Virus record (IMG/VR): IMGVR_UViG_3300020451_000536
Strand: one strand, 5' to 3'
Length of the DNA: 64,000 nt
From: an uncultured virus (IMG/VR IMGVR_UViG_3300020451_000536)
Taxonomy: Duplodnaviria > Heunggongvirae > Uroviricota > Caudoviricetes
Below the pieces are notes generated by a model. That model saw only the letters and a program-made list of their open reading frames with translations. It was not told where the DNA came from and searched no databases. The stretch's first letter is position 1. Every line of letters starts with the position of its first letter. Positions 1-64,000 of this stretch are shown in pieces. A program made the position numbers and the translations under genes.

Positions 1-321
1 CAAGTCAAGTCTTTTTTAATTTTTCTCGTATTTTTTTCAGAGTTGTTGTATTTTTGCAACGATAAACAACGAAATCAAAAGAACACCACATACTCTTTAT
101 TTTAACCTTTTTAAATATCTTACGCAATAGACTAAATAGAACTATGCAGTCATTTATTCTCGCACTTATTATCTTTGTATCATCTGAAGAGGAAAATAAG
201 TCTTATTCTATTGAGATGTATATGGAATCACATCAGATTTGTTTAGAGTTAGAATACATATTAAACCTTGCATTTATTGATGAAATAAACAGAAATGTCG
301 TGGTACGCAGTCAATGTATCT

Positions 322-876
322 CTAGGACTGAACTTTAGTAGAGAACCAACCAGTTAATATCTCTTTCTTATGTTTTTTAGATATAATACCTCTATGAGTA
401 TGAGTCCAATAGGCAGGCCACAATAGAGTTGTTCCCTTAACACATTCCGTCTTTATATTCTGATAGAGAAATTCAGTACCTCCATTAGGTGTGTTCGTTA
501 GATAAGTCATAAAGACGATTACACGACCACAGTCAAAGTTCTCAAAGTGGTAATCATAATATCCTTCTCCCTTATCATATCGTTGATAATTGATTCTCTC
601 ATAGACATTAAAATGTGGGTGTTTGTGAAGAAGGTCATACTTCTGTATATAATCGTCTAAACATTCTTGTAGGTGTATACGATAAGGTGCGATAATAGGG
701 TCATTAGGATTATATCCGTATTCTTTAGAACTCTTTACGGATTTATGTACTTCTCTTCCAAAATGAGTGTTGATTGCACCCTCTACGAGATACTTGTACT
801 TTTGTTCTAGGAAAGAGAAATCTACATCACAAGAATACGATTCTATGAAGTTTATTTCTTTCTTTTTGCTAACCAT
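322..876 (-). CDS. 2OG-Fe(II) oxygenase (prolyl 4-hydroxylase-like)
   Basis: HxE (YHFEN), FMTYL, GGTEF, WPAYWTHTHRG and terminal TGW motifs typical of marine phage 2OG-Fe(II) oxygenases. Confidence 0.85.
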   Translation of the reverse strand: MVSKKKEINFIESYSCDVDFSFLEQKYKYLVEGAINTHFGREVHKSVKSSKEYGYNPNDPIIAPYRIHLQECLDDYIQKYDLLHKHPHFNVYERINYQRYDKGEGYYDYHFENFDCGRVIVFMTYLTNTPNGGTEFLYQNIKTECVKGTTLLWPAYWTHTHRGIISKKHKKEILTGWFSTKVQS

Positions 877-1049
877 TTACCTTCAGTATATCCATTCTTA
901 TCACTTCTACCATTCCAATAATCTGGATTACCTTGAAATTCTATCATCTCATATCCTTCTTTAAATCCACCAATCAGTTTAGAAATCATAACAGATACCC
1001 TTGCGTTCCCAATCTCCATAACGAGTTGGTTCAAGTCCTTGAGGGCCAT
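852..1049 (-). CDS. hypothetical protein
   Basis: ORF on the coding strand overlapping the next gene start; no motif recognised. Confidence 0.4.
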   Translation of the reverse strand: MALKDLNQLVMEIGNARVSVMISKLIGGFKEGYEMIEFQGNPDYWNGRSDKNGYTEGKWLAKRKK

Positions 1050-1124
1050 CTATTTCTTTTGGTTTCTTAGGTTTGTCCGAAAACTGACCTAAATGTCTTT
1101 CTTCTATGTTGGGTTTATTCCACT

Positions 1125-1310
1125 TCATCTGATTCTCTCGTAAGCAAGGTTACAATAAGGACATCTTATAATTTTACCTAATGGTACATTAATATATACG
1201 ATAGGGTGGTCGTTCTCACAACTAATGACTTCCTCTGTAACTTTAATTGTTTTCTCTCTGGTGTCTTGTAAAACTTTGGTTATTCCACTCTTAATATCCT
1301 CATAACCCAT
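1125..1310 (-). CDS. zf-CHCC zinc-finger protein (NDUFS6/NUMM-like)
   Basis: C-x3-HP-x-VYI ... CPYC pattern (SCENDHPIVYINV...RCPYC); GGAG RBS upstream. Confidence 0.7.
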   Translation of the reverse strand: MGYEDIKSGITKVLQDTREKTIKVTEEVISCENDHPIVYINVPLGKIIRCPYCNLAYERIR

Positions 1311-1321
1311 TTACTTCTCCT

Positions 1322-1519
1322 TTAACTCATTAGGTTATACATTCTACGAAAACCGTGTAGACTCATTTGATGTTCAATATGTCGCATATCACTTGCATCT
1401 ATGCAGAATATATCTCGTATGTAATATTCTTCCTCTGGGTCATAGACTAACCCAATCGTGTTTGCATATATGTCAAGAAATAAACACTCTCTTTGTTTAG
1501 TGAATATTATCCGTTTCAT
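1322..1519 (-). CDS. hypothetical protein
   Basis: ORF on coding strand, tightly packed. Confidence 0.5.
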   Translation of the reverse strand: MKRIIFTKQRECLFLDIYANTIGLVYDPEEEYYIRDIFCIDASDMRHIEHQMSLHGFRRMYNLMS

Positions 1520-1831
1520 CTTCTTCTAATTCAAATTCAAATGTTAGTTCCTCATCATCTGTTGTGAATTCAACTACATTCTCCTCGTTGAATTTACGAT
1601 TCTGAGCGTTTTTAAAATTAAGTATCTTTGATTTTTTTGGGCTTGTCATACCAATTCTCCATTATGTCGTCTGGGGGTGTAAATAAAAACTTCACCGATT
1701 TCTTTGAGAGATTAAGTCCTAAAGAAGTATTAAGATGTTCCCTTATCTTCTCTAGTTTAATCCTCTCTCGGTGTTCGGCAAATGATATTATTCTTCCCAT
1801 ACTACTATGTATATGAAAAAATTTTCTTACT

Positions 1832-2155
1832 CTAAACTGGTGTAGGAATACCACTACCACCACACGGCGGTATGTTATACTCATCTGAGTATCTTCCAAA
1901 AGTATCGTAATATCTAATAGAACTCATATTGTCTGCGATATTGGAAGTAACTCTGATTTGAATTTCTCCAAATAACTCTTTATACCTATCAAAGAATATC
2001 GTTGCATCACAATCTTCTTCTAAATAAACCCAATCGTTTTTTTGATAGGAAAAACTAGAAATCTTACCTAGTAAATTCATCTTTCTTAATAGTTTTCTAG
2101 AAACCTTATACCAACCGTGGCCTGGGTCTTGAAAATGTTTAATCGTCTTAATCAT
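1832..2155 (-). CDS. conserved phage hypothetical (DPGHGW...LEEDCD family)
   Basis: DPGHGW and YLEEDCDA motifs recurrent in small phage early proteins. Confidence 0.65.
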   Translation of the reverse strand: MIKTIKHFQDPGHGWYKVSRKLLRKMNLLGKISSFSYQKNDWVYLEEDCDATIFFDRYKELFGEIQIRVTSNIADNMSSIRYYDTFGRYSDEYNIPPCGGSGIPTPV

Positions 2156-2268
2156 TATATAATCTACTCTTTCTATTCATTAATGTTTTTATTCTTTGCA
2201 TATCGTTTTTTCTCAAAGCAACTTGCAAATCTCCATATATTTTATCCAATAGTTGGATTTTTCTCTGA

Positions 2269-2469
2269 TTACTGAGTGGCACTAACACCCTCATCAATCA
2301 AAGGAATCTCAATATTTTGGTGTTCATCTAAATCTTCCACCAAAGAATACAAATCATCTAATGCACCTTCTACACCATAACCTTTATCGTCATTGGCAGT
2401 ATCTATTGCAGTTTGTATTATGTCTTGAATTTCGTTTACTGTATAACCAGCTTTCATTCTTTTTGCCAT
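2269..2469 (-). CDS. early hypothetical protein (acidic)
   Basis: AAAGGA RBS, directly downstream of sigma70 promoter at 2496-2524. Confidence 0.65.
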   Translation of the reverse strand: MAKRMKAGYTVNEIQDIIQTAIDTANDDKGYGVEGALDDLYSLVEDLDEHQNIEIPLIDEGVSATQ

Positions 2470-2495
2470 AATTTATCCTTTCTCATTATATTAAT

Positions 2496-2524
2496 ATTAT
2501 ACTATACTTTGATAGTATTGTCAA
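2496..2524 (-). promoter_or_regulatory. sigma70-type early promoter
   Basis: TTGACA-17 nt-TATAAT on minus strand. Confidence 0.85.
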
Positions 2525-2525
2525 G

Positions 2526-2735
2526 TTAAAAATCATCTCTGTCTATGATTTTATTTTCTACAAGAGTATCTATTTTTTTGTTGATTACTTCTTGTAATTT
2601 ATTCATTGCAGTACAAGCATTGACTATTCCTACTCTAGGGTCATAGTCATTGTTATATGATACTAGTGCATCTTTCAAATTGATATCCATAGTATCAAAT
2701 AACTTTTCTATATTTTCTATCTTTGTAATATCCAT
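2526..2735 (-). CDS. early hypothetical protein
   Basis: ORF with AGAGGA RBS in early cluster. Confidence 0.6.
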   Translation of the reverse strand: MDITKIENIEKLFDTMDINLKDALVSYNNDYDPRVGIVNACTAMNKLQEVINKKIDTLVENKIIDRDDF

Positions 2736-2743
2736 ATTGTCCT

Positions 2744-2929
2744 CTAAAATTTTAGTTTATATTCTTTTTCAGTAATAGACACGATTTTGTCTTCGCCTGT
2801 GTACTCAAAAATCTTGTTATTATTCTTAACATACACCTTGTATTCTTCTGGTGTAAACTTTCTACTTGCATAGTGGGGATAACCCAAATTTTTCCAAACT
2901 CTTCTAGTTTTTGACATATTCACCTCCAT
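2744..2929 (-). CDS. early hypothetical protein
   Basis: ORF in early cluster; GGAGGTG RBS suggests true start at MSKTRR. Confidence 0.55.
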   Translation of the reverse strand: MEVNMSKTRRVWKNLGYPHYASRKFTPEEYKVYVKNNNKIFEYTGEDKIVSITEKEYKLKF

Positions 2930-3128
2930 TGTTAACAGTATAACCTTCTACATCTGGGTTATACATTCCATCTAAAACATTTTCCCAATGTGTTTCTGGG
3001 TCAATGTCATACTTCTTACAAATAACTGCAAATTCTCCATAGTAATTTCCCTCTGGATATTGACCAGCTAAACTTGCTTGTTCATTTAGAACTAAATCTA
3101 TACATTTTAGTGCATCTTTTTTATTCAT
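2904..3128 (-). CDS. early hypothetical protein
   Basis: GAAAGGT RBS, downstream of promoter cassette 3158-3186. Confidence 0.6.
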   Translation of the reverse strand: MNKKDALKCIDLVLNEQASLAGQYPEGNYYGEFAVICKKYDIDPETHWENVLDGMYNPDVEGYTVNNGGEYVKN

Positions 3129-3134
3129 AATTAC

Positions 3135-3187
3135 CTTTCTTTCTTGATTATATTACTATTATACTTTGTTTTAAGAACAATGTCAAG
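3135..3187 (-). repeat. early promoter cassette (TTGACA-17-TATAAT with palindromic spacer), copy A
   Basis: 52/53 nt identical to 34605-34657; spacer contains TTGTTCTTAAAACAA inverted repeat. Confidence 0.85.
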
Positions 3188-3195
3188 CACTTTTT

Positions 3196-3444
3196 TTAAA
3201 CTTTTTCAGAAATATCTTTAATAGTATTATGAAAATTTTCATAAGTATCTATCATAGACTCTAAATCTGATTCTGAAAAATCAGTAAAGTCTTTGTTATT
3301 GTACTTTGGATATTGTGGTTCAAAATAAGTAGGGCCTCCATTTCCGTCATTCCAGATAGAACCCTCATTAGTTTTTGCCTCATATCCTAAACCACGATTT
3401 GTTTCAAAATATCTTACACTTTTTACTATCATATCTTTAATCAT
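3196..3444 (-). CDS. early hypothetical protein
   Basis: ORF with GAGG RBS; NDGNGG motif seen in small phage proteins. Confidence 0.6.
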   Translation of the reverse strand: MIKDMIVKSVRYFETNRGLGYEAKTNEGSIWNDGNGGPTYFEPQYPKYNNKDFTDFSESDLESMIDTYENFHNTIKDISEKV

Positions 3445-3453
3445 ATTAACCTC

Positions 3454-3870
3454 TTATAGTTGATGAAAATGTTCTTCGTCAATATCTCCAACAAGTTTGT
3501 TGAAACCACCAATAACATTACCAGAATAATCAGGCAACCATTGATTTGCAAAAGTCTGTAAATCTTGAACTTCATAGAACAACTTGTCTTTGACTTTCTC
3601 ATCAGTTTTGAAGTTTCCGTCTTTTAACTTATCCTTAACTACACCTTTAACAGTTTGTATAACTTCAATGTAATCAATCAAAGCGTCTTCTAACTCATTA
3701 AGACCCTCATACATTTGAGTAACACCGTCAAAATTATTTTCTAAATCACTATACTTAACATAGTTTCCGTCTTTATCAACATTTTGTTTGTTAAACTTTT
3801 CAAATGCACTATCAATCAATGCATCTTTGTCAACACCTTTAGCTCTCTCTAAACTTACATAACTTTTCAT
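3454..3870 (-). CDS. early hypothetical protein
   Basis: ORF directly downstream of promoter 3904-3932. Confidence 0.65.
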   Translation of the reverse strand: MKSYVSLERAKGVDKDALIDSAFEKFNKQNVDKDGNYVKYSDLENNFDGVTQMYEGLNELEDALIDYIEVIQTVKGVVKDKLKDGNFKTDEKVKDKLFYEVQDLQTFANQWLPDYSGNVIGGFNKLVGDIDEEHFHQL

Positions 3871-3903
3871 ATTTTTCTCTCTTTCTTTCTTGATTATATT
3901 ATT

Positions 3904-3932
3904 ATTATACTATGTTCTGACAACAATGTCAA
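3904..3932 (-). promoter_or_regulatory. sigma70-type early promoter cassette
   Basis: TTGACA-17-TATAAT; leader ...TAATCAAGAAAGAAAG shared with copies at 3135 and 34605. Confidence 0.85.
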
Positions 3933-3945
3933 GTCTTTTTTTAAA

Positions 3946-4233
3946 TTATTTTGCTAATTTTCTTACTAAATCGTTCATTGTATAAGTTCCAGGCGATTCA
4001 GCTGTAACTAAATCTGCAAGTTGTAAGAACTCACTTAATGGCATACACTCTAATTCAAAATAACTAACATTTTCTTGTAGTTTTCTACTTGGTGTATAAT
4101 CACCACTTTTTAACCAATCATTACCTTTTAGTAATTCTTGTACATTATCTTTAGACCACTTCTCAATCTTTTTTCTGTGTTCTATTCTTTCCATTTGTGT
4201 CATCTTATAACCTTCTTTATAACTTTCTTTCAT
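3946..4233 (-). CDS. early hypothetical protein
   Basis: ORF downstream of promoter 4267-4295. Confidence 0.6.
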   Translation of the reverse strand: MKESYKEGYKMTQMERIEHRKKIEKWSKDNVQELLKGNDWLKSGDYTPSRKLQENVSYFELECMPLSEFLQLADLVTAESPGTYTMNDLVRKLAK

Positions 4234-4266
4234 AATATATTGCCTTTCTTTTTTAATTATGTCTCT

Positions 4267-4295
4267 ATCTTAACATTGTTTTAAAAACAAGTCAA
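4267..4295 (-). promoter_or_regulatory. sigma70-type early promoter cassette
   Basis: TTGACT-17-TAAGAT with TTGTTTTTAAAACAA palindromic spacer; A-rich UP element upstream. Confidence 0.7.
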
Positions 4296-4338
4296 GTCTT
4301 TTTTATATTTTTTTTTAGATTGTTGTAGAACTACAACA

Positions 4339-4482
4339 TTACTTGGATTTGTTGTGTAAATCAAAAAGGGTCTTAACCTTTTCTTCTAATACTTGGATTC
4401 TCATATACATTTGTGATAACACTACTACTAGTGTAATGAAACCTATAAACATAGGCCACAATGAATTGATTAATTCTAACAT
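4339..4482 (-). CDS. small membrane protein (47 aa, not in ORF track)
   Basis: MLELINSLWPMFIGFITLVVVLSQMYMRIQVLEEKVKTLFDLHNKSK; AGGAGAG RBS. Confidence 0.55.
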   Translation of the reverse strand: MLELINSLWPMFIGFITLVVVLSQMYMRIQVLEEKVKTLFDLHNKSK

Positions 4483-4531
4483 CTCTCTCTCCTACTAATA
4501 TTTATTAGTTGTCAAGAAAATGACAGTCTTT

Positions 4532-5278
4532 TTAATTTGACACTTGTAATTTCTTGATTTCAGAAATCGCTTTCGCTGGATTTAGACCTTTAGGACAAGT
4601 CTTAGTGCAATTCATTATAGTATGACAACGATACAATTTAAATGCATCATTTAATTGTTTTAGTCTTTCTTTTTTATTCTTATCTCTACTATCTACTATG
4701 AAACGATATGCTTGTAGTAGTATCGCAGGCCCTAGAAACTTTTCACTATTCCACCAATAACTAGGACACGAGGTGGAACAACAAGCACATAATATACACT
4801 CATATAATCCGTCTAACTTTTTTCTATCCTCTGGTAATTGTATGTGTTCTTTTTTAGGTTTCTTACCAGTAACGACATATGGTTTAATACTTTTATATTG
4901 TTCAAAGAATGGTTCTAAGTCTACAACTAAATCTTTTATGACACTCATATGTGGTAGTGGATAGATGTTAAATTCTTTCTGGTCAATAGGTGTTAAACAC
5001 GCAAGGGTATTTGTACCATTGATGTTCATAGAACAACTACCACAGATACCTTCTCTACAACTTCTTCTAAATGTAAGTGTGGGGTCTACATTATTTTTGA
5101 TGTACATAATCGCATCTAATAACATAGGCCCCATTTTTGATTTATTTAAGTGATATGTATTGATACTAGGGTTCTTCCCATTATCACGATTCCAACGATA
5201 GATATTCAATACTAAATTCTTTTTAGTTCCAAAGGTTTTACCTTTTACTATTTTAGAATTTTTAGGTAAACTAAACAT
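4532..5278 (-). CDS. sdhB: succinate dehydrogenase iron-sulfur subunit
   Basis: [10 protein letters not shown] (2Fe-2S), [17 protein letters not shown] (4Fe-4S), [17 protein letters not shown] (3Fe-4S); alphaproteobacterial-like N-terminus LPKNSKI. Confidence 0.97.
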
Positions 5279-5385
5279 ATAAAGATACTAAAATCACAGC
5301 GACTACAATTATTAATAGAACTGTATCAACTAAATTAAGTTTCCAGTATATCTTATCAAACCTTTTGAAGTTTTTGAAATCTTCA

Positions 5386-5502
5386 TCATCCATGTTTCTT
5401 ATAACCCCATCTGTTTTCAGACATATCCCAAACTCTTTTACATTCGTCTGGTATTCTGATTAACATATTACTTAATTTTATGATGTTCTTTGTAACTTGC
5501 AT
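5386..5502 (-). CDS. small hypothetical protein (38 aa, not in ORF track)
   Basis: MQVTKNIIKLSNMLIRIPDECKRVWDMSENRWGYKKHG with AAGGAG RBS, downstream of late promoter 5593-5600. Confidence 0.5.
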   Translation of the reverse strand: MQVTKNIIKLSNMLIRIPDECKRVWDMSENRWGYKKHG

Positions 5503-5592
5503 AATATTCTCCTTATGGTTAACAATTTGAACATTACGCCCTTTTAACTGATGGACTATCAGTCACTTTTGAACCATGTGATATGGTACTAC

Positions 5593-5600
5593 TATTTATA
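5593..5600 (-). promoter_or_regulatory. T4-type late promoter
   Basis: TATAAATA on minus strand, intergenic, upstream of the small-ORF/sdhB run. Confidence 0.65.
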
Positions 5601-5888
5601 AGACTAATCTCTCCACATAAGAATAATAAAGAGGGGTATGATTAAGAGTCCTATTAATCCCACAATCCTAACAATATAGAAAGTATTACTAACATAAAAA
5701 GTATAATTGGTATTAATCCTATTAAGTCAAACATACTTTTTTTAACCCTTTCTCATACTCCTCTTTTGTCTTGTACCATTTTAAAATATAACCAGAACCT
5801 AATTCTGGTATTTGTACTTCAATGAACCAGATTTTTACATCTTGGTCATATCCGTGATAAACTTCATATTTTGAAATAGGTATGTTAC

Positions 5889-5999
5889 CTATGTTTCTAT
5901 TTCTCGGCATTTTTCACAATAACATTGTTTACAATCATTAAGAACTTCTCCACAATGAGAATCATGTCCACAGTTTTTACAAAATTTACTAGTTATCAT
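5889..5999 (-). CDS. small Cys/His-rich metal-binding peptide (36 aa)
   Basis: MITSKFCKNCGHDSHCGEVLNDCKQCYCEKCREIET; start overlaps iscU end. Confidence 0.5.
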   Translation of the reverse strand: MITSKFCKNCGHDSHCGEVLNDCKQCYCEKCREIET

Positions 6000-6381
6000 C
6001 ACAACTGCATTTTTTTTTATAATCAGTGATTGCACTTTTGACAGCATCTTCTGCAAGTACCGAACAGTGTATTTTAACTGGCGGTAATGCGAGTTCTGTC
6101 GCAATCTCTGTGTTTTTAATTGATTGTGCTTTGTCAATATGAACTCCTTTCACCCACTCAGTAACAAGTGAACTTGAAGCTATTGCAGAACCACATCCAA
6201 ATGTTTTAAATTTAGCGTCTGTTATAATACCTTTGTCATCAACCTCTATTTGAAGTTTCATAACATCACCACACGCAGGCGCCCCTACTAGACCAGTACC
6301 CACATTTTTCTTGGTCTTATCTAATGTCCCAACATTCCTTGGGTTCTCGTAATGGTCTATTAATTGTTTACTGTATGCCAT
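5989..6381 (-). CDS. iscU: Fe-S cluster scaffold protein IscU
   Basis: DHYENPRNVG, GAPACGDVM, FKTFGCGSAIASSS, LPPVKIHCS motifs. Confidence 0.97.
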   Translation of the reverse strand: MAYSKQLIDHYENPRNVGTLDKTKKNVGTGLVGAPACGDVMKLQIEVDDKGIITDAKFKTFGCGSAIASSSLVTEWVKGVHIDKAQSIKNTEIATELALPPVKIHCSVLAEDAVKSAITDYKKKCSCDDN

Positions 6382-6415
6382 TTAAAACTCCTACAATAGT
6401 TTATTGCATATATAT

Positions 6416-6802
6416 TTATGGTTTTCTCTTCTCTGTAATACTATTTTGACAAGGATAACCTATGCTTGTTGTAACAACAACTGTTTCTTTATCAGTACAT
6501 TCATAAAAACACTTTCTCTCTTCTTCTCTTCTACTTCTGTCTATCTTCTCATCATATAATCTACAAAATACATAATATTCTTTTCGTTCTCCATAAAATC
6601 TACCCTTACTAGGGTCAATTTTTGCATAATGACCAATTCCGTGATTACAATCTTTAGTGTGTATGTGTTCTACTGTATTACCTTTTGATACTGAAATCGC
6701 AATAGCAAAACATATAATTAAAAATAATATTGTTGTCACAAAGACTCTAAACAATATTGCACTTAATACCTTTTTAAACACTAAAAGATTCTCCACACCC
6801 AC
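6416..6802 (-). CDS. membrane-anchored/secreted Cys-containing hypothetical protein
   Basis: N-terminal hydrophobic helix, paired Cys; start uncertain. Confidence 0.5.
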   Translation of the reverse strand: MGVENLLVFKKVLSAILFRVFVTTILFLIICFAIAISVSKGNTVEHIHTKDCNHGIGHYAKIDPSKGRFYGERKEYYVFCRLYDEKIDRSRREEERKCFYECTDKETVVVTTSIGYPCQNSITEKRKP

Positions 6803-7094
6803 AACTTGACTTCGTAAGTGGGTTATTAATTTTTAGAAAACTACCCATAATCTCTTGTACATAATCTATTTCACTACCCATAATATACATCTCTGCAACT
6901 TTATCTACTGCAAGAGATACCTCATCTTTTATATGAAATATAGTATGTCCTTTATCAGGCTCATCTATATAATCCCACTTGTAACTAAAACCAGCACAAC
7001 CACCACCACTTACACCAAAAGATACAAACTTCTTATCGTTCTTTTTTGCGATGTCGTACAAGTATTTTTTTGCGTTTTCTGTTATCGTTATCAT
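6774..7094 (-). CDS. iscA: A-type Fe-S carrier (IscA/HesB family)
   Basis: ITITENA, GGGCAGFSY, INNP...SSCGCGESF motifs. Confidence 0.93.
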   Translation of the reverse strand: MITITENAKKYLYDIAKKNDKKFVSFGVSGGGCAGFSYKWDYIDEPDKGHTIFHIKDEVSLAVDKVAEMYIMGSEIDYVQEIMGSFLKINNPLTKSSCGCGESFSV

Positions 7095-7210
7095 TTAAAT
7101 ATTTATTAAATTTAAGTCAATCAAAATTTCAGAAATGTGTAAAACTATCTCTATAATCAATAATGTTATAATTACCTTTATTGCTGGTATATATGGCATA
7201 GTTCTCTCCT

Positions 7211-8092
7211 CTATTCGTAATACTCCATAGTAACACCATTTTTAGTTTTTGTAATCTTTCTCGCAGTACCATCACCGATTGGTTCTTCCTTAACAAGTAT
7301 CTTGTTCTTTCTTTGTTTTCGCAACAACTTATCTTTGATTCTTTTTCTTTTATTTAAAACATCTCTAATCGTTATATTTGCAGCCACGACTAGAAGAACT
7401 GCAAGTGGGTCAAACACAAATACTAAAATTAATATAACCCATCTTACTGCATTTTCTAAAAATGTAAGTGCATCATCACCATATAGTAATGCAGAAATAT
7501 ATTTTAGTGGGCCGACCTCAACCTCAAAGTTTTTAATCTCTAATGTATATTCAGATTTCTGGTCAAGATACTCATCAATCTTTTCTTGTGATTTATTAAC
7601 CATATTGGTTAGTTTGAGTCTTTCTTCTTCTTGACTTTCTCTTCTATCTAAACCTTTTGATACTGCACCTAATTCTACATATCTTTCTAGTGCCTTATCT
7701 AAATTCTCTAATTGTCTTTCTGCCCTATCAATTACCTTTTGTTCTGATGCAATCCTACTATTTACTCTATCAAGTTTTATTGACACTTGAGAAGTGTTTG
7801 TACCAGCATCAATGTGTGACTTTGATAGATAACCAAATATACCCATAGAAGTAATAAACATTAATATCACTACTGCACTTGTTAAATAATATTTTAAGAC
7901 TTTGGGAACGGTTTTCCAGTTTTGATATAACCAAGATGCAGTAACAAGTTTACCTATCTCTAGTACAACTCCCATTACTGCAATAGAAAATGCAGCTGCA
8001 GAAAATATCGCCATTAAACCAACAATACTATAATAGGCTGCAACTGCACTAATTGATAGTGCAACAAAAAGTGTTACTAATCCAAAGAACAT
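7211..8092 (-). CDS. multi-pass membrane protein with coiled coil (DUF4407-like phage protein)
   Basis: three N-terminal TM helices, coiled coil, C-terminal FDPLAV TM helix. Confidence 0.65.
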   Translation of the reverse strand: MFFGLVTLFVALSISAVAAYYSIVGLMAIFSAAAFSIAVMGVVLEIGKLVTASWLYQNWKTVPKVLKYYLTSAVVILMFITSMGIFGYLSKSHIDAGTNTSQVSIKLDRVNSRIASEQKVIDRAERQLENLDKALERYVELGAVSKGLDRRESQEEERLKLTNMVNKSQEKIDEYLDQKSEYTLEIKNFEVEVGPLKYISALLYGDDALTFLENAVRWVILILVFVFDPLAVLLVVAANITIRDVLNKRKRIKDKLLRKQRKNKILVKEEPIGDGTARKITKTKNGVTMEYYE

Positions 8093-8212
8093 AATTTTTG
8101 ATACTTCTCAGTTACGAGTAATTTAGTCTTCAACCAAAACTCTTTCATATCTAAATCTTGACAATCTCTCAATGCAGTATCGCAATTATTGATTAGTCTT
8201 TGATACCTAATC

Positions 8213-8452
8213 TTAATCTTTTCTGTGTGGGTCATTTTCGCAAACTTGTCTGAAAAAAACATAACTCTCACCTACTGGTGGATTCAAAGTTAGTGCTGGG
8301 TTCTTAATGTCAGTTTGTTTACCGACATATTTCCACTCACATGGGCCATACATCTTTTCCATTTTTTGTTTGTGTGCAAAAAATTCTGCCTCACCTATAA
8401 CAAATAAGTTAGACATAATTGTGAAAAAAGTTCCTAATGCAAATAATAACAT
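8213..8452 (-). CDS. small secreted/membrane hypothetical protein
   Basis: hydrophobic N-terminus, two Cys. Confidence 0.45.
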   Translation of the reverse strand: MLLFALGTFFTIMSNLFVIGEAEFFAHKQKMEKMYGPCEWKYVGKQTDIKNPALTLNPPVGESYVFFRQVCENDPHRKD

Positions 8453-8617
8453 TTTAATATCCTATTATATTGTTGTTAACGAGAGGTTTACCTTCTCTGT
8501 AATCGTTTTTTATATAATCAATCATTTGTTCTAAAACAAATTGTTGGTCTTCATTTCCATATTCCAATGTATCTTCGTGGATTTCTTGCATCCAACTTAG
8601 TAATTGTTTATGTGTAA

Positions 8618-8902
8618 TCATATGTCCGTACCACCTCTCTTTAATAATATATCTTGTAAAGTTTTTTCGTCTATTTTATAATCATACTCATATTTATAAA
8701 TATCTTCATCATCAATAGTAGAAGTACACTCAAAGAATAAGTCTATGGTATTACCCAAGAAATTGATTGTAATATCATTTTGTTTTTCTAACTCAGTATG
8801 ACAATCAAATTCACTCATTTGTTTTCGTTCTATCTGTATCTCTTGGTGTTCACCATTAGGAAAATTAAATAGAATAGTTATAAGTAATGTAAATTCTTTC
8901 AT
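8618..8902 (-). CDS. hypothetical protein
   Basis: ORF on coding strand. Confidence 0.5.
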   Translation of the reverse strand: MKEFTLLITILFNFPNGEHQEIQIERKQMSEFDCHTELEKQNDITINFLGNTIDLFFECTSTIDDEDIYKYEYDYKIDEKTLQDILLKRGGTDI

Positions 8903-8914
8903 ATCAGTATTTTA

Positions 8915-9430
8915 TCAGACTTGTCTTGATTTGTCAACCCCCATAAAGTGTAAATATGTACTCATTATAAACTTAGGTTCTTTCTTAGGCATCTCACCCT
9001 CGTGTGGAAACATCCACATTGGTGGGAATATAACTACACTACCTTTTTCTGCTGGTACATATGTCTTTTCAAATTTAGTACCAGCTTCACTTGTATTTAA
9101 ATAAAACAATAATGCAAGAAACCTTGTGCAGTTTTGTATATTACCAGCATCAGTATGCCAAGGAAAACTACCTTTATTAGGTTCATACCTTTTTATCCTA
9201 AAACCCTCTAATGCAAATGGTTCTGGGTGTTGATTTGTTTTGTCGTGCAACTCAAAATAATGGTCTGTAACTTTATAAACTATATCTTTCATATAGTTTG
9301 TAAGTTTATGTTGAGTATCTATTTCTACTTGTGTGAAATTACCATAATCAATAGGTTCATATGATTCATAATATTTCAACAAGTCACTTACCAAATCATC
9401 TGGTAGAATGTTCTTGTATAGTTGTATCAT
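8915..9430 (-). CDS. 2OG-Fe(II) oxygenase
   Basis: WHTD, LFYLN, GTKF, FPPMWMFPHEG, KFIMSTY motifs. Confidence 0.88.
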   Translation of the reverse strand: MIQLYKNILPDDLVSDLLKYYESYEPIDYGNFTQVEIDTQHKLTNYMKDIVYKVTDHYFELHDKTNQHPEPFALEGFRIKRYEPNKGSFPWHTDAGNIQNCTRFLALLFYLNTSEAGTKFEKTYVPAEKGSVVIFPPMWMFPHEGEMPKKEPKFIMSTYLHFMGVDKSRQV

Positions 9431-9855
9431 TCTATTATTCTACCACCTTTTATTTTACAACCTTCTCTAGGGCCTGCAATAATTCTTCTGGTGATAGGAA
9501 TCTCTTCATATTCACCAATAAAATCACCAGCAAAAGTACCAGACTCAAGATAGTTATTTAACCACCTAATATATCCTCGTGCATTAAGAGCTTTAACTCT
9601 TTCTTGATTCTTTATTTTAGTATCTATTCCGTGTCTTCTTGACGCCTTTTCAGAAGTTGATGCAATATCTTTTTGTGTCTTAATCCATTGTCTGACTTTT
9701 TTCATAGACATAAAACCATCATCTGGTATCGCAAGTACCTCTGGTGCAATGTTTTTATATTGTGGTGGATTTTCTTTTAGTCGTTTTTCTCTTGCGAGTG
9801 CAAGTCTTTCAATCGCAGCCTGTCGTTGTTCTTCAGACATTTTTCGTTTAGCCAT
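9427..9855 (-). CDS. conserved phage hypothetical protein
   Basis: MSEEQRQAAIERLALARE basic helix; GAGG RBS; preceded by long structured leader. Confidence 0.65.
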   Translation of the reverse strand: MAKRKMSEEQRQAAIERLALAREKRLKENPPQYKNIAPEVLAIPDDGFMSMKKVRQWIKTQKDIASTSEKASRRHGIDTKIKNQERVKALNARGYIRWLNNYLESGTFAGDFIGEYEEIPITRRIIAGPREGCKIKGGRIIE

Positions 9856-10011
9856 TATACCTCACTAGTTAAATTAATATATGGTAGTTAATGTTTACAG
9901 AGGCAACTACCAATCCTCTTGCATTTTGGTTCTTTTTTTTTAATGTGTTTAAGAACTGAGGGCACCCCCAAGACAATCCACACTATTATAATAACACATA
10001 TTTTTTAAAAG

Positions 10012-10695
10012 TCAACCCTTTGACAATTTTTTCAATCTTAACTGATTATCAATCCATTGTTTTGCAATATAATTATTGACCTTTTTGGTTGCAAGTTTTC
10101 TAATTGACTTAAATACTCTATTGAATACATTTTCTTTTGCATTGTTATTATCTACAACAACAAAGTTTTTAGTACCAAATAAATTTTGAAACTTACCTAT
10201 GTTTGATTGCACATTGTTCCAATATGTTTTAACAATATCTAACGGTAGTTTTCTATCTCTTTTATTATTTCTTTCTATTGCAGTATCTAATGAAGTATTA
10301 ACAAAAATCATATAAGTATCATAACCCATTTGTTGTAATAATCTTTTTTGTGTTTCTATTTTACCATATTCTGCACCAGTACCATCTACAATCATACCAA
10401 GTCTACCAGCAACAAAATTCTTTTGCATTTTAGATGTAACTTCTTTTGCTCTTTTTCGTATGACATCTCTCTCAAGAGATTTCTCTGGACTCATATCCCT
10501 AAAGTCTAAATCAAAGTCTGCATCTTTAAGTAGTTTTTCAAATGCAGTATCAGAGTTTACAACTTTCAGACCGAGCCCACCAGTGGTCTTTCTTACTACA
10601 AAAGATTTACCACTACCAGGCCCGCCTGCTAGAAAAAATGCTTTGAATATATTAGGGTCATATACACCCTCTTGTAGTTGGTCAAATGTCTTCAC
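10012..10695 (-). CDS. P-loop kinase (zeta-toxin/PNK-kinase-like AAA_33)
   Basis: Walker A AGGPGSGKS, NSD, IVDGTG, RNNKRDR lid; N-terminus MKTFDQLQE resembles capsid-targeting leader. Confidence 0.8.
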   Translation of the reverse strand: MKTFDQLQEGVYDPNIFKAFFLAGGPGSGKSFVVRKTTGGLGLKVVNSDTAFEKLLKDADFDLDFRDMSPEKSLERDVIRKRAKEVTSKMQKNFVAGRLGMIVDGTGAEYGKIETQKRLLQQMGYDTYMIFVNTSLDTAIERNNKRDRKLPLDIVKTYWNNVQSNIGKFQNLFGTKNFVVVDNNNAKENVFNRVFKSIRKLATKKVNNYIAKQWIDNQLRLKKLSKG

Positions 10696-10851
10696 GCTGT
10701 TCTTCTTCCTAAAAACTTTCTCGTTCTTGCGAGGTAGAGTTTACTCACCTCTGTTGTTAAGTCATTCACTTCATTATTTAGGTATCGTTCTTGTTTTTGA
10801 AAATTTAGTGTTCTTAACTTACGAGTTTGTTTATTAGTCATTTTACTTCCT

Positions 10852-12261
10852 TTAAATTAACCTCTTTGGGTTAGGTGGTAGATTACTTGAGTAAGGTTTA
10901 GTCACACTATCTTTAATAACTGTCGCTTGTATCGTGTGTTTTTTTGGATTACCAAAATCAAAAGTGTGTCTTAACCTTGTTATGATATATCTACCAGTTA
11001 ATCTTTCATCATATAAATCTTCATCTTCATTGTCAACATCAGTTTTTGCTTTATATACATTCAATCTTATTACATCTGAAACTTGTATTGATAAATTACC
11101 TACCATATCAATAGTCATACCCATTCTATCTAAAAATGACATCTTATGATTTCTAGTTAATAAATGGTCACTTATTGAAGATTCTTCAAATGGATATATT
11201 GTATTGGGATAAGGATTAATATTGTGAACTGAACCTTTAGGAGTATTAAATCCAGATGTGGATTGTAAAGTTAAATATGAATCGTGAAAATCTTCTACTG
11301 TTTTTCCATCTTCATCAACTGAACTTGATATCGGAAATATTGGGTGTCCAGTTTCACCGATACTAGTTTCTATGTCATTTTTTTTGGAAAACGCATCAGA
11401 GTATCTAAACTTTAAATCGTGGTAGGTTTTATTGTATATGTCGTGTAATAACATTCTTGAAGAATACATTCCATTCAGTGTGTTTAATAGTACACTATTA
11501 CTTATTAAGTTATCGTTTTCTACTTGTCCTAATTGTCTGACAATATTTGCCTCTAATTGAGATGATTTAGATGGTTTGTTATCATAAGTATCTGATGCAC
11601 CTAAAGTAAATGTTGTTTTAGTGTTTTGTCTATTAATCATATCAAAAGATAAAAAATGTAAACCTTTTGTTGTTTCAAAAAACACAAATGGTGAGTCTTT
11701 TTTTGTCTTAGCTCTTTGTGCAATCATCTGAATTGCAGTTAAAGGTCGCAAATTAGGTATAACAATTCTTTCTAAACCAACACTATCATCAGTTAAAAAT
11801 CTTTTATCACTACCTAAAAATTGTTTTTCTTTTACTAATCTACGGACTATCTCTGACATATTACCAGAGAAACTTTGAGAAATTCTAGTTCTAGAATTTT
11901 TCATATATTCTCTAGATGCAAGAGTCAAAGAAACAAATCTACCTTGTCCTTCATTTCTTTGTGATACTGATGTAACTATTAATGGGTCTTTTGTGAAATC
12001 TAATGAAACATCTTCAGAAGAAGGAGTGATTAATTTTAAATAACAATACTCATTACCTACAATACCATTTTGTAAAACTAAATCATTTGTGTCTAAGAAA
12101 GATATATTTGCAGTTAAAAAACCTTGCATTATATCTTCATATACACTTACAATACTTAACACACCATCAAGGTCTAATGGTACTGAATTTCCGTGATGAG
12201 TTATTATCTTACACTCTTCAACCTCAAATGAACCACTATAATTATAATTGTCTTGTGCCAT
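10852..12261 (-). CDS. baseplate hub / tail protein (gp27/late-control-D like)
   Basis: VYEDI, FVFFET, GNLSIQVSDVI, LTGRYIITRLRHTF motifs; adjacent to gp53. Confidence 0.7.
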   Translation of the reverse strand: MAQDNYNYSGSFEVEECKIITHHGNSVPLDLDGVLSIVSVYEDIMQGFLTANISFLDTNDLVLQNGIVGNEYCYLKLITPSSEDVSLDFTKDPLIVTSVSQRNEGQGRFVSLTLASREYMKNSRTRISQSFSGNMSEIVRRLVKEKQFLGSDKRFLTDDSVGLERIVIPNLRPLTAIQMIAQRAKTKKDSPFVFFETTKGLHFLSFDMINRQNTKTTFTLGASDTYDNKPSKSSQLEANIVRQLGQVENDNLISNSVLLNTLNGMYSSRMLLHDIYNKTYHDLKFRYSDAFSKKNDIETSIGETGHPIFPISSSVDEDGKTVEDFHDSYLTLQSTSGFNTPKGSVHNINPYPNTIYPFEESSISDHLLTRNHKMSFLDRMGMTIDMVGNLSIQVSDVIRLNVYKAKTDVDNEDEDLYDERLTGRYIITRLRHTFDFGNPKKHTIQATVIKDSVTKPYSSNLPPNPKRLI

Positions 12262-12794
12262 TATGCATCACTTTGTAATAAGTTTCTTAATTCTTTCCTA
12301 ATTTGATTAACAAATTCTTTTCTAACTAATCTTATTTTACTATATTCGGTCTGTAAATTTTCTTCATACTCTCTATTTGTTACCTCACTCACAGTGTCAC
12401 CACTATGACCAGTAGAATCTAAACCTATGTTTATTTTTATGTCTGTATCACCAGACTTTTGACTAATTTCATAATGATGAGTTCCAAGTGGATTTGTATA
12501 TTTGTCTTTTATGTATTCTTCAAAACCTCTAACACTCATAGGCCATTGATGGTATCTATCAACTATATTATTTGCATATAATACTAACCAATGCAATTCT
12601 GCACTACCATAAAAATCAAATGCAACATCCTCTGGTTTTTCGCCTGGTTTAACTTGATAAAAATCATATAATAAAATATTATCTTTTACTAAATCATTTA
12701 TCTTAACTCTTCTTAATATATGTGTAAACAGTTTTGGATTGTCATCACCAACTACATCATAAACTAATGTTTCAAAGTTCTGAAAGTATGCCAT
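12261..12794 (-). CDS. gp53: baseplate wedge protein gp53
   Basis: MAYFQNF, GEKPEDVAFDFYG LysM-like, WLVLYANNI, HHYE motifs. Confidence 0.9.
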   Translation of the reverse strand: MAYFQNFETLVYDVVGDDNPKLFTHILRRVKINDLVKDNILLYDFYQVKPGEKPEDVAFDFYGSAELHWLVLYANNIVDRYHQWPMSVRGFEEYIKDKYTNPLGTHHYEISQKSGDTDIKINIGLDSTGHSGDTVSEVTNREYEENLQTEYSKIRLVRKEFVNQIRKELRNLLQSDA

Positions 12795-14029
12795 TAAAAA
12801 CCCCTTGCGAGTACATTATTCTGTGTTACTATTTCTAGTTCTTTAAATTGAAGTGTCATTTCTGTTTGCACTGGTGGAGCTTTCATACCGTCTGGTGCTC
12901 CTGCCTCTGCCATAGATGGGTCAAATGTTTGATATCTATCACCACCGTATTTTACATTCATATTTTCTAATACACAAGTTGATATTTTATTAATGTATTC
13001 ATTTTCTTTACCATCACTCATCATATATTTAATATCAAACACATCTGGTGTAATAAATGTTCTTGATGTAGTTACATCACCAGCAATTTCTGGTAACATA
13101 TGAAATTTAAATCTTCTTATAATATTATAAACTGCTTTTGCTTCTTGATAACTTTTTGGTAAAAATTTAAAATTAAATGAAAAACTTCTTTTTTGTAATC
13201 CAGAAAATATTAATTCTAATCTATTGTTAACTGCTTTACCAGACCTACCAAATAATATCGCTTTAAAACCAGGCGCAAGTGTGTCTATTGTTCCAATCGC
13301 AGCTTTTTCAATTAAATTATTATCTTCAAAAACTTCCTTAAATGTTTCACCAATTTTTTCGGCAGTATCACCTTTTGTGGTAATAAACCTATCAACTGCA
13401 CCAGCAGCAGTTTTTGCACCAAGTCCTATTTGTTCATCAGTATATTGTGGTGCATATGTAACCTCAACAGTTGGTGGCATAAATAATTTAATTAAACTTT
13501 GTAATCTACTTGTGGGTGCTCTTGCAAATGTTTGGTTTCTAATTCTTGCACCTTGTTTTTGAACTCTTTTGACTTCTGCTGAACCACTAATAAATGGATT
13601 AAGACCTAACTCTTGTGCAGCTCTACTTGAATTTCCTTCTGAGAGTGTAGACTGTGCTTTTTGTGATAATGCTGGAACTAAAGTAAACACAGAACCATTT
13701 TTACTTACAACAACATCTCTTGCAACAGCAGAATTATTTATTAGTGAACTAATACCAACCACCTCATCAGTCGTTTCTTTAGGTAATTCACCAAATTTAA
13801 TTGTACCTACATCTTGTTCTAATATCTCAAATTGAATATGATGTCCAGCTGGTGTCCTACCACCATCATTACCAGCATTTAATGGATATTGTAAAATCTC
13901 TTGATTGAATTTACTTTGTCTAGTGTTTTGGTCAAGACTCACTCTTTGTTTAAATGGGTCTGCACTAAAATCATTTGTCAAGTCCTCAGTTGAGGGTTTT
14001 CCCATTGCGATGTCTTTATAATTAACCAT
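12794..14029 (-). CDS. gp48: baseplate tail-tube cap gp48
   Basis: YP, LFMP, N..LELIFSG..RSFSFNFKFLPKS..EA, CVLENMNVKY, LQFKELE motifs; T4 gene order. Confidence 0.85.
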   Translation of the reverse strand: MVNYKDIAMGKPSTEDLTNDFSADPFKQRVSLDQNTRQSKFNQEILQYPLNAGNDGGRTPAGHHIQFEILEQDVGTIKFGELPKETTDEVVGISSLINNSAVARDVVVSKNGSVFTLVPALSQKAQSTLSEGNSSRAAQELGLNPFISGSAEVKRVQKQGARIRNQTFARAPTSRLQSLIKLFMPPTVEVTYAPQYTDEQIGLGAKTAAGAVDRFITTKGDTAEKIGETFKEVFEDNNLIEKAAIGTIDTLAPGFKAILFGRSGKAVNNRLELIFSGLQKRSFSFNFKFLPKSYQEAKAVYNIIRRFKFHMLPEIAGDVTTSRTFITPDVFDIKYMMSDGKENEYINKISTCVLENMNVKYGGDRYQTFDPSMAEAGAPDGMKAPPVQTEMTLQFKELEIVTQNNVLARGF

Positions 14030-14036
14030 ATAAATA
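14029..14036 (+). promoter_or_regulatory. T4-type late promoter
   Basis: TATAAATA 5 nt before gp4 ATG. Confidence 0.7.
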
Positions 14037-14041
14037 TTCCT

Positions 14042-14494
14042 ATGAGTTACAGTGGTCGTTATAATCCCTCTAATGTAAAAAAGTATAAAGGTAATCCTAC
14101 TACTATTTATTACAGAAGTTTGTGGGAGCGCAAATTTATGGTATATTGTGATAAAAATCCTAGAGTATTAGAGTGGGGGTCAGAAGAAATAATAATACCT
14201 TATCGTCTACCCACAGACGGTAAAATTCACCGATATTTTACAGATTTCTATGTAAAAGTGAAGAGAGCAGATGGTAAAATAAGAAAAATGATTATAGAAG
14301 TCAAACCTAAAAAATATACTGTTGAACCTAAAATACCTAAAAGAAAAACTAAATCATTTGTAAGAGAAGTTTACGAGTGGGGAAAGAATACTGCAAAGTG
14401 GAAAGCTGCAAGAGAATATTGTAGAGATAGAAATATGGATTTTGTAATATTGACTGAAGACCACCTCAATCCCACTTATAAATATAATAAATGA
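14042..14494 (+). CDS. gp4: head completion nuclease gp4
   Basis: YRSLWERKFMVYCD, WGSEE, HRYF.DF, IEVKP, NTAKWKAA motifs. Confidence 0.93.
   Translation: MSYSGRYNPSNVKKYKGNPTTIYYRSLWERKFMVYCDKNPRVLEWGSEEIIIPYRLPTDGKIHRYFTDFYVKVKRADGKIRKMIIEVKPKKYTVEPKIPKRKTKSFVREVYEWGKNTAKWKAAREYCRDRNMDFVILTEDHLNPTYKYNK
14477..14484 (+). promoter_or_regulatory. T4-type late promoter
   Basis: TATAAATA 6 nt before gp2 ATG. Confidence 0.7.
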
Positions 14495-15000
14495 GTATAT
14501 TTGACGAAATATCAAAGTTAAGGAAAAGTGGTAAAGAACCATATCAATGGTATCGTAATCGCATAAAAGAACTTGGTACACCATCTCAAGCACAACTTAT
14601 AAGAGATGGAAAGATAACTGGTAGGGTTAGTTTTGGTGCATTAAATATGTTTATATACGACCCTAAATTGAAAAACAAATTACCATATTATGATACATTT
14701 CCATTGGTATTACCTTTAGAAAGATATAGAGATGGATTTTTAGGAATTAATTTTCATTACTTACCATATGCACTTAGAGCTAGATTATTAAGTCGTTTAG
14801 ACCCAGATGCAAATTATAGTGCATTAAAAAATGTAAGACTTGTAAAACCTACTTTGAAAAGATACTTAAATAGTAATGTTAGAAGTAGATTTAGAAAATT
14901 AGAAGAAGAAGATTTTATGACTGCAATTATGTTACCAGTACAAAGATTTAAAAAATCATCTGCGAGTAAAGTGTGGTCAGATAGTAGGAAAGTAATCTAA
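14491..15000 (+). CDS. gp2: DNA end protector gp2
   Basis: YDPK.K.KLPYYDTFPLV, GINFHYLP, KRYL, VWSDS motifs. Confidence 0.92.
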   Translation: MSIFDEISKLRKSGKEPYQWYRNRIKELGTPSQAQLIRDGKITGRVSFGALNMFIYDPKLKNKLPYYDTFPLVLPLERYRDGFLGINFHYLPYALRARLLSRLDPDANYSALKNVRLVKPTLKRYLNSNVRSRFRKLEEEDFMTAIMLPVQRFKKSSASKVWSDSRKVI

Positions 15001-15794
15001 TGGTATTTTCATTAAGAGATTTTAAAAGTTCTTTATATGGTAGAGAACAAGCACAACAAAACAGATTTGAGATATTTTTAAAGTGTAAATTATTTACTGG
15101 TGAAAGTAATCGTTATGTTAGTTTAAGAGCAGAAAATTTACAGTTTCCAGGCAGGACAATTCGTTCTGCACCAGACGATAATATATACGGCCCACCAAGA
15201 GAACTACCTCAAGGTGTTGGTCAGTATGCATCATTACAAGCAACATTTTTATGTAATGCAGATATGTCTGAAAAAAGATTCTTTGAGATGTGGATGAAAA
15301 ACATCTATAATCCATTAAATCATAATTTAAACTATTATAATAATTACATAGGTGAGTTAGACATTTTTCAAATGGGTAAAGGTAGTAACACAGTTATACC
15401 ATTTAATTTTTTTGCATTTACTGGTGCGAAAGAAGAAAAGACAAGTTATGGTGTTTCAGTAAAAGAAGTTTGGCCTAAATCTATTGCACCTCAAGATTTA
15501 AACCAAGCATCTACTGAGTTACAAAGAGTAACAGTTGAACTCGCATACAGAGAATGGCATACTATCAAAGAAGAAGGTGTTGACGATAGTCTTGCAGATA
15601 AGAGTTTAAGGTTGAGGGGGTCAGATATATATATTGGGGATGATTCCAGATACAGTATCATAAGTCCTAAAGGTGTTCTTTATGATATTCTTGGTAAGTC
15701 TGGTGCATCACCAACTGCGATTGCAACCGCTGGTTCGGCTGCAGATATAATCACTGGTGGTGTTGGTAACACTATCGGTAAATTTGTTAGATAA
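15000..15794 (+). CDS. tail tube initiator / tube-like protein (gp54/gp19 fold)
   Basis: NRFEI, FPGRTI, FFEMWM, VWPKSI, VELAYREW motifs; position between gp2 and gp26. Confidence 0.7.
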   Translation: MVFSLRDFKSSLYGREQAQQNRFEIFLKCKLFTGESNRYVSLRAENLQFPGRTIRSAPDDNIYGPPRELPQGVGQYASLQATFLCNADMSEKRFFEMWMKNIYNPLNHNLNYYNNYIGELDIFQMGKGSNTVIPFNFFAFTGAKEEKTSYGVSVKEVWPKSIAPQDLNQASTELQRVTVELAYREWHTIKEEGVDDSLADKSLRLRGSDIYIGDDSRYSIISPKGVLYDILGKSGASPTAIATAGSAADIITGGVGNTIGKFVR

Positions 15795-15805
15795 AGGAGT
15801 ACATT

Positions 15806-16516
15806 ATGGCTTTGCCTAAATTTGAAGTGTCAACTTATGACATAAAACTACCAATTTCTCAACTTGATATTAAGTACAGACCATACTTAGTAAAAGAAGA
15901 AAAGAATCTTATGATTGCAAATGAAACTGGTGAACAGAAAGATGTAATAAATGCAGTCAAAAATCTCATAGAGAATTGCACTAATAATACTATAAAAAGT
16001 GGTGTAATACCTATGGCAGATTTAGAATATTTATTTGTAAATATTCGTGCAAAATCATCTGGTGAAACTACTAAAGTTTCAATTAAATGTCCAGATGAAG
16101 AAAACACATATGTGACAAAAGAAATTAATCTTACTGATTTGACGGTTGATAAACCATTACCAGATAGTAATTTAGTTAGATTAGATGATAAAATTGCAAT
16201 AGAATTTAGATATCCTTCTATTGATGATTTATCACATTTAAAAGATTTTAAAAATCCTACTATGGATGATTTATTTAAAATTATTATTAATTGTGTTCAT
16301 AGAATTATAGACGGTGAAAAGGTTTACGAAAAAACAGACTTTAATGAAAAAGAATCTAAAGAATTTGTTGAAAGTTTGTCGTCAAACCAATTTAATAAAG
16401 TAAGAACATTCTTTGACAATATACCTAAATTGTATAAAGATGTAGAAGTTAATAATCCAAACACAAATGTTTCATCAAAAGTTAGACTGGAGGGTTTGAA
16501 TAGTTTTTTTACATAG
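15806..16516 (+). CDS. gp26: baseplate hub assembly chaperone gp26
   Basis: MALPK, YRPYLVKEEK, DLEYLFVNIRAKSSGE, RYP, LEGLNSFF motifs. Confidence 0.92.
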   Translation: MALPKFEVSTYDIKLPISQLDIKYRPYLVKEEKNLMIANETGEQKDVINAVKNLIENCTNNTIKSGVIPMADLEYLFVNIRAKSSGETTKVSIKCPDEENTYVTKEINLTDLTVDKPLPDSNLVRLDDKIAIEFRYPSIDDLSHLKDFKNPTMDDLFKIIINCVHRIIDGEKVYEKTDFNEKESKEFVESLSSNQFNKVRTFFDNIPKLYKDVEVNNPNTNVSSKVRLEGLNSFFT

Positions 16517-16566
16517 CTCTTTCTCACGATACTCTTGAGAACCATTTTAAAACAAACTTTTCGTTT

Positions 16567-16701
16567 ATGCAACATCATAAATATAGTTTGACTGAATTAG
16601 AAAATATGGTGCCTTGGGAAAGAGAAATATATGTGGGAATGTTAAACGAACATATAAGAGAGGAAAATGAACAACTTAAACGACAACAACAAAATACCTA
16701 A
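16567..16701 (+). CDS. gp51: baseplate hub assembly catalyst gp51 (not in ORF track; probably expressed as -1 frameshift fusion with gp26)
   Basis: MQHHKYSLTELENMVPWEREIYVGML motif; frame open back to 16504. Confidence 0.85.
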   Translation: MQHHKYSLTELENMVPWEREIYVGMLNEHIREENEQLKRQQQNT

Positions 16702-17032
16702 AACAGTTGACCCAGAGTTGGCTAAAAAAGACTTGAATGGTGATGGACACATTACTTCAGAAGAATTGGAGATGGATTTGGAATTTAAAAGAAAAGAATT
16801 AGAAGATGCAGATGCTCGTAGAGATGCAATGAGAACTATGACTTGGTTCGCATTATTTGGTATGTTATTTTATCCTAGTGGTATATTAATTACTGCAATG
16901 TTAGGACAAGACACAGCTGCAAAATTAATCGCCGATATTGCACCAACATATTTTGTTGCAATTTCAGCACTAGTCGCCGCATATTTCGGTGCAAATGCAT
17001 ATGTAGATAAGAAAACAGAGAAGAAAAAATAA
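16667..17032 (+). CDS. EF-hand-like motif + two-TM membrane protein
   Basis: DLNGDGHITSEE loop; two hydrophobic helices. Confidence 0.65.
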   Translation: MNNLNDNNKIPKTVDPELAKKDLNGDGHITSEELEMDLEFKRKELEDADARRDAMRTMTWFALFGMLFYPSGILITAMLGQDTAAKLIADIAPTYFVAISALVAAYFGANAYVDKKTEKKK

Positions 17033-18747
17033 TGGCTGATATTACTTCAAGAGACTTTCAAGAACTTATCAAAAGACAAAAAGAAACTACTGATAGTCTA
17101 CAAACTATTATTCAACAAAATGATAGAGGTGATGATGCTGGTGAAAGACTAAAAGATGCATTACCAGAAATAATTAATGATACTAGACTTGCGTCCCAAA
17201 GAGAAAGTTTTGATAAAAAAGAAGGTATTACTGAAACTGATAATCTACAAAAAGAAACAACAGACGAAGTAGTAAAATTACAAAAAATACAAACTCAAGG
17301 TATTGATGAAACAAAAGAACAAAAAGAAGAACAAAGTGAATTACAACAAGAAATTCTAGAGGCAAATAAAAAAGGGTTTTTAACTTTTGGTGAAAGAATA
17401 AAATTCTTTGCATTAGGTGTGAAAGAATCTATAACAAAAAGTGGTGAAGATAAAAAAGATGAAAAGAGAGACAGAAGTAAATTATTAACATCTGTTCAAA
17501 ATCTCGGTAAAGGTATATTAGGTGCGATAACATCACCAATAGAAACTACATTCAAAAGTATAGGTGCGATTCTAAAAAATATAGTGACTGGTGGTCTTTT
17601 ACTTACTGCATTGTTTGCTTTACAAAAATTTATTAATAGTGATATGTGGCCTAAATTTATTGAGGGATTGAAAAAAACTATCCGTGCAACCATAGAAATT
17701 ACAAAGGCATTTATCAACTATGTTAAAGATTTATATGCAGTATTTCAAGAAGAGGGTTTAGCTGGTGTTGCAAAAAAATTATTTAAAGATGCAAATGATA
17801 AGTTTGGTGGTTGGACAAAAGGTTTTCTTATTACTCTAGGTGTAGCAATCGCTGCCTTTGGGGCTGCAATTATTTTTGCGATAAAAACTGCAACAAGTAT
17901 GGTCAGAGGACTTGGTGGAATGATGGGTTTTGGTCGTAAAGGTGGTAAAGGTGGTAAAGGTGCAAAAGGTGTAAAGGGTGGTAAATCATCAGGTTTTGAT
18001 GTTTCCAAAATGGGTCAGACTAAACAAACGATTAAACCAGATAAAATATCAAAATTAGGTGGTGTAAAAAATATTGTAAAAGGTGGTGCGAGAGTTGCTG
18101 GTACTGCACTTAGAGGTGCAGGCCCAGTAGGATTTGCACTTGGTTCTGTGGTTGTTTCGGCAACAGATGCAGTTGCAGCATTTGGAAATGCGAATGAATT
18201 ATTTGGTAAAGAGGCAAATAAGTTTGAAAAAATATTAGCAGGGGGTGCTGGTGCAGTTGAAGGTTTTACTTTTGGTTTAATAAAGGCAGAAGATTTAATT
18301 GATACACCAGGCGACAAGATTGAAAGATATGCAAAACAAGTTGAAAAGAGTCAAATTAGTTTTGAAAAATTTGAGAAGTTTCAACAAAAAAGATTAGAAA
18401 GAGGTGATATAACTCAAGAACAATTTGATAAACTCATTGAACAAAAAAGAGTTGCTACTGTTGAGAGTATGAAAAAGAATAATGAAAAAATTAAAAAGGT
18501 GATGGACGAGAATAATAAAATTCTTGAAAAAACTAGTATAAAACAAGTTGAAAAAATAAATGAGTTGGTTGAACTTATGAAAGATAATAAAAAATTAGTT
18601 GCAGAAAAAGAAAATCAAACTGCATCATTTATGATGGCTGGTGGTAATACAAATATTACAACTAATCCGACTGAAAAGACAATAGTTATGGACACAAGTA
18701 TTACTGACAGTTTTCATTCACAAGTTCATAGACAATCATATGGTTAA
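17032..18747 (+). CDS. putative tape-measure / baseplate hub protein (gp29-like)
   Basis: long helical protein with coiled coils, Gly/Ala-rich hydrophobic segments; follows gp26/gp51. Confidence 0.65.
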   Translation: MADITSRDFQELIKRQKETTDSLQTIIQQNDRGDDAGERLKDALPEIINDTRLASQRESFDKKEGITETDNLQKETTDEVVKLQKIQTQGIDETKEQKEEQSELQQEILEANKKGFLTFGERIKFFALGVKESITKSGEDKKDEKRDRSKLLTSVQNLGKGILGAITSPIETTFKSIGAILKNIVTGGLLLTALFALQKFINSDMWPKFIEGLKKTIRATIEITKAFINYVKDLYAVFQEEGLAGVAKKLFKDANDKFGGWTKGFLITLGVAIAAFGAAIIFAIKTATSMVRGLGGMMGFGRKGGKGGKGAKGVKGGKSSGFDVSKMGQTKQTIKPDKISKLGGVKNIVKGGARVAGTALRGAGPVGFALGSVVVSATDAVAAFGNANELFGKEANKFEKILAGGAGAVEGFTFGLIKAEDLIDTPGDKIERYAKQVEKSQISFEKFEKFQQKRLERGDITQEQFDKLIEQKRVATVESMKKNNEKIKKVMDENNKILEKTSIKQVEKINELVELMKDNKKLVAEKENQTASFMMAGGNTNITTNPTEKTIVMDTSITDSFHSQVHRQSYG

Positions 18748-18932
18748 TATTCTGGTATCTTTCTGGTACTAATCCCTCTACATATATGAATAGGAACTTT
18801 CTCACCTTCTATATCTTCGTACTTTACTAATACCATTTCACTTTTCCACATTACCACTGGACTTTTATACGGCATTGCGTGTCTCCACCTAGACTTAGGT
18901 TTAGGCCAACGAGTCCATTTAAATTTTTTCAT
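18744..18932 (-). CDS. hypothetical protein
   Basis: small ORF converging on tape measure gene. Confidence 0.45.
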   Translation of the reverse strand: MKKFKWTRWPKPKSRWRHAMPYKSPVVMWKSEMVLVKYEDIEGEKVPIHICRGISTRKIPEY

Positions 18933-19043
18933 TAACTTGTTATGAAATCAACTAGAGTCAACATAGTAAAAAGAACTATGACAAATAAATAAATCCAAAA
19001 CCAATGACTTCTCATTAATTTAGTCAAAATATTATTTTTCATT

Positions 19044-19490
19044 TTAACTTCCCATTGCTTTCCAAATGACATAAAATACCACCCAAAGTGAACATAATGC
19101 ACCTATACCTATCATAACCCACATAATCATTTCTTCTTGTTTTCTTTTTGCAAGTAATATTGCTTCTTTTCTTTTTTTTCTTATATCCGCTTGTATTCTT
19201 AAAACTTCGTTCCACGCATTAGGGCCATGACTCAAATTAACAAAAGTTCTGAGTTCTTGTTCCATTGCGGCGATTTTCTTTTTGTGTGCAAAGACTTCAA
19301 GTGCTTCTTCTTCAACACTCATACCAGATTTTTTTGCTTTTGCAGCTTCTTTGTTTACAGTTTCACAACTTGTCATCCACCTACCGATATCACCATACAT
19401 AGATTCCACATCTCGGCCGATTTCAAATCCTTTTTTGATTGCACTAAAGGCGGCTGTAGCCGCACCAAACGCTGTAATTGGGTCTACCAT
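19044..19490 (-). CDS. conserved phage membrane-anchored protein
   Basis: MVDPITA..AATAAF N-terminus, C-terminal TM; late promoter TATAAATA at 19513-19520; AGGAGAGG RBS. Confidence 0.7.
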   Translation of the reverse strand: MVDPITAFGAATAAFSAIKKGFEIGRDVESMYGDIGRWMTSCETVNKEAAKAKKSGMSVEEEALEVFAHKKKIAAMEQELRTFVNLSHGPNAWNEVLRIQADIRKKRKEAILLAKRKQEEMIMWVMIGIGALCSLWVVFYVIWKAMGS

Positions 19491-19535
19491 ATTTGCCTCT
19501 CCTACTCACTACTATTTATAAAAAACCGTGTGGAT

Positions 19536-19570
19536 AAAAAAAAGGGTGTCACAATAAAGTAACACCCTTT
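19536..19570 (-). terminator. rho-independent terminator after gp32
   Basis: AAAGGGTGTTAC-loop-GTGACACCCTTT stem followed by T-run on minus strand. Confidence 0.8.
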
Positions 19571-19593
19571 AAATAAGGAGAAACAAAGGAAGT

Positions 19594-20484
19594 TTAGGCT
19601 TCTTTTGCTAATTTCTGAAAGTAATCTAAACTATCATCACTCTCAGTAGAAGTCGTTTTGACAACATTGTCTACATAAGACTTGTCATCTCCGTCAACTT
19701 CTGTCTTAGGAAGTTCTACATCTTCGGCAGAACTTGTTGTTGATTGAGTTCCACTTAGAACATCGTCAAGACGATTTTTGAGTTCATCATAAGTCTTAAA
19801 GTTAGATGGTGCAGTAAACTCTTTTAAAGAGTATTCTGTCTTCCAAATCTTATCTAATTCGGAATCATCTTCGTTTAATTTTGATGGACTATCAAACTCT
19901 GACTTGTCGTAGTTCCAATATCCGTCAACCTTCCTAATTTTCAATTTAAAGTTTGCACCTTCCCAGAAATCAAATGGATTTACTGGAGTTTCATCTTCAA
20001 ACTGAGGTTGCAAAGCTTCCATCAACTTATCATAAATTTTCTTACCATATCTGAATAAGAAAACTTTACCTTCAGTTTCTGGGTGCTTTGGGTCAGACAC
20101 TACATATATGTTTGAGTAGTATTGTAGTTTTCTCTTTTGTTTTCTAGCGATTTCTTTATCACTTTCAACACCAGAGTTCCACAGTTTAGAATTATATTCT
20201 GAAACTGGGTCTTTTTGATTTAATGTAGTTAATGAGTTTTCAATGTACCACTTACCAGTTGGGCCTTGAAATGCATGATTCCAAAGTTTTGCCCAAGGCA
20301 TATCTTCACCATCTGGTGCAGGCAGAAAACGAATAACTGCATAACCATTACCAGACTTATCTAGTTCTGGTTTCCACAATCTCTCGTCTACATATGATTG
20401 TTTTTCTACTGGTGCATTTTCTGATTCAACTGCAGCCAGTATTTTGTCTAAAGAATTAGACTTTTTTAAAGTATCTAATGACAT
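19594..20484 (-). CDS. gp32: single-stranded DNA-binding protein gp32
   Basis: DERLWKP..DKSGNGYAVIRFLP, WYIENSLTTL, FDFWEGANFKLK, WNYDKSEF; acidic tail. Confidence 0.97.
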   Translation of the reverse strand: MSLDTLKKSNSLDKILAAVESENAPVEKQSYVDERLWKPELDKSGNGYAVIRFLPAPDGEDMPWAKLWNHAFQGPTGKWYIENSLTTLNQKDPVSEYNSKLWNSGVESDKEIARKQKRKLQYYSNIYVVSDPKHPETEGKVFLFRYGKKIYDKLMEALQPQFEDETPVNPFDFWEGANFKLKIRKVDGYWNYDKSEFDSPSKLNEDDSELDKIWKTEYSLKEFTAPSNFKTYDELKNRLDDVLSGTQSTTSSAEDVELPKTEVDGDDKSYVDNVVKTTSTESDDSLDYFQKLAKEA

Positions 20485-20546
20485 ATTATATCTCCGTATG
20501 TTATTATATGCTATTTTATCTTCACTTAATCATAATATAATGTTAT

Positions 20547-21461
20547 TTATACAACCACTCTACCCCACATATTTCCGTAGGTGATTGTTTTCACATTATC
20601 ATAGTCTGACCATTCTGGTATTTCAGAACCATCATCTATAACTCTGTAAAACTTTTTATCTGGATATTTCTTGAAATTATTTTCGTGTTGTTCTATCCAG
20701 TTCATAGGACTTACATATTTACAATCAGAAGTTATATAACAATCTGTATCTTTATAAACATTGTTAACTTTACCTTCTCTAGGCATATCAAATCCTAACA
20801 TATAGATGTTATCTGTATCTTTATTCTCTTCTATCGCAACTCTGACAGCAGTAGGGCCTGAACTCCAACCCATAAACTCACCATCAAAGAAACTATCTAA
20901 ATCTTGAACCTTATCATTTTCATCAACCCAAGTAATCCATAAACCAGCATTACCTAGTTTCTGTCTTACATCACCTTTCGGTAATCCTTTAAACTTTGTC
21001 AATATTTCTAATATTGCATCTTTAAATCTCTCTGGGTCTATTCCGTGACAAACTAATTGTGTTTTATTACCTTTTTCATTTTGATGTAGAAACTTATCTA
21101 CTGTGTCTAATTCTAGACTCTTTAGTTGTTCATTTAATTGTTCCATACTTGATTGTTCTAATCCAGTATATTGCAACATCTCAAAGAATTGTTCTGGTAA
21201 CAGTTTCCATTGTCTAAAATAACATTTGTTATCAGAACAATAACCAGATGAATATACCTCGTGCATCATAGCCCAATCAGTTGATATTAATCCATCTGGT
21301 TGGAAATCTCTATAAAGTGCATTACACCCATAAATCTTTCCCCATTGTCTAAATTGTTTTAGGTCATATCCATCTCTAGATTCACCATTACCAAGTACAA
21401 ATACATTTTTAGGTTTATTATTATCCACTACAAAATCCAATAAAGATAATTGTTGCATCAC
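20547..21461 (-). CDS. MptE/DUF115-like (GT29/Maf-type Rossmann) protein
   Basis: VLGNGESR, IYGCNALYRDF.PD, WSSGPTA, IYMLGFD motifs. Confidence 0.6.
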   Translation of the reverse strand: MMQQLSLLDFVVDNNKPKNVFVLGNGESRDGYDLKQFRQWGKIYGCNALYRDFQPDGLISTDWAMMHEVYSSGYCSDNKCYFRQWKLLPEQFFEMLQYTGLEQSSMEQLNEQLKSLELDTVDKFLHQNEKGNKTQLVCHGIDPERFKDAILEILTKFKGLPKGDVRQKLGNAGLWITWVDENDKVQDLDSFFDGEFMGWSSGPTAVRVAIEENKDTDNIYMLGFDMPREGKVNNVYKDTDCYITSDCKYVSPMNWIEQHENNFKKYPDKKFYRVIDDGSEIPEWSDYDNVKTITYGNMWGRVVV

Positions 21462-21775
21462 TCTGTATCAGATGGTTTATCAAAATCATCATTGTACATA
21501 GTCTTTTTTTTAAATGCACGAATATTATCAACCTCATCTATGTCTTCTAGTTCATCATCTAGGTCACCTAAATGGTCACTATCTTCTTCAATTCTAGGTT
21601 CTGTTATTGATACTGAAATGTTTTCATAACCACAACCCTTTAAAAAGTTACTAAACTTTTCTTCAAGTTGTCCTAAATCATTATCTTCCATAACAACTTC
21701 AACTTCTACTCTCTCCTCAGAATCAAAATCTTCTTTTATTTCATTTGTTTTTATAAATGTAAATCTCTGTTCCAC
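21458..21775 (-). CDS. acidic hypothetical protein
   Basis: FSNFLKGCGY motif seen in T4-like phage small proteins. Confidence 0.6.
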   Translation of the reverse strand: MEQRFTFIKTNEIKEDFDSEERVEVEVVMEDNDLGQLEEKFSNFLKGCGYENISVSITEPRIEEDSDHLGDLDDELEDIDEVDNIRAFKKKTMYNDDFDKPSDTE

Positions 21776-21777
21776 AT

Positions 21778-21984
21778 CTATCTCCTAAAGTTTCTTCTGT
21801 TTTTAACAAAAGCTTGTTTGTTCATATCTTTAAGTCTATCTCTAAGTCCGTCATTATCTTTTTTTAAATATGCACAGTCTGTTGTTAGACTTTTTATTTT
21901 CTTTTCCATACCTTCAAATTTAGAACGATAAAAATCTCTTTCTCTTACTAAAGATTCGTTAGATTGTTTTTGTTCCATTTTCAC
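21778..21984 (-). CDS. coiled-coil hypothetical protein
   Basis: short heptad pattern; GGAG RBS. Confidence 0.55.
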   Translation of the reverse strand: MKMEQKQSNESLVRERDFYRSKFEGMEKKIKSLTTDCAYLKKDNDGLRDRLKDMNKQAFVKNRRNFRR

Positions 21985-21996
21985 TCCAAGTTAAGA

Positions 21997-22944
21997 TTAA
22001 TATTGTATGTGTTGTAGTTGTTTTGATACATTTCGTACATAGTCATCTCTGACCATATCACCCTCGTGTATAAACATATCACAAGAACAATATGCACAAT
22101 TTTTACCTTGTAATAAGAAATTCAAAACTGTATGTTTAAAGTTCTTCATATCCTCATCAAAAGGTTTTAATGGTAAAGTATCAATACCATTATTCTCTAA
22201 AATCAATATGGAATTAGTAATAAAAGAAGATTGATTCTTATGTTCTAATTTCATATGTTTAAGAAACTCAAAATATTTTTGTACATTAACATTGTATAAA
22301 CTGTATAAAACAGAATACACAGTTCCTAATTGATGGTGCAATTCATCTGACTCAAATAGGTCAGCCACATCTGACACCAGACCCTCTGGTGTTATATCAT
22401 TGATTGCACCTTTATCCCATAAAAAATTCCAATCACTTCTTAACATATATTCTATAAGACTTTTTAAATTTCTGGGGTCACCACCATCTTGTATATAACT
22501 TCTTCTTTCACACTCGTAATCCATTTTAAAATAATACTGTTTGTTTACTATATCATAATTAATTACTTCTATAACATTTACAGATGATTTTTTAAAACAT
22601 CTAGCATTACCAGTGATTGTTTTTTCTTTAACACTACAAGCACCAATAAAGTCTGGAAAAAAAGGTTGATATCTTTCTTGAAATATTCCTACTTTATTTT
22701 TCCAACTTTTTCTACTTACAGAATATCCTAGATAAAATATATTTGTATCTTGAATTGTATCAAACTCGGTATCGTCTGTAATATCTTTTTCTAGTAATTG
22801 GTGATGAGTGTATGGTATACCTAAACCTTTATAATAATGTTCTTTACCTTTCCAAACTCTACCACCACAATGAGTTAAATCATCGTCAATTTCTAATCTA
22901 TTTACTTCTTTACCTTCTTTATCGTATATTGATGTTATATGCAT
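21997..22944 (-). CDS. hypothetical protein
   Basis: 315-aa ORF coupled to gp59 stop; C-terminal CAYCSC. Confidence 0.7.
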   Translation of the reverse strand: MHITSIYDKEGKEVNRLEIDDDLTHCGGRVWKGKEHYYKGLGIPYTHHQLLEKDITDDTEFDTIQDTNIFYLGYSVSRKSWKNKVGIFQERYQPFFPDFIGACSVKEKTITGNARCFKKSSVNVIEVINYDIVNKQYYFKMDYECERRSYIQDGGDPRNLKSLIEYMLRSDWNFLWDKGAINDITPEGLVSDVADLFESDELHHQLGTVYSVLYSLYNVNVQKYFEFLKHMKLEHKNQSSFITNSILILENNGIDTLPLKPFDEDMKNFKHTVLNFLLQGKNCAYCSCDMFIHEGDMVRDDYVRNVSKQLQHIQY

Positions 22945-23537
22945 TACTTTTTATTTTTTGTTAAATTAAGAACTTTCATTTTATACTCTGTTTCATTAAT
23001 TGTCAATAGTGAATTGTAATTATTTAATTTGTTTTTATGATTAGGCCATATGATATTTTCATTTATTTGTTTATCCCAATCTTTTTGATAGTTTACTAAC
23101 TTGTTTAATATAATCATTGTTTCTATATTAATTCTTTGTGATAAATAATTTCTAAACAATATTGGGTGTTGTCCATTTTCAACAGTAAATAATTTATTAA
23201 AATCTGTAACTTGATTTAACAACAAGTTCATATCTTGTTCAAACATATATTTTAATGATTGATGTCTTTTTTTCCAATCTGTAAAGTTTCTATCATTGAA
23301 CTCACCAATATAACCTTTTTCATTTTTCAAAAAATTAGATACAAAAAAGTCTTGTGTATCATCTCCATACTTTCTTGCAACTTTACCAAAAAAATGTTTG
23401 TCTTTTCTTTTTAAATAACTTGATTTACTAGCTCTAGTTTTACCACCGTACTTTGTGAAATCGTAGTCTGAGTTAAAATGTGCTTTCAAACCCATATAAA
23501 TTTTAAATGCATTAAAGGCGTCCATAATATGAATCAT
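22944..23537 (-). CDS. gp59: helicase loader gp59
   Basis: YMGLKAHFNS.YDF.KYGGK, RKDKHFF, FFVSNF, ETMIIL motifs; between gp33 and gp32. Confidence 0.88.
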   Translation of the reverse strand: MIHIMDAFNAFKIYMGLKAHFNSDYDFTKYGGKTRASKSSYLKRKDKHFFGKVARKYGDDTQDFFVSNFLKNEKGYIGEFNDRNFTDWKKRHQSLKYMFEQDMNLLLNQVTDFNKLFTVENGQHPILFRNYLSQRINIETMIILNKLVNYQKDWDKQINENIIWPNHKNKLNNYNSLLTINETEYKMKVLNLTKNKK

Positions 23538-23743
23538 ACTGGTAGTTTACCCATTTTAGGTAAAAAGTTTAAATCTCTTGCGTTTGCTTCTATTTTATCT
23601 TTAAGTGGTTTCTGGATTAAACCAGTGATTGAATCTGGTTCTATTTCATTCTTGATACAATATTCTAATATCGCATCCATATGTGTGATATTTTTCTCTC
23701 TGACTTGAGATTCTATGTATATTGAAAATGTTTTTGGTGTCAT
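23534..23743 (-). CDS. gp33: late transcription coactivator gp33
   Basis: FSIYIE..V, HMDAILEYC..NEIE, PLKDKIEANARDLNFL; start taken at MTPK. Confidence 0.9.
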   Translation of the reverse strand: MTPKTFSIYIESQVREKNITHMDAILEYCIKNEIEPDSITGLIQKPLKDKIEANARDLNFLPKMGKLPV

Positions 23744-23762
23744 TATATATTCACAATCTAAT

Positions 23763-23808
23763 AAAAAAAGGGTGGGTTCAAACCTTGAAGGTATTATACC
23801 CCACCCCT
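23763..23808 (-). terminator. rho-independent terminator after pqqA
   Basis: GGGTGGG...CCCACCC stem followed by 7 T on minus strand. Confidence 0.7.
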
Positions 23809-23820
23809 TATTCAATGAAA

Positions 23821-23898
23821 TTACTTCTCAGCGCAAGCGTAAGAATTAATTTCTAGTCCTACTGAAATTTCAGTAATAGTTGGTTTTGACCAAGCCAT
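23821..23898 (-). CDS. pqqA: PQQ precursor peptide PqqA (25 aa, not in ORF track)
   Basis: MAWSKPTITEISVGLEINSYACAEK: W-x2-P...G-x-E-x3-Y signature; AGGAG RBS; downstream terminator. Confidence 0.88.
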   Translation of the reverse strand: MAWSKPTITEISVGLEINSYACAEK

Positions 23899-23963
23899 AG
23901 TTATTCTCCTAACTAGTATGGAGTGCTGGTTGCCTTGGGCCGCAGACCACTCATTATTATTAT

Positions 23964-24210
23964 GGTGAGTATTCTGTTACTAGGAACTCACCGAACCCTA
24001 TCCGATTAAGCTGCGAGAGCGAAATCTTGAGATGCAAAATTGTCGTTTGCATTTATTGTGTTTGACCTATAAGGAAGTCAACCCATACTCTCCAATAACT
24101 CTTAAATACCTGTCAACCCTATTTCACCCCCTCATTAGGGGTTTTGGTGGAGGTGGAGGGTACTGCCCCCTCGTCCAGTCTATCTCCAAATTATTTTCAT
24201 CAAGTATCTC
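23964..24210 (-). ncRNA. ssrA: circularly permuted two-piece tmRNA (alphaproteobacterial type)
   Basis: acceptor piece ending GAGGGGGCAGTACCCTCCACCTCCACCA (CCA end at 24145), 13-nt intervening segment, coding piece starting GGGGGTG at 24131 (G3-U wobble), tag ANDNFASQDFALAA* at 24050-24006; 5' boundary approximate. Confidence 0.93.
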
Positions 24211-24256
24211 TATATGTATAATTTATATTTCTGTAAGTTATATGAACAAAATTATA

Positions 24257-24943
24257 TTATACTCCAGTCTTTACAGTATTATAATATATATTTAACTCTT
24301 TGTCAAGTAGATGTAAATATTGATGTTTCTTTTTTTTAAACTCTTGTACTGTGCCATCTTCTGTAACCACTAATATAACTATCTGTTCTATCTCTTGTAA
24401 TGTTCTTTCTTGATACATCTCTGCATATGCAGAGGCCTGTATGTAATAGTTTTCGTTCCAATCATCTTTTCGTTCTTTTGTACTTGTTTTAAAATCAATG
24501 ACAGATAGAACTCCGTCCCATTCTGCAATACAATCTACTCTACCAGCGATTTTATAATAATCGTGCCATAGTGTTTGTTCTTGACAATGCACTAATCCAA
24601 TAGATTCATCTAAATATGGTTTTAGTTGTGAGAACATACAATACGATAGAAACCTACCTTTTTTATATTCATTCCAATCTTTGTTCTCATAACCATTGTC
24701 TAAATACTTTTCACAATAATGGTGTACTTGAGTTCCTCTGGTTGCAGATTTTCTTGCAACATAATTTGCAACATCATCACCAACTCTTTTTCTCCATTCG
24801 TGTAAACCTTCTTTACCTCTATTATTTAAAACAGTGGTAATAGATGGATAAAACTTACCCTCTGGTGTTTCATATAATCTTATACCATCATTTGTTTTTG
24901 CACTTATTTCTGGTATATTTAAATCAAGTTTATGTTTGAACAT
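24257..24943 (-). CDS. PD-(D/E)XK exonuclease (T4-like exonuclease A)
   Basis: YPSITTVL, RGT.VH, AGRVDCIAE, IDFKTS, YYIQASAYA motifs. Confidence 0.9.
   Translation of the reverse strand: MFKHKLDLNIPEISAKTNDGIRLYETPEGKFYPSITTVLNNRGKEGLHEWRKRVGDDVANYVARKSATRGTQVHHYCEKYLDNGYENKDWNEYKKGRFLSYCMFSQLKPYLDESIGLVHCQEQTLWHDYYKIAGRVDCIAEWDGVLSVIDFKTSTKERKDDWNENYYIQASAYAEMYQERTLQEIEQIVILVVTEDGTVQEFKKKKHQYLHLLDKELNIYYNTVKTGV
24278..24306 (-). promoter_or_regulatory. sigma70 promoter for ssrA-pqqA, inside 3' end of exonuclease gene
   Basis: exact TTGACA-17-TATAAT. Confidence 0.75.
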
Positions 24944-25946
24944 TTAATAATATATCCTTAAATTGTTTATAACAGTTTTCCCAAGTCCATTTTTTAGACA
25001 TTGTGAATACTTTTTTTCTATCTAAATGCAAACAACCTCGTATTGCACTTTCCAAGTTATCTTCCATATAACCATTATATCCGTGTTTAATAATATCAAT
25101 AGGGCCGATAACTGGATAAGATGCAACTGGTGTACCACACGCCATAGCCTCAATTTGCACCACACCAAATGTATCAACTTTACTTGGAAATACAAACACA
25201 TCAGCATTTTGATAATATTTTGCTAACTCTTGACCAACTTTTTTACCTACAAATTTAACATCTGGATATTTTTTTTTAAGTGTTTTTAAATATGGCCCAT
25301 CACCTACTAATATTTTTATTGATTCTGGATATTCTAAACCACAAAAATCATCTAATCCCTTTTCGTGTGAAACTCTACTGACACACAATAATATATTTTT
25401 ACTTGTCTTTTTATATTTTTTACTAGGTTTAAATATATTTCTATCTACACCTCTTGACCAAGCTTTTATATCTTGTGTAAACCCTTTTTCTTTTAACATC
25501 TTAACCATAGATTTGGTTGTAGTTAAAATAGTGGTAGAACCCTCATAGACTTTATGCATATATTTCCAACCAATATTAGATTTAATTATTGGTATTCTTT
25601 TTTCAACAAACTCTGGAAACAATGTATGTAAACTCGTAGAAAAGGGTATGTTTAATCTCTTACAAGTTCTAACAAAGTTTAAACCAATAGGTGCCTCAGG
25701 CGTTGCTATGTGAATGTGTTCCCATTTTTGTTTTTTAAGTAACTTTCTGATACCACAAGGAAAAGGAACTCCAATAGTTATTTCTTTATAAAGTGGTAAT
25801 GGAAATCTAATCTTACATCTGCCTGGATGGTAAACATGAATAGTATCACCTTGTTTTTTTGCTTGGTCAACAAGGTTTACAAGTGTAGTAACAACACCAT
25901 TAACTTGTGGTTTCCAAGCATCAGTTACTAATAATATTTTAGACAT
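24930..25946 (-). CDS. agt: GT4 glycosyltransferase, Agt-like glycolipid synthase
   Basis: VTDAW.PQVNGVV.TL, HIATPE, HT.FPEF, WSRGVD, RVSHEK, FPSKVDTFGVVQIEAMACGTPV; coupled to plcP-like gene. Confidence 0.8.
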   Translation of the reverse strand: MSKILLVTDAWKPQVNGVVTTLVNLVDQAKKQGDTIHVYHPGRCKIRFPLPLYKEITIGVPFPCGIRKLLKKQKWEHIHIATPEAPIGLNFVRTCKRLNIPFSTSLHTLFPEFVEKRIPIIKSNIGWKYMHKVYEGSTTILTTTKSMVKMLKEKGFTQDIKAWSRGVDRNIFKPSKKYKKTSKNILLCVSRVSHEKGLDDFCGLEYPESIKILVGDGPYLKTLKKKYPDVKFVGKKVGQELAKYYQNADVFVFPSKVDTFGVVQIEAMACGTPVASYPVIGPIDIIKHGYNGYMEDNLESAIRGCLHLDRKKVFTMSKKWTWENCYKQFKDILLNVQT

Positions 25947-26670
25947 AATTTATAATCTTAAATGTTCCGTTTTTCTCTTCAACTAATGCTGAACAACTTT
26001 CTACCCAGTCTCCACAGTTCATATAGTCAATTCCATTAATTTTTTTGATAGCTGGTGTATGAATGTGTCCACATATTACACCATCATATTGTTTTTCTTT
26101 ACAATAATTTGATATGAGTTCTTCAAATTTTAAAATAAAATTAAGTGCTTCTTTAGTTTTAGACTTTAAAAACTTACTTAAAGACCATTGTTTTAGTCCA
26201 AATAAATTTCTTAATCTGTTAAGATTTAAGTTTAACATTATTAACCAAGCATATAATTTATCACCAAAAAACATTAACCATTTAAAGTTTTTATTCATCA
26301 ATCTATCAAACAAATCGCCGTGAATTATAAGGTATCTTTTTCCATTTATTGCGTGGTAATCCGTTTTGTTTAATATTCTAACTTTTCCAAAACTTATTTC
26401 AAATCTTAAAAACTTTCTCAAATATTCATCGTGATTTCCAATAATATAATAAACTCTTGTTCCGTGTTTTGCTTTACCTAATATTCTTCTAATAACATTA
26501 GCGTGACTTGATGGCATATACCATCTATTTTTCAAACGCCACCCATCAATGATATCTCCTACAAGATATAAATTTTCACAATTATTTTTTTTAAGAAAAT
26601 CATTTAGTTGTTTTGCTTGACAACCTCTAGTACCTAAATGAACATCACTTATAAAAATAGATTTATACAT
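25939..26670 (-). CDS. plcP: Mn-dependent metallophosphoesterase, PlcP-like phospholipase C (LpxH2 family)
   Basis: ISDVHLGTRGCQA, VGDIIDGW, GNHD, HGD, CGHIH, NCGDWVES motifs. Confidence 0.8.
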   Translation of the reverse strand: MYKSIFISDVHLGTRGCQAKQLNDFLKKNNCENLYLVGDIIDGWRLKNRWYMPSSHANVIRRILGKAKHGTRVYYIIGNHDEYLRKFLRFEISFGKVRILNKTDYHAINGKRYLIIHGDLFDRLMNKNFKWLMFFGDKLYAWLIMLNLNLNRLRNLFGLKQWSLSKFLKSKTKEALNFILKFEELISNYCKEKQYDGVICGHIHTPAIKKINGIDYMNCGDWVESCSALVEEKNGTFKIINYV

Positions 26671-27130
26671 TTAATCCTTTTGTATATACAGTTTTACCAT
26701 TTATTCTTGATGCTGTCAATACCGATTTCCTATTTCCTTCTTTTTTATATGATACATGAGTCCACCCAGAGTTAGGGTCGCCTGGTGTATAGAACTCTAA
26801 AATTAACTGGTCAAAATCTAAATTATCGTGAATAAATCTTGATACTTCTTCAGTTGATGCATGAACACATTCTATATCAACTGCTTCACCTTTACAATGT
26901 TGTGATTTTGATGAACCACCAATCTTTGCATTTAGTTCTGGACTTCTATATCCAGATGTAATAATTGTTACACCAAACTTTTCTCTAACTGGTTGCACAA
27001 CATTTTCAAATAATCTTTCTGCATTTGTTCTGTGTTCTGAACTCATTTCATTATCTATTCCATGTCGTGTTGCAGTTTGTGATTTAACATATTCTGCAAC
27101 TGTAAAATTTGCACTTAATTTTTCACTCAT
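26663..27130 (-). CDS. peptidase M15 (D-Ala-D-Ala peptidase / endolysin-like)
   Basis: SGYRS..LN..IGGS..SQH..GEAVD, FDQLILE, WTHVS motifs. Confidence 0.9.
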   Translation of the reverse strand: MSEKLSANFTVAEYVKSQTATRHGIDNEMSSEHRTNAERLFENVVQPVREKFGVTIITSGYRSPELNAKIGGSSKSQHCKGEAVDIECVHASTEEVSRFIHDNLDFDQLILEFYTPGDPNSGWTHVSYKKEGNRKSVLTASRINGKTVYTKGLNV

Positions 27131-27233
27131 TAAAATTCCTTTTTAATTTGACATTGACAATCTTCATCCCAACCAAATTGAATATTTGAACAACTTGACA
27201 AAAGAAGTGTTGTAATAATAAAAAATATTTTCA

Positions 27234-27446
27234 TTATATACAACTTCCCTCTGGATATGCACCATTTTCCTCTGGTGATTTTCCGTGTTTCAAATAATAA
27301 TCTCTTGCCTTACGAATATTCGCACCGTGATGATTTGACATTCCACACCATTTTTTAATGTAGTCGTTTTCTGGGTCAAGTCTTAATACTTCTTTCACTA
27401 ATGTTTCTTGTATTCTCCAATCCCAAGCTTGTTTTGTACTTTGCAT
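27234..27446 (-). CDS. hypothetical protein
   Basis: ORF on coding strand after phoH. Confidence 0.55.
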   Translation of the reverse strand: MQSTKQAWDWRIQETLVKEVLRLDPENDYIKKWCGMSNHHGANIRKARDYYLKHGKSPEENGAYPEGSCI

Positions 27447-27452
27447 AATATA

Positions 27453-28157
27453 TTACTCTCCTAGACCAAGTTTTGTTTTTTCTATTAAATATGAGCGAAC
27501 AAAACCAGAACGAACAATATCACCTATCGTAAATTCTACTGTTTCAAATTCTTTCATTTGTTCTAATATTCTCATAAAATCTTGTAGTCCTTCTTTTTCA
27601 CTCATCTTGGTCAAATCTGATTGAAAGAAATCACCACAAAATATAATTCTACTGTCTTGACCAACTCTTGTAACAATCGTATCTAATTCGTGAAAGTTAC
27701 AGTTTTGAGATTCGTCAACAATTACGACAGCGTTATCTAATGTTATACCACGAAGATATGAAGTTGTCAAGAAGGTAACACTACCTTGATTCTTTAATCT
27801 GTCGTATAACATACTAAATGCATTATCACTTGATTGTTCAAACATAAACTGAACCATATTATGATAGGGTACTTGGTACAATGCAGACTTATCCTCTTCA
27901 TCACCAGGCAGAAACCCCATATCTCTCGTAGGAACAACTGAACGAATAATGATAACATTTTCATATTTACTCTTTGGGTCTAATACTTGTTCTAGTGCAA
28001 GGTAAAGTGATATAAAAGTTTTGCCTGTTCCAGCTGCACCAAACAAAAACAAATTCTTATTTTCTTTTCTCCAGGCATTAAATACTACCTTTTGATTATC
28101 TGTAATTGGTTTTACAGTAACTAAGTTATCTAATTTAATATCTTGTTTCTTACTCAT
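27453..28157 (-). CDS. phoH: PhoH-like ATPase
   Basis: GAAGTGKT, RSVVPTRDMGFLPG, YLRGITL, DESQN, GD..QSDL, DIVRSG motifs. Confidence 0.95.
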   Translation of the reverse strand: MSKKQDIKLDNLVTVKPITDNQKVVFNAWRKENKNLFLFGAAGTGKTFISLYLALEQVLDPKSKYENVIIIRSVVPTRDMGFLPGDEEDKSALYQVPYHNMVQFMFEQSSDNAFSMLYDRLKNQGSVTFLTTSYLRGITLDNAVVIVDESQNCNFHELDTIVTRVGQDSRIIFCGDFFQSDLTKMSEKEGLQDFMRILEQMKEFETVEFTIGDIVRSGFVRSYLIEKTKLGLGE

Positions 28158-28866
28158 AATTTTCCTCGTAATTGTTTCCTAAATTGTCAGTATATACTAT
28201 TTTTTCTATATCACCACTAAACAAAGTGAAGTAATGATTTTGTGATATACCGATTGTTCCCTCATATGAGAATATACCTTTACTTGTTTTAACAACAACA
28301 GAGTCAATATAATCTGCTGGTATTTCTGTTCTAGTTAATTGATTAAATTGTAATCCAGAATAGTTTGGGTGATTGAATTGAATTTTCTTTTTATCAAAAT
28401 GTAGTTTGTCATCAATAATATCTATTTTATCTTTTGGTACATCATTATCAACTATTGGTGTTGCAGAACAACCACCAGCTGCCTTGATATACTTTCTGTT
28501 AACATATAAATTACCATCTATATCTTCTGCAACAACAGTTAAATGAGTGTATGCATTTACTCTTATATTAGTTTCTATGTATGGTAGTAAACCTACAAAT
28601 TCAAATGTTGCACAACAAGGTGTTGGATTTTCATCAATGATTAAAGTGAATTTAATTAAATCTTTTGACTTTGTTGTGATAACAATAGGAACATCACCAC
28701 TATCTATTGCACGATAAGGTGAATCAATAATTATGTCTTTAGTTTGTACAATCTTTTGAGAACCATACAAATTATTTTTTAACCATTCATTCCAACTATC
28801 TGAACAAACAGATAATGGAAACAGTAAAATGAAAAGACTAAGGACTACGCTTTTTATGTTTATCAT
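28150..28866 (-). CDS. quinoprotein dehydrogenase-associated SoxYZ-like carrier (fused SoxY-SoxZ, periplasmic)
   Basis: signal peptide; PYRA.D...VP, LIIDENPTP, TNIRVNAYT, KAAGGCSA, HPNYSGLQ.NQLT...IPA.Y, ISQN motifs. Confidence 0.82.
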   Translation of the reverse strand: MINIKSVVLSLFILLFPLSVCSDSWNEWLKNNLYGSQKIVQTKDIIIDSPYRAIDSGDVPIVITTKSKDLIKFTLIIDENPTPCCATFEFVGLLPYIETNIRVNAYTHLTVVAEDIDGNLYVNRKYIKAAGGCSATPIVDNDVPKDKIDIIDDKLHFDKKKIQFNHPNYSGLQFNQLTRTEIPADYIDSVVVKTSKGIFSYEGTIGISQNHYFTLFSGDIEKIVYTDNLGNNYEENYE

Positions 28867-29161
28867 ATGCTCTTTTTGCTTTTATTTTCCTAATTGATTT
28901 TTTACCATATCTTTCTGCAAGTGGGCTGGTAGGGTGTTTTTCTGCAATCTTACTAAACACCTCTCTCATACCAGAATCACCTTTTTCACTTTTAGTAACC
29001 CCACTAACCACATTCATATTTAAATAATCAGCAGATTCAATATTCGGATTATTTTTTAAATACTCTACTTTCTCATCGTAGGACATAAATTCATCAAAAT
29101 ATTTATCTTCTTGTTTGTTATAGAAATCGTATCTAGGCATCTTTACTTTCATTAAAACCAT
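28838..29161 (-). CDS. conserved T4-like hypothetical (FmdB-like N-terminus)
   Basis: MPRYDFYN...EFMSY.E...YLK.NP pattern. Confidence 0.65.
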   Translation of the reverse strand: MVLMKVKMPRYDFYNKQEDKYFDEFMSYDEKVEYLKNNPNIESADYLNMNVVSGVTKSEKGDSGMREVFSKIAEKHPTSPLAERYGKKSIRKIKAKRAYDKHKKRSP

Positions 29162-29330
29162 ATTCTTCTGTAAGTTCTGCTTTCAAATCATTCGCTCTTT
29201 CTTGAATATAATTTTTTGCAGTATGAACATAACCCATATCTTCTGGGCCATTATCTTCAATAAATTTATCTGCAATTCTTACTTCTTCAAGTAACCATAA
29301 TAATTTATCAAGTTTAGTTGGTCTTTTCAT
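29133..29330 (-). CDS. hypothetical protein
   Basis: overlapping ORF chain; P.DMG.VHTA motif. Confidence 0.55.
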   Translation of the reverse strand: MKRPTKLDKLLWLLEEVRIADKFIEDNGPEDMGYVHTAKNYIQERANDLKAELTEEYGFNESKDA

Positions 29331-29556
29331 TTTTAAGTTCCCTTATTGTTTCGTTAAGTTCTTTTATTCTAATGTATAAATTTTGTATTTGTTTCTGCAT
29401 TTGTGCAATCTCAAACTGATACAATTCATCTTTACCTAACCAGTTTTTTTTTAAATCTTCTCTTTGTTTTTTCACCTCTTTACTTTCTAAATATTCTAAA
29501 TCACCTTTATTGATGTGTTCATTAATCATATCCCAATATCCTTTTCTTGAAACCAT
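29314..29556 (-). CDS. coiled-coil hypothetical protein
   Basis: overlapping ORF chain. Confidence 0.5.
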   Translation of the reverse strand: MVSRKGYWDMINEHINKGDLEYLESKEVKKQREDLKKNWLGKDELYQFEIAQMQKQIQNLYIRIKELNETIRELKNEKTN

Positions 29557-30083
29557 GATGGTACACTCCTATTTTTCCAAGTCGCAAATTTAGTCTTTTC
29601 TTTTATATAGTAGTTCTTATATGCAGCTAAAGGATTATTAGGTATTTTACAATATTCTGGCATACATTGAGGCATCTGTGTAATCTCTGGTGTCATATTA
29701 ATATTTTGTGGTAACATATTTAAATATGGTATTCTATCTTCTACTGAATGTCTTTTACCATATCTATATGTAAACTCTTTTAATAAATGTTTTAATAAAT
29801 GTAGTAACCAAGAATAATTACCTTTGGTTTCTCTACACCATATCGCAGATGGGTGTTTCGTATGACACGCTAACATTAGATTCTTATCCATAAAATCCAC
29901 TGGGTGTTTCCACCTTTTTACATTTCTACCAGTTTTAGATTTACCGACAAATTCTTTTCCGTCTAATAATCTATGTGCAGTTGATAATAGTTGTGCATAC
30001 TCTACACACATTTTTACAGCGTGTTTATCACAATGTTCCAAAGATGCAATCTTTGGGTCTTCATTAATATAAAATATATTCAC
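29526..30083 (-). CDS. pyrimidine-dimer DNA glycosylase / DenV-like protein
   Basis: MNIFY..EDP...A..HCDKH.VKM..EYAQLLSTAH, HPSAIW, PQCMP, AYKNYY motifs. Confidence 0.8.
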   Translation of the reverse strand: MNIFYINEDPKIASLEHCDKHAVKMCVEYAQLLSTAHRLLDGKEFVGKSKTGRNVKRWKHPVDFMDKNLMLACHTKHPSAIWCRETKGNYSWLLHLLKHLLKEFTYRYGKRHSVEDRIPYLNMLPQNINMTPEITQMPQCMPEYCKIPNNPLAAYKNYYIKEKTKFATWKNRSVPSWFQEKDIGI

Positions 30084-30084
30084 A

Positions 30085-30741
30085 TTATCTCCTTCTATAA
30101 AAAATGTGTCTACCTATTTTTACTGTTTTTTCAAAATGTCTTGACCATTTTGGTTTAACATAGTCAGCGTGATAATACAACGCTCCGTCTGTAATGTCAA
30201 GTAGTGTTTTAAAATTTGATGCAACTAAACCCTCTGCAAGAACATATAGTTGATTATATGTGTAGTGGTCTTTTATCTCATCTGATTTACCATCACAGTA
30301 CCAACTGAATTGACACATATGTTTGATAGGTTTTTTCAAACCTTTTTCTTTTAACCACCATTGTGATATTTTTGCATCTTCTATAACACCACAAATTGTG
30401 TTTGGATATATTTCACTTTTTACTCTGTTTAAAACTACATTGGTTACACCTAGAACTCCAGCAGTTCCTTCATTACGAGCTTCAAAATACATATTCTTTG
30501 CAAGACAAGTTATTTCTTTTTTGTCAATATACCTATCGTATTTTGCAATTTCCATATATTGCATTTGTGGAATTCTTTCTGGTCTATTGATACCAGCGAT
30601 AACAATGAATGTTGCTAATATTGTAGTAAATAGTTTAAAAAACACTCTGTACCCCTCATCTATATTTTTGAATTGTAGGGAACGGTCTGGTAATCCAACT
30701 TGTTCCCTTACAATTCTGGGTTTAGAATAAGTCTTGGTCAT
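30085..30741 (-). CDS. cell wall hydrolase (SleB/Hydrolase_2)
   Basis: CLAKNMYFEARNE, VVLNRV, YPNTICGV, CQFSWYCDGKSD, GALYYHADYV.P.W, IGRHIFY. Confidence 0.92.
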   Translation of the reverse strand: MTKTYSKPRIVREQVGLPDRSLQFKNIDEGYRVFFKLFTTILATFIVIAGINRPERIPQMQYMEIAKYDRYIDKKEITCLAKNMYFEARNEGTAGVLGVTNVVLNRVKSEIYPNTICGVIEDAKISQWWLKEKGLKKPIKHMCQFSWYCDGKSDEIKDHYTYNQLYVLAEGLVASNFKTLLDITDGALYYHADYVKPKWSRHFEKTVKIGRHIFYRRR

Positions 30742-30949
30742 CTTCCTTATTCATCATATAAGTGCCAAGACTCATAAACCCAATTCCAGCGACTGCGAGG
30801 ATGGAAAGAGTAGTGAGAGAGGCGTCACCATCAACAGCACCAGCCGCAAGAATACTGAATAAAAATCCAATCATAAAATAAATCATAATATACCTATAAA
30901 TAAAATGTTAATAATTATTATAATACCATATTATTTTAATATGTCAACC

Positions 30950-31429
30950 CTATGCAGATTTTTTATAATCTTTATGATTAACATTTAAAAAATTGTCATC
31001 CCAATCAAATGCCTCTTGTACCACTTGTTTTGATAACCCCTTATATTTTTGATGTAATTTCTTATCTTTTGCAAGTATTAAAACTTCTGCTTCACCCTCT
31101 TGTAATCCCTCTAACATTTGGACAAACATTGTTTCACATTTAACTTGTTTTAATTTATCATTTCCACCTTTAATAAAATGAAAAAGTTTACTCGCTTCTT
31201 GTTCTAATCTTGTGTGTTCAGTTCCCTCTGGTGCATCATTTTTAATAAATGGTACATCACCGTCTGGTAATCTCCACACAATTTTAGGGTCAAAACTAGA
31301 TTTTAAAACCATCTTCAACCCATCACTTTTATATTTTCTTAATACATTTATTTTTTTATCTTTAACCTTTGCATTGTTAACCATAGTTAATACTTCGTGC
31401 ATCAAAGGTCTTACAACATCATATGCCAT
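30950..31429 (-). CDS. conserved T4-like protein (DUF6433-like)
   Basis: LP.GDVPF, L.HF.KGG, RE/CETMFVQMLEGL...EAEVL...KDKKL pattern; follows RNase H. Confidence 0.7.
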   Translation of the reverse strand: MAYDVVRPLMHEVLTMVNNAKVKDKKINVLRKYKSDGLKMVLKSSFDPKIVWRLPDGDVPFIKNDAPEGTEHTRLEQEASKLFHFIKGGNDKLKQVKCETMFVQMLEGLQEGEAEVLILAKDKKLHQKYKGLSKQVVQEAFDWDDNFLNVNHKDYKKSA

Positions 31430-32274
31430 TAAAAATCTCCTAGTTTTTCAGTCAGCTCTTTTAGTCTGTGTTTCATAAAATAAGGTAGTATTTTACTCTT
31501 ATCTTTTTGGGTAATTTTATCTACCCACTTATTATATATGAGTTCTCCCAACTCATTTGGTATACTGTCAAAGTCAATCAATGTTTTGTTCCTTTGATAG
31601 TTTCTTTTAATCTCACCCTCTGGAATACCATTTTCTTTCCACTCAGTTAATTTCTTTTTTGTTATTGGTCGTTGTCTTAAATCCTCTACAAAAACTGTAT
31701 CTTGTGATAAAACATTTGGAACTCCATCACCTTTATCACCTCTAATAATATGTTCAAATTTGTAGTGTTCTGGATTCGCATCAACTACATACTTTTTCAA
31801 AGTTGGTGAATATTGTTTTATATTTTCTTTTTGATGTAGTTGTATAAAATCTTTATCACCAGATATAATTAATATTTCCTCATATAAGTTTGGTGTAGAA
31901 GAAATCTTATTTGATAAAATCGCAATAATATCATCAGCCTCTGCACCATCTATTTTTAAAACTTTATAAGGGAAATTTTCTTCTAACTCATTTTGAATTT
32001 TAGTTAGTATATCAAATAACTCATTCCAATCTAAACTACTTTCACTTCTTGCCTTCTTACGATTTTGTTTATAATAAGGAAAGTAATCTTTTCTCCAACA
32101 ATATTTATCGTCATAACAAAGTACCAACTCACCAAAATCTTTACTGAATTTTGTTTTATAAGACCTCAAGGAGTTTAGTACCATATGTCTTACTAAATCC
32201 TCACTTAAAGGTTCATCTTTCATCTGTATCATCAAATTACTTATTGTAACTTGATTCATATCAACTAATATCAT
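31429..32274 (-). CDS. rnh: T4-type RNase H (5'-3' exonuclease)
   Basis: MILVDMNQ, WRKD.FPYYK..RK, EADDIIA, ISGDKDFIQL, GDKGDGVPN motifs. Confidence 0.95.
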   Translation of the reverse strand: MILVDMNQVTISNLMIQMKDEPLSEDLVRHMVLNSLRSYKTKFSKDFGELVLCYDDKYCWRKDYFPYYKQNRKKARSESSLDWNELFDILTKIQNELEENFPYKVLKIDGAEADDIIAILSNKISSTPNLYEEILIISGDKDFIQLHQKENIKQYSPTLKKYVVDANPEHYKFEHIIRGDKGDGVPNVLSQDTVFVEDLRQRPITKKKLTEWKENGIPEGEIKRNYQRNKTLIDFDSIPNELGELIYNKWVDKITQKDKSKILPYFMKHRLKELTEKLGDF

Positions 32275-32753
32275 TTATTCTTTTTTTTATCCAAAGCTTT
32301 CAAAAACTTGGGTATCAATTCCATTTTAAATATTGTGTTAGTATTACCTTTTTTATCTTTTTCTTGAACCATAAACTTATCAACCAAAGGTTGCATTTCG
32401 TGATTAATATCTAAATCTCTATAAATAGAACTCTTGATTGATTCAATAACAAAAGATAAATCTTTTATAAATGTTGGGTCATTAACTTTCAATCCATTAT
32501 CATTTAATGAATGTACTAATTGTACTATTAAGGCTTCAGTAAGTTGGTCTGCAAAAGAGATATCCTCATTAAGTCTTAATAAGTTCTCATCTGGTTTAAC
32601 TACTTTTCTTTTACCCTTAAATCTTTTAGGGAATTTAATTATGTTATCGTTTTTCTTTTCCATAATAATATTTATATCCAATAGTTTATTAAACCAAAAA
32701 CTGATATAATAAACCCAACAGAGTTTAATAATATGATAGAACCGTCTTTCCAA
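32271..32753 (-). CDS. hypothetical protein
   Basis: likely true start at MEKKNDNIIKFP. Confidence 0.6.
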   Translation of the reverse strand: MERRFYHIIKLCWVYYISFWFNKLLDINIIMEKKNDNIIKFPKRFKGKRKVVKPDENLLRLNEDISFADQLTEALIVQLVHSLNDNGLKVNDPTFIKDLSFVIESIKSSIYRDLDINHEMQPLVDKFMVQEKDKKGNTNTIFKMELIPKFLKALDKKKNK

Positions 32754-32914
32754 AAATATCCTACACTAACCCATACAACACTCCCTATGGTCATAAAGTA
32801 TAGATTTAGTGGATAGATATTAAAAGATGTAAAACATAAGCCTATCAACAATAGGAAAGAACCAAACCATTTTAAACCTCTAACTTCTCTAGTTTCTCTT
32901 TCTTTCTTATACAT
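32672..32914 (-). CDS. small membrane protein
   Basis: three hydrophobic segments, NIYPLNL motif. Confidence 0.55.
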   Translation of the reverse strand: MYKKERETREVRGLKWFGSFLLLIGLCFTSFNIYPLNLYFMTIGSVVWVSVGYFWKDGSIILLNSVGFIISVFGLINYWI

Positions 32915-33138
32915 CTTCTTGTACTCGCAGCCTTCTCTTTTCTTTTTCTTTCGTTCCTTGTTTCGTAATATTCTCTTTTACGAAGTTCATTGAACATATC
33001 TTCTTTTTGTAGTTTCTTTTTCAGTTTTCTAATTGCCTTGTCTACATTTCCGTTCTCTACTGCAACAGCAGTACCAGGCAATCTTTTCTCTGGGAATCTT
33101 TTCTTTTTATTAAATTTATGAACTTGTTTGAATCGCAT
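32872..33138 (-). CDS. rpsU: ribosomal protein bS21
   Basis: V.V.NGNVDKAIRKLKKKLQKE..F.EL..REYYE...E.KRK.K pattern. Confidence 0.85.
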   Translation of the reverse strand: MRFKQVHKFNKKKRFPEKRLPGTAVAVENGNVDKAIRKLKKKLQKEDMFNELRKREYYETRNERKRKEKAASTRRCIRKKEKLEKLEV

Positions 33139-33313
33139 ACATATCCTCTATTAATTGATTAGTAACTTCTGCTTCATATTGGTCTACGCCAGTAAGAAAT
33201 GCATTTATATCTGTTATTGATAGTTTTGTGATATCCGAAACATCTGCACACTTCATAACATAGTCTACAATATGATTAGGGATATCTTCGTGTGTATTAT
33301 AAAAATAAATCAT
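33116..33313 (-). CDS. hypothetical protein
   Basis: ORF chain. Confidence 0.5.
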   Translation of the reverse strand: MIYFYNTHEDIPNHIVDYVMKCADVSDITKLSITDINAFLTGVDQYEAEVTNQLIEDMYAIQTSS

Positions 33314-33528
33314 TTATACCTTTCTAATTCTCTATCAATCATCTCAGAATAATGTTTAAGATAATTCACTCCAGATTCATTAATTCCGTGTTTTTCTGGA
33401 TTAATAACTTTGTCGTTCATCATTTTAACAATCTCTTCAAGATTTTCAATAGCAAGTTGTTTATTAGTTTTAATTGGTTTTAAATCTTCAAAACTCAATG
33501 TAATACCAACTGTTTCTAAATTATTCAT
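33310..33528 (-). CDS. hypothetical protein
   Basis: ORF chain, sigma70-like promoter upstream. Confidence 0.55.
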   Translation of the reverse strand: MNNLETVGITLSFEDLKPIKTNKQLAIENLEEIVKMMNDKVINPEKHGINESGVNYLKHYSEMIDRELERYK

Positions 33529-33564
33529 AATTATATCCTACCATAAAAATTAATATTGTCAACC

Positions 33565-33816
33565 CTAATTTAAAGTTTCTACTATATCACCATTTTCAAT
33601 TTTAACTAATCTGACTAATTGACCAAAGTTTGTTTTGAAAACTTCTACTAAATTATCATAATCACCAGACATCATTTCTTTGACAATACTGTCAATCTCG
33701 TCTTTTGATAAATCTAATTTAACTCCTAAATATTTTGCCTTTCTCATCAATGCAAATGCATTTCCGTCTGGGCCATTTAAATTTACTTCTACTCTATACT
33801 GCAATTTTACCCCCAT
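33565..33816 (-). CDS. conserved phage hypothetical (GPDGNAF family)
   Basis: LNGPDGNAFALM ... SGDYDNL motif. Confidence 0.7.
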   Translation of the reverse strand: MGVKLQYRVEVNLNGPDGNAFALMRKAKYLGVKLDLSKDEIDSIVKEMMSGDYDNLVEVFKTNFGQLVRLVKIENGDIVETLN

Positions 33817-34099
33817 TATAATAACATCTAGTTGTTTTTAAATCCTCATTATCATCAACAATAGGTGAAACATCACCTCTGCCGTCAGAATCACACTCCA
33901 CGATATTGTAATAACCTTTTTGTTGACCTTCTAAATCACTAAATGCATTTTTAACTGTGTCAGTATAATATGTTTCTGTATTATACTTTACTTCATCATC
34001 TTGTGTTTTCCAATTAGGGCTCCACTCGTCATACCACCAATTACCATTAGGTGTCATAGTCTGACCTTTTTCGTTCATAATTTTAAAACATTTTTCCAT
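33794..34099 (-). CDS. early hypothetical protein
   Basis: GAGG RBS, early cluster. Confidence 0.55.
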   Translation of the reverse strand: MEKCFKIMNEKGQTMTPNGNWWYDEWSPNWKTQDDEVKYNTETYYTDTVKNAFSDLEGQQKGYYNIVECDSDGRGDVSPIVDDNEDLKTTRCYYNGGKIAV

Positions 34100-34347
34100 T
34101 ATATTACCTCTTTTAAATTAAACTTACTTGTAAGAATATCTCTTACTCTTTCTCTGTCAAGACTATCACCATAAAATGGCAAAGAATCATCACTTGCAAT
34201 ATAATCAATGGTTGCAGTTTGAATTTGACTTACAGTTGCACCCATATCATAGATACCATTTTTACCATAAAAATCATAAACATAACTTACAAATTCATTC
34301 ATTCTTTTTGCAAATTTTAAACCTTTAACAATATCTTTTTTTTCCAT
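34099..34347 (-). CDS. early conserved hypothetical protein
   Basis: YVYDFYG..GIY, F.GDS.DRE.VR motif. Confidence 0.6.
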   Translation of the reverse strand: MEKKDIVKGLKFAKRMNEFVSYVYDFYGKNGIYDMGATVSQIQTATIDYIASDDSLPFYGDSLDRERVRDILTSKFNLKEVI

Positions 34348-34370
34348 ATTTCTCTCTCTTTCTTTAAAAA

Positions 34371-34595
34371 TTAGTTCCAGCCTGGTAATGTATGATTAGA
34401 CCAATAATCGTTCCACACATAATTTGAAATCCAATGTATGTCAGCTTCACTCCATATGTTTTCACACTTATCTTTTGCAACATCAAAGAACTCATCAAAT
34501 GATTCACATTCTTTTATATCATTTTCATCTACATTATCATAAAATCTTTCTACAAGATTTGTCATATGGTTGTCATTTATATTTGCGATTGTCAT
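34371..34595 (-). CDS. early hypothetical protein
   Basis: directly downstream of promoter cassette copy B. Confidence 0.6.
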   Translation of the reverse strand: MTIANINDNHMTNLVERFYDNVDENDIKECESFDEFFDVAKDKCENIWSEADIHWISNYVWNDYWSNHTLPGWN

Positions 34596-34604
34596 ATTTT
34601 TTCT

Positions 34605-34657
34605 CTTTCTTTCTTGATTATATTATTATTATACTTTGTTTTAAGAACAATGTCAAG
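34605..34657 (-). repeat. early promoter cassette, copy B
   Basis: 52/53 nt identical to 3135-3187; TTGACA(34651-34656)-17-TATAAT(34628-34633). Confidence 0.85.
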
Positions 34658-34671
34658 TCTTTTTTTAATTA

Positions 34672-34983
34672 TTATGACCAAAGTTCGTTTCTTACTTTTC
34701 TTTGTTTTTTTCTTTGTTCTCTATTCCAAACTTCTTCTTGAACTTCTAATGAAGGCCACTCGTGGTCATCATCTATTGTATCGTTAACCCACGCCAATAA
34801 ATCATTTGCTAACTTTTTTGCTTCTGTTTTACTAAGATTAACAACATTCATAGAATCATCAGATTGCATCCAATTAGTCTTTGGATTTCTTACAGTCAAT
34901 ACACTCAATCTTGCACCACCAAAACCAGCATACTGTCTTAAACTTATTGTTTTTTTATTTGAAGATTTAACTCTTTTTCCCAT
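34672..34983 (-). CDS. early hypothetical protein
   Basis: GAAAGGA RBS; downstream of promoter 35019-35047. Confidence 0.6.
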   Translation of the reverse strand: MGKRVKSSNKKTISLRQYAGFGGARLSVLTVRNPKTNWMQSDDSMNVVNLSKTEAKKLANDLLAWVNDTIDDDHEWPSLEVQEEVWNREQRKKQRKVRNELWS

Positions 34984-35018
34984 TTTTTTTGTCCTTTCTT
35001 TCTTGACTTTATGTCTCT

Positions 35019-35047
35019 ATATTACCTTGTTTTGAGAACAATGTCAA
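35019..35047 (-). promoter_or_regulatory. sigma70-type early promoter cassette
   Basis: TTGACA-17-TAATAT with TTGTTCTCAAAACAA spacer; A/T-rich UP element. Confidence 0.75.
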
Positions 35048-35095
35048 GTAAAAAAGTAAAAAAAATGAAAAAAAGATATGAATTAAATCAATGAC

Positions 35096-35647
35096 TTACG
35101 AAGATGTGTAATATTTTCTGTAATCATTATGGTTTCCATACCAGTGAACTTCGGTATGAATCTTGTTTTTATTGGATTTTATGATGTGTTTTTCCCACCA
35201 ATCTGGTTCTTTTACAGTACAATGTGCATTTTCACCATTTGGTAGTATTGCTTGTGCAAGTCTAGTACAAATTGCAAGATATACAAACTTTTTTGCTTTA
35301 CTGTAAATAGTATCAAGTGCCTTTGGAACTATATCTTCTGGAATGTGTTCCATAACATCTGTTGATATAACTCCGTCAAACTTTCTTTTAGGTAGTTTAC
35401 TATGTTCTGGAAAGGCTGGGTCATACATATAGATATTTTCATCTTGAATATGAAATAGTATATTAAGGTGGGAATCTGTGTATTGACTACCTTTACCACA
35501 ACCATAATCTAATACTGTTTGAGAATGTGTTATGAGAACAATATTCGCAACATTTGGGGTTTCTTTGAATAAACTAACACCTTGATAAGTCTTCTTATCT
35601 TGGTGCATAACTTTATATAAATCTATGTAATGTTGTTCAATGTCCAT
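35096..35647 (-). CDS. class I SAM-dependent methyltransferase
   Basis: VLDYGCGKG, YDPA, FDGVISTDVMEHIPE, GENAH.TV...WW motifs. Confidence 0.88.
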   Translation of the reverse strand: MDIEQHYIDLYKVMHQDKKTYQGVSLFKETPNVANIVLITHSQTVLDYGCGKGSQYTDSHLNILFHIQDENIYMYDPAFPEHSKLPKRKFDGVISTDVMEHIPEDIVPKALDTIYSKAKKFVYLAICTRLAQAILPNGENAHCTVKEPDWWEKHIIKSNKNKIHTEVHWYGNHNDYRKYYTSS

Positions 35648-35972
35648 TGTGTAATATCATAAAATATTCTGCATCAATCAATACCAAAGGTTTTTGATTA
35701 TTTCTTTTGATGACAACTATGGGTTCATAATGACCAGCATTATCACACGCCTGATTATATGCTTCCCATATGTTTAGTTTTTCTTGGTTCTTACATTCAA
35801 TAGAATATGGAAACTTTTTTCTTGCAGCTCTAGCCATAATTAAATCTTCACCACCAGCACCCATTGAACGACTTTCAATGTCTTCTTCGTGTATATTCAA
35901 TTTTTCTATGAGTTTTTCTCTAACCCATTTCTGTAATCGTCTACCTTTAGATTTTTTACTCTGTGTCTTCAT
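35637..35972 (-). CDS. PD-(D/E)XK endonuclease / Holliday junction resolvase-like
   Basis: K.KGRRLQ, SMGAGGED, SIECKNQE motifs. Confidence 0.8.
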   Translation of the reverse strand: MKTQSKKSKGRRLQKWVREKLIEKLNIHEEDIESRSMGAGGEDLIMARAARKKFPYSIECKNQEKLNIWEAYNQACDNAGHYEPIVVIKRNNQKPLVLIDAEYFMILHNGH

Positions 35973-36102
35973 CTACATTATCCTCATCAAGTTCTTCACC
36001 ACAAAATGGACAATATTTTACTTGATAATAATCATCGTCCATATTATGATTTATTTTAAATTCAGCATCACAAGAATCGCAATAAATTGTTTTTCCAGGC
36101 AT
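35956..36102 (-). CDS. small Zn-ribbon protein (48 aa, not in ORF track)
   Basis: MPGKTIYCDSC...YCPFCGEE; start overlaps RNR stop. Confidence 0.7.
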   Translation of the reverse strand: MPGKTIYCDSCDAEFKINHNMDDDYYQVKYCPFCGEELDEDNVDEDTE

Positions 36103-38018
36103 TATTGAATCTCACAAGAACCAGCAGAACAAGCAAGTTCTTGTGAACCTACTGTCATATCGGATTTTTCATACTCAGATAATTTATTCCAATCAACACT
36201 AGTAGGCATTTTATTCAACAAATGTTTATATTCTTTTTCATTACAATCTTGATAAGGTGCTTGTTTATATGTATGTTCACTATATGGTAGGAAACTCACT
36301 CCACTCATTAAGTCAAAGTTCTTATATACCCAAGCCCCAACATCAATCCATTCTTCTTCTTTAACAGAAATAGTTACAGAAGGTTTATGTTCACACCAAT
36401 GTACTTGATATGTTTTCCAAAGTTCTAGTTGTTCAATCGCAGTTAAATCTTGTCTGAATACTGCATCTGGACTACACTTTATTGGAAATGAAAACACAGT
36501 AGTATCATTTGGTTTCATAACATCATCTTCAGCAGGAAATCCCTCTTCAACCATCATCTTTGTAAGTGGGTCTTTCTTATCACCTCTTACAGTTCTAATA
36601 TAATAAGGATTGTGTCTAGCGTGAATACCACTTGCACTATCTACTAACTGTGAAACAGTACCAGAAGGTTTTACACAAGTGATTGCAGCTGATTGATTAA
36701 TCTTTAATTTTTCAGACCATTCTTTATTCGTATCTACTGACATTTTTTTTAAATTCTCTAGTAATACATCTAAACCAGGCAGTTTACCAGCAGTCCATTT
36801 ATTATCCATAATACCAGTAAGTGATACACCAAGTAATCTTTCTTCAATACAATTCTTTTTCCAATCTTTACTCACATATTTAAAATTAGTTAATGTTGAT
36901 TGAAATGTTCCAAGTATAGTTGCAAGTTTAACTTTTTCTAATAATGTATCTTCTGTATCATCTGTTCTTACAACAACTTCACTTAAATTGCACATTTCTC
37001 TACTTCGTAAAATTATCTCTGAACATGGATTCGTTCCGAAGTCATACCCAACATCTCTTCTTTCATTTTTCTCTGCAATCTTCTTTGCAGATTCTCTGTT
37101 AAATATACCTCTCTCACCAGACTTGGAATCATAAAGTGCTTTCCATTCGTCCATAAAAATACCTATATCTGGTTTCTCTGTGTAACACGCAGAGTTATTT
37201 GCAAGTGCTCTTTGTCCATTATCGTTCCACCATTGACCAGATTTTGCAACTCTCATTCTATCATCTGATAGATTAGACAAACTTATCAATGCACTTCGTC
37301 TAACACCACCAACAACCACAATCTCTGCCGTCTTACAAACAATATCGTGACATTCAATAGAACTTAATTTTCTTCCGTGTGCATTTTGAAATATTTCTGT
37401 TGTAAATTCAAATAATCTTCTTAAAGGTTCAGGCCCAGATGCACGACCACCAAAAGTTTTTAGTGGAGCACCAGCTGGTCTTACTTTACTTAAATCCCAT
37501 TTAGGTATTTGTCCGTGATATAACATTGCAACAAGTTCTTTAAATGCTTTTGCCCAACCCATTTTACTATCTTGAACAACAATAGTTGTATCACTAGGGT
37601 GAAACTCTTCTGCAACTGTTGGTAGATTACCAACGAACTGTCTTTCAACTGAGAAACCTACTCCAGTTCCGTTCATTAATACATATAGTATTTCGTCAAA
37701 TGCTTGTGGTCTATCAACTGCAACATAACTACAATTATAACCAGCAATATTTTCTCTTTTAAGTGCCTCACCAGCAGTCATTAAACATCTCATAGAAGGC
37801 ATAATTTTAAGATGTATTACTGCATCTTCCAACTCTTCTCTCAATGATTTATCTAAACTATATTTACAACTTTGTTTTAAATGTTCTTGAAAGAAATCAA
37901 AGTATCTTGTTACTGTTTCTCTCCAAGTTTCTCTTCTACCCTCTTTTGGTAGCCACCTTGAGTATCTTGAAAGGTGTATAAATTCTTGATATTTTGTTGG
38001 AAGTTTACCATTAAGCAT
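36102..38018 (-). CDS. nrdJ: class II (adenosylcobalamin-dependent) ribonucleotide reductase
   Basis: SRYSRW, MPSMR, YNCSY, GGVRRSALISL, GTNPCSEI, CVKPSGTVS, C-terminal ACSAGSCE. Confidence 0.92.
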   Translation of the reverse strand: MLNGKLPTKYQEFIHLSRYSRWLPKEGRRETWRETVTRYFDFFQEHLKQSCKYSLDKSLREELEDAVIHLKIMPSMRCLMTAGEALKRENIAGYNCSYVAVDRPQAFDEILYVLMNGTGVGFSVERQFVGNLPTVAEEFHPSDTTIVVQDSKMGWAKAFKELVAMLYHGQIPKWDLSKVRPAGAPLKTFGGRASGPEPLRRLFEFTTEIFQNAHGRKLSSIECHDIVCKTAEIVVVGGVRRSALISLSNLSDDRMRVAKSGQWWNDNGQRALANNSACYTEKPDIGIFMDEWKALYDSKSGERGIFNRESAKKIAEKNERRDVGYDFGTNPCSEIILRSREMCNLSEVVVRTDDTEDTLLEKVKLATILGTFQSTLTNFKYVSKDWKKNCIEERLLGVSLTGIMDNKWTAGKLPGLDVLLENLKKMSVDTNKEWSEKLKINQSAAITCVKPSGTVSQLVDSASGIHARHNPYYIRTVRGDKKDPLTKMMVEEGFPAEDDVMKPNDTTVFSFPIKCSPDAVFRQDLTAIEQLELWKTYQVHWCEHKPSVTISVKEEEWIDVGAWVYKNFDLMSGVSFLPYSEHTYKQAPYQDCNEKEYKHLLNKMPTSVDWNKLSEYEKSDMTVGSQELACSAGSCEIQ

Positions 38019-39018
38019 CTATTTTTCTCCATTCGTTAAATCGGACTTTTGCCTCTAGTCCTTTATATGTGTTATCGTCTATTAGTTTCTTTATGTCTTT
38101 TACTCCAGACACAACCATTTCATTGATGTCTTTCTGTTTTATTTGTTCTGGAAACAAACATACAGAAAAATCATCTTCTATAAAACTTCTAATTCTTTTT
38201 ACTATTTCCTTATTTCTTGGTTCATTATCTGGTATCAAAGTCACATTATCTTTCTTATCAATTCTTAAATCTGAATGTGCCGTTGCAACACAATTATCTA
38301 AGAATAAACTGTCAATCGGGCCTTCAACAACATAAACTTTCCTACCCCAGTTAATACTATCTAAACCATATAATTTCTTTTCATCACTCAATCTAATGGT
38401 CAAATACTTTGGTTCTTCTTTACCAAATGCACGACCTTGTAGTGCGAACATTTTATTACTCTTATCTAAAAAAGGTATCACAAATCTTGGGTGGTCACCT
38501 TTTAAAGATGGAAACTTGTTCGGTATGAAAGTATTAACCCACTCATAAAATCTGTTGCAGAAAAACAACTTGTAGTGAAAACGACTTTGAATATGTCTAT
38601 TTCTTACCCATTTAGTTACTGGGTGGTCTGGACTAAGTTGTGAAATTTTCTTGAGTTTTTTGAGTGGAGAATCCCCTTTTAGAAATACTGGTCTAGTTAA
38701 ATTCAAATCTTTTTTATTATCGTCTGATTGTATATATACATTCTTGTTTTTATAGATTTCAAATGTATATTCTTTGTGCAAATCACTATTTACAAATCTT
38801 AACAGACTACCAAAGTCAGTAGATTTCTCACAATTATGACATTTATAAACATAAAATGTCTTATTGAGTATTAGATAACCTCTGGCTTTAGTTTTAGACT
38901 TTTCTGAATCACCACAGTATGGACATCTGAAATTGTATAAATTACCAGATTTCTTTTTAAACTGTGATAACTTTGAAGATAAAAGACCAATATATTTTGT
39001 ATCAACAAAAGTGTTCAT
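38011..39018 (-). CDS. gp61: DNA primase gp61
   Basis: NFRCPYCGDS, CHNC zinc finger, EGPIDSLF, DNEPRN, KDINEM TOPRIM motifs. Confidence 0.95.
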   Translation of the reverse strand: MNTFVDTKYIGLLSSKLSQFKKKSGNLYNFRCPYCGDSEKSKTKARGYLILNKTFYVYKCHNCEKSTDFGSLLRFVNSDLHKEYTFEIYKNKNVYIQSDDNKKDLNLTRPVFLKGDSPLKKLKKISQLSPDHPVTKWVRNRHIQSRFHYKLFFCNRFYEWVNTFIPNKFPSLKGDHPRFVIPFLDKSNKMFALQGRAFGKEEPKYLTIRLSDEKKLYGLDSINWGRKVYVVEGPIDSLFLDNCVATAHSDLRIDKKDNVTLIPDNEPRNKEIVKRIRSFIEDDFSVCLFPEQIKQKDINEMVVSGVKDIKKLIDDNTYKGLEAKVRFNEWRKIDA

Positions 39019-39057
39019 AGATAAACATTATATACCATAATTAAAAGATTGTCAATA

Positions 39058-39468
39058 CTATATTGCGAACATAATTACTTTATGAAGAATAAATCCAGCG
39101 ACTATTGAACCACCGATAATAATCCATCTCCACTTTTCTAATATACCTACCCTATTAGATAATTCTCTTTGAAGTTGATGGAATCTTTCAATATCATCTG
39201 AATTGTGTTTACTTATAAGTGTGACTATTTCTTTGTAATTTGATGTGACCCTTGAATGTAATTCTTGTATTTCTTTTTTTATTTCTTTTTCGTTTTTTAC
39301 TAATTCTTCTTCTTGTCTTGCAAGTTTTTCTTCGTGTACTGCAAGTATTTTATTAATACAGTTTGATACATCTGTAAGTTTAGTAATTGCAGTATCAAGG
39401 CGTGAGTGAATGTGTTTCATATCACTCACATCCTTTTTAAGAAGTTCTAGTTCGGTTTTGATAGTCAT
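39058..39468 (-). CDS. coiled-coil protein with C-terminal TM helix
   Basis: LAVHEEKL, LHSR, LEKWRW..IG motifs typical of T4-like marine phage protein; late promoter 39474-39481. Confidence 0.65.
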   Translation of the reverse strand: MTIKTELELLKKDVSDMKHIHSRLDTAITKLTDVSNCINKILAVHEEKLARQEEELVKNEKEIKKEIQELHSRVTSNYKEIVTLISKHNSDDIERFHQLQRELSNRVGILEKWRWIIIGGSIVAGFILHKVIMFAI

Positions 39469-39539
39469 ACTTATATTTATAAGTCTTCAAAAATTTGACA
39501 ACTAACATAATTTGACTAAACAAACAGTCAAACAAATGA

Positions 39540-39725
39540 CTACCATTCAGACTTAACTATTGTCCAAATTCCATATGCAATAGCGATGTATGCAGCCCAA
39601 GTTACTAGACCTTGAAATAATAATCCAACAAGACCTACACCGATTAACATCGCACCGTCCCAAGATGTTCTCTCTTGAACTCTATCAGTAATCCATTCTT
39701 TAGCGTTTTGAATCCACTCTATCAT
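39540..39725 (-). CDS. small two-TM membrane protein (holin candidate)
   Basis: ERTSWDG motif and two hydrophobic helices; in lysis neighbourhood. Confidence 0.55.
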   Translation of the reverse strand: MIEWIQNAKEWITDRVQERTSWDGAMLIGVGLVGLLFQGLVTWAAYIAIAYGIWTIVKSEW

Positions 39726-39726
39726 C

Positions 39727-40320
39727 TTATTCTCCTATTTGTAAATTTCTTTTTCTATGTTTATTCCAAGCAAACCAACCACCTAATCTAAGTGCCCAGT
39801 ACGCAAGATAGTTTAGAAAATAGAAACCATTTATTTCTATATTGATATCTCTGAAAATTTTATCTGCCTGTTTTTGGTCAACCACCAACAACGAACTTTG
39901 TTGTAAGGCAGGTTTCAGAGCTGCATATTTATAAGCATAATCGTGGATTAAACCACCTAAAAGTAATACCCCAACTGGTGATAAAAAAGTTGCTAAAAAC
40001 TTAGGTACACTTGCACCATCAAAAGAAAAATCTTTTGGTATTACATATTTAACACCATTTAGTTCGTAATGAAAATCTTTTGAAATTTTCCATCTTCTTC
40101 TACCTAATAACCACATTAATATTGCACCCCAAAAACCTTTATCTCTAGTTGCGATTCTAATCGGTTTCATATGAGGGTACTCATCGTATTTAAAATTGAC
40201 TCTCCACTTATTGATTTGTTTTCTGTCTATAATGTTTATTGTCCAACCAATGATTATTAATATGATTACAACTGTCCACTGCCAGAACTGTTCTGCAAGT
40301 GATAATATCATTTCCATCAT
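39727..40320 (-). CDS. DUF1353 family protein
   Basis: IPKDFSFDGASVP, HDYAY, AD.IF motifs. Confidence 0.8.
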   Translation of the reverse strand: MMEMILSLAEQFWQWTVVIILIIIGWTINIIDRKQINKWRVNFKYDEYPHMKPIRIATRDKGFWGAILMWLLGRRRWKISKDFHYELNGVKYVIPKDFSFDGASVPKFLATFLSPVGVLLLGGLIHDYAYKYAALKPALQQSSLLVVDQKQADKIFRDINIEINGFYFLNYLAYWALRLGGWFAWNKHRKRNLQIGE

Positions 40321-40691
40321 TTTTTTTCCTTTGGTTCGTAGTATTCTTTATACGATTTAATTATCTCTGATTTAGTTTTAAGATTGTGTCTTATTTGTGC
40401 AAAATTCTTTGCAATAAGTTGATAGTCATTATCTGTAAGACCAAATAAAACTGGGTCAATACCTTCTTCTTCTAGTTTCTTAAATACTTCTTCTGCATTT
40501 TCTGATGTAATAACAATCCACTTTATAGATTCTAGTTTACCTAAAACAGGCTCCTCTAAACCAAGGGGTTCTCTTTCAACTGGTGTGAAAAAGGTTTCTA
40601 TCTTCTTGATACTAGAACAACTAGTAAGGAATATAATTAGGGTTAGCGATAGAAGGACATTCCCTATTGATTTCACTTTTCTTTGTTGCAT
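40317..40691 (-). CDS. outer-membrane spanin (lipoprotein)
   Basis: lipobox FLTS-C; overlaps upstream i-spanin. Confidence 0.7.
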   Translation of the reverse strand: MQQRKVKSIGNVLLSLTLIIFLTSCSSIKKIETFFTPVEREPLGLEEPVLGKLESIKWIVITSENAEEVFKKLEEEGIDPVLFGLTDNDYQLIAKNFAQIRHNLKTKSEIIKSYKEYYEPKEKK

Positions 40692-41094
40692 TTAATTCTT
40701 TCTCTGTTAGTGGTGAACCAGACGATATTTCTACACATCTAAGTGCAGCTGCACTCGCCTTATTAATTATTCTTTGTATTACTTTATCTTTTGCGATTGC
40801 AGTTTTACCTATATCTCTATTACCTTTAGTGAATCTTTTGTCTAAATCGTTTAATTCTTTTTGCAGATTATTTGATAATGTTGTGAGTTTTTGATTTGTT
40901 TCTAATATTGTTTTGAAATCTTCTTTTTGTTGTGCAATAACTTGTTGTTGAGATTCTACACTTTTTTCTAATACCATATTGTTTGCTTTGAGTACAGCGT
41001 TATCTGCACGAAGTTTGAATACATAAGTCAACGCACCACCTATACCTATAATCATCACTAAAGTGATTGCCATTTTTGCATAACCAAATATCAT
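40621..41094 (-). CDS. inner-membrane spanin
   Basis: N-terminal TM, long coiled coil, two C-terminal Cys. Confidence 0.7.
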   Translation of the reverse strand: MIFGYAKMAITLVMIIGIGGALTYVFKLRADNAVLKANNMVLEKSVESQQQVIAQQKEDFKTILETNQKLTTLSNNLQKELNDLDKRFTKGNRDIGKTAIAKDKVIQRIINKASAAALRCVEISSGSPLTEKELNATKKSEINRECPSIANPNYIPY

Positions 41095-41778
41095 TTACTT
41101 AAAATCTTTCTCTGACACTCTACGAATTAATTTTAAAAAGTTTCTATGTTGACTATTTGGTATGTCTAATACACCATTATTAGTTATAATAGACATCTTC
41201 TTACCACCAAAAGGGTCTTCATCAAATACGATTCTAATACCACCACTCATATATCTTTCATCTAGTTCAAATTCTTCTTTAACTTTCATTCCCATTTTTT
41301 TTCGTAATGCATCTATTTCTTTTTTAATTGCATTTTGTTTAGGTGAACCACCAAGAGTGCTTAATGCTTTATTTGTTAATTTAAGAAGTTGTAATCTTTG
41401 TTCTGGTGTTCCCTTTCCACCAAAAAACTTATCACTGTCATATTTTTCATCTACAAAATCTTCTCTTCTGATTTTTCCAAGTTTGTTTATATCAGATGCT
41501 TTATAATTGTGTTTTAACATAAGTCTTGACATTGCCATCATACTGACGAAAGGTATATCTGCTTTATATAATTGAATTAAACCATCTTTATTTGAATCAA
41601 TCTTATCAAATACTTTCATTAAAGGTGTTGGATTAATCTTTTTACCTTTTAATGGTTCATATGTTTTTTTAAGTTTGTTAATCATATCATTACTAAACTT
41701 AGCTGCATTTAAATCAGCCATAGGTTTAGAAGTTAAATCTGCATAAGGAAAGTTGTAATATTCTTTGAACTTTTTCAT
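41095..41778 (-). CDS. putative virion internal protein (modular)
   Basis: MKKFKEY leader; internal EDFVDE and EEFELDE linkers. Confidence 0.55.
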   Translation of the reverse strand: MKKFKEYYNFPYADLTSKPMADLNAAKFSNDMINKLKKTYEPLKGKKINPTPLMKVFDKIDSNKDGLIQLYKADIPFVSMMAMSRLMLKHNYKASDINKLGKIRREDFVDEKYDSDKFFGGKGTPEQRLQLLKLTNKALSTLGGSPKQNAIKKEIDALRKKMGMKVKEEFELDERYMSGGIRIVFDEDPFGGKKMSIITNNGVLDIPNSQHRNFLKLIRRVSEKDFK

Positions 41779-41784
41779 CTTATC

Positions 41785-43386
41785 CTACGCAAACTTTACT
41801 TGTTTCATTGCAAACTTTTGTAATTTTAAAAAGTCAACAAGTGTTCCGTTCATCAATTTTTCTATTTTCTTTTTATTATCTGGTTTTACTGCATCATATA
41901 CTTTCATAATTGCACTTGCAGTAAATAAGTCAACAGTTGCCTGTTTGTCTTTAAACTTAACTTTTTGATTTTGTTTTTTCTTTACAATGTTTTGTAAAAC
42001 TTTTAAATTAGTTTCTACAAGTTCGTGTTCGTTTCCAAAGTCATTTACTTTTTCCATTATTTTTCCAACAAAATCATTTGACCTAAACACATCTTCTTTT
42101 AATTGTTTGTTTAACATTTTATCAATTTGTGGATTAGATGCACCTTTTTCTGTTGGACTACCCATAGATGATTTACCTAGAACAGACCTCATAAAATCAT
42201 TGACTTGTTTCTGTGAACCTTTTACTCTAACTTGATTACCCATCATTGCAGATTTTAATCCTAATCCTTTAGCGTTTTTTGCAATCTTCATTGCCATTTG
42301 ATTTGGATTATCACCTTTTACATATAGATTTGCAACTGCCTCTTCAATGTCATCAAATTCAACATCTTCTTTTTGAAAAGTATAATTAAAATTATCTTTA
42401 CCTATTTCTTTTTCTATCTTTGACAATATACTTTTTTGGTCTTTCATAGATATAGGAGCCTTACCCCCATCTTTACCTATAAATAAAAATTTTCTAGAAA
42501 ATTTATCGTATTCAATTTTCTCTTTATCTAAAAGTTTCATCACTTTTTTTCTAAGAGTAGGCATAAGTGTTAGTGCAAAATGTTTTCCATAACCTTTAAA
42601 ATCTTCTTCAACACCTTCTTTTGAAACGATTTTAGGTTTGAATTTTCTCATAACTTCATTATGGTGTTTAGTCATATCGTCTTTACCAGCATCAACTCCT
42701 AAAGTACCATTGTTTATATCATCGTCCATAAATTCGTAATCAGGCCCTTGATTCTGTTTCATAAAATGTTTTTGTGCTTTCATTGCATCACTTCTATTTT
42801 TAAACTTATATTCTACATATTCAATCTTCTCGTTTATCATAGGTTCTTCGTTGACTGTTTCTTCTACCTTAATATTATATTTTTTAGCACTTTTTTTAAG
42901 ATAGTTCACTATGGATTGAGTTGACCTACTATCCATTTTTGCGTGTACTTTTATTTTATGTGAGTCTTTAGGGTCAGATTCAATACTTGCAATCTGTTGA
43001 GCACCCATACCACTTTTCTCTAAACTTCTTCCTTCATAATCTACTATATTACCTCGTTTAGTAAAGTTTTGTGCTCCAGTACCTTTGTTCGCCTGAACGA
43101 AATCATCTATAACTTTTTTATCTTTTGGTTTTAATACTTCATCAAGTTCAACTTCTTCTTTGTTAAGTTTTCTTGATTCTCTTTGTTTTAATATTCTTTC
43201 AACAAATTTCTTTGCAATAGATGTTCTACCATCATATAATTTTTTCTTTTTCTTTCTTACAACAACTGTTGGGTCATCACCAGTAGCTGCAACACCAGCA
43301 GTAGATGTTGTCGGTGCATCTTCTTTTACATCTTTCTCTGGGAATCCAGTGAAAGGGTCTACTCTTACATATTTTTTCTTATCCAT
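41785..43386 (-). CDS. putative virion internal polyprotein
   Basis: modules separated by acidic EEVELDE/VEETVNE/INE/IEE/LVE linkers; C-terminal VDLFTASAI..VYDAV module. Confidence 0.6.
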   Translation of the reverse strand: MDKKKYVRVDPFTGFPEKDVKEDAPTTSTAGVAATGDDPTVVVRKKKKKLYDGRTSIAKKFVERILKQRESRKLNKEEVELDEVLKPKDKKVIDDFVQANKGTGAQNFTKRGNIVDYEGRSLEKSGMGAQQIASIESDPKDSHKIKVHAKMDSRSTQSIVNYLKKSAKKYNIKVEETVNEEPMINEKIEYVEYKFKNRSDAMKAQKHFMKQNQGPDYEFMDDDINNGTLGVDAGKDDMTKHHNEVMRKFKPKIVSKEGVEEDFKGYGKHFALTLMPTLRKKVMKLLDKEKIEYDKFSRKFLFIGKDGGKAPISMKDQKSILSKIEKEIGKDNFNYTFQKEDVEFDDIEEAVANLYVKGDNPNQMAMKIAKNAKGLGLKSAMMGNQVRVKGSQKQVNDFMRSVLGKSSMGSPTEKGASNPQIDKMLNKQLKEDVFRSNDFVGKIMEKVNDFGNEHELVETNLKVLQNIVKKKQNQKVKFKDKQATVDLFTASAIMKVYDAVKPDNKKKIEKLMNGTLVDFLKLQKFAMKQVKFA

Positions 43387-44024
43387 TAAATTTCTCCTAG
43401 TGCATCTTCTACTGATACTGGTTCAATATCATCCATACTTACAAAAATTTTACTATTACTATTAGTATGTAGGACTGCAAAAACTGGAACTCCTAATACT
43501 GTATCAGAAGGTAATGTGTCTTCTAATGTTTCCACATCATCATCTTTTTTTAGTAAAGGTATATCTTCATCATCATCTTTTATAATATCGTTTGACAGTT
43601 TATAAACACCTTTTGGTAATTTACCGTCAACTAATTCTACTTCTTCAGTAATTGTATCATCTAATTTAATATTATTTTCTTTTATAAACTTTAAAAATTC
43701 TCTTTCAAACATTTTAGGGTCAACACTTTCTTTAAAAGTGTCTCTTAATAAAAAAAGTGCAGCTGCATAAGTTCCAACTTTAGAACCTAATCCAGGCACT
43801 TTTGCAAAAATTCTTTTAATGTTGAATACTAATTTGTGAAGAACTGTATATGCATTTCTCTCTTTTATCGTTGAGAGTTTTGTTGGTTGTGTTGTTCCAG
43901 GCACGACTTGTCGTATACCTTTATCATCAATAATACCAAGTTTAAATGCATCAGTTTTATTGAATGGTGTAACTAATAGTTTTATAAATCTATAAGTTAC
44001 AAATAAATCTATCGCAGTTCCCAT
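43386..44024 (-). CDS. conserved T4-like hypothetical protein
   Basis: YRFIKLL.TPF..TDAFKLGIID.KG, HKLVFNIKR, YAAALFLL motifs. Confidence 0.7.
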   Translation of the reverse strand: MGTAIDLFVTYRFIKLLVTPFNKTDAFKLGIIDDKGIRQVVPGTTQPTKLSTIKERNAYTVLHKLVFNIKRIFAKVPGLGSKVGTYAAALFLLRDTFKESVDPKMFEREFLKFIKENNIKLDDTITEEVELVDGKLPKGVYKLSNDIIKDDDEDIPLLKKDDDVETLEDTLPSDTVLGVPVFAVLHTNSNSKIFVSMDDIEPVSVEDALGEI

Positions 44025-44386
44025 TAAATATCCCTTAAAATACTTTCTACTTTTTCATCGTTCTTAATATCTTTTAACTCACCCTCTGGAAGTATATTTA
44101 ATAATTCCATAAATGGTTTGATATATTTCCATAACGAAGTTTCTAATTTAAATAACAATAATGTTGAACACGCATCTGCACCAAAGACATTATTTAAAAC
44201 GATTATGTGATTTAAAATCAATCGTTCTTTCAAAGGCCCATTGTCTTGATACTTTCTCAACAATCTTTTGATATATTTAAATCTCTTCATATCATCAAGA
44301 AATTCTTTTTCATTATCCCCTTGAGGATTATTATAATGTTTCATCGCATACATCATAACATTATCAGGCGTTATTTTCTCAAACAT
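44024..44386 (-). CDS. conserved T4-like hypothetical protein
   Basis: YAMKHY.NP, DMKRFKYIKRL, ERLILNHII...NVFG motifs. Confidence 0.75.
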   Translation of the reverse strand: MFEKITPDNVMMYAMKHYNNPQGDNEKEFLDDMKRFKYIKRLLRKYQDNGPLKERLILNHIIVLNNVFGADACSTLLLFKLETSLWKYIKPFMELLNILPEGELKDIKNDEKVESILRDI

Positions 44387-44817
44387 TATTTAATTTCGGC
44401 AGTTACCTTAAATTTTCCATTTTCTTTTTTTTCATAAACAAAGTTAATGGAACGACCACCTTCAACCCTATGTGAAATACCATCATCGTTAACAAACTCA
44501 TCGTGTGGAGTATCAATATCTTTACCAAATCTTCCACCAAATTGTGTAAGTGGTGCAGATATACTTCCAGAATCTTCTACTACATCAACATTTGGAAAAC
44601 TTAATCCAATACTTGCAAGTCTTCTTCTCACGACACCAATAGTTTGTTCTGGTAACATATGTTCCATTTCGGCAATACAACCTAGAAACGAGTTTAGTTT
44701 TCTAACAACACTATCATCAGATACATCAACCATATCGTGGTCAGAATCGTGTTGTGCATTAGAGTTCGCAGGCTTCGGCCCTCGTAGTTCAGTAATATAC
44801 TGTTTAAAATCTATCAT
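44386..44817 (-). CDS. hypothetical protein with capsid-targeting-like leader
   Basis: MIDFKQYITE N-terminus; QFGGRFGKD motif. Confidence 0.65.
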   Translation of the reverse strand: MIDFKQYITELRGPKPANSNAQHDSDHDMVDVSDDSVVRKLNSFLGCIAEMEHMLPEQTIGVVRRRLASIGLSFPNVDVVEDSGSISAPLTQFGGRFGKDIDTPHDEFVNDDGISHRVEGGRSINFVYEKKENGKFKVTAEIK

Positions 44818-44990
44818 TATGATTTCCCTAATTTACCTTTTTTCTTTGAACCATCAGCACGAGGAATTAAACCTCGTGCCTTTAGTCTTGCAAGAGCAGT
44901 GAAACCTATTTTTTCACCTCTCTTATATTTTTTCAACATAGTATCAAGATGGTCACCCATCTTTTTACTTTTCATCTTTAAGTCAGACAT
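44817..44990 (-). CDS. small basic protein
   Basis: start at MSDLK; GFT..A.LKA.GLIPRADG motif. Confidence 0.6.
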   Translation of the reverse strand: MSDLKMKSKKMGDHLDTMLKKYKRGEKIGFTALARLKARGLIPRADGSKKKGKLGKS

Positions 44991-45454
44991 TACTGAATGA
45001 CTGTTGCAATGTTTGTTGCAAAAGATGAAGTTGCAACTGCAGCCCAAGCAGTACCAGTATAAAGTAATTGTACTGATTCACCAGCTGCATCTAGTACAAC
45101 AGTAGTACCAGAACCAACTGTGGCGGCAGGAGTTACAGTGATGTTATTACCAGCAGTAGTACAAATGATTGTCTTTAACTGACCAGTTACACCAGCTGCA
45201 AGTGTTACAGTTACTGTACCACCAGATGAATCAACTGTTGAGATTGCAGTAGAAACTGAAACGGCAGTTGAAGTGTTAGTTAGTGCTTCTGAACTATTAG
45301 TTGCAACAAATGTTGGAATGTAGTTAAATACATTCGCAGCTGAAATTTTCTTATTGATAGGTGTACCAGTTGGGTCATCTACAATGTGAAATAAATCAGC
45401 AGATGCGATACCAGACCCTAAGTCTGTTAACGCTGTTATTTTCTTATCAGCCAT
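44990..45454 (-). CDS. putative virion structural (fibre/decoration) protein
   Basis: [11 protein letters not shown]-terminus typical of phage fibre modules; Thr/Ala/Ser-rich beta. Confidence 0.65.
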
Positions 45455-45471
45455 ATTTTATCTCCTATGGT

Positions 45472-45696
45472 CTAAACCCCAGCAATAGTTTGGGGAATGT
45501 TACTGTCGGCATTGTTTCCGACATCAGTTTTTTCACCGAATTCATTACAAAGCGCTATGGCACCAGCGATAGAGAATTTAGTTTGTTTCAACGACTCTAC
45601 TTTTTTGAGTGCCTCTACAAGTTGATTCTCTACCTTTGATAATTCAACTTGTAATTCTTGTTTTCTCGTTTCAATATCTTTTAATTCCAAAGACAT
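45472..45696 (-). CDS. coiled-coil small protein
   Basis: heptad pattern, GAI motif; AGGAG RBS. Confidence 0.6.
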   Translation of the reverse strand: MSLELKDIETRKQELQVELSKVENQLVEALKKVESLKQTKFSIAGAIALCNEFGEKTDVGNNADSNIPQTIAGV

Positions 45697-45719
45697 AATA
45701 TACTCCTATAATTTAGATT

Positions 45720-47240
45720 CTAACTATCTGGTAGTGCGATATCATCAGCAGCATCACCAGAAATACTAGATGCGGCAACTAGAGTTTCATAATGTACTCT
45801 ACCAGCACGACCACCAGAACCTACTGTTTTCTTAACCCAACCGACATGAGATAATTCAGTTGTATTAGTATCACCGTCATTACCTAAACCAGTTGAAGCG
45901 ACAGCAGTTGCTGTTGTTGCACCAGTTACGATAGTAAATGTTTGAGCACTATGACCAGTACCAATGTTAATCGCAGTTCCACCTTCAGTAGCTGCAATCT
46001 TAAAAGTATCGTCAGTTTTATCTCTAACAAATACAGTTTGTCCGTTAGTTACATTGGTCATCAAAGTTCCACCACCTACTTGGTTGTAAGTGATTTGGTC
46101 AGTATCTGACAAACCGTGTCCAGTAAATGTAATCACATTTGAACTTGCATTTACATTACCAGTTGGAATTGTCATTTTAGGTGCTTCAACTGTTACAGCT
46201 GGTGTAGATTGATAATCAGAACCTACTGCTGTTACAGTGATTGCAGAAACAGCTCCACCAGAAATTGTTGCAGTTGCAGTTGCAGTAGTACCAGTTAATG
46301 TTTGTGAGTTATTACCAACATTACTAGAACCACCAGTCATATCAAGTGCAGTACCAGCATTTGCATTGTTTAGTGAACTTGCTAACTTAATAGTATCTGC
46401 ATCTACACGAATAACAAATAATTCAGTATCATCTGCAATATTACCACTATTTTGTGCAAGATTAGTTCCACCTTGACTATTATAAGTTATAGATGTACCA
46501 GTTCTCATATTATGGCCTGTAATTGTAAATGTATCGTTTGCAAGTGAAACATTTGCAGTTGTAAGAACTCTTGCAGTTGGGCCTGCAACTGTAATAGTTG
46601 GTGCTTGTACATATCTTGCACCAGTAGTTGATGTTAATGCAATATCAGTTACATTATCAACACCAGCAACAGATTCACCTTCATCTATACCTAATACATT
46701 AGTGTCAATAGTTCCACCATGTCCGTCTATTGGTGGTCTTGATACAGTAGCGGCAACTCCACTTTCTGTACTTCCACCAAAGTCAGATGTTAATGTTACA
46801 CCAGTATTTGTTTCACCAATAAATGTTTGTGAATTATTACCAGTACCAGTTAAGTCAATTACTGAACCACCTTCTGTTGCAGATACATCTATTGTATTTG
46901 CATCGTGAACAGTTTTAACAAATACGATTTGTCCATCTGTTAGTCCAGCGATTGCAGTTCCACCAGCTGCACTATATGTGAGTGGTGTGTTTGCAGTATA
47001 TCCGTGTGCAGTAATAGTAATTCTTTCATTACTTGCATTGACAGAAGATGTAGCAACTGTTCTAGGTGGTGTAAGGTTTTTTACTCTCACTTTTTCTCCA
47101 CCAGCTGTAGTCATCACATCACCGATTTTAAGTTCGGATTTGTAAGCTCCACTAGCGTTAGCTTGTACAATCGCACTTCCATTTGTAAAAGTGTGAGTAC
47201 CAGACAACGAGGAGCCATCGTTCATACTCCATAAACTCAT
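45720..47240 (-). CDS. virion structural protein with three tandem beta-repeats (FCCH-like)
   Basis: MSLW N-terminus, HVGWV...GRAGRV..ETLVA C-terminus; three ITxxHG..ITY..GGT..VFV..DT..LA repeats; late promoter 47266-47273. Confidence 0.75.
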   Translation of the reverse strand: MSLWSMNDGSSLSGTHTFTNGSAIVQANASGAYKSELKIGDVMTTAGGEKVRVKNLTPPRTVATSSVNASNERITITAHGYTANTPLTYSAAGGTAIAGLTDGQIVFVKTVHDANTIDVSATEGGSVIDLTGTGNNSQTFIGETNTGVTLTSDFGGSTESGVAATVSRPPIDGHGGTIDTNVLGIDEGESVAGVDNVTDIALTSTTGARYVQAPTITVAGPTARVLTTANVSLANDTFTITGHNMRTGTSITYNSQGGTNLAQNSGNIADDTELFVIRVDADTIKLASSLNNANAGTALDMTGGSSNVGNNSQTLTGTTATATATISGGAVSAITVTAVGSDYQSTPAVTVEAPKMTIPTGNVNASSNVITFTGHGLSDTDQITYNQVGGGTLMTNVTNGQTVFVRDKTDDTFKIAATEGGTAINIGTGHSAQTFTIVTGATTATAVASTGLGNDGDTNTTELSHVGWVKKTVGSGGRAGRVHYETLVAASSISGDAADDIALPDS

Positions 47241-47264
47241 TGTTTTCTCCTTATAGTTTTATAA

Positions 47265-47792
47265 CTATTTATAACCTAATTTTTTCAATTCGTTCAATGT
47301 TGTACTCACAGATAAATGATGTATTCCTATACCACCTTTTGATTTCCACTCTTTAATATTCTTAGCGTGGTCATCAATCAAAACATTAGGTTTGTTGTTT
47401 GTCATTGCGAAATCTTGTTTTTGAGAACGCCTTACTAAATGTATACGACTTCTCTGTGTTAATTTCAAATTCTTTCTCAACCATTTCATTTTACCAGGCA
47501 CACAGTTACTATCTTTTGTTGAATATGCAGATAATATATGTGAACCATATTTATTAACGAAACTCCATAATCTCTTTGCACCAGGCATCCAATCTAAGTT
47601 TTCCCAAAAGGTTTTATTCTTATGAATGGTTGCCCACCTTTTTGCATTATCCATTTTTACAAAGGATTGACCGACTTCTTTGTCAGCACCCTTTAAAAAA
47701 TCAACCAACACCATATCCATATCGCAAAATAGTGTTGGTAATTCCTCTTTCTCATTTAATGTAGAATTATAAACATCATAAAAATCTTTCAC
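47265..47792 (-). CDS. HAD-family 5'(3')-deoxyribonucleotidase-like phosphatase
   Basis: FCDMD.VLVDF, FW.NL.WMP, ILSA, GK..W, LIDD..KNI.EW...GGIGI motifs. Confidence 0.85.
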   Translation of the reverse strand: MKDFYDVYNSTLNEKEELPTLFCDMDMVLVDFLKGADKEVGQSFVKMDNAKRWATIHKNKTFWENLDWMPGAKRLWSFVNKYGSHILSAYSTKDSNCVPGKMKWLRKNLKLTQRSRIHLVRRSQKQDFAMTNNKPNVLIDDHAKNIKEWKSKGGIGIHHLSVSTTLNELKKLGYK

Positions 47793-47845
47793 TTTACCTC
47801 TCTTTTCATTCTGTTATTATAACATACTATCGTGGTTTGTCAACC

Positions 47846-48541
47846 CTATGCAGATTTTTTACCAATTTTAGTCTGTTCTTTAGTATCTACATCAGACATT
47901 GGTTTACCAGTCATAGTCTTATGCATTTTTTTACCTTTGATAACTTCTTTCTTTTTATCATCTTTTTTATGGTCTTCGTGTCCTTCTTCAGTAACAATTT
48001 CTAAGTCTTTAGTTGGAACTTGTTTTTCAATTCCGTGATGAAACCAAACATCATACCATTCAACCATACCTTTTTTATCTGGGTCAGCGTGCATAGAGTG
48101 TATTGTATTACCTCTACCCCATTTTTCGTGTACTACATTTTTTGCACACATATGCCAATGATTGGCTGGGTTAGGTGAATCTTCTAGTTTCTTTTCTTCT
48201 AGAGTTTCTTTTTTAGGTTCAACAGATTCTTTTACTGCATCACCCCATACTTTTTTTAGAGCATCTCTCATAGTATCAACTCTAAAATATGCGTTTTCAT
48301 TTTTAGACATTTTTGATTCCTTTTCAGTTTCTTTTTTCATTGCTTTAGATATTGCTTTTCTTTTCTTGTGAAGAAATTTATCACTTGAATCAACATCTCC
48401 ATCATTATCAATATCTTTATCTTTTCTATCGTCAAACTTTTTCTTTACAGCGTCTTTATTTACTGGGTCTAATTTTTTCTCGTAAACAGATAACACGGCA
48501 TTTTCCAAAGTTCCATTTTTTGTATCAAAATACTTTGTCAT
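47846..48541 (-). CDS. putative virion internal protein (modular)
   Basis: KLDPV, DIDNDGDVDSSD.FLH.KRKAI module; CA..VVHE.WG.G...HA.PD..G.V.WYDVWF.HG.E module. Confidence 0.6.
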   Translation of the reverse strand: MTKYFDTKNGTLENAVLSVYEKKLDPVNKDAVKKKFDDRKDKDIDNDGDVDSSDKFLHKKRKAISKAMKKETEKESKMSKNENAYFRVDTMRDALKKVWGDAVKESVEPKKETLEEKKLEDSPNPANHWHMCAKNVVHEKWGRGNTIHSMHADPDKKGMVEWYDVWFHHGIEKQVPTKDLEIVTEEGHEDHKKDDKKKEVIKGKKMHKTMTGKPMSDVDTKEQTKIGKKSA

Positions 48542-49581
48542 TAATTTTCTCCTTGTTTCTCACGACTCGCATCTGTAACATCTTTAATTTTTGCTCTTTG
48601 CATAATTGTGTCGTGTTTATCTTTCATTCTCTCTTTTTCTCTATTAATCAATTCTTTGGCGGCATCAGTAGCATCACCTTCCATCATACCAATATGTGAT
48701 TGAACTCTTTTGGATTGACCTAAATGCATTTTAGATGCAGCTCTTAATTCATCACAAATAGTATCTAGTGTTTTGTTTTCTAAATCTAATTTATCAATAC
48801 GAACTGCCTGACTTAAATGTTTTTTAGATGCACCTTTAAGTTCTTCAACAACTTTTTTCATATCCTCTAAATCACCTTCTTTTTCCATAATAACACTTTC
48901 TTCAATAGGGTTCAGAATATAATCTCTCATTTTATTCATACTGTTTGATGCAACTGCAAGTTTATTAGTCCACCAAGTTGGTAGTGAACCTTCCTTATCC
49001 ATAGAGTTTAGTTTACTCATAATCTCATTTGCATCTTCAATAACTGTTTTGCATTTTCTAATCATTGATGGAACATCACTATGTCCATCTTCATTAAGTT
49101 CTTCTTTTAATGCTTTTTCAACACCTTTGGAACTATCTTTACCATATTTCTTTTCAAGTGCCTTCATTAATTGTTTATCAAACTTCTTAACTTCAGGGCC
49201 CTTTGTAATACCTTTTTTTTGTAATTCACGATAATATTTAAAAAGTGCTGGTGCTTTGAGTTCTATAAAATTACCCACCTCTATTCTTGCCTGTAAAGGG
49301 TCTGGATTTTTTCTTTTCATAAGTTGAGCAATCCTTGCAACTATAGCTTCTTTCGGAGGTAATGCTTGAACATATCTAGATTCATTGGTTTCTTTTTTTG
49401 CCATCTTTGTTGCAACTGCCATTTTAACTTGCATACCTTTTTCTTTACCATATCTTTTTTCAAAATCTTTTAAAGGTAAATCTTTTGCAATCTCTTCTCT
49501 GCGTTTCAACTCATTTGGAGTCAGTGTTCTTTCCCTAACTTGTTGATACATCTCTGTCATAGTTTTTCTATATGTTGTCAT
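48541..49581 (-). CDS. putative virion internal polyprotein
   Basis: modules (KRYG....V..A.ATKMA; DGHSDV..LPTWWTNKL; two LxxASKxHxxQ repeats) separated by acidic xE linkers. Confidence 0.6.
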   Translation of the reverse strand: MTTYRKTMTEMYQQVRERTLTPNELKRREEIAKDLPLKDFEKRYGKEKGMQVKMAVATKMAKKETNESRYVQALPPKEAIVARIAQLMKRKNPDPLQARIEVGNFIELKAPALFKYYRELQKKGITKGPEVKKFDKQLMKALEKKYGKDSSKGVEKALKEELNEDGHSDVPSMIRKCKTVIEDANEIMSKLNSMDKEGSLPTWWTNKLAVASNSMNKMRDYILNPIEESVIMEKEGDLEDMKKVVEELKGASKKHLSQAVRIDKLDLENKTLDTICDELRAASKMHLGQSKRVQSHIGMMEGDATDAAKELINREKERMKDKHDTIMQRAKIKDVTDASREKQGEN

Positions 49582-49589
49582 AACTTTTC

Positions 49590-52463
49590 CTAATTATCAA
49601 CCTTTGCACCTTTTCTCCACTGAAAACAACTCCAGTATCGTGCTTTTGTTTTTGGGCCAGGATTATCGCAATTATGTCTTGCTCTAAAACTTTTTAATCT
49701 GCCTGGGTCGTCCCTCTTAATCTCCATATTTGGGTCACCGAAAGTCACTTTAACTACATTACCTTTTTCATTTTTTACATAAACACCAAACTTTTTATTA
49801 CTTCCACTAGGTAGTCTAAATGGGTCATTTAACTTAACTTTACGACCTTGATATTCAGATTCTACTATCTCTAGTTTCTCTATATATTTATCTTCTAAAT
49901 CTTCTTTAGAAATCTTTGACCTCATGCGATTATAGGTTTCTTGGAGTTTTTCTTCCCATTCATCTTTGTATCTTTCTTGATACTCTTTTCTAGTAGACGG
50001 TCTTTCAAACCACTCTTGTATATTGGATTCACTCGCAACCTTTGACTTGACTGACTGTTCATAGTCTTGGCCTGGTGTAACATCAAATGTATGTCTAGCA
50101 TAAGGTTCTCCTATTTCATATGATTCTTTCTTCTTTTTCTTTTTAGATGCTCTTGCTTGTTTTTGTAAATCTGGGTCTGCCTTACCACCAGTTAACATTG
50201 AGTTCACTCTTGCAAATGCCCATTGTTGTGGTGTAGTGCCTGGTCTGTGTCCAGTTCTCCAAGCTGCAAGTCCTCTATCATAACTCTTCTTTAAAATACC
50301 ATAAGGAACACCAGTTTGTTGTGATTTCTTAACAAGACCAGCAATCTTCTCAGTAAGATTTACAGATTCATCTATTTCAAAATCAACTTTAGCTGCAAGG
50401 TCAGATGGTAATTTACCTTTTTTTACTAAACCATTAATGTAATATGCGATATCTCTTGCTTCAATACCCTTTACCATTTGTCCTAATGCACTAGCAGGAT
50501 TTCTATGTCCTTGTTTATGCATTTGTACATACATTTTAAGTATCTTATCATAACCTTTAGGGTGAGTCATTTGATGTATCTTATCATAGATTTTTCTATA
50601 ATAAGGCATTTCTTTTATATCAGTTTCTTCACCTTTTGCTCTTTTTAATTGTGCTGGTGTAGGTGCTCCTTTTTCGCCAGGTTTTCTCATTTTCTCACCA
50701 GAACCTTGTTTTATTCTTTGTCTTTTTTTATGAATGTTTTTCCAAAGACTTTCATCAATCTCAAGTTGTTCTTTTAATGCCTTTAATAAATCTTTATATG
50801 ACTTTGAAATTTTACTTTGAAACTTTTCTTTGTCTGCTGGTTTCTTCATAGAATCATATTTTGTTTGAACTGCTTGTGCAATCTTAGATGAAACTTTTAC
50901 TTTCTTCTTATCCATAAATTGTACTGGAAAATTACCTCGTAAAGATACAGACTTTCTTAATTGCATCATAATATTTTTATCTGCAGCTTTGATATCATCA
51001 TCTGTTGCAAAATCATCAACATCTGCTGGGTCTATTCTTCTTTCACCATACATCTGTTTAAACTTTTTAGTATACTGTGATGGTTTAGTTTTCTTATCTT
51101 TATCACCAGGCGCTGGTTTGTATGCGTTAGGATTATCATCGTCCATTTTCGCTCCCTTCGTAAAATGGGCATCTCTTGCCTTTTTAGTAGATACAGACAT
51201 TCCTTTTTTATCACCTACACCTTTTGCATAATACTTTGCTGGTTCTGTGCCTGGACTGTCTTTTATATCTGGGTCTTGTTTAACTTTTTTTATTTTTTTT
51301 GCTTCTTTTATTGAATGAAGAAATGATTTATATACATTATCACCATCTGTGTATTGTACATAGTTTGTTCCTCTTCTAATAATCTCACCACTAGTTCCAT
51401 CATTTATATTTTCTACCAAGTCTCCGATTTGATAGATTGCACCTCTGACATATAAATCTCTTTCAATTTCATCATCAGAGTATTTTGAATTCTCTTTTAA
51501 GTTCATACCTTTCCTCACATCCTTGAATAATTGATTACCATTTTTAAAACCTCGTGGTAATCCTTTTTGAAATGTATCATAATCATTATTGGTTGCAGCT
51601 GCCCTCATCTTAGATGCACTCATTCCAGTAACACCTTCTGCATCTGGGTCTCTTTCACCAGCACTAAAAATTTGTATAGTATCAAAATCATAAAAACCGT
51701 GTCTTTTTTCTTGACCATTATATGTTGTCAATAGTTTTTTAAACTCTGCAACTCTATCCGAACCAACCACCATATTTAATTCTACATAACCTTGTTGGTG
51801 AAAATAAACTGCAATATCTAAAACTGTTTTTAATTTATTATTTGCGATTATGTTTCTTTTATGTTTTGGAAACATATCTCTCATATATGCAACTTTCTTT
51901 GCAAGTGGTAAAGGGTCTTTCTTATTGTTCTGAGAATGTGATGGGAATATATAATAGTCATCACCACCAGCAATCTTCTTGACTTTCTCTATTAGTTTTT
52001 CGTGACCAGTTGTTGGTGGATTAAATCTACCAAATGTAAATACAACTGATTCAGTTGCTTCTGAAAAAGTTCTAAACGATTCGTATTTAATAACCTTATT
52101 GGGTGTTTTGAAGTTTTGTTTTCTCATAATGGTCTTGTTTGTTACTTCTATCTCATTACCTTTTGTTTTAATAACAACTGGTAAATTTAAATTAGTTGAC
52201 ATATCTTTTAAAACAGCTTGTATGTCTGGGTTGTTTATTATATTTCTTGCTTTGTTTTTTTGAATCTTTTTAAAAAACCTTTGTAGTTCAGATACTTTAA
52301 TCTCTGGACTATTTCTTGGGTCATTCATTCTATCTACAAAGTGTTTAGTAAATTCTATATCAACTCCATATTTTTTTAATATTCTATCTGCAAATTTTTC
52401 TAAATCATTTATATCCTTTCTTGATACATCCTTTTCTAATAACTCTCTAAGTTTCATTTCCAA
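49590..52463 (-). CDS. multidomain protein containing a HIGH-family nucleotidyltransferase (cytidylyltransferase-like) domain
   Basis: FTFGRFNPPTTGH, VGSDR, SAG.RD, MSASKMR motifs plus several small accessory modules. Confidence 0.8.
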   Translation of the reverse strand: MEMKLRELLEKDVSRKDINDLEKFADRILKKYGVDIEFTKHFVDRMNDPRNSPEIKVSELQRFFKKIQKNKARNIINNPDIQAVLKDMSTNLNLPVVIKTKGNEIEVTNKTIMRKQNFKTPNKVIKYESFRTFSEATESVVFTFGRFNPPTTGHEKLIEKVKKIAGGDDYYIFPSHSQNNKKDPLPLAKKVAYMRDMFPKHKRNIIANNKLKTVLDIAVYFHQQGYVELNMVVGSDRVAEFKKLLTTYNGQEKRHGFYDFDTIQIFSAGERDPDAEGVTGMSASKMRAAATNNDYDTFQKGLPRGFKNGNQLFKDVRKGMNLKENSKYSDDEIERDLYVRGAIYQIGDLVENINDGTSGEIIRRGTNYVQYTDGDNVYKSFLHSIKEAKKIKKVKQDPDIKDSPGTEPAKYYAKGVGDKKGMSVSTKKARDAHFTKGAKMDDDNPNAYKPAPGDKDKKTKPSQYTKKFKQMYGERRIDPADVDDFATDDDIKAADKNIMMQLRKSVSLRGNFPVQFMDKKKVKVSSKIAQAVQTKYDSMKKPADKEKFQSKISKSYKDLLKALKEQLEIDESLWKNIHKKRQRIKQGSGEKMRKPGEKGAPTPAQLKRAKGEETDIKEMPYYRKIYDKIHQMTHPKGYDKILKMYVQMHKQGHRNPASALGQMVKGIEARDIAYYINGLVKKGKLPSDLAAKVDFEIDESVNLTEKIAGLVKKSQQTGVPYGILKKSYDRGLAAWRTGHRPGTTPQQWAFARVNSMLTGGKADPDLQKQARASKKKKKKESYEIGEPYARHTFDVTPGQDYEQSVKSKVASESNIQEWFERPSTRKEYQERYKDEWEEKLQETYNRMRSKISKEDLEDKYIEKLEIVESEYQGRKVKLNDPFRLPSGSNKKFGVYVKNEKGNVVKVTFGDPNMEIKRDDPGRLKSFRARHNCDNPGPKTKARYWSCFQWRKGAKVDN

Positions 52464-52647
52464 CCTCTACTATTGGTTCACTACCATATGTGTCTATGTA
52501 ATCACCTTTAGATGATTTCATATATTTTCTTGTGGTAACATCTTTTACCAACATACCATTTTTTAAAGTGTAAGTGATATATTTTGCTACAATTACACCG
52601 TCTTTACTTCTATTAATATGTTCTTTCATAGGCCCTTCTTCAATCAT
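52447..52647 (-). CDS. hypothetical protein
   Basis: ORF chain; TTRKY...DY.D motif. Confidence 0.55.
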   Translation of the reverse strand: MIEEGPMKEHINRSKDGVIVAKYITYTLKNGMLVKDVTTRKYMKSSKGDYIDTYGSEPIVEVGNET

Positions 52648-53105
52648 TATTTTGCTCTCATTTTTGCAATTCTCTCTCTATCTGCAATTCTAACTTTTCT
52701 TTCTTGTTTCTTCGCAATCTTGTTAATCTTCTTTTTAACATTAGGTTTAGATAAGAAGTTTTGAGTTATCTGTGCTTTTCTTTGCATTGGTAAACTTCTA
52801 TATGGAAGTTTGTATATCTTTTGCACTAACAAATCAATCGCTTTCTTTCTTGCAATTCTTTTTATTGCTTCTGGTTTTTTATATCTTTTTAATGACCTCA
52901 TTCTTTTCTTCACAAACATTGCAGATTTTGCTCTTAACTTTCTTCCTGCCTTTCTTGCTCTTTGTATGAACTTAGAAATCGCAGTAACTTCGTCAAGATT
53001 TTCACTATCCATAATCTCAACAATCTCTTGGTCTATGGAATACATATCTCTCACATCATCATCTAAATCCATAACAAACTTTTTTAACTCTGTAAATGTT
53101 TTCAT
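52647..53105 (-). CDS. basic hypothetical protein
   Basis: MKTFTEL leader, acidic LDE linker then Lys/Arg-rich helix. Confidence 0.65.
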   Translation of the reverse strand: MKTFTELKKFVMDLDDDVRDMYSIDQEIVEIMDSENLDEVTAISKFIQRARKAGRKLRAKSAMFVKKRMRSLKRYKKPEAIKRIARKKAIDLLVQKIYKLPYRSLPMQRKAQITQNFLSKPNVKKKINKIAKKQERKVRIADRERIAKMRAK

Positions 53106-53422
53106 TTGTTCATTTCCTTTGTTTTCTTTTTCATCTTCTCTATATAAGCACGATAGATTGCAGCCTCTTTTGTTTTACCAGCAACTTTTGCTCTTTGTTC
53201 CATCGCAATCGCAGCTTGTATTTTGTGTGCGTGTTTTCTATTACTACTATTTATTTTCTTTACACTTGCCCTTGCAGTCTTTTCATCTTTAAATCCTAGT
53301 CCGTGTATTGTACCTTTAGGATTCTCATCTGTATATAAATCAGAATGTTTATCAGACCCTGCTGGTTGACCTTTCTTTCTAGGTATTCTTGGTGCTTCTA
53401 TAAATTGTTTAAATGTTTTCAT
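53102..53422 (-). CDS. conserved basic protein with capsid-targeting-like leader
   Basis: MKTFKQFIE; DLYTDENPKGTIHGLGFKD..TA, MEQRA motifs. Confidence 0.7.
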   Translation of the reverse strand: MKTFKQFIEAPRIPRKKGQPAGSDKHSDLYTDENPKGTIHGLGFKDEKTARASVKKINSSNRKHAHKIQAAIAMEQRAKVAGKTKEAAIYRAYIEKMKKKTKEMNK

Positions 53423-54486
53423 TAAAACTTTATATCCTTTTTAAAACTTACATCTGGTTCTGCACCTAGAAACTTCATCAAACTATTCACACCCTTAGAT
53501 ATAAATGATTTAACTTTGTTTATGACACCACTAAATAAAGATTTAACTTTCTTTTTTATAGTATCAATAATACCCTCTGAAATATCTTCTTGTTTATCAC
53601 TTGTCATACTATTGACAATCAAAGATACAACTGACCAAAAATTATATTCACCAGTCTTTTCACCTTTTACTTTTCTAGAAGATGTTTTAAATCTTGCTTG
53701 TAATCTCATTGCATTTGCAATCTTTTGACAATATGCATCATCATCAACACTATGAATCTCAACTTTAGTACCAGTATTATTTGCAACAACCATAAACTCA
53801 GCTGCACTTTTACTATTACGACCATACTTTTCATATCCAGACATTGCTTCTCTTGCAAATGCGATTTTAAATTTATCTGACTCTTCAAATAAATTTCCTA
53901 ACTCTCTCATACAATCTTTATGTGCCTTTTCTGCTGAGTTAACAACTGGGTTATCACCTTTTTTTATTATTGGTCTTAATTGACTAGGTGCAAGTGTACT
54001 CGTAACAAATGACTCAAAAACATCATTAACTTTTTTAAATTGTTCTGACTTTGATAACTCTGGTGTAGATTTTAACGCACCATAAAATGTTGCAGTTGAT
54101 TCTGATTTACCACCAGACATTAATTGTGCTAATCCAATTTTTAAAGATATTCTTTTATCACCTATTAATATATCAGTTTTAGGTGTTGTATCTGTTGCAC
54201 CATATGATTTCCAAAAAGGTGTTAATTTAGATTTTGCACGACCATATTGTTCTGCCTTTGCATTTTTATTTCCAAACTTCTTTGCGATTGCATTTGCAAT
54301 TAACTCACCAGTTTGTATTGCAGACTTATTATTTTGTAACATATCATAAACTTTTGAACTTATGCCTGATGATGGTACATCTAATTTCTTTTTATTATTA
54401 TTGTGCCAACCAATAACAATAGCTGCTTCATAATCTTCTGCTTTTAATTTTTGTTCTTGTAAAATAAATTGTTTAAATTTTAACAT
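53422..54486 (-). CDS. putative PD-(D/E)XK nuclease-like protein
   Basis: TPKTDI...ISLK motif; MLKFKQFILQE leader. Confidence 0.55.
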   Translation of the reverse strand: MLKFKQFILQEQKLKAEDYEAAIVIGWHNNNKKKLDVPSSGISSKVYDMLQNNKSAIQTGELIANAIAKKFGNKNAKAEQYGRAKSKLTPFWKSYGATDTTPKTDILIGDKRISLKIGLAQLMSGGKSESTATFYGALKSTPELSKSEQFKKVNDVFESFVTSTLAPSQLRPIIKKGDNPVVNSAEKAHKDCMRELGNLFEESDKFKIAFAREAMSGYEKYGRNSKSAAEFMVVANNTGTKVEIHSVDDDAYCQKIANAMRLQARFKTSSRKVKGEKTGEYNFWSVVSLIVNSMTSDKQEDISEGIIDTIKKKVKSLFSGVINKVKSFISKGVNSLMKFLGAEPDVSFKKDIKF

Positions 54487-54555
54487 AATATATTTCCTTT
54501 CAATTTTTTAATTATTATTATCTTACAGTTACTATATTTAAATCTATTTGTCAAG

Positions 54556-55794
54556 TCACTTATCCCAATTCTTTATTGCAGTAAAGTTATTAAAACTAAA
54601 CTCCATTCTATCAACAAGTTTTACGGCCTTACCATCATTATTAATTGCAACATAACCTTCTGGATTTGTAACCTTAAATCCATTTTTCGTTTTTATAAAG
54701 GTGTCCGTTAGTTGTTTAACTGAATTCAACTTTTTAACAATTAACATCTTTGCGGCCACAAGGGCTTGTTGAAAAGAAATGACACTTTCTATATTTCTGA
54801 TATGTTTCTTAAACTCTCTCAGATACTCGTTCTTATTTCTTTCAATCTTTTCTTTTGCACCGAGTGTCTTTACTTTGTCTTTATTCTTATCAAAATGATT
54901 TGCAATGTGGTCAAGATATCCTTGAGCGTGTTGTCTTACATTTTTGATAGTTTGTCCTTCTCTTACTTTTAAATTATTATATGTTTTCAGAGAAGCACCA
55001 GACAAATTCCCTACCATTGAATTTTGAAGTCTAATAAACTTCTCTAACAATGATGAATTTATTCGTCTAAAAATCTTACCTACTGTTGATAAGTATGATG
55101 TTACTTCATCTGTTTCTGATTGAGTAAATGTTGCTTTACCAGAAACATCTTTAAATGAAGCATTATCCATCCATACACTATCTATCTTTTTTAATCCTTT
55201 TATGTCCACTCCAAATTTTGCTGACATTGATGGTAGATTATCACCTTCGTAGGTTGTGTGCCATACGACTCCAATTTTTGCTTTAGAGATTTGTCCACTA
55301 AGTTCACTGCCCATAGGTGTAGCATACACGATAGTATTAGGCTGAAAAGAAATAAAGGTTTTATCATCAATTTTCTCCTTTTTTAAATCTTTTTGGGTAA
55401 ACATCAAGTCACCTTGAATTACATTTTTTATTCCTAGTTTTTTAAATTCTTTGAGTGCGATTGCAAACTTATCTTTTAAATCACCAGAAACATCTATTTC
55501 TGATTCTTCTTTATATAACTTTGGATTTACATTGAATACTGATTTCTTTGCGACAAAGAACTTGCCGTCTGAAGGGTCAACGCCTGCAAATATAGCAGGA
55601 GCTCCGTCCCACTTAACAGTCATATTAACTGAACCTTTTGATGACCCAGATAACATATCTCTAAGTGATTGTAGAAAATTAATCGCACCTCTACCCCCAC
55701 CAACACCAAAGTTGAGTATCTCATCTTCTAGGTGTTCAAGGTGTAGATTTTTGCCTTGTTTATCTTCTAATAAGAATTCTTTAAATGTTAACAT
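54556..55794 (-). CDS. DUF6267-like protein with covalent nucleotidyltransferase (RNA ligase-like) motifs
   Basis: HLEHLED; TVKWDGAPA (motif I KxDG), QGD, EGYV (IV), KLVDR (V); late promoter 55825-55832. Confidence 0.65.
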   Translation of the reverse strand: MLTFKEFLLEDKQGKNLHLEHLEDEILNFGVGGGRGAINFLQSLRDMLSGSSKGSVNMTVKWDGAPAIFAGVDPSDGKFFVAKKSVFNVNPKLYKEESEIDVSGDLKDKFAIALKEFKKLGIKNVIQGDLMFTQKDLKKEKIDDKTFISFQPNTIVYATPMGSELSGQISKAKIGVVWHTTYEGDNLPSMSAKFGVDIKGLKKIDSVWMDNASFKDVSGKATFTQSETDEVTSYLSTVGKIFRRINSSLLEKFIRLQNSMVGNLSGASLKTYNNLKVREGQTIKNVRQHAQGYLDHIANHFDKNKDKVKTLGAKEKIERNKNEYLREFKKHIRNIESVISFQQALVAAKMLIVKKLNSVKQLTDTFIKTKNGFKVTNPEGYVAINNDGKAVKLVDRMEFSFNNFTAIKNWDK

Positions 55795-55853
55795 AGTTCA
55801 ATTTTTCCATAGTTGTATATACTATATTTATAAATTGAACATTTGTCAAGTCC

Positions 55854-56426
55854 CTAAAACATTCCACTTCTTGCGTTTAGATTACCAGCAACCATAACTC
55901 TTTCGTGGTCGTTTTCTTGTGGTAATACCTTATGTTTAACCCAGCCTGGAAATATTACTAACAATCCATTTACTGGTTGTACTTTATAATCTGTGTTTGT
56001 AAATACTAGTGGAGAACATTGACTTGTAACATTTACATAGTATGTCCAAGACCATATTGCAGGCCAATGGTCGTGTGATACAGTATAATCACCTTTTTTA
56101 TATACTGCACCCCAAACATCATAACAATCTGGTATAAATTGTACTGGTGATATTTCTAATGAAATTTCTCTAACCCAGTTTACTAGTTCTTGAAAATGTT
56201 CACCACCAGCTTCCATTTGCATATTCCATTCTGTCATCTGTGCTTTTACATTTGACTTATGATTTATTCTATCACCTTGTTGTCTAATATATTTTTCTAA
56301 TAAAGGGTTTAGACTTTTCCATTTCTCATATGTTTTGAGAACAACTGGATATCTCTCTTTAAATAATACTTGACTACCATCTTTACCCCATATTGGTGGG
56401 TGGTCTTTTGTTGGGTCATCTTTCAT
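55854..56426 (-). CDS. 2OG-Fe(II) oxygenase-like protein
   Basis: HDH, WS..YYV, IFPGWVKHKV, R..VAGN motifs. Confidence 0.8.
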   Translation of the reverse strand: MKDDPTKDHPPIWGKDGSQVLFKERYPVVLKTYEKWKSLNPLLEKYIRQQGDRINHKSNVKAQMTEWNMQMEAGGEHFQELVNWVREISLEISPVQFIPDCYDVWGAVYKKGDYTVSHDHWPAIWSWTYYVNVTSQCSPLVFTNTDYKVQPVNGLLVIFPGWVKHKVLPQENDHERVMVAGNLNARSGMF

Positions 56427-56650
56427 TTTTTTTCCTTTAAGAATTTAGGTAAAGGGTCTCTACCAAATGGTCTTATAGTCATTAAATTTGAAACCATTTC
56501 TTCAGCGTCTTCCTTGAATTTGAATACTTGGACAACATCATTTGTTGGTAATTCAACAACAACATAGACAGCTTCTTCATTTCTCCATTCAACATCATAG
56601 TAGTATTTTATCTTATACTTTTTATATCTTGAGGTCGGAAAACTTTTCAT
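56423..56650 (-). CDS. hypothetical protein
   Basis: ORF chain; PFG..P.FL C-terminus. Confidence 0.55.
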   Translation of the reverse strand: MKSFPTSRYKKYKIKYYYDVEWRNEEAVYVVVELPTNDVVQVFKFKEDAEEMVSNLMTIRPFGRDPLPKFLKEKK

Positions 56651-58028
56651 AAGATTTTTCTCCTAATCTTTTTCCAACACCAGTATTATCAAAGACTGGT
56701 TCATCTTGTCCAGAGTCTAACACATCTTTTTGTGCGACTTGTTCAACATCATATAACCTCATCTTTGCTCTATCTATTCCTAATATGAATCTTTTATTCA
56801 TTGTGGGGTCATTATATCTATTCTTTAATTGTTTAATCATTATCTGATTTAAATCTTCTAATTCCTCAGTAGATATTAATGCAAACATCAAATCAGCAGT
56901 TGCAGGCAAACCAAAACTTTCTGATGTATCTTCTAGTCCTACATCTGTTGAGGTGTATGCACTTCTTGTTGTTTGAGTTGCAGATACTATTGGAACATTA
57001 GATTCAACTGCAAATCCTCTAAGTTCTTCTGCAATCGCCTTAATATAAAAATATGAACCTACACTTGCATTACCTTTAAATCTAACTGATGAACATATAT
57101 TTAGATAGTCTATAAAAATAATGTCTGGTTTAAATGATTTCTTGAGTGCAAGTTCTTTTACTAAACTTTTAAAATGACCACTATGTGCAGATGCAGTTGG
57201 GTATTCTTTGATTACTAATTTACCAACTGTTTTCTTTGATATACTATTAATTTTATCATCAAACATTTTCTTTGGTAGTTCGTGTAAATCATCAATAGAT
57301 AGATTCATTAAGTTTGCATCTATTCTTTCTGCAATCTTTTCTTCTGCCATCTCTAATGTAATGTATAAAACATTTTTACCTTGCATCAAAGTTGATGCAG
57401 CCATATGACACATAAACAATGATTTACCAACACCAGTACCAGCAAGTGCAACATTTAAAGTTTTGTTAGGTAAACCACCTTTAGTAATCTTATTAAAGTA
57501 TTCTAAATCAAAAGGTATTCTATCTTCTTTTCTATGATAGTATTCAAATCGTCTTTCTGACTCATCAATATAATCGTGTCCAATATGATTATCAAAAGAT
57601 ACTGCAAGTGCATCTGATAGTATACTAGGAATAGATTCTGGTGTGTTATTCTTATCTTTATCTTCTATTATTTTTATACTATCAACAACTGCATTATACA
57701 CAGCCTTGTCTTTACAGAATTGTTCAACTGTTTTTAATAACCAATCGTAATCAACCTTTGATTTATCAAGTGATTTTAAAAGTTCTAATGCACTAGTATT
57801 TTCAGTTTCTGATAAATCTCTTCTGTTTTGAATTTCTATTTCTAAAACAGTTTGAGTTGGAGGTTTAGAATATTTCTCTACAAAGTCATTTATTTCTTCA
57901 AAGACAATCTGTTGACTTCTATCTTTGAAATATTCTTTTTTTAGAAACGGTGTTACCTTACGATTGAATTCTTCATTGTTCAATAACTGACTTAGTGTCG
58001 TTACTTCTATCGTCTGATTCTGTACCAC
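56622..58028 (-). CDS. gp41: replicative DNA helicase gp41
   Basis: LAGTGVGKS, ITLEMAEE.IAERIDAN, DYLNIC, SATQTTR, SESFGLPATAD, QLKNRYND. Confidence 0.97.
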   Translation of the reverse strand: MVQNQTIEVTTLSQLLNNEEFNRKVTPFLKKEYFKDRSQQIVFEEINDFVEKYSKPPTQTVLEIEIQNRRDLSETENTSALELLKSLDKSKVDYDWLLKTVEQFCKDKAVYNAVVDSIKIIEDKDKNNTPESIPSILSDALAVSFDNHIGHDYIDESERRFEYYHRKEDRIPFDLEYFNKITKGGLPNKTLNVALAGTGVGKSLFMCHMAASTLMQGKNVLYITLEMAEEKIAERIDANLMNLSIDDLHELPKKMFDDKINSISKKTVGKLVIKEYPTASAHSGHFKSLVKELALKKSFKPDIIFIDYLNICSSVRFKGNASVGSYFYIKAIAEELRGFAVESNVPIVSATQTTRSAYTSTDVGLEDTSESFGLPATADLMFALISTEELEDLNQIMIKQLKNRYNDPTMNKRFILGIDRAKMRLYDVEQVAQKDVLDSGQDEPVFDNTGVGKRLGEKSYEKFSDLKI

Positions 58029-58395
58029 TAATAACCCCCTCTGAATAATGTTTATCTACTATATCACAAAGTATATCACCTAGAAGATTTTTGAAATCTA
58101 TATTCAAATGTTCTTCTTTCAATCCGTTGTAATCTACAACTGTATATTGAAATTTAAGAACTGCTTCTAGGCCTGGGTTCTGTGGGTCTTGTACTGATGC
58201 AATCTTTCCAAACTTGAATACGACACCATCATATCTACCACCTTTAATACCAATGCAATCTTGTTGTGACTTTGATTTGTTTTCTAAAAAAACATATTTG
58301 TCTGCGATATTACCCAAGTATCTCTTGGAATTATCATTCACTTTCTTCAATGCTTTCTGTTCCACCATATCTAAATTCCTTCTTCGCACATTCAT
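57973..58395 (-). CDS. hypothetical protein (gp40 positional equivalent)
   Basis: between uvsX and gp41 as gp40 is in T4; start uncertain. Confidence 0.5.
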
Positions 58396-59374
58396 CTAAG
58401 ATATCCATAACATCTTTAGTGAAATATTTCTTTGGGTCATTCAATATAGTTTTACCATATTGTTTTGAACCGTCTGGTAATTCATACCTCGTTGAAACTT
58501 TTTTAAATACTTTATATTTTTCTGCAAGTTCAAGTAATCCATAATATCTATCAAGTCCTTTATTATATGTTAGTCTAACATCTACCATTTTGTTTTCAAT
58601 GGTAAGTCTTGATTTAAAGTTTTTACAATGTATAATATTACCTACAACTTCTGTTCCATCTTTTTCTTTTCTTTTAGAAAGATATACAATAGAAGAGGCT
58701 GCATATTTTAATCCAGAACCACCACCCATTTCTTTTGTTGGAAACATAGAACCAACAACATCATATGTGTGATTCGTTACAACCATAGGTACTTTTGCTT
58801 TACCAAGTTTTAAAGTCAACACTCTAAATGCAGCTTTCAATACTTGAGCACGAGTCATATCTCTTGTTTCTTTTCCCTCAGCAGTATCTTCAACTTCTTT
58901 AGTTGTTGATAACATACCAAGTGAATCTAATGCAAGAAATAATGGTCTACGAATAGATTCTTCTTGATTAATATAACTATCTAGAACTTTCAATGATTGA
59001 GTTCTAAATTCTTGTACTGTTGTTACTGGAAGTATAACCATTCTTGATGGGTCAATACCTCTATCAATAATCATTTGTTTAGTAATTGCACTTTCACTTT
59101 CAAAGTATATTACACCACCCTCTGGATTTTTATCCAGAAAGTTTTTACACATACCCATAAGAAAAAATGTTTTACCAGTTGCACTTTCACCAGCGATTGC
59201 AGTAATCTTGTTTGCTGGTAGTCCACCATTTATTGAACCAGACAGTAATGCATTGAAAGCATACGAACCAGTGTCAATAAACTCTTCAACATCTCCAGCT
59301 TCAACTCCGTCTGAAACTAAAGATGCATATTCGTTACCAGTTGTTTTGATAACTTCTTTTAAAAAATCAGGCAT
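58334..59374 (-). CDS. uvsX: RecA-like recombinase UvsX
   Basis: [46 protein letters not shown] motifs. Confidence 0.96.
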
Positions 59375-59416
59375 TCAAATCTCCTTTTACATATTGTACC
59401 ATATTTTTTATATTTG

Positions 59417-60616
59417 TCAATCCATAAATCCATCTAAAGATGATTCTGATTTCCAAGATATAGTTTTATCTTCACCATTTTCATCTTTTAATTTCTGTGT
59501 AAACTCACCCTCTACACTATCTTGTTTGAATAAACACACTTGTGTCGTATCAAATTCTTCAGTTACTTGAGGAACGCCACCATAAAGTTTTAAGTTTTTA
59601 GATTGAATAGTTGCACCATTAAAAATAATATCACTATAATTATCAAGTTGAGTATTCCAATCTACCCAAAATTTTGTTAACCTTGTAATGTATTGTTCAA
59701 TACCACCAGTAATAATTCCACAATGAACTATGACTCTTATTTCTTCATCTGGATATTTCTTTGCTAAACCAACGGCCTTAACTTGACCCTTAGTTACAAA
59801 ATCAGAAGACACAATAATATATCTTACATTCCCTTTAATATCTTTATACTTTGAACCATCTAACCAAGTCTTTGCTTTTTCTTTTGTCATTGGTAATACT
59901 GGTTTATCATCAGTATTGTTTAAAATAGTCATTGCAAGGTAACTACACCTACTTTTTCCAATACCCACTGCATCACATTGAGGTTTAATTCTATCAAAAA
60001 CTAATTGATAAGCATTTGGTGATTCTCTATCAATCCAACCTTCGGAAAACGCTCTTGTGCCTTCATCAATAATATCGTATTCTTTTGCTTCAAACTGTGG
60101 TAAGTTTTTGGGATTAAAAATATTACCTAACTGCGAAAGTTCATCTTTAACTTGCTCATCAGTAAAACCAGGCTTTCTTTTGTATACTGCAACTAATCTA
60201 TTTACAAAATTATATTTTACATATCTTCCATCTCTAGTCTGTCCAGTAATGTAAATATAATTATTTTCACCTCTCTCCATAACAGCTCCAGGCGGTACAC
60301 TCAATATAGCACCTTTAGTTTGAAATGATGTATCTAATTCTTTTTCTTCTGTATCACTAACACCACCACCTCTTCTTGCTCTTTGATGAGCAACGGATGT
60401 TGACTCAATTTGTTTTGTGTCCAAACTAATATTTTCTGAATCAATAATTTTAAAACAATCAAAATATATTGTTGTAAAATTATCTTTACCATATAATGAT
60501 GGATATGCTTCTACATTAATCAATGATTCCATTGATTCTAAATGTTCTGGTGTGAATTGATTAATAATTGTTTTATCTACGGCTGCAGATATGTTAAATT
60601 TATATGAATGTATCAT
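59417..60616 (-). CDS. hypothetical protein
   Basis: 399-aa ORF with AAGG RBS and late promoter TATAAATA at 60676-60683. Confidence 0.7.
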   Translation of the reverse strand: MIHSYKFNISAAVDKTIINQFTPEHLESMESLINVEAYPSLYGKDNFTTIYFDCFKIIDSENISLDTKQIESTSVAHQRARRGGGVSDTEEKELDTSFQTKGAILSVPPGAVMERGENNYIYITGQTRDGRYVKYNFVNRLVAVYKRKPGFTDEQVKDELSQLGNIFNPKNLPQFEAKEYDIIDEGTRAFSEGWIDRESPNAYQLVFDRIKPQCDAVGIGKSRCSYLAMTILNNTDDKPVLPMTKEKAKTWLDGSKYKDIKGNVRYIIVSSDFVTKGQVKAVGLAKKYPDEEIRVIVHCGIITGGIEQYITRLTKFWVDWNTQLDNYSDIIFNGATIQSKNLKLYGGVPQVTEEFDTTQVCLFKQDSVEGEFTQKLKDENGEDKTISWKSESSLDGFMD

Positions 60617-60691
60617 AATATTTCCTTTTATTGTAGCTTTTTACAGCATCTATTATAGAGTTTTACCTCTAACAGTATTTATACTACAAAA

Positions 60692-61318
60692 TTATTGTAA
60701 TGTCAAGTCACTTTGTATTCTTTTTTTACATAAATTGTAGTATTCTTCATTTATCTCACTTCCAAGATAATTTCTTCCAACCTCTAGGGCTGCAATCGCA
60801 GTAGTACCACTTCCCATAAATGGGTCATACACTACATCATTTTTATTAGTATGATTCTCTATCATCATACGACAAACTAATGAACTCATACCAAGTCTGA
60901 AACCATCTATATTAGTTGATTTTTCATCTAATATAACATCTACCATATGTGGGTTTTTTAATTTAAATGGTTTCTTTGCAAATGTAAGTATATGCATATA
61001 GTTCATACGATACATATTTACTTTGTATGACTTAACCCATATATTAGTTTTTCTTAGAAACCAACCATTATCTTCAAATACTTTAATTACTTTTATATGT
61101 TTTGGATATATTCTACCATCACCTTTTCTATCGGTGGTGCAAACAGTAACCAAATTATTTGTAGGATTTAATAATGAAACCCAACTATATAAAAATTCTT
61201 CCCAATCATTTGTATGAGCTGGAATACCTAGTTCATCATAATCTGGTGGACTTGTAAGTACATAATTATAATTAATATCTTTCTTTAATGTTTCTATACA
61301 ACTCTCTAGATGTATCAT
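60692..61318 (-). CDS. DNA amino-methyltransferase (N4-C/N6-A, beta class)
   Basis: TSPPDY catalytic motif N-terminal to YDPFMGSGTT SAM motif; GSEINEEY. Confidence 0.85.
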   Translation of the reverse strand: MIHLESCIETLKKDINYNYVLTSPPDYDELGIPAHTNDWEEFLYSWVSLLNPTNNLVTVCTTDRKGDGRIYPKHIKVIKVFEDNGWFLRKTNIWVKSYKVNMYRMNYMHILTFAKKPFKLKNPHMVDVILDEKSTNIDGFRLGMSSLVCRMMIENHTNKNDVVYDPFMGSGTTAIAALEVGRNYLGSEINEEYYNLCKKRIQSDLTLQ

Positions 61319-62580
61319 TAAAAAAAACTTTCCAATGTACTAACTCTACAATGTTTAAATATATCTTTATTTTTATCTTTACTGAAATACCATATATTCT
61401 CAATATACATTTTATTCATAAACTCGTCCATTTTTTTCTTATCAAAGTTTCCTTCATCGTCTTTAAATACAGATGCACCTTGTGGTCTTTGCATAATTCT
61501 CATACCAACTTGACCCATAAAATGTGGTAATAACATATCAACAAGTTCATCTCCAGAACGATATCTTTTGTTTTTTACTTTAGGGTCTAATATGTTTATC
61601 ATCATTACACCATCATCACTTAATGAGTCAAATGTTTTTTGTGATACTGGTAGATAAAAATTATCTCTCCAAGATTCATATTCATTAAATTTAAACCACG
61701 ATTGTAATTCTTCTTTTTCACCACCCTCATTATATCTCTCTGTGGAAAAGTATGGTGGACTTGTAAATGCACAATCAACATTTTTTATCTCGTCCCAAGG
61801 TAAATCTTCTGCACCACAATTATATATTTGTGTAGTTTTTTTATTTCCAGTTAATCCATTCCAGAACTCAATCATATCTTTATATCTTTTAAAAGTATTT
61901 GGGTTAGGGTCGCAACCAATATAGTGTGTTGCATTTGAGGCGAAGAAACCAGTAAGTCTATCACCCCAACCCATAGATGTATCTAATACAGTTTTTGCAT
62001 CTGTCATATCATATATTGTTTTTGCAACTATTGGTTTAAATTGTGTTGCAATATAAGTACCTAATCTAAATGACATAATATAAATTCTACCATTTAGTTC
62101 TTTAGTATCATTAACATTACGAAAGATAGGCCCAAATGCACCCCACAGATTATCACCATCATTCCACCTTTTTACTGGTGATTTATAACCATAAGAACCA
62201 CACTCTAATCTTAAATCATTCATAAAGAAATCAGAACAATAATTGAATTTAGGTGGGGCACTAATTACACCTAATCCATATTTACTATATGGATATTTGT
62301 AATCATCATATTTTTCATGAACTCTATCTTTTTGGTTTAGTGTTATATAATCGGTAAAGTCTGCACTTTGTAATTTACGAAAATTATCAACAACCTTTTT
62401 CTTTTCAAATTTTGCAAGTGGAAATGGTGGTTTTACATTTGTAATATATTCTGCAAGAGTCTTACGAAAATCTTCTTTACCATAGTCATCTATGGTTTTA
62501 AGAAATAATTCTGTTCTCATAACTGGTAAACCAGTTTCATCAGAACATTTTCTTAATAAATCATATAGTTCTTTATTCAC
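61318..62580 (-). CDS. DNA amino-methyltransferase (alpha/gamma order)
   Basis: QFKP, LDTSMGWGDRL SAM motif, Y.G.DPN, FTSPPYF..E.Y catalytic motif. Confidence 0.8.
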   Translation of the reverse strand: MNKELYDLLRKCSDETGLPVMRTELFLKTIDDYGKEDFRKTLAEYITNVKPPFPLAKFEKKKVVDNFRKLQSADFTDYITLNQKDRVHEKYDDYKYPYSKYGLGVISAPPKFNYCSDFFMNDLRLECGSYGYKSPVKRWNDGDNLWGAFGPIFRNVNDTKELNGRIYIMSFRLGTYIATQFKPIVAKTIYDMTDAKTVLDTSMGWGDRLTGFFASNATHYIGCDPNPNTFKRYKDMIEFWNGLTGNKKTTQIYNCGAEDLPWDEIKNVDCAFTSPPYFSTERYNEGGEKEELQSWFKFNEYESWRDNFYLPVSQKTFDSLSDDGVMMINILDPKVKNKRYRSGDELVDMLLPHFMGQVGMRIMQRPQGASVFKDDEGNFDKKKMDEFMNKMYIENIWYFSKDKNKDIFKHCRVSTLESFF

Positions 62581-63998
62581 TAAAAGAAATCCTCAAGTGT
62601 ACCTTGTGTTCCATAGGTACGGTCTATATTCCATTTTATCGTATTTAAAATTAATGTCAAGGGGTCAATGAAAACTTTTTCAAACTGTATATCGTAATCA
62701 ACAAAACTGTGTATATCAAACTCTTTAGGAAGTTTGGTAATGTATGTGATTACATTTGAAGTAAAAGGATTAGGTTGTTTTAAATAAACAAACTTAATCT
62801 TATCTCCCTCTTGTATCAAAGGATATTTGTTTATAAGTTTATTTTGTTTTATCTTGTGATTGTATATCAACGCACCTTTTATGTGCATAGGTGTTGACTT
62901 TTTAAATGTTGTTCCACTATCAAAGTATTTTGATAAACCTTTTACTGAACGAGGAAACGAAATCAGTTCTGGTTTTACTTTAAGAAACTCTTCTCTAAAA
63001 TTAATTACAAACTTGTTTAATTCTTTTTCATCACTTGTCATTATAAGTTCAAGTGCATCTTTAATCTTTTGTCTACACATTGCAGGCGTTGATGACTTGA
63101 CAGCTTCAATACCCATCATCTTCAACTTAGGTTCTTTGTATGATACACCTTCACTATCCCAAACATTTAGAATATATCTTTTCTTTGCAACCCAAATACC
63201 TTTGTCTGCAATCACTTCTCGTTTCATAAACATCTTGTTTGCAAATGCATTTGTGTATTGTTTAAGTTCATCATACGATTTTGTAATATATGGTTCAATA
63301 GATTCTGATGCAACCTTATCTAGAAAGTTTATTGTTTTAGATAATGCATTATCACTTTTAATTGTTTCAGTAACAAGTTTATCCATAGTCAAATAAACAG
63401 AATCAGTATCAGATGCAATCACATAATCTTCATCTGTTTTTAAAATATTGTTTAAGTATTTGTTAAGTTTGTTTTCAATCCAACGAATAGATAACTGACC
63501 ACTCTTTGTAATACCCTCTGCAATCGCTTTGTCGTAATAACGAAAGTATTGATTACCTATTGCACCATAAGCAGAGTTCAAAGAAATCTTACGAGCCATC
63601 TGAATATTGTTATAACGACTTATCAGTTTTTTATACTTGTTGTCTTTTGTGTTTTCAAATTCTTGTTGTGCAGATAACATTTTCTTTTTGTAAGTCACTC
63701 GTTCATTGTATAACTCTTCCATCATAGTTGGTAAGAAACCTTTTTTATCTGTTCTAAACAATGCACCATTTGGTGTCATAGTAGTTTTGTCTGGTATGTT
63801 TAGTTTGATACCTTTTAACATATCATCAACTGTAATATCTTGATGTTTACTTTTTAGTAATGTTTCTGGTGAAAGATTATACTGCATAATCAAATGTGGA
63901 TATAGTGAATTCAAATCAAATGACACAACCCACTTATGTAAACCAGTAATTGGTTCTTTTACATATGCACCTTCATATTGTTCGTTTTTACTGTGTGA
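62580..63998 (-). CDS. gp43: family B DNA polymerase gp43 (5' part outside window)
   Basis: YEGAYVKEP, SFDLNSLYP, KISLNSAYG, SDTDS, KKRY, C-terminal TLEDFF clamp-binding motif; frame open to window end. Confidence 0.97.
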   Translation of the reverse strand, partial: SHSKNEQYEGAYVKEPITGLHKWVVSFDLNSLYPHLIMQYNLSPETLLKSKHQDITVDDMLKGIKLNIPDKTTMTPNGALFRTDKKGFLPTMMEELYNERVTYKKKMLSAQQEFENTKDNKYKKLISRYNNIQMARKISLNSAYGAIGNQYFRYYDKAIAEGITKSGQLSIRWIENKLNKYLNNILKTDEDYVIASDTDSVYLTMDKLVTETIKSDNALSKTINFLDKVASESIEPYITKSYDELKQYTNAFANKMFMKREVIADKGIWVAKKRYILNVWDSEGVSYKEPKLKMMGIEAVKSSTPAMCRQKIKDALELIMTSDEKELNKFVINFREEFLKVKPELISFPRSVKGLSKYFDSGTTFKKSTPMHIKGALIYNHKIKQNKLINKYPLIQEGDKIKFVYLKQPNPFTSNVITYITKLPKEFDIHSFVDYDIQFEKVFIDPLTLILNTIKWNIDRTYGTQGTLEDFF

Positions 63999-64000
63999 TG

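Follow-up and report, generated by a model that had tools for sequence, protein, structure and literature searches.

The window analysed here, a 64,000-nucleotide stretch of DNA from an uncultured virus, is part of the genome of a lytic, marine T4-like myophage of the Melnitz/pelagimyophage group, and five of its genes (SdhB, PqqA, IscU, SDHAF4-like and zf-CHCC) point to a single lineage, the alphaproteobacterial order TMED127 ('Methylaequorales'), a member of which is most likely the host. TMED127 is described in PMC12542740 as comprising abundant, uncultured, streamlined marine obligate methanol oxidisers with an incomplete TCA cycle. We propose, with somewhat better than even confidence, that the window derives from a T4-like phage of a TMED127 methylotroph in which auxiliary genes supporting methanol oxidation, Fe-S supply and complex II form a backbone layer and a host-tuned layer. 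The backbone layer, common to phage relatives and lacking a host signal, would consist of phoH, ribosomal protein S21, a two-piece tmRNA and a variable plcP-agt cassette. The host-tuned layer would consist of PqqA, a viral SoxYZ-like periplasmic cysteine carrier, IscU with an A-type carrier, SdhB with an SDHAF4-like protein, and an NDUFS6-like zinc finger.

The window, with a GC content of ∼31%, is of the T4-like myophage type. Among cultured phages its nearest relative is Melnitz, a phage of OM43 (70% identity in gp41 helicase), with which the window has the gene order PhoH-PDDEXK-SsrA-coactivator-gp59 in common. Melnitz infects OM43, a host of a different class from TMED127, which counts against a TMED127 host. 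A sequence-only reading had named ten features, zf-CHCC to rpsU, over positions 1125..33138, that is, from the start of the zf-CHCC gene to the end of rpsU. All ten are present at the places given, and all except PlcP and Agt reach curated family thresholds. The SDHAF4-like gene, absent from that list, lies just beyond the range. A remark in the same reading that the host uses B12 fits the sub-threshold RTPR-like ribonucleotide reductase, to which the Pfam RNR domains match weakly. Several of the auxiliary genes have already been published as phage auxiliary metabolic genes.

Table 1. Features of the window with their best supporting models (score versus cut-off where available); all named features lie on the minus strand.
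Feature	Position	Strand	Model evidence
SDHAF4-like protein (DUF1674), 49 aa	979-1128	-	PF07896, 63.5 bits vs 23.5
zf-CHCC zinc-finger protein (NDUFS6-like), 61 aa	1125-1310	-	PF10276, 32.2 bits vs 27
SdhB, succinate dehydrogenase iron-sulfur subunit, 248 aa	4532-5278	-	NF004616, 355 bits vs 228
IscU Fe-S scaffold, 130 aa	5989-6381	-	TIGR01999, 223.9 bits vs 192.4
Conserved ORF between iscU and iscA, 128 aa	6416-6802	-	no family assigned
A-type Fe-S carrier (IscA/ErpA/SufA-like), 106 aa	6774-7094	-	TIGR00049, 91.2 bits vs 58.8
PqqA, PQQ precursor peptide, 25 codons	23821-23898	-	TIGR02107, 39.4 bits vs 20; PF08042, 32 vs 21.1
Two-piece (permuted) alphaproteobacterial-type tmRNA (ssrA)	23963-24254	-	RF01849, 117.4 bits vs 50; RF04321, 120.6 vs 47
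Agt-like GT4 glycosyltransferase, 338 aa	24930-25946	-	PF00534 and PF13439
PlcP-like metallophosphoesterase, 243 aa	25939-26670	-	PF00149
PhoH-like ATPase, 234 aa	27453-28157	-	PF02562, 152.8 bits
Exported SoxY-SoxZ fusion carrier, quinoprotein-dehydrogenase-associated type, 238 aa	28150-28866	-	TIGR04557, 140.5 bits vs 140
Ribosomal protein S21 (rpsU), 88 aa	32872-33138	-	TIGR00030, 53.7 bits vs 28.95
RTPR-like adenosylcobalamin-dependent ribonucleotide reductase	36102-38018	-	TIGR02505, 311.7 bits, just under cut-off 340

SdhB and PqqA are of TMED127 origin. The phage SdhB, which has no visible sdhA, sdhC or sdhD partner in the window, is 77% identical to its homologue in genome G002, with all 11 cysteines common to both. 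Among 80 loci listed, the best three cellular matches reach 72-76% identity and the next 66%, and 36 of 41 relatives of G002 have a match (21 at 72-78%, 15 at 58-66%). SdhB also occurs at 79-100% identity in 14 viral contigs, and these 14 viral sequences form one clade (support 99) nested within a 99-supported clade that contains 19 TMED127-type sequences, including the records CM1_5m.P40, AG-892-F10, MED652 and TMED13, which are named as TMED127 in PMC12542740. In PqqA, 2 of 25 residues are unlike those of TMED127 copies (92% identity). The top 11 PqqA matches in 401 sampled alphaproteobacterial genomes (88-92% across the full 25 residues) belong without exception to the 4 TMED127 genomes in the sample, the best match outside TMED127 being 83%, and the peptide is encoded in each of three TMED127 genomes in 2-4 copies. 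In G002, pqqA-pqqBCDE, xoxF, a xoxG-like cytochrome, a SoxYZ-like carrier and H4MPT genes lie in one island, and the host SoxYZ-like gene adjoins xoxF. The phage pqqA is placed between the tmRNA and a gp33-like coactivator gene (23534-23815), and each of the 36 related SoxYZ-bearing contigs that extend to gp33 also has PqqA. The host loci have a GC content of 31-33%, compared with 31% in the window. Counting against a TMED127 host, a search of 42 TMED127 genomes for the phage's structural and replication DNA found it in none and so gave no physical link to a host.

The IscU, SDHAF4-like and zf-CHCC sequences appear to agree with TMED127, but less firmly. IscU, with its three cysteines conserved, is 77-84% identical to proteins in 35 of 42 TMED127 genomes, and the top three matches in the class sample are TMED127 genomes, yet non-TMED127 genomes reach 80%. 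The IscU tree has 4 well-supported branches only, and the protein separates host candidates weakly. The SDHAF4-like protein, which matches PDB 8dyd chain C, 'succinate dehydrogenase assembly factor 4' (phmmer E 1.4e-8), is 75-77% identical to TMED127 sequences versus 61-70% in two Pelagibacterales genomes. The zf-CHCC protein, weakly similar to complex I NDUFS6/NUMM in PDB (E 0.036-0.4), is matched in two of three TMED127 genomes (39-41% identity) and in neither of two Pelagibacterales genomes. Between iscU and iscA, the conserved ORF gave no family in Pfam, NCBIfam or PHROGs; it occupies the same position in five related contigs (L001-L004, L014; 57-99% identity), with weaker matches (32-37%) in three sister-type contigs. 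Genome G013 has the genes iscS-iscU-iscA-hscBA-fdx.

The remaining genes carry other signals. PlcP, Agt, the A-type carrier and S21 lie as far from TMED127 as from Pelagibacterales. The A-type carrier retains its C...CGC ligands, does not reach the IscA equivalog model (72 bits versus 150.6) and is 35-43% identical to homologues in all five genomes tried. PlcP, whose gene overlaps agt by 8 bases, does not reach the LpxH equivalogs (64 bits versus 134; 49.8 versus 190). It has matches at E<=1e-10 in 145 of 401 alphaproteobacterial genomes, most of them full-length at 43-55% identity; the best cellular match is from a Pelagibacterales genome (55%, versus 49-50% in TMED127) and the best phage match from the Pelagibacter (SAR11) phage Mosig (57%). 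Agt is 41-42% identical to the plcP-adjoining gene in G002, G013 and G299. S21 is nearest to that of Melnitz among phage copies (45.5%), cellular copies being 36-42% identical. The tmRNA, not detected by ARAGORN, has an intact tag frame ending in ...ALAA, is present in nine of nine window-type relatives and is nearest to Melnitz SsrA (75.7% over 133 nt), with 53-58% identity to all four cellular tmRNAs tried; unlike in Melnitz, no glutamine riboswitch was found beside it at E<=1. The SoxYZ-like carrier has relatives in 61 viral contigs, in 45 of which phoH adjoins it. Its KAAGGCSA carrier-cysteine motif is invariant and common to viral and host copies. Viral copies make up a clade of their own, set apart by a very long branch from all 11 cellular copies sampled; judged from this phylogeny, the gene is part of an ancient, exclusively viral clade not traceable to TMED127, and the carrier may have changed function.

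The gene identities and retained ligand residues bear out the earlier view that the phage carries intact host-type parts, and the agreement of five genes on one lineage upholds its narrowing of the host to alphaproteobacteria that have ISC and PQQ enzymes. The idea that all genes would trace to one lineage stands for SdhB, PqqA, IscU, SDHAF4-like and zf-CHCC and lacks support for PlcP, Agt, IscA, S21, tmRNA and SoxYZ-like, so that the reading of the set as one host-derived kit is not supported. A general heterotroph had been envisaged as host; since the informative genes point to TMED127, a lineage of obligate methylotrophs (PMC12542740), 'heterotroph' should be replaced by 'methylotroph'. PqqA and the SoxYZ-like carrier are therefore read as probable support for methanol oxidation.

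One PqqA peptide is consumed per PQQ molecule, and PqqE and SdhB are Fe-S proteins. We propose that, during infection, small phage parts that are stoichiometrically consumed or oxidation-labile would supplement the host in PQQ-dependent methanol oxidation, in Fe-S supply and at complex II, the last of which, in a methylotroph using the serine/ethylmalonyl-CoA cycle, would also lie on the carbon assimilation route. Energy and carbon flow would thus be kept up until lysis. From the sequence we infer that the auxiliary genes would be expressed and may affect metabolism. Related viral contigs repeatedly carry the auxiliary genes as a group, and only this co-occurrence, with local clustering in such contigs, suggests a common role.

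It is possible, although we consider it unlikely, that the genes have no common function and are useful or neutral host genes acquired independently at different ages, the 'toolkit' being a reader's grouping. They are spread over 32 kb of the window at no fewer than three separate places and in no single operon, no T4-type late-promoter motif or other common signal was seen upstream of them, plcP-agt is a variable cassette found in just 4 of 28 related contigs spanning the site, and the histories differ, SdhB and PqqA being TMED127-like, SoxYZ belonging to the old viral clade, and tmRNA and S21 being shared with Melnitz. However, SdhB, IscU, IscA, PqqA and SoxYZ have been co-retained across viral lineages whose copies have between 43% (SoxYZ) and 96% (PqqA) identity; in a sister lineage, rearrangement has brought them into a compact cluster, with SoxYZ, IscA, PqqA and IscU side by side and SdhB ∼3 kb away. 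SdhB is, moreover, accompanied by its own SDHAF4-like assembly factor, and PqqA tracks methylotroph-infecting phages, with a match in Melnitz and none in the SAR11 phage Mosig or in C48C1.

A general heterotrophic alphaproteobacterial host such as SAR11, in which a strict-sense pelagimyophage would sustain ordinary organic-carbon respiration, is improbable. The backbone is that of the Melnitz/pelagimyophage group, PMC7029224 (Tables S4, S5) counts IscA, IscU, S21 and PhoH among the auxiliary genes of pelagimyophages, the nearest PlcP relatives are those of a Pelagibacterales genome and Mosig, and a GC content near 31% fits SAR11 too, but none of 201 Pelagibacterales genomes gave a match to the PqqA family, neither the SoxYZ-like carrier nor an ISC-type IscU was found in two Pelagibacterales genomes tried (partial IscU matches only, 33-41% identity), and the SdhB of a Pelagibacteraceae MAG, 63% identical to the phage protein, falls outside the clade holding the viral sequences. 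An OM43-type (Methylophilaceae) methylotroph, as for Melnitz, is more improbable still. The helicase identity and gene order common with Melnitz, the presence of PqqA in both phages and the first report of viral PqqA, from Methylophilaceae phages (PMC7678222), speak for it. Against it, the PqqA of the window belongs to the TMED127 type whereas the Melnitz peptide is visibly different, SdhB nests in an alphaproteobacterial clade, and SDHAF4-like and zf-CHCC proteins were found in the genomes searched, which were alphaproteobacterial.

The proposed phage of a TMED127 methylotroph can be compared with several known systems. Lipid renovation by plcP-agt in SAR11 was reportedly described by Carini and colleagues in 2015. 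The operon is known from marine alphaproteobacteria, SAR11 among them (Sebastian et al. 2016, PMC4796936); the two window genes match its order and orientation in G299 and G002 but are just 41-55% identical, form a variable cassette and have no curated model for a membership test. Like TIGR04557 carriers, the window protein fuses SoxY to SoxZ, has a signal peptide and retains the conserved GGC carrier cysteine, whereas the viral copies, unlike host ones, have a viral-only PCCA motif, lack an 8-residue host insertion and form the long-branch clade. To our knowledge the TIGR04557 SoxYZ-like family has no biochemical role assigned, and the window showed no partner hydrolases. In Melnitz (Buchholz et al. 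2022, PMC9004378) too, a two-piece tmRNA of the alphaproteobacterial type lies immediately upstream of the late-transcription coactivator, and phoH and S21 are present; unlike the window, its records in the phage collection searched have no SdhB, SoxYZ-like or PlcP match, and its PqqA match lies elsewhere in the genome, unannotated.

Pelagimyophages (Zaragoza-Solas et al. 2020, PMC7029224) have the same backbone type and the four listed genes noted above, but the inferred host here is not SAR11. That source makes no mention of succinate or SoxY in main text or supplements and none of PQQ, PlcP or tmRNA in the main text, and its Tables S4 and S5 list no gene for any of the five. T4-like Methylophilaceae phages of Lake Baikal carry PqqA and methanol dehydrogenase (Coutinho et al. 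2020, PMC7678222), and their stand-alone pqqA is likewise read as a PQQ boost for methanol oxidation. Here, in contrast, a marine methylotroph from the alphaproteobacteria is the probable host, the window lacks a viral methanol dehydrogenase, and PqqA is accompanied by a SoxYZ-like carrier, ISC genes and SdhB.

Cyanophages carry auxiliary genes for photosynthesis and electron transport, namely psbA, psbD, petE and PTOX. Genes of these types are listed for cyanomyophages in PMC7029224 Table S5. The window differs in that its host would be non-photosynthetic and its genes would serve PQQ/lanthanide-dependent methanol oxidation together with complex II and Fe-S assembly, but is alike in coming from a T4-like marine phage that carries single, fast-turnover subunits or carriers from the principal energy-conserving pathway of its host rather than whole pathways.

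Nearly all genes of the window, whose GC content is 28–36% over 64 kb, lie on the minus strand. Pfam searches detected T4-type genes for baseplate proteins gp53 and gp26/T4_baseplate, for gp32, gp59 and a gp33-like late coactivator, and for RNase H, a DnaB-like gp41 helicase, UvsX/RecA and a family B DNA polymerase. The gp41 helicase is nearest to that of the Methylophilales phage Melnitz (70.1% amino-acid identity), with cyanomyophages next. The window thus belongs to a marine T4-like myophage from the Melnitz/pelagimyophage group, and no cultured phage is a close relative of it. Within the first 34 kb of the window there are 10 copies of the T4 late promoter motif TATAAATA, which is absent from the 80 bases upstream of every auxiliary gene considered here, an absence that says little since the window is so AT-rich. 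One copy of TATAAATA ends 6 bases ahead of the start of a plus-strand gene (14042–14494) that encodes a TnsA-like endonuclease N-terminal domain (PF08722, E 3.9e-24) and is the first gene in a short plus-strand baseplate block. The window also contains three separate genes for 2OG-Fe(II) oxygenases, a frequent class in marine T4-like phages. NCBIfam gave no match to the 957-residue protein, and PHROGs held no family for SdhB, the SoxYZ-like carrier, the DUF1674 protein or zf-CHCC; 19 small or unnamed window ORFs were also scanned, and 17 of these had no family there either.

The sequence-only reading had described a respiratory and nutrient support toolkit for a heterotrophic alphaproteobacterial host, comprising zf-CHCC, SdhB, IscU, IscA, PqqA, a SoxYZ-like carrier, PlcP–Agt, PhoH, a tmRNA and S21. 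Profile and Rfam matches place all ten of these features where they had been reported, and an eleventh, an SDHAF4-like gene, had been missed.

Auxiliary and other features of the window with their supporting matches (score versus model cut-off, in bits)
Feature	Coordinates	Evidence
SDHAF4-like DUF1674 protein, 49 residues	979–1128	PF07896, 63.5 vs 23.5
zf-CHCC	1125–1310	
SdhB (iron-sulfur subunit)	4532–5278	NF004616, 355.3 vs 228; TIGR00384, 280.5 vs 88
IscU	5989–6381	TIGR01999 equivalog, 223.9 vs 192.4
A-type Fe–S carrier (IscA-like)	6774–7094	Subfamily TIGR00049 reached; C...CGC kept
PqqA, 25 codons	23821–23898	TIGR02107, 39.4 vs 20; PF08042, 32 vs 21.1
Two-piece alphaproteobacterial tmRNA	23963–24254	RF01849, 117.4 vs 50; RF04321, 120.6 vs 47
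Agt-like GT4 glycosyltransferase	24930–25946	
PlcP-like metallophosphoesterase	25939–26670	PF00149; adjoins agt
PhoH	27453–28157	PF02562, 152.8 vs 27
SoxY–SoxZ fusion, quinoprotein dehydrogenase-associated type	28150–28866	TIGR04557, 140.5 vs 140 (marginal)
Ribosomal protein S21	32872–33138	TIGR00030 equivalog, 53.7 vs 28.95
2OG-Fe(II) oxygenases (three genes)	322–876, 8915–9430, 55854–56426	
957-residue protein	49590–52463	Cytidylyltransferase-like region and DUF5824

Several of these names require qualification. PhoH falls short of the equivalog NF007827 (101.4 bits versus 380) and hence is labelled PhoH-like, while the A-type carrier scores below the IscA equivalog TIGR02011 (72 bits versus 150.6) and is 35% identical to host IscA. 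There is no curated model for PlcP, and the protein scores below the LpxH equivalogs (64 bits versus 134; 49.8 versus 190), so that the assignment is to a non-LpxH metallophosphoesterase, a putative phospholipase C, encoded beside a GT4 agt gene. The tmRNA covers both Rfam models over their full length and has an open tag frame ending in ALAA-stop, although ARAGORN called no tmRNA in the window. A glutamine riboswitch was sought beside it and none was found at E≤1.

The set recurs in related viruses. Relatives of the window SdhB were found in 22 viral contigs, 14 of which carry copies 79–100% identical to it, and five of the 14 (L001–L004 and L014) retain the window gene order around SdhB. In a sister lineage made up of six others of the 14 (L005, L006, L007, L010, L011 and L012), SdhB lies ∼3 kb from the run SoxYZ–IscA–PqqA–IscU–cell-wall hydrolase–gp33–gp59–gp32. 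The four sister contigs that cover this run (L005, L006, L007 and L011) contain all or most of it, and L010 and L012 contain SoxYZ and IscA. A second, independent scan based on a SoxYZ alignment yielded 61 viral contigs with 43–100% identity. Of the 61, 49 contain PhoH and 38 contain PqqA, which is present in each of the 36 that reach gp33; IscA occurs in 13, IscU in 10 and SdhB in six, and no copy of IscA or IscU is more than 3 kb from SoxYZ. The toolkit is real and recurrent and, judged from sequence, the auxiliary set appears to be host-derived, intact and conserved among related phages, as in the cyanophage model. Two ORFs without a family match, one between iscU and iscA (6416–6802) and one just upstream of iscA (7211–8092), are conserved alongside iscU/iscA in related contigs, at 57–99% and 83–100%, respectively. 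A DUF6552 membrane-like ORF (32672–32914) shares 43 bases with the end of the S21 gene, and the pair is retained in related contigs (30 and 29 of the 61 loci).

SdhB is one of the genes that are informative about the host lineage. In a scan of species-representative genomes its best three cellular matches, among the matches listed, are marine alphaproteobacteria (72–76%), and the remaining cellular matches within the best 80 loci are at 58–66%, with a Pelagibacteraceae MAG at 63%. The best genome, G002, has a homologue identical at 189 of 247 residues that shares all 11 cysteine columns, in keeping with ligation of the 2Fe-2S, 4Fe-4S and 3Fe-4S clusters. SdhB was matched in 36 of 41 relatives of G002, 15 at 58–66% and 21 at 72–78%, the latter being small genomes of 0.8–2.0 Mb. 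In a 66-row tree, the window and 13 viral contigs form one clade (support 99) that is nested in a clade, also with support of 99, with 19 cellular TMED127-type sequences, and the Pelagibacteraceae sequence lies outside. These 19 rows are the best matches to the G002 SdhB; four of them (CM1_5m.P40, AG-892-F10, MED652 and TMED13) are named as TMED127/'Methylaequorales' in PMC12542740, and CM1_5m.P40 maps to G004, of the same order as G002. MED723, AG-337-B08 and AG-337-E20 (72% to G002) form a separate branch among the 19 and their membership of the order is presumed. An assignment of the clade to HIMB59/AEGEAN-169 was considered and dropped, since the same records are named TMED127 in PMC12542740; nine SAG or MAG names belonging to the clade are all missing from the PMC10734472 supplements, and the main text of PMC10308909 mentions neither methanol nor PQQ.

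Other viral SdhB copies (L015–L022 and L117) fall in other parts of the tree and are separate captures. Outside this group, 50,697 phage records gave one credible SdhB match, from the metagenomic phage C48C1, in which IscU is present too. This complete Kyanoviridae genome of 156 kb encodes an SdhB-like protein annotated as 'hypothetical protein' (L117 6004–6711; OQ984149.1 43111–43818) that is 51% identical to the window SdhB, and a NifU-like IscU 2 kb away that is 73% identical to the window IscU. In the tree the C48C1 gene branches far from the window SdhB and is therefore a separate capture. No literature joining 'pelagimyophage' with 'succinate dehydrogenase' was found. Pfam detected no sdhA, sdhC or sdhD in the window, and the phage SdhB would have to pair with host subunits. 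It travels with a likely SDHAF4-type assembly factor of its own enzyme, since the DUF1674 protein matches the solved mitochondrial SDHAF4 (8dyd_C, E 1.4e-8) with a conserved C-terminal motif; a search for literature naming 'SDHAF4' together with 'DUF1674' returned none, and the link rests on this PDB match. The SDHAF4-like protein is 75–77% identical to TMED127 copies versus 61–70% elsewhere, and zf-CHCC was matched in TMED127 only (two of three genomes versus neither of two Pelagibacterales genomes).

A further informative gene product is PqqA, which keeps the E-x-x-x-Y motif, that is, the Glu-x3-Tyr pair that becomes PQQ, and differs from TMED127 copies at two of its 25 residues. PqqA was matched at E≤1e-6 in 37 of 401 evenly sampled alphaproteobacterial genomes, and the four TMED127 genomes sampled account for all of the top 11 matches (88–92% over the full 25 residues), the best match outside the order being 83% over 24 residues. 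The family is present in three of three TMED127 genomes, with 2–4 copies each, and in none of 201 genomes of a Pelagibacterales sample. PqqB, PqqC, PqqD and PqqE were not detected in the window by Pfam; pqqBCDE was found in the candidate-host genome G002, where one of four dispersed pqqA copies alone adjoins it (loci L119, G002:C5:50000–68000, and L120). Viral PqqA has been reported from Baikal Methylophilaceae phages (PMC7678222). Melnitz also contains an unannotated PqqA-family ORF (L234 1641–1697; MZ577097.1 76140–76196, plus strand; TIGR02107, 31.6 bits versus 20), at a site where the annotated hypothetical ORF lies on the opposite strand, and its peptide is of a different type from that of the window. 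There was no PqqA match in C48C1 or in the Pelagibacter phage Mosig.

IscU, with three conserved cysteines that align with those of the G013 IscU, is 77–84% identical to copies in 35 of 42 TMED127 genomes and gave only partial matches (33–41%) in two Pelagibacterales genomes. Three TMED127 genomes head the class-wide sample, with outsiders at up to 80%, and the IscU tree is poorly resolved; IscU agrees with a TMED127 origin without deciding it. Candidate-host genomes place these genes in context. An 18-kb stretch of G002 contains, in order, a PQQ-alcohol-dehydrogenase-system ABC transporter, pqqA, pqqBCDE, pseudoazurin, a MoxJ-like protein, a XoxG-like cytochrome, a XoxF-type dehydrogenase (671 bits), a SoxYZ-like carrier (240 bits) and tetrahydromethanopterin genes, and G013 has the arrangement iscS–iscU–iscA–hscB–hscA–fdx. 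Hence, two phage genes map to the host methanol-oxidation island and one to the isc operon. According to PMC12542740, TMED127 genomes are ∼1.5 Mb with a 45-kb 'methylotrophy island', xoxF5 accounts for 16–57% of transcripts and 2-oxoglutarate dehydrogenase is absent from all 64 genomes. DNA of phage structural and replication genes was found in none of 42 TMED127 genomes. The literature searched contained no link between TMED127 and a phage; of two papers that name both, the one listed refers to TMED127 in passing.

The remaining genes are without a TMED127 signal. The A-type carrier, Agt and S21 are each 35–43% identical to every genome tried. At E≤1e-10, 145 alphaproteobacterial genomes out of 401 have a PlcP match, mostly full-length with 43–55% identity. 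The best is the Pelagibacterales genome G299 (55%), with TMED127 genomes at 49–50% and a 57% match in Mosig; the plcP–agt gene pair also occurs in both G299 and G002. The 145 include one genome flagged as unpublished, G266, on which none of the conclusions depends. No treatment of PlcP as a phage gene was found among the literature matches listed. The plcP–agt pair is a variable cassette, since, among 28 related viral contigs covering the interval from M15 to PqqA, it occurs in four (L243, L260, L278 and L280), and this suggests niche-dependent carriage, perhaps linked to phosphate. The tmRNA is 53–58% identical to all four cellular tmRNAs compared and is nearest to the SsrA of Melnitz (75.7% over 133 nt), a phage for which a two-piece tmRNA is described in PMC9004378. 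It was found in nine of nine window-type relatives checked and in none of the sister-lineage contigs. IscA, IscU, S21 and PhoH are on record as pelagimyophage genes (PMC7029224, Tables S4 and S5).

The SoxYZ-like carrier likewise shows no preference for TMED127, with 35–43% identity in the 19 of 401 genomes matched and no match in 50,697 phage records. The carrier-cysteine motif KAAGGCSA is invariant in all seven aligned phage and host sequences; the phage copies have an extra PCCA motif and are without an eight-residue insertion of the host copies. In a tree, a very long branch separates the 11 cellular copies from a clade (support 100) that comprises the window copy and 18 sampled viral ones. 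Pfam revealed no PQQ dehydrogenase in the window, and a pattern scan of cellular genomes with the SoxYZ-like protein gave a single, irrelevant match.

The check proposed in the sequence-only reading, whether nearest neighbours all converge on one lineage, thus gave convergence for SdhB and PqqA, with which IscU, the SDHAF4-like protein and zf-CHCC agree, but not for PlcP, Agt, the A-type carrier, S21, the tmRNA or the SoxYZ-like carrier. Likewise, the proposed alphaproteobacterial host stands but 'heterotroph' does not, as the informative genes point to the methylotroph order TMED127. The interpretation in the sequence-only reading is partly supported and sharpened: the informative members of the toolkit point to one alphaproteobacterial lineage, a methylotroph. 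Two layers are distinguished. The backbone layer consists of phoH, S21, the tmRNA and the optional plcP–agt cassette, and says nothing about this host because it is common to phage relatives infecting other streamlined bacteria. The host-tuned layer consists of PqqA, SdhB with the SDHAF4-like protein, IscU with the A-type carrier, zf-CHCC and the viral SoxYZ-like family.

Each PQQ molecule uses up one PqqA, the radical-SAM enzyme PqqE contains several Fe–S clusters, and SdhB carries three. Succinate dehydrogenase takes part in regenerating malate and glyoxylate in methylotrophs that use the serine and ethylmalonyl-CoA cycles. We infer, as the most economical reading, that as host gene expression falls the phage replenishes components of methanol oxidation, Fe–S supply and complex II that are consumable or labile. 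PqqA would supply PQQ synthesis, IscU and the A-type carrier would supply the Fe–S enzymes PqqE and SdhB, and SdhB with the SDHAF4-like protein would sustain quinone reduction and, in the ethylmalonyl-CoA/serine cycle, the conversion of succinate to malate. The phage-specific SoxYZ-like proteins, putative periplasmic cysteine carriers, may act on the XoxF system in a manner that cellular studies have left undefined. Taken as a whole, that these contigs are the first recognised TMED127 phages and carry such a methylotrophy-maintenance module together with SoxYZ-like carriers acting on XoxF is a tentative proposal, which we regard as possible rather than probable.

TMED127, which is without a cultured member, comprises the dominant methanol oxidisers in surface waters of the oligotrophic ocean. 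If this proposal is correct, a phage lineage that carries consumable parts of the TMED127 methanol-oxidation machinery would connect viral infection with methanol and lanthanide cycling in the sea. It would also provide a handle on the putative function of the SoxYZ-like carrier, and would show that the principle known from cyanophage psbA, replacement of a labile part by the phage, applies to complex II and to cofactor precursors as well. The model is that of the cyanophage auxiliary gene sets, which support host energy metabolism; by analogy, the host-derived, intact and phage-conserved genes described here may serve the same end.
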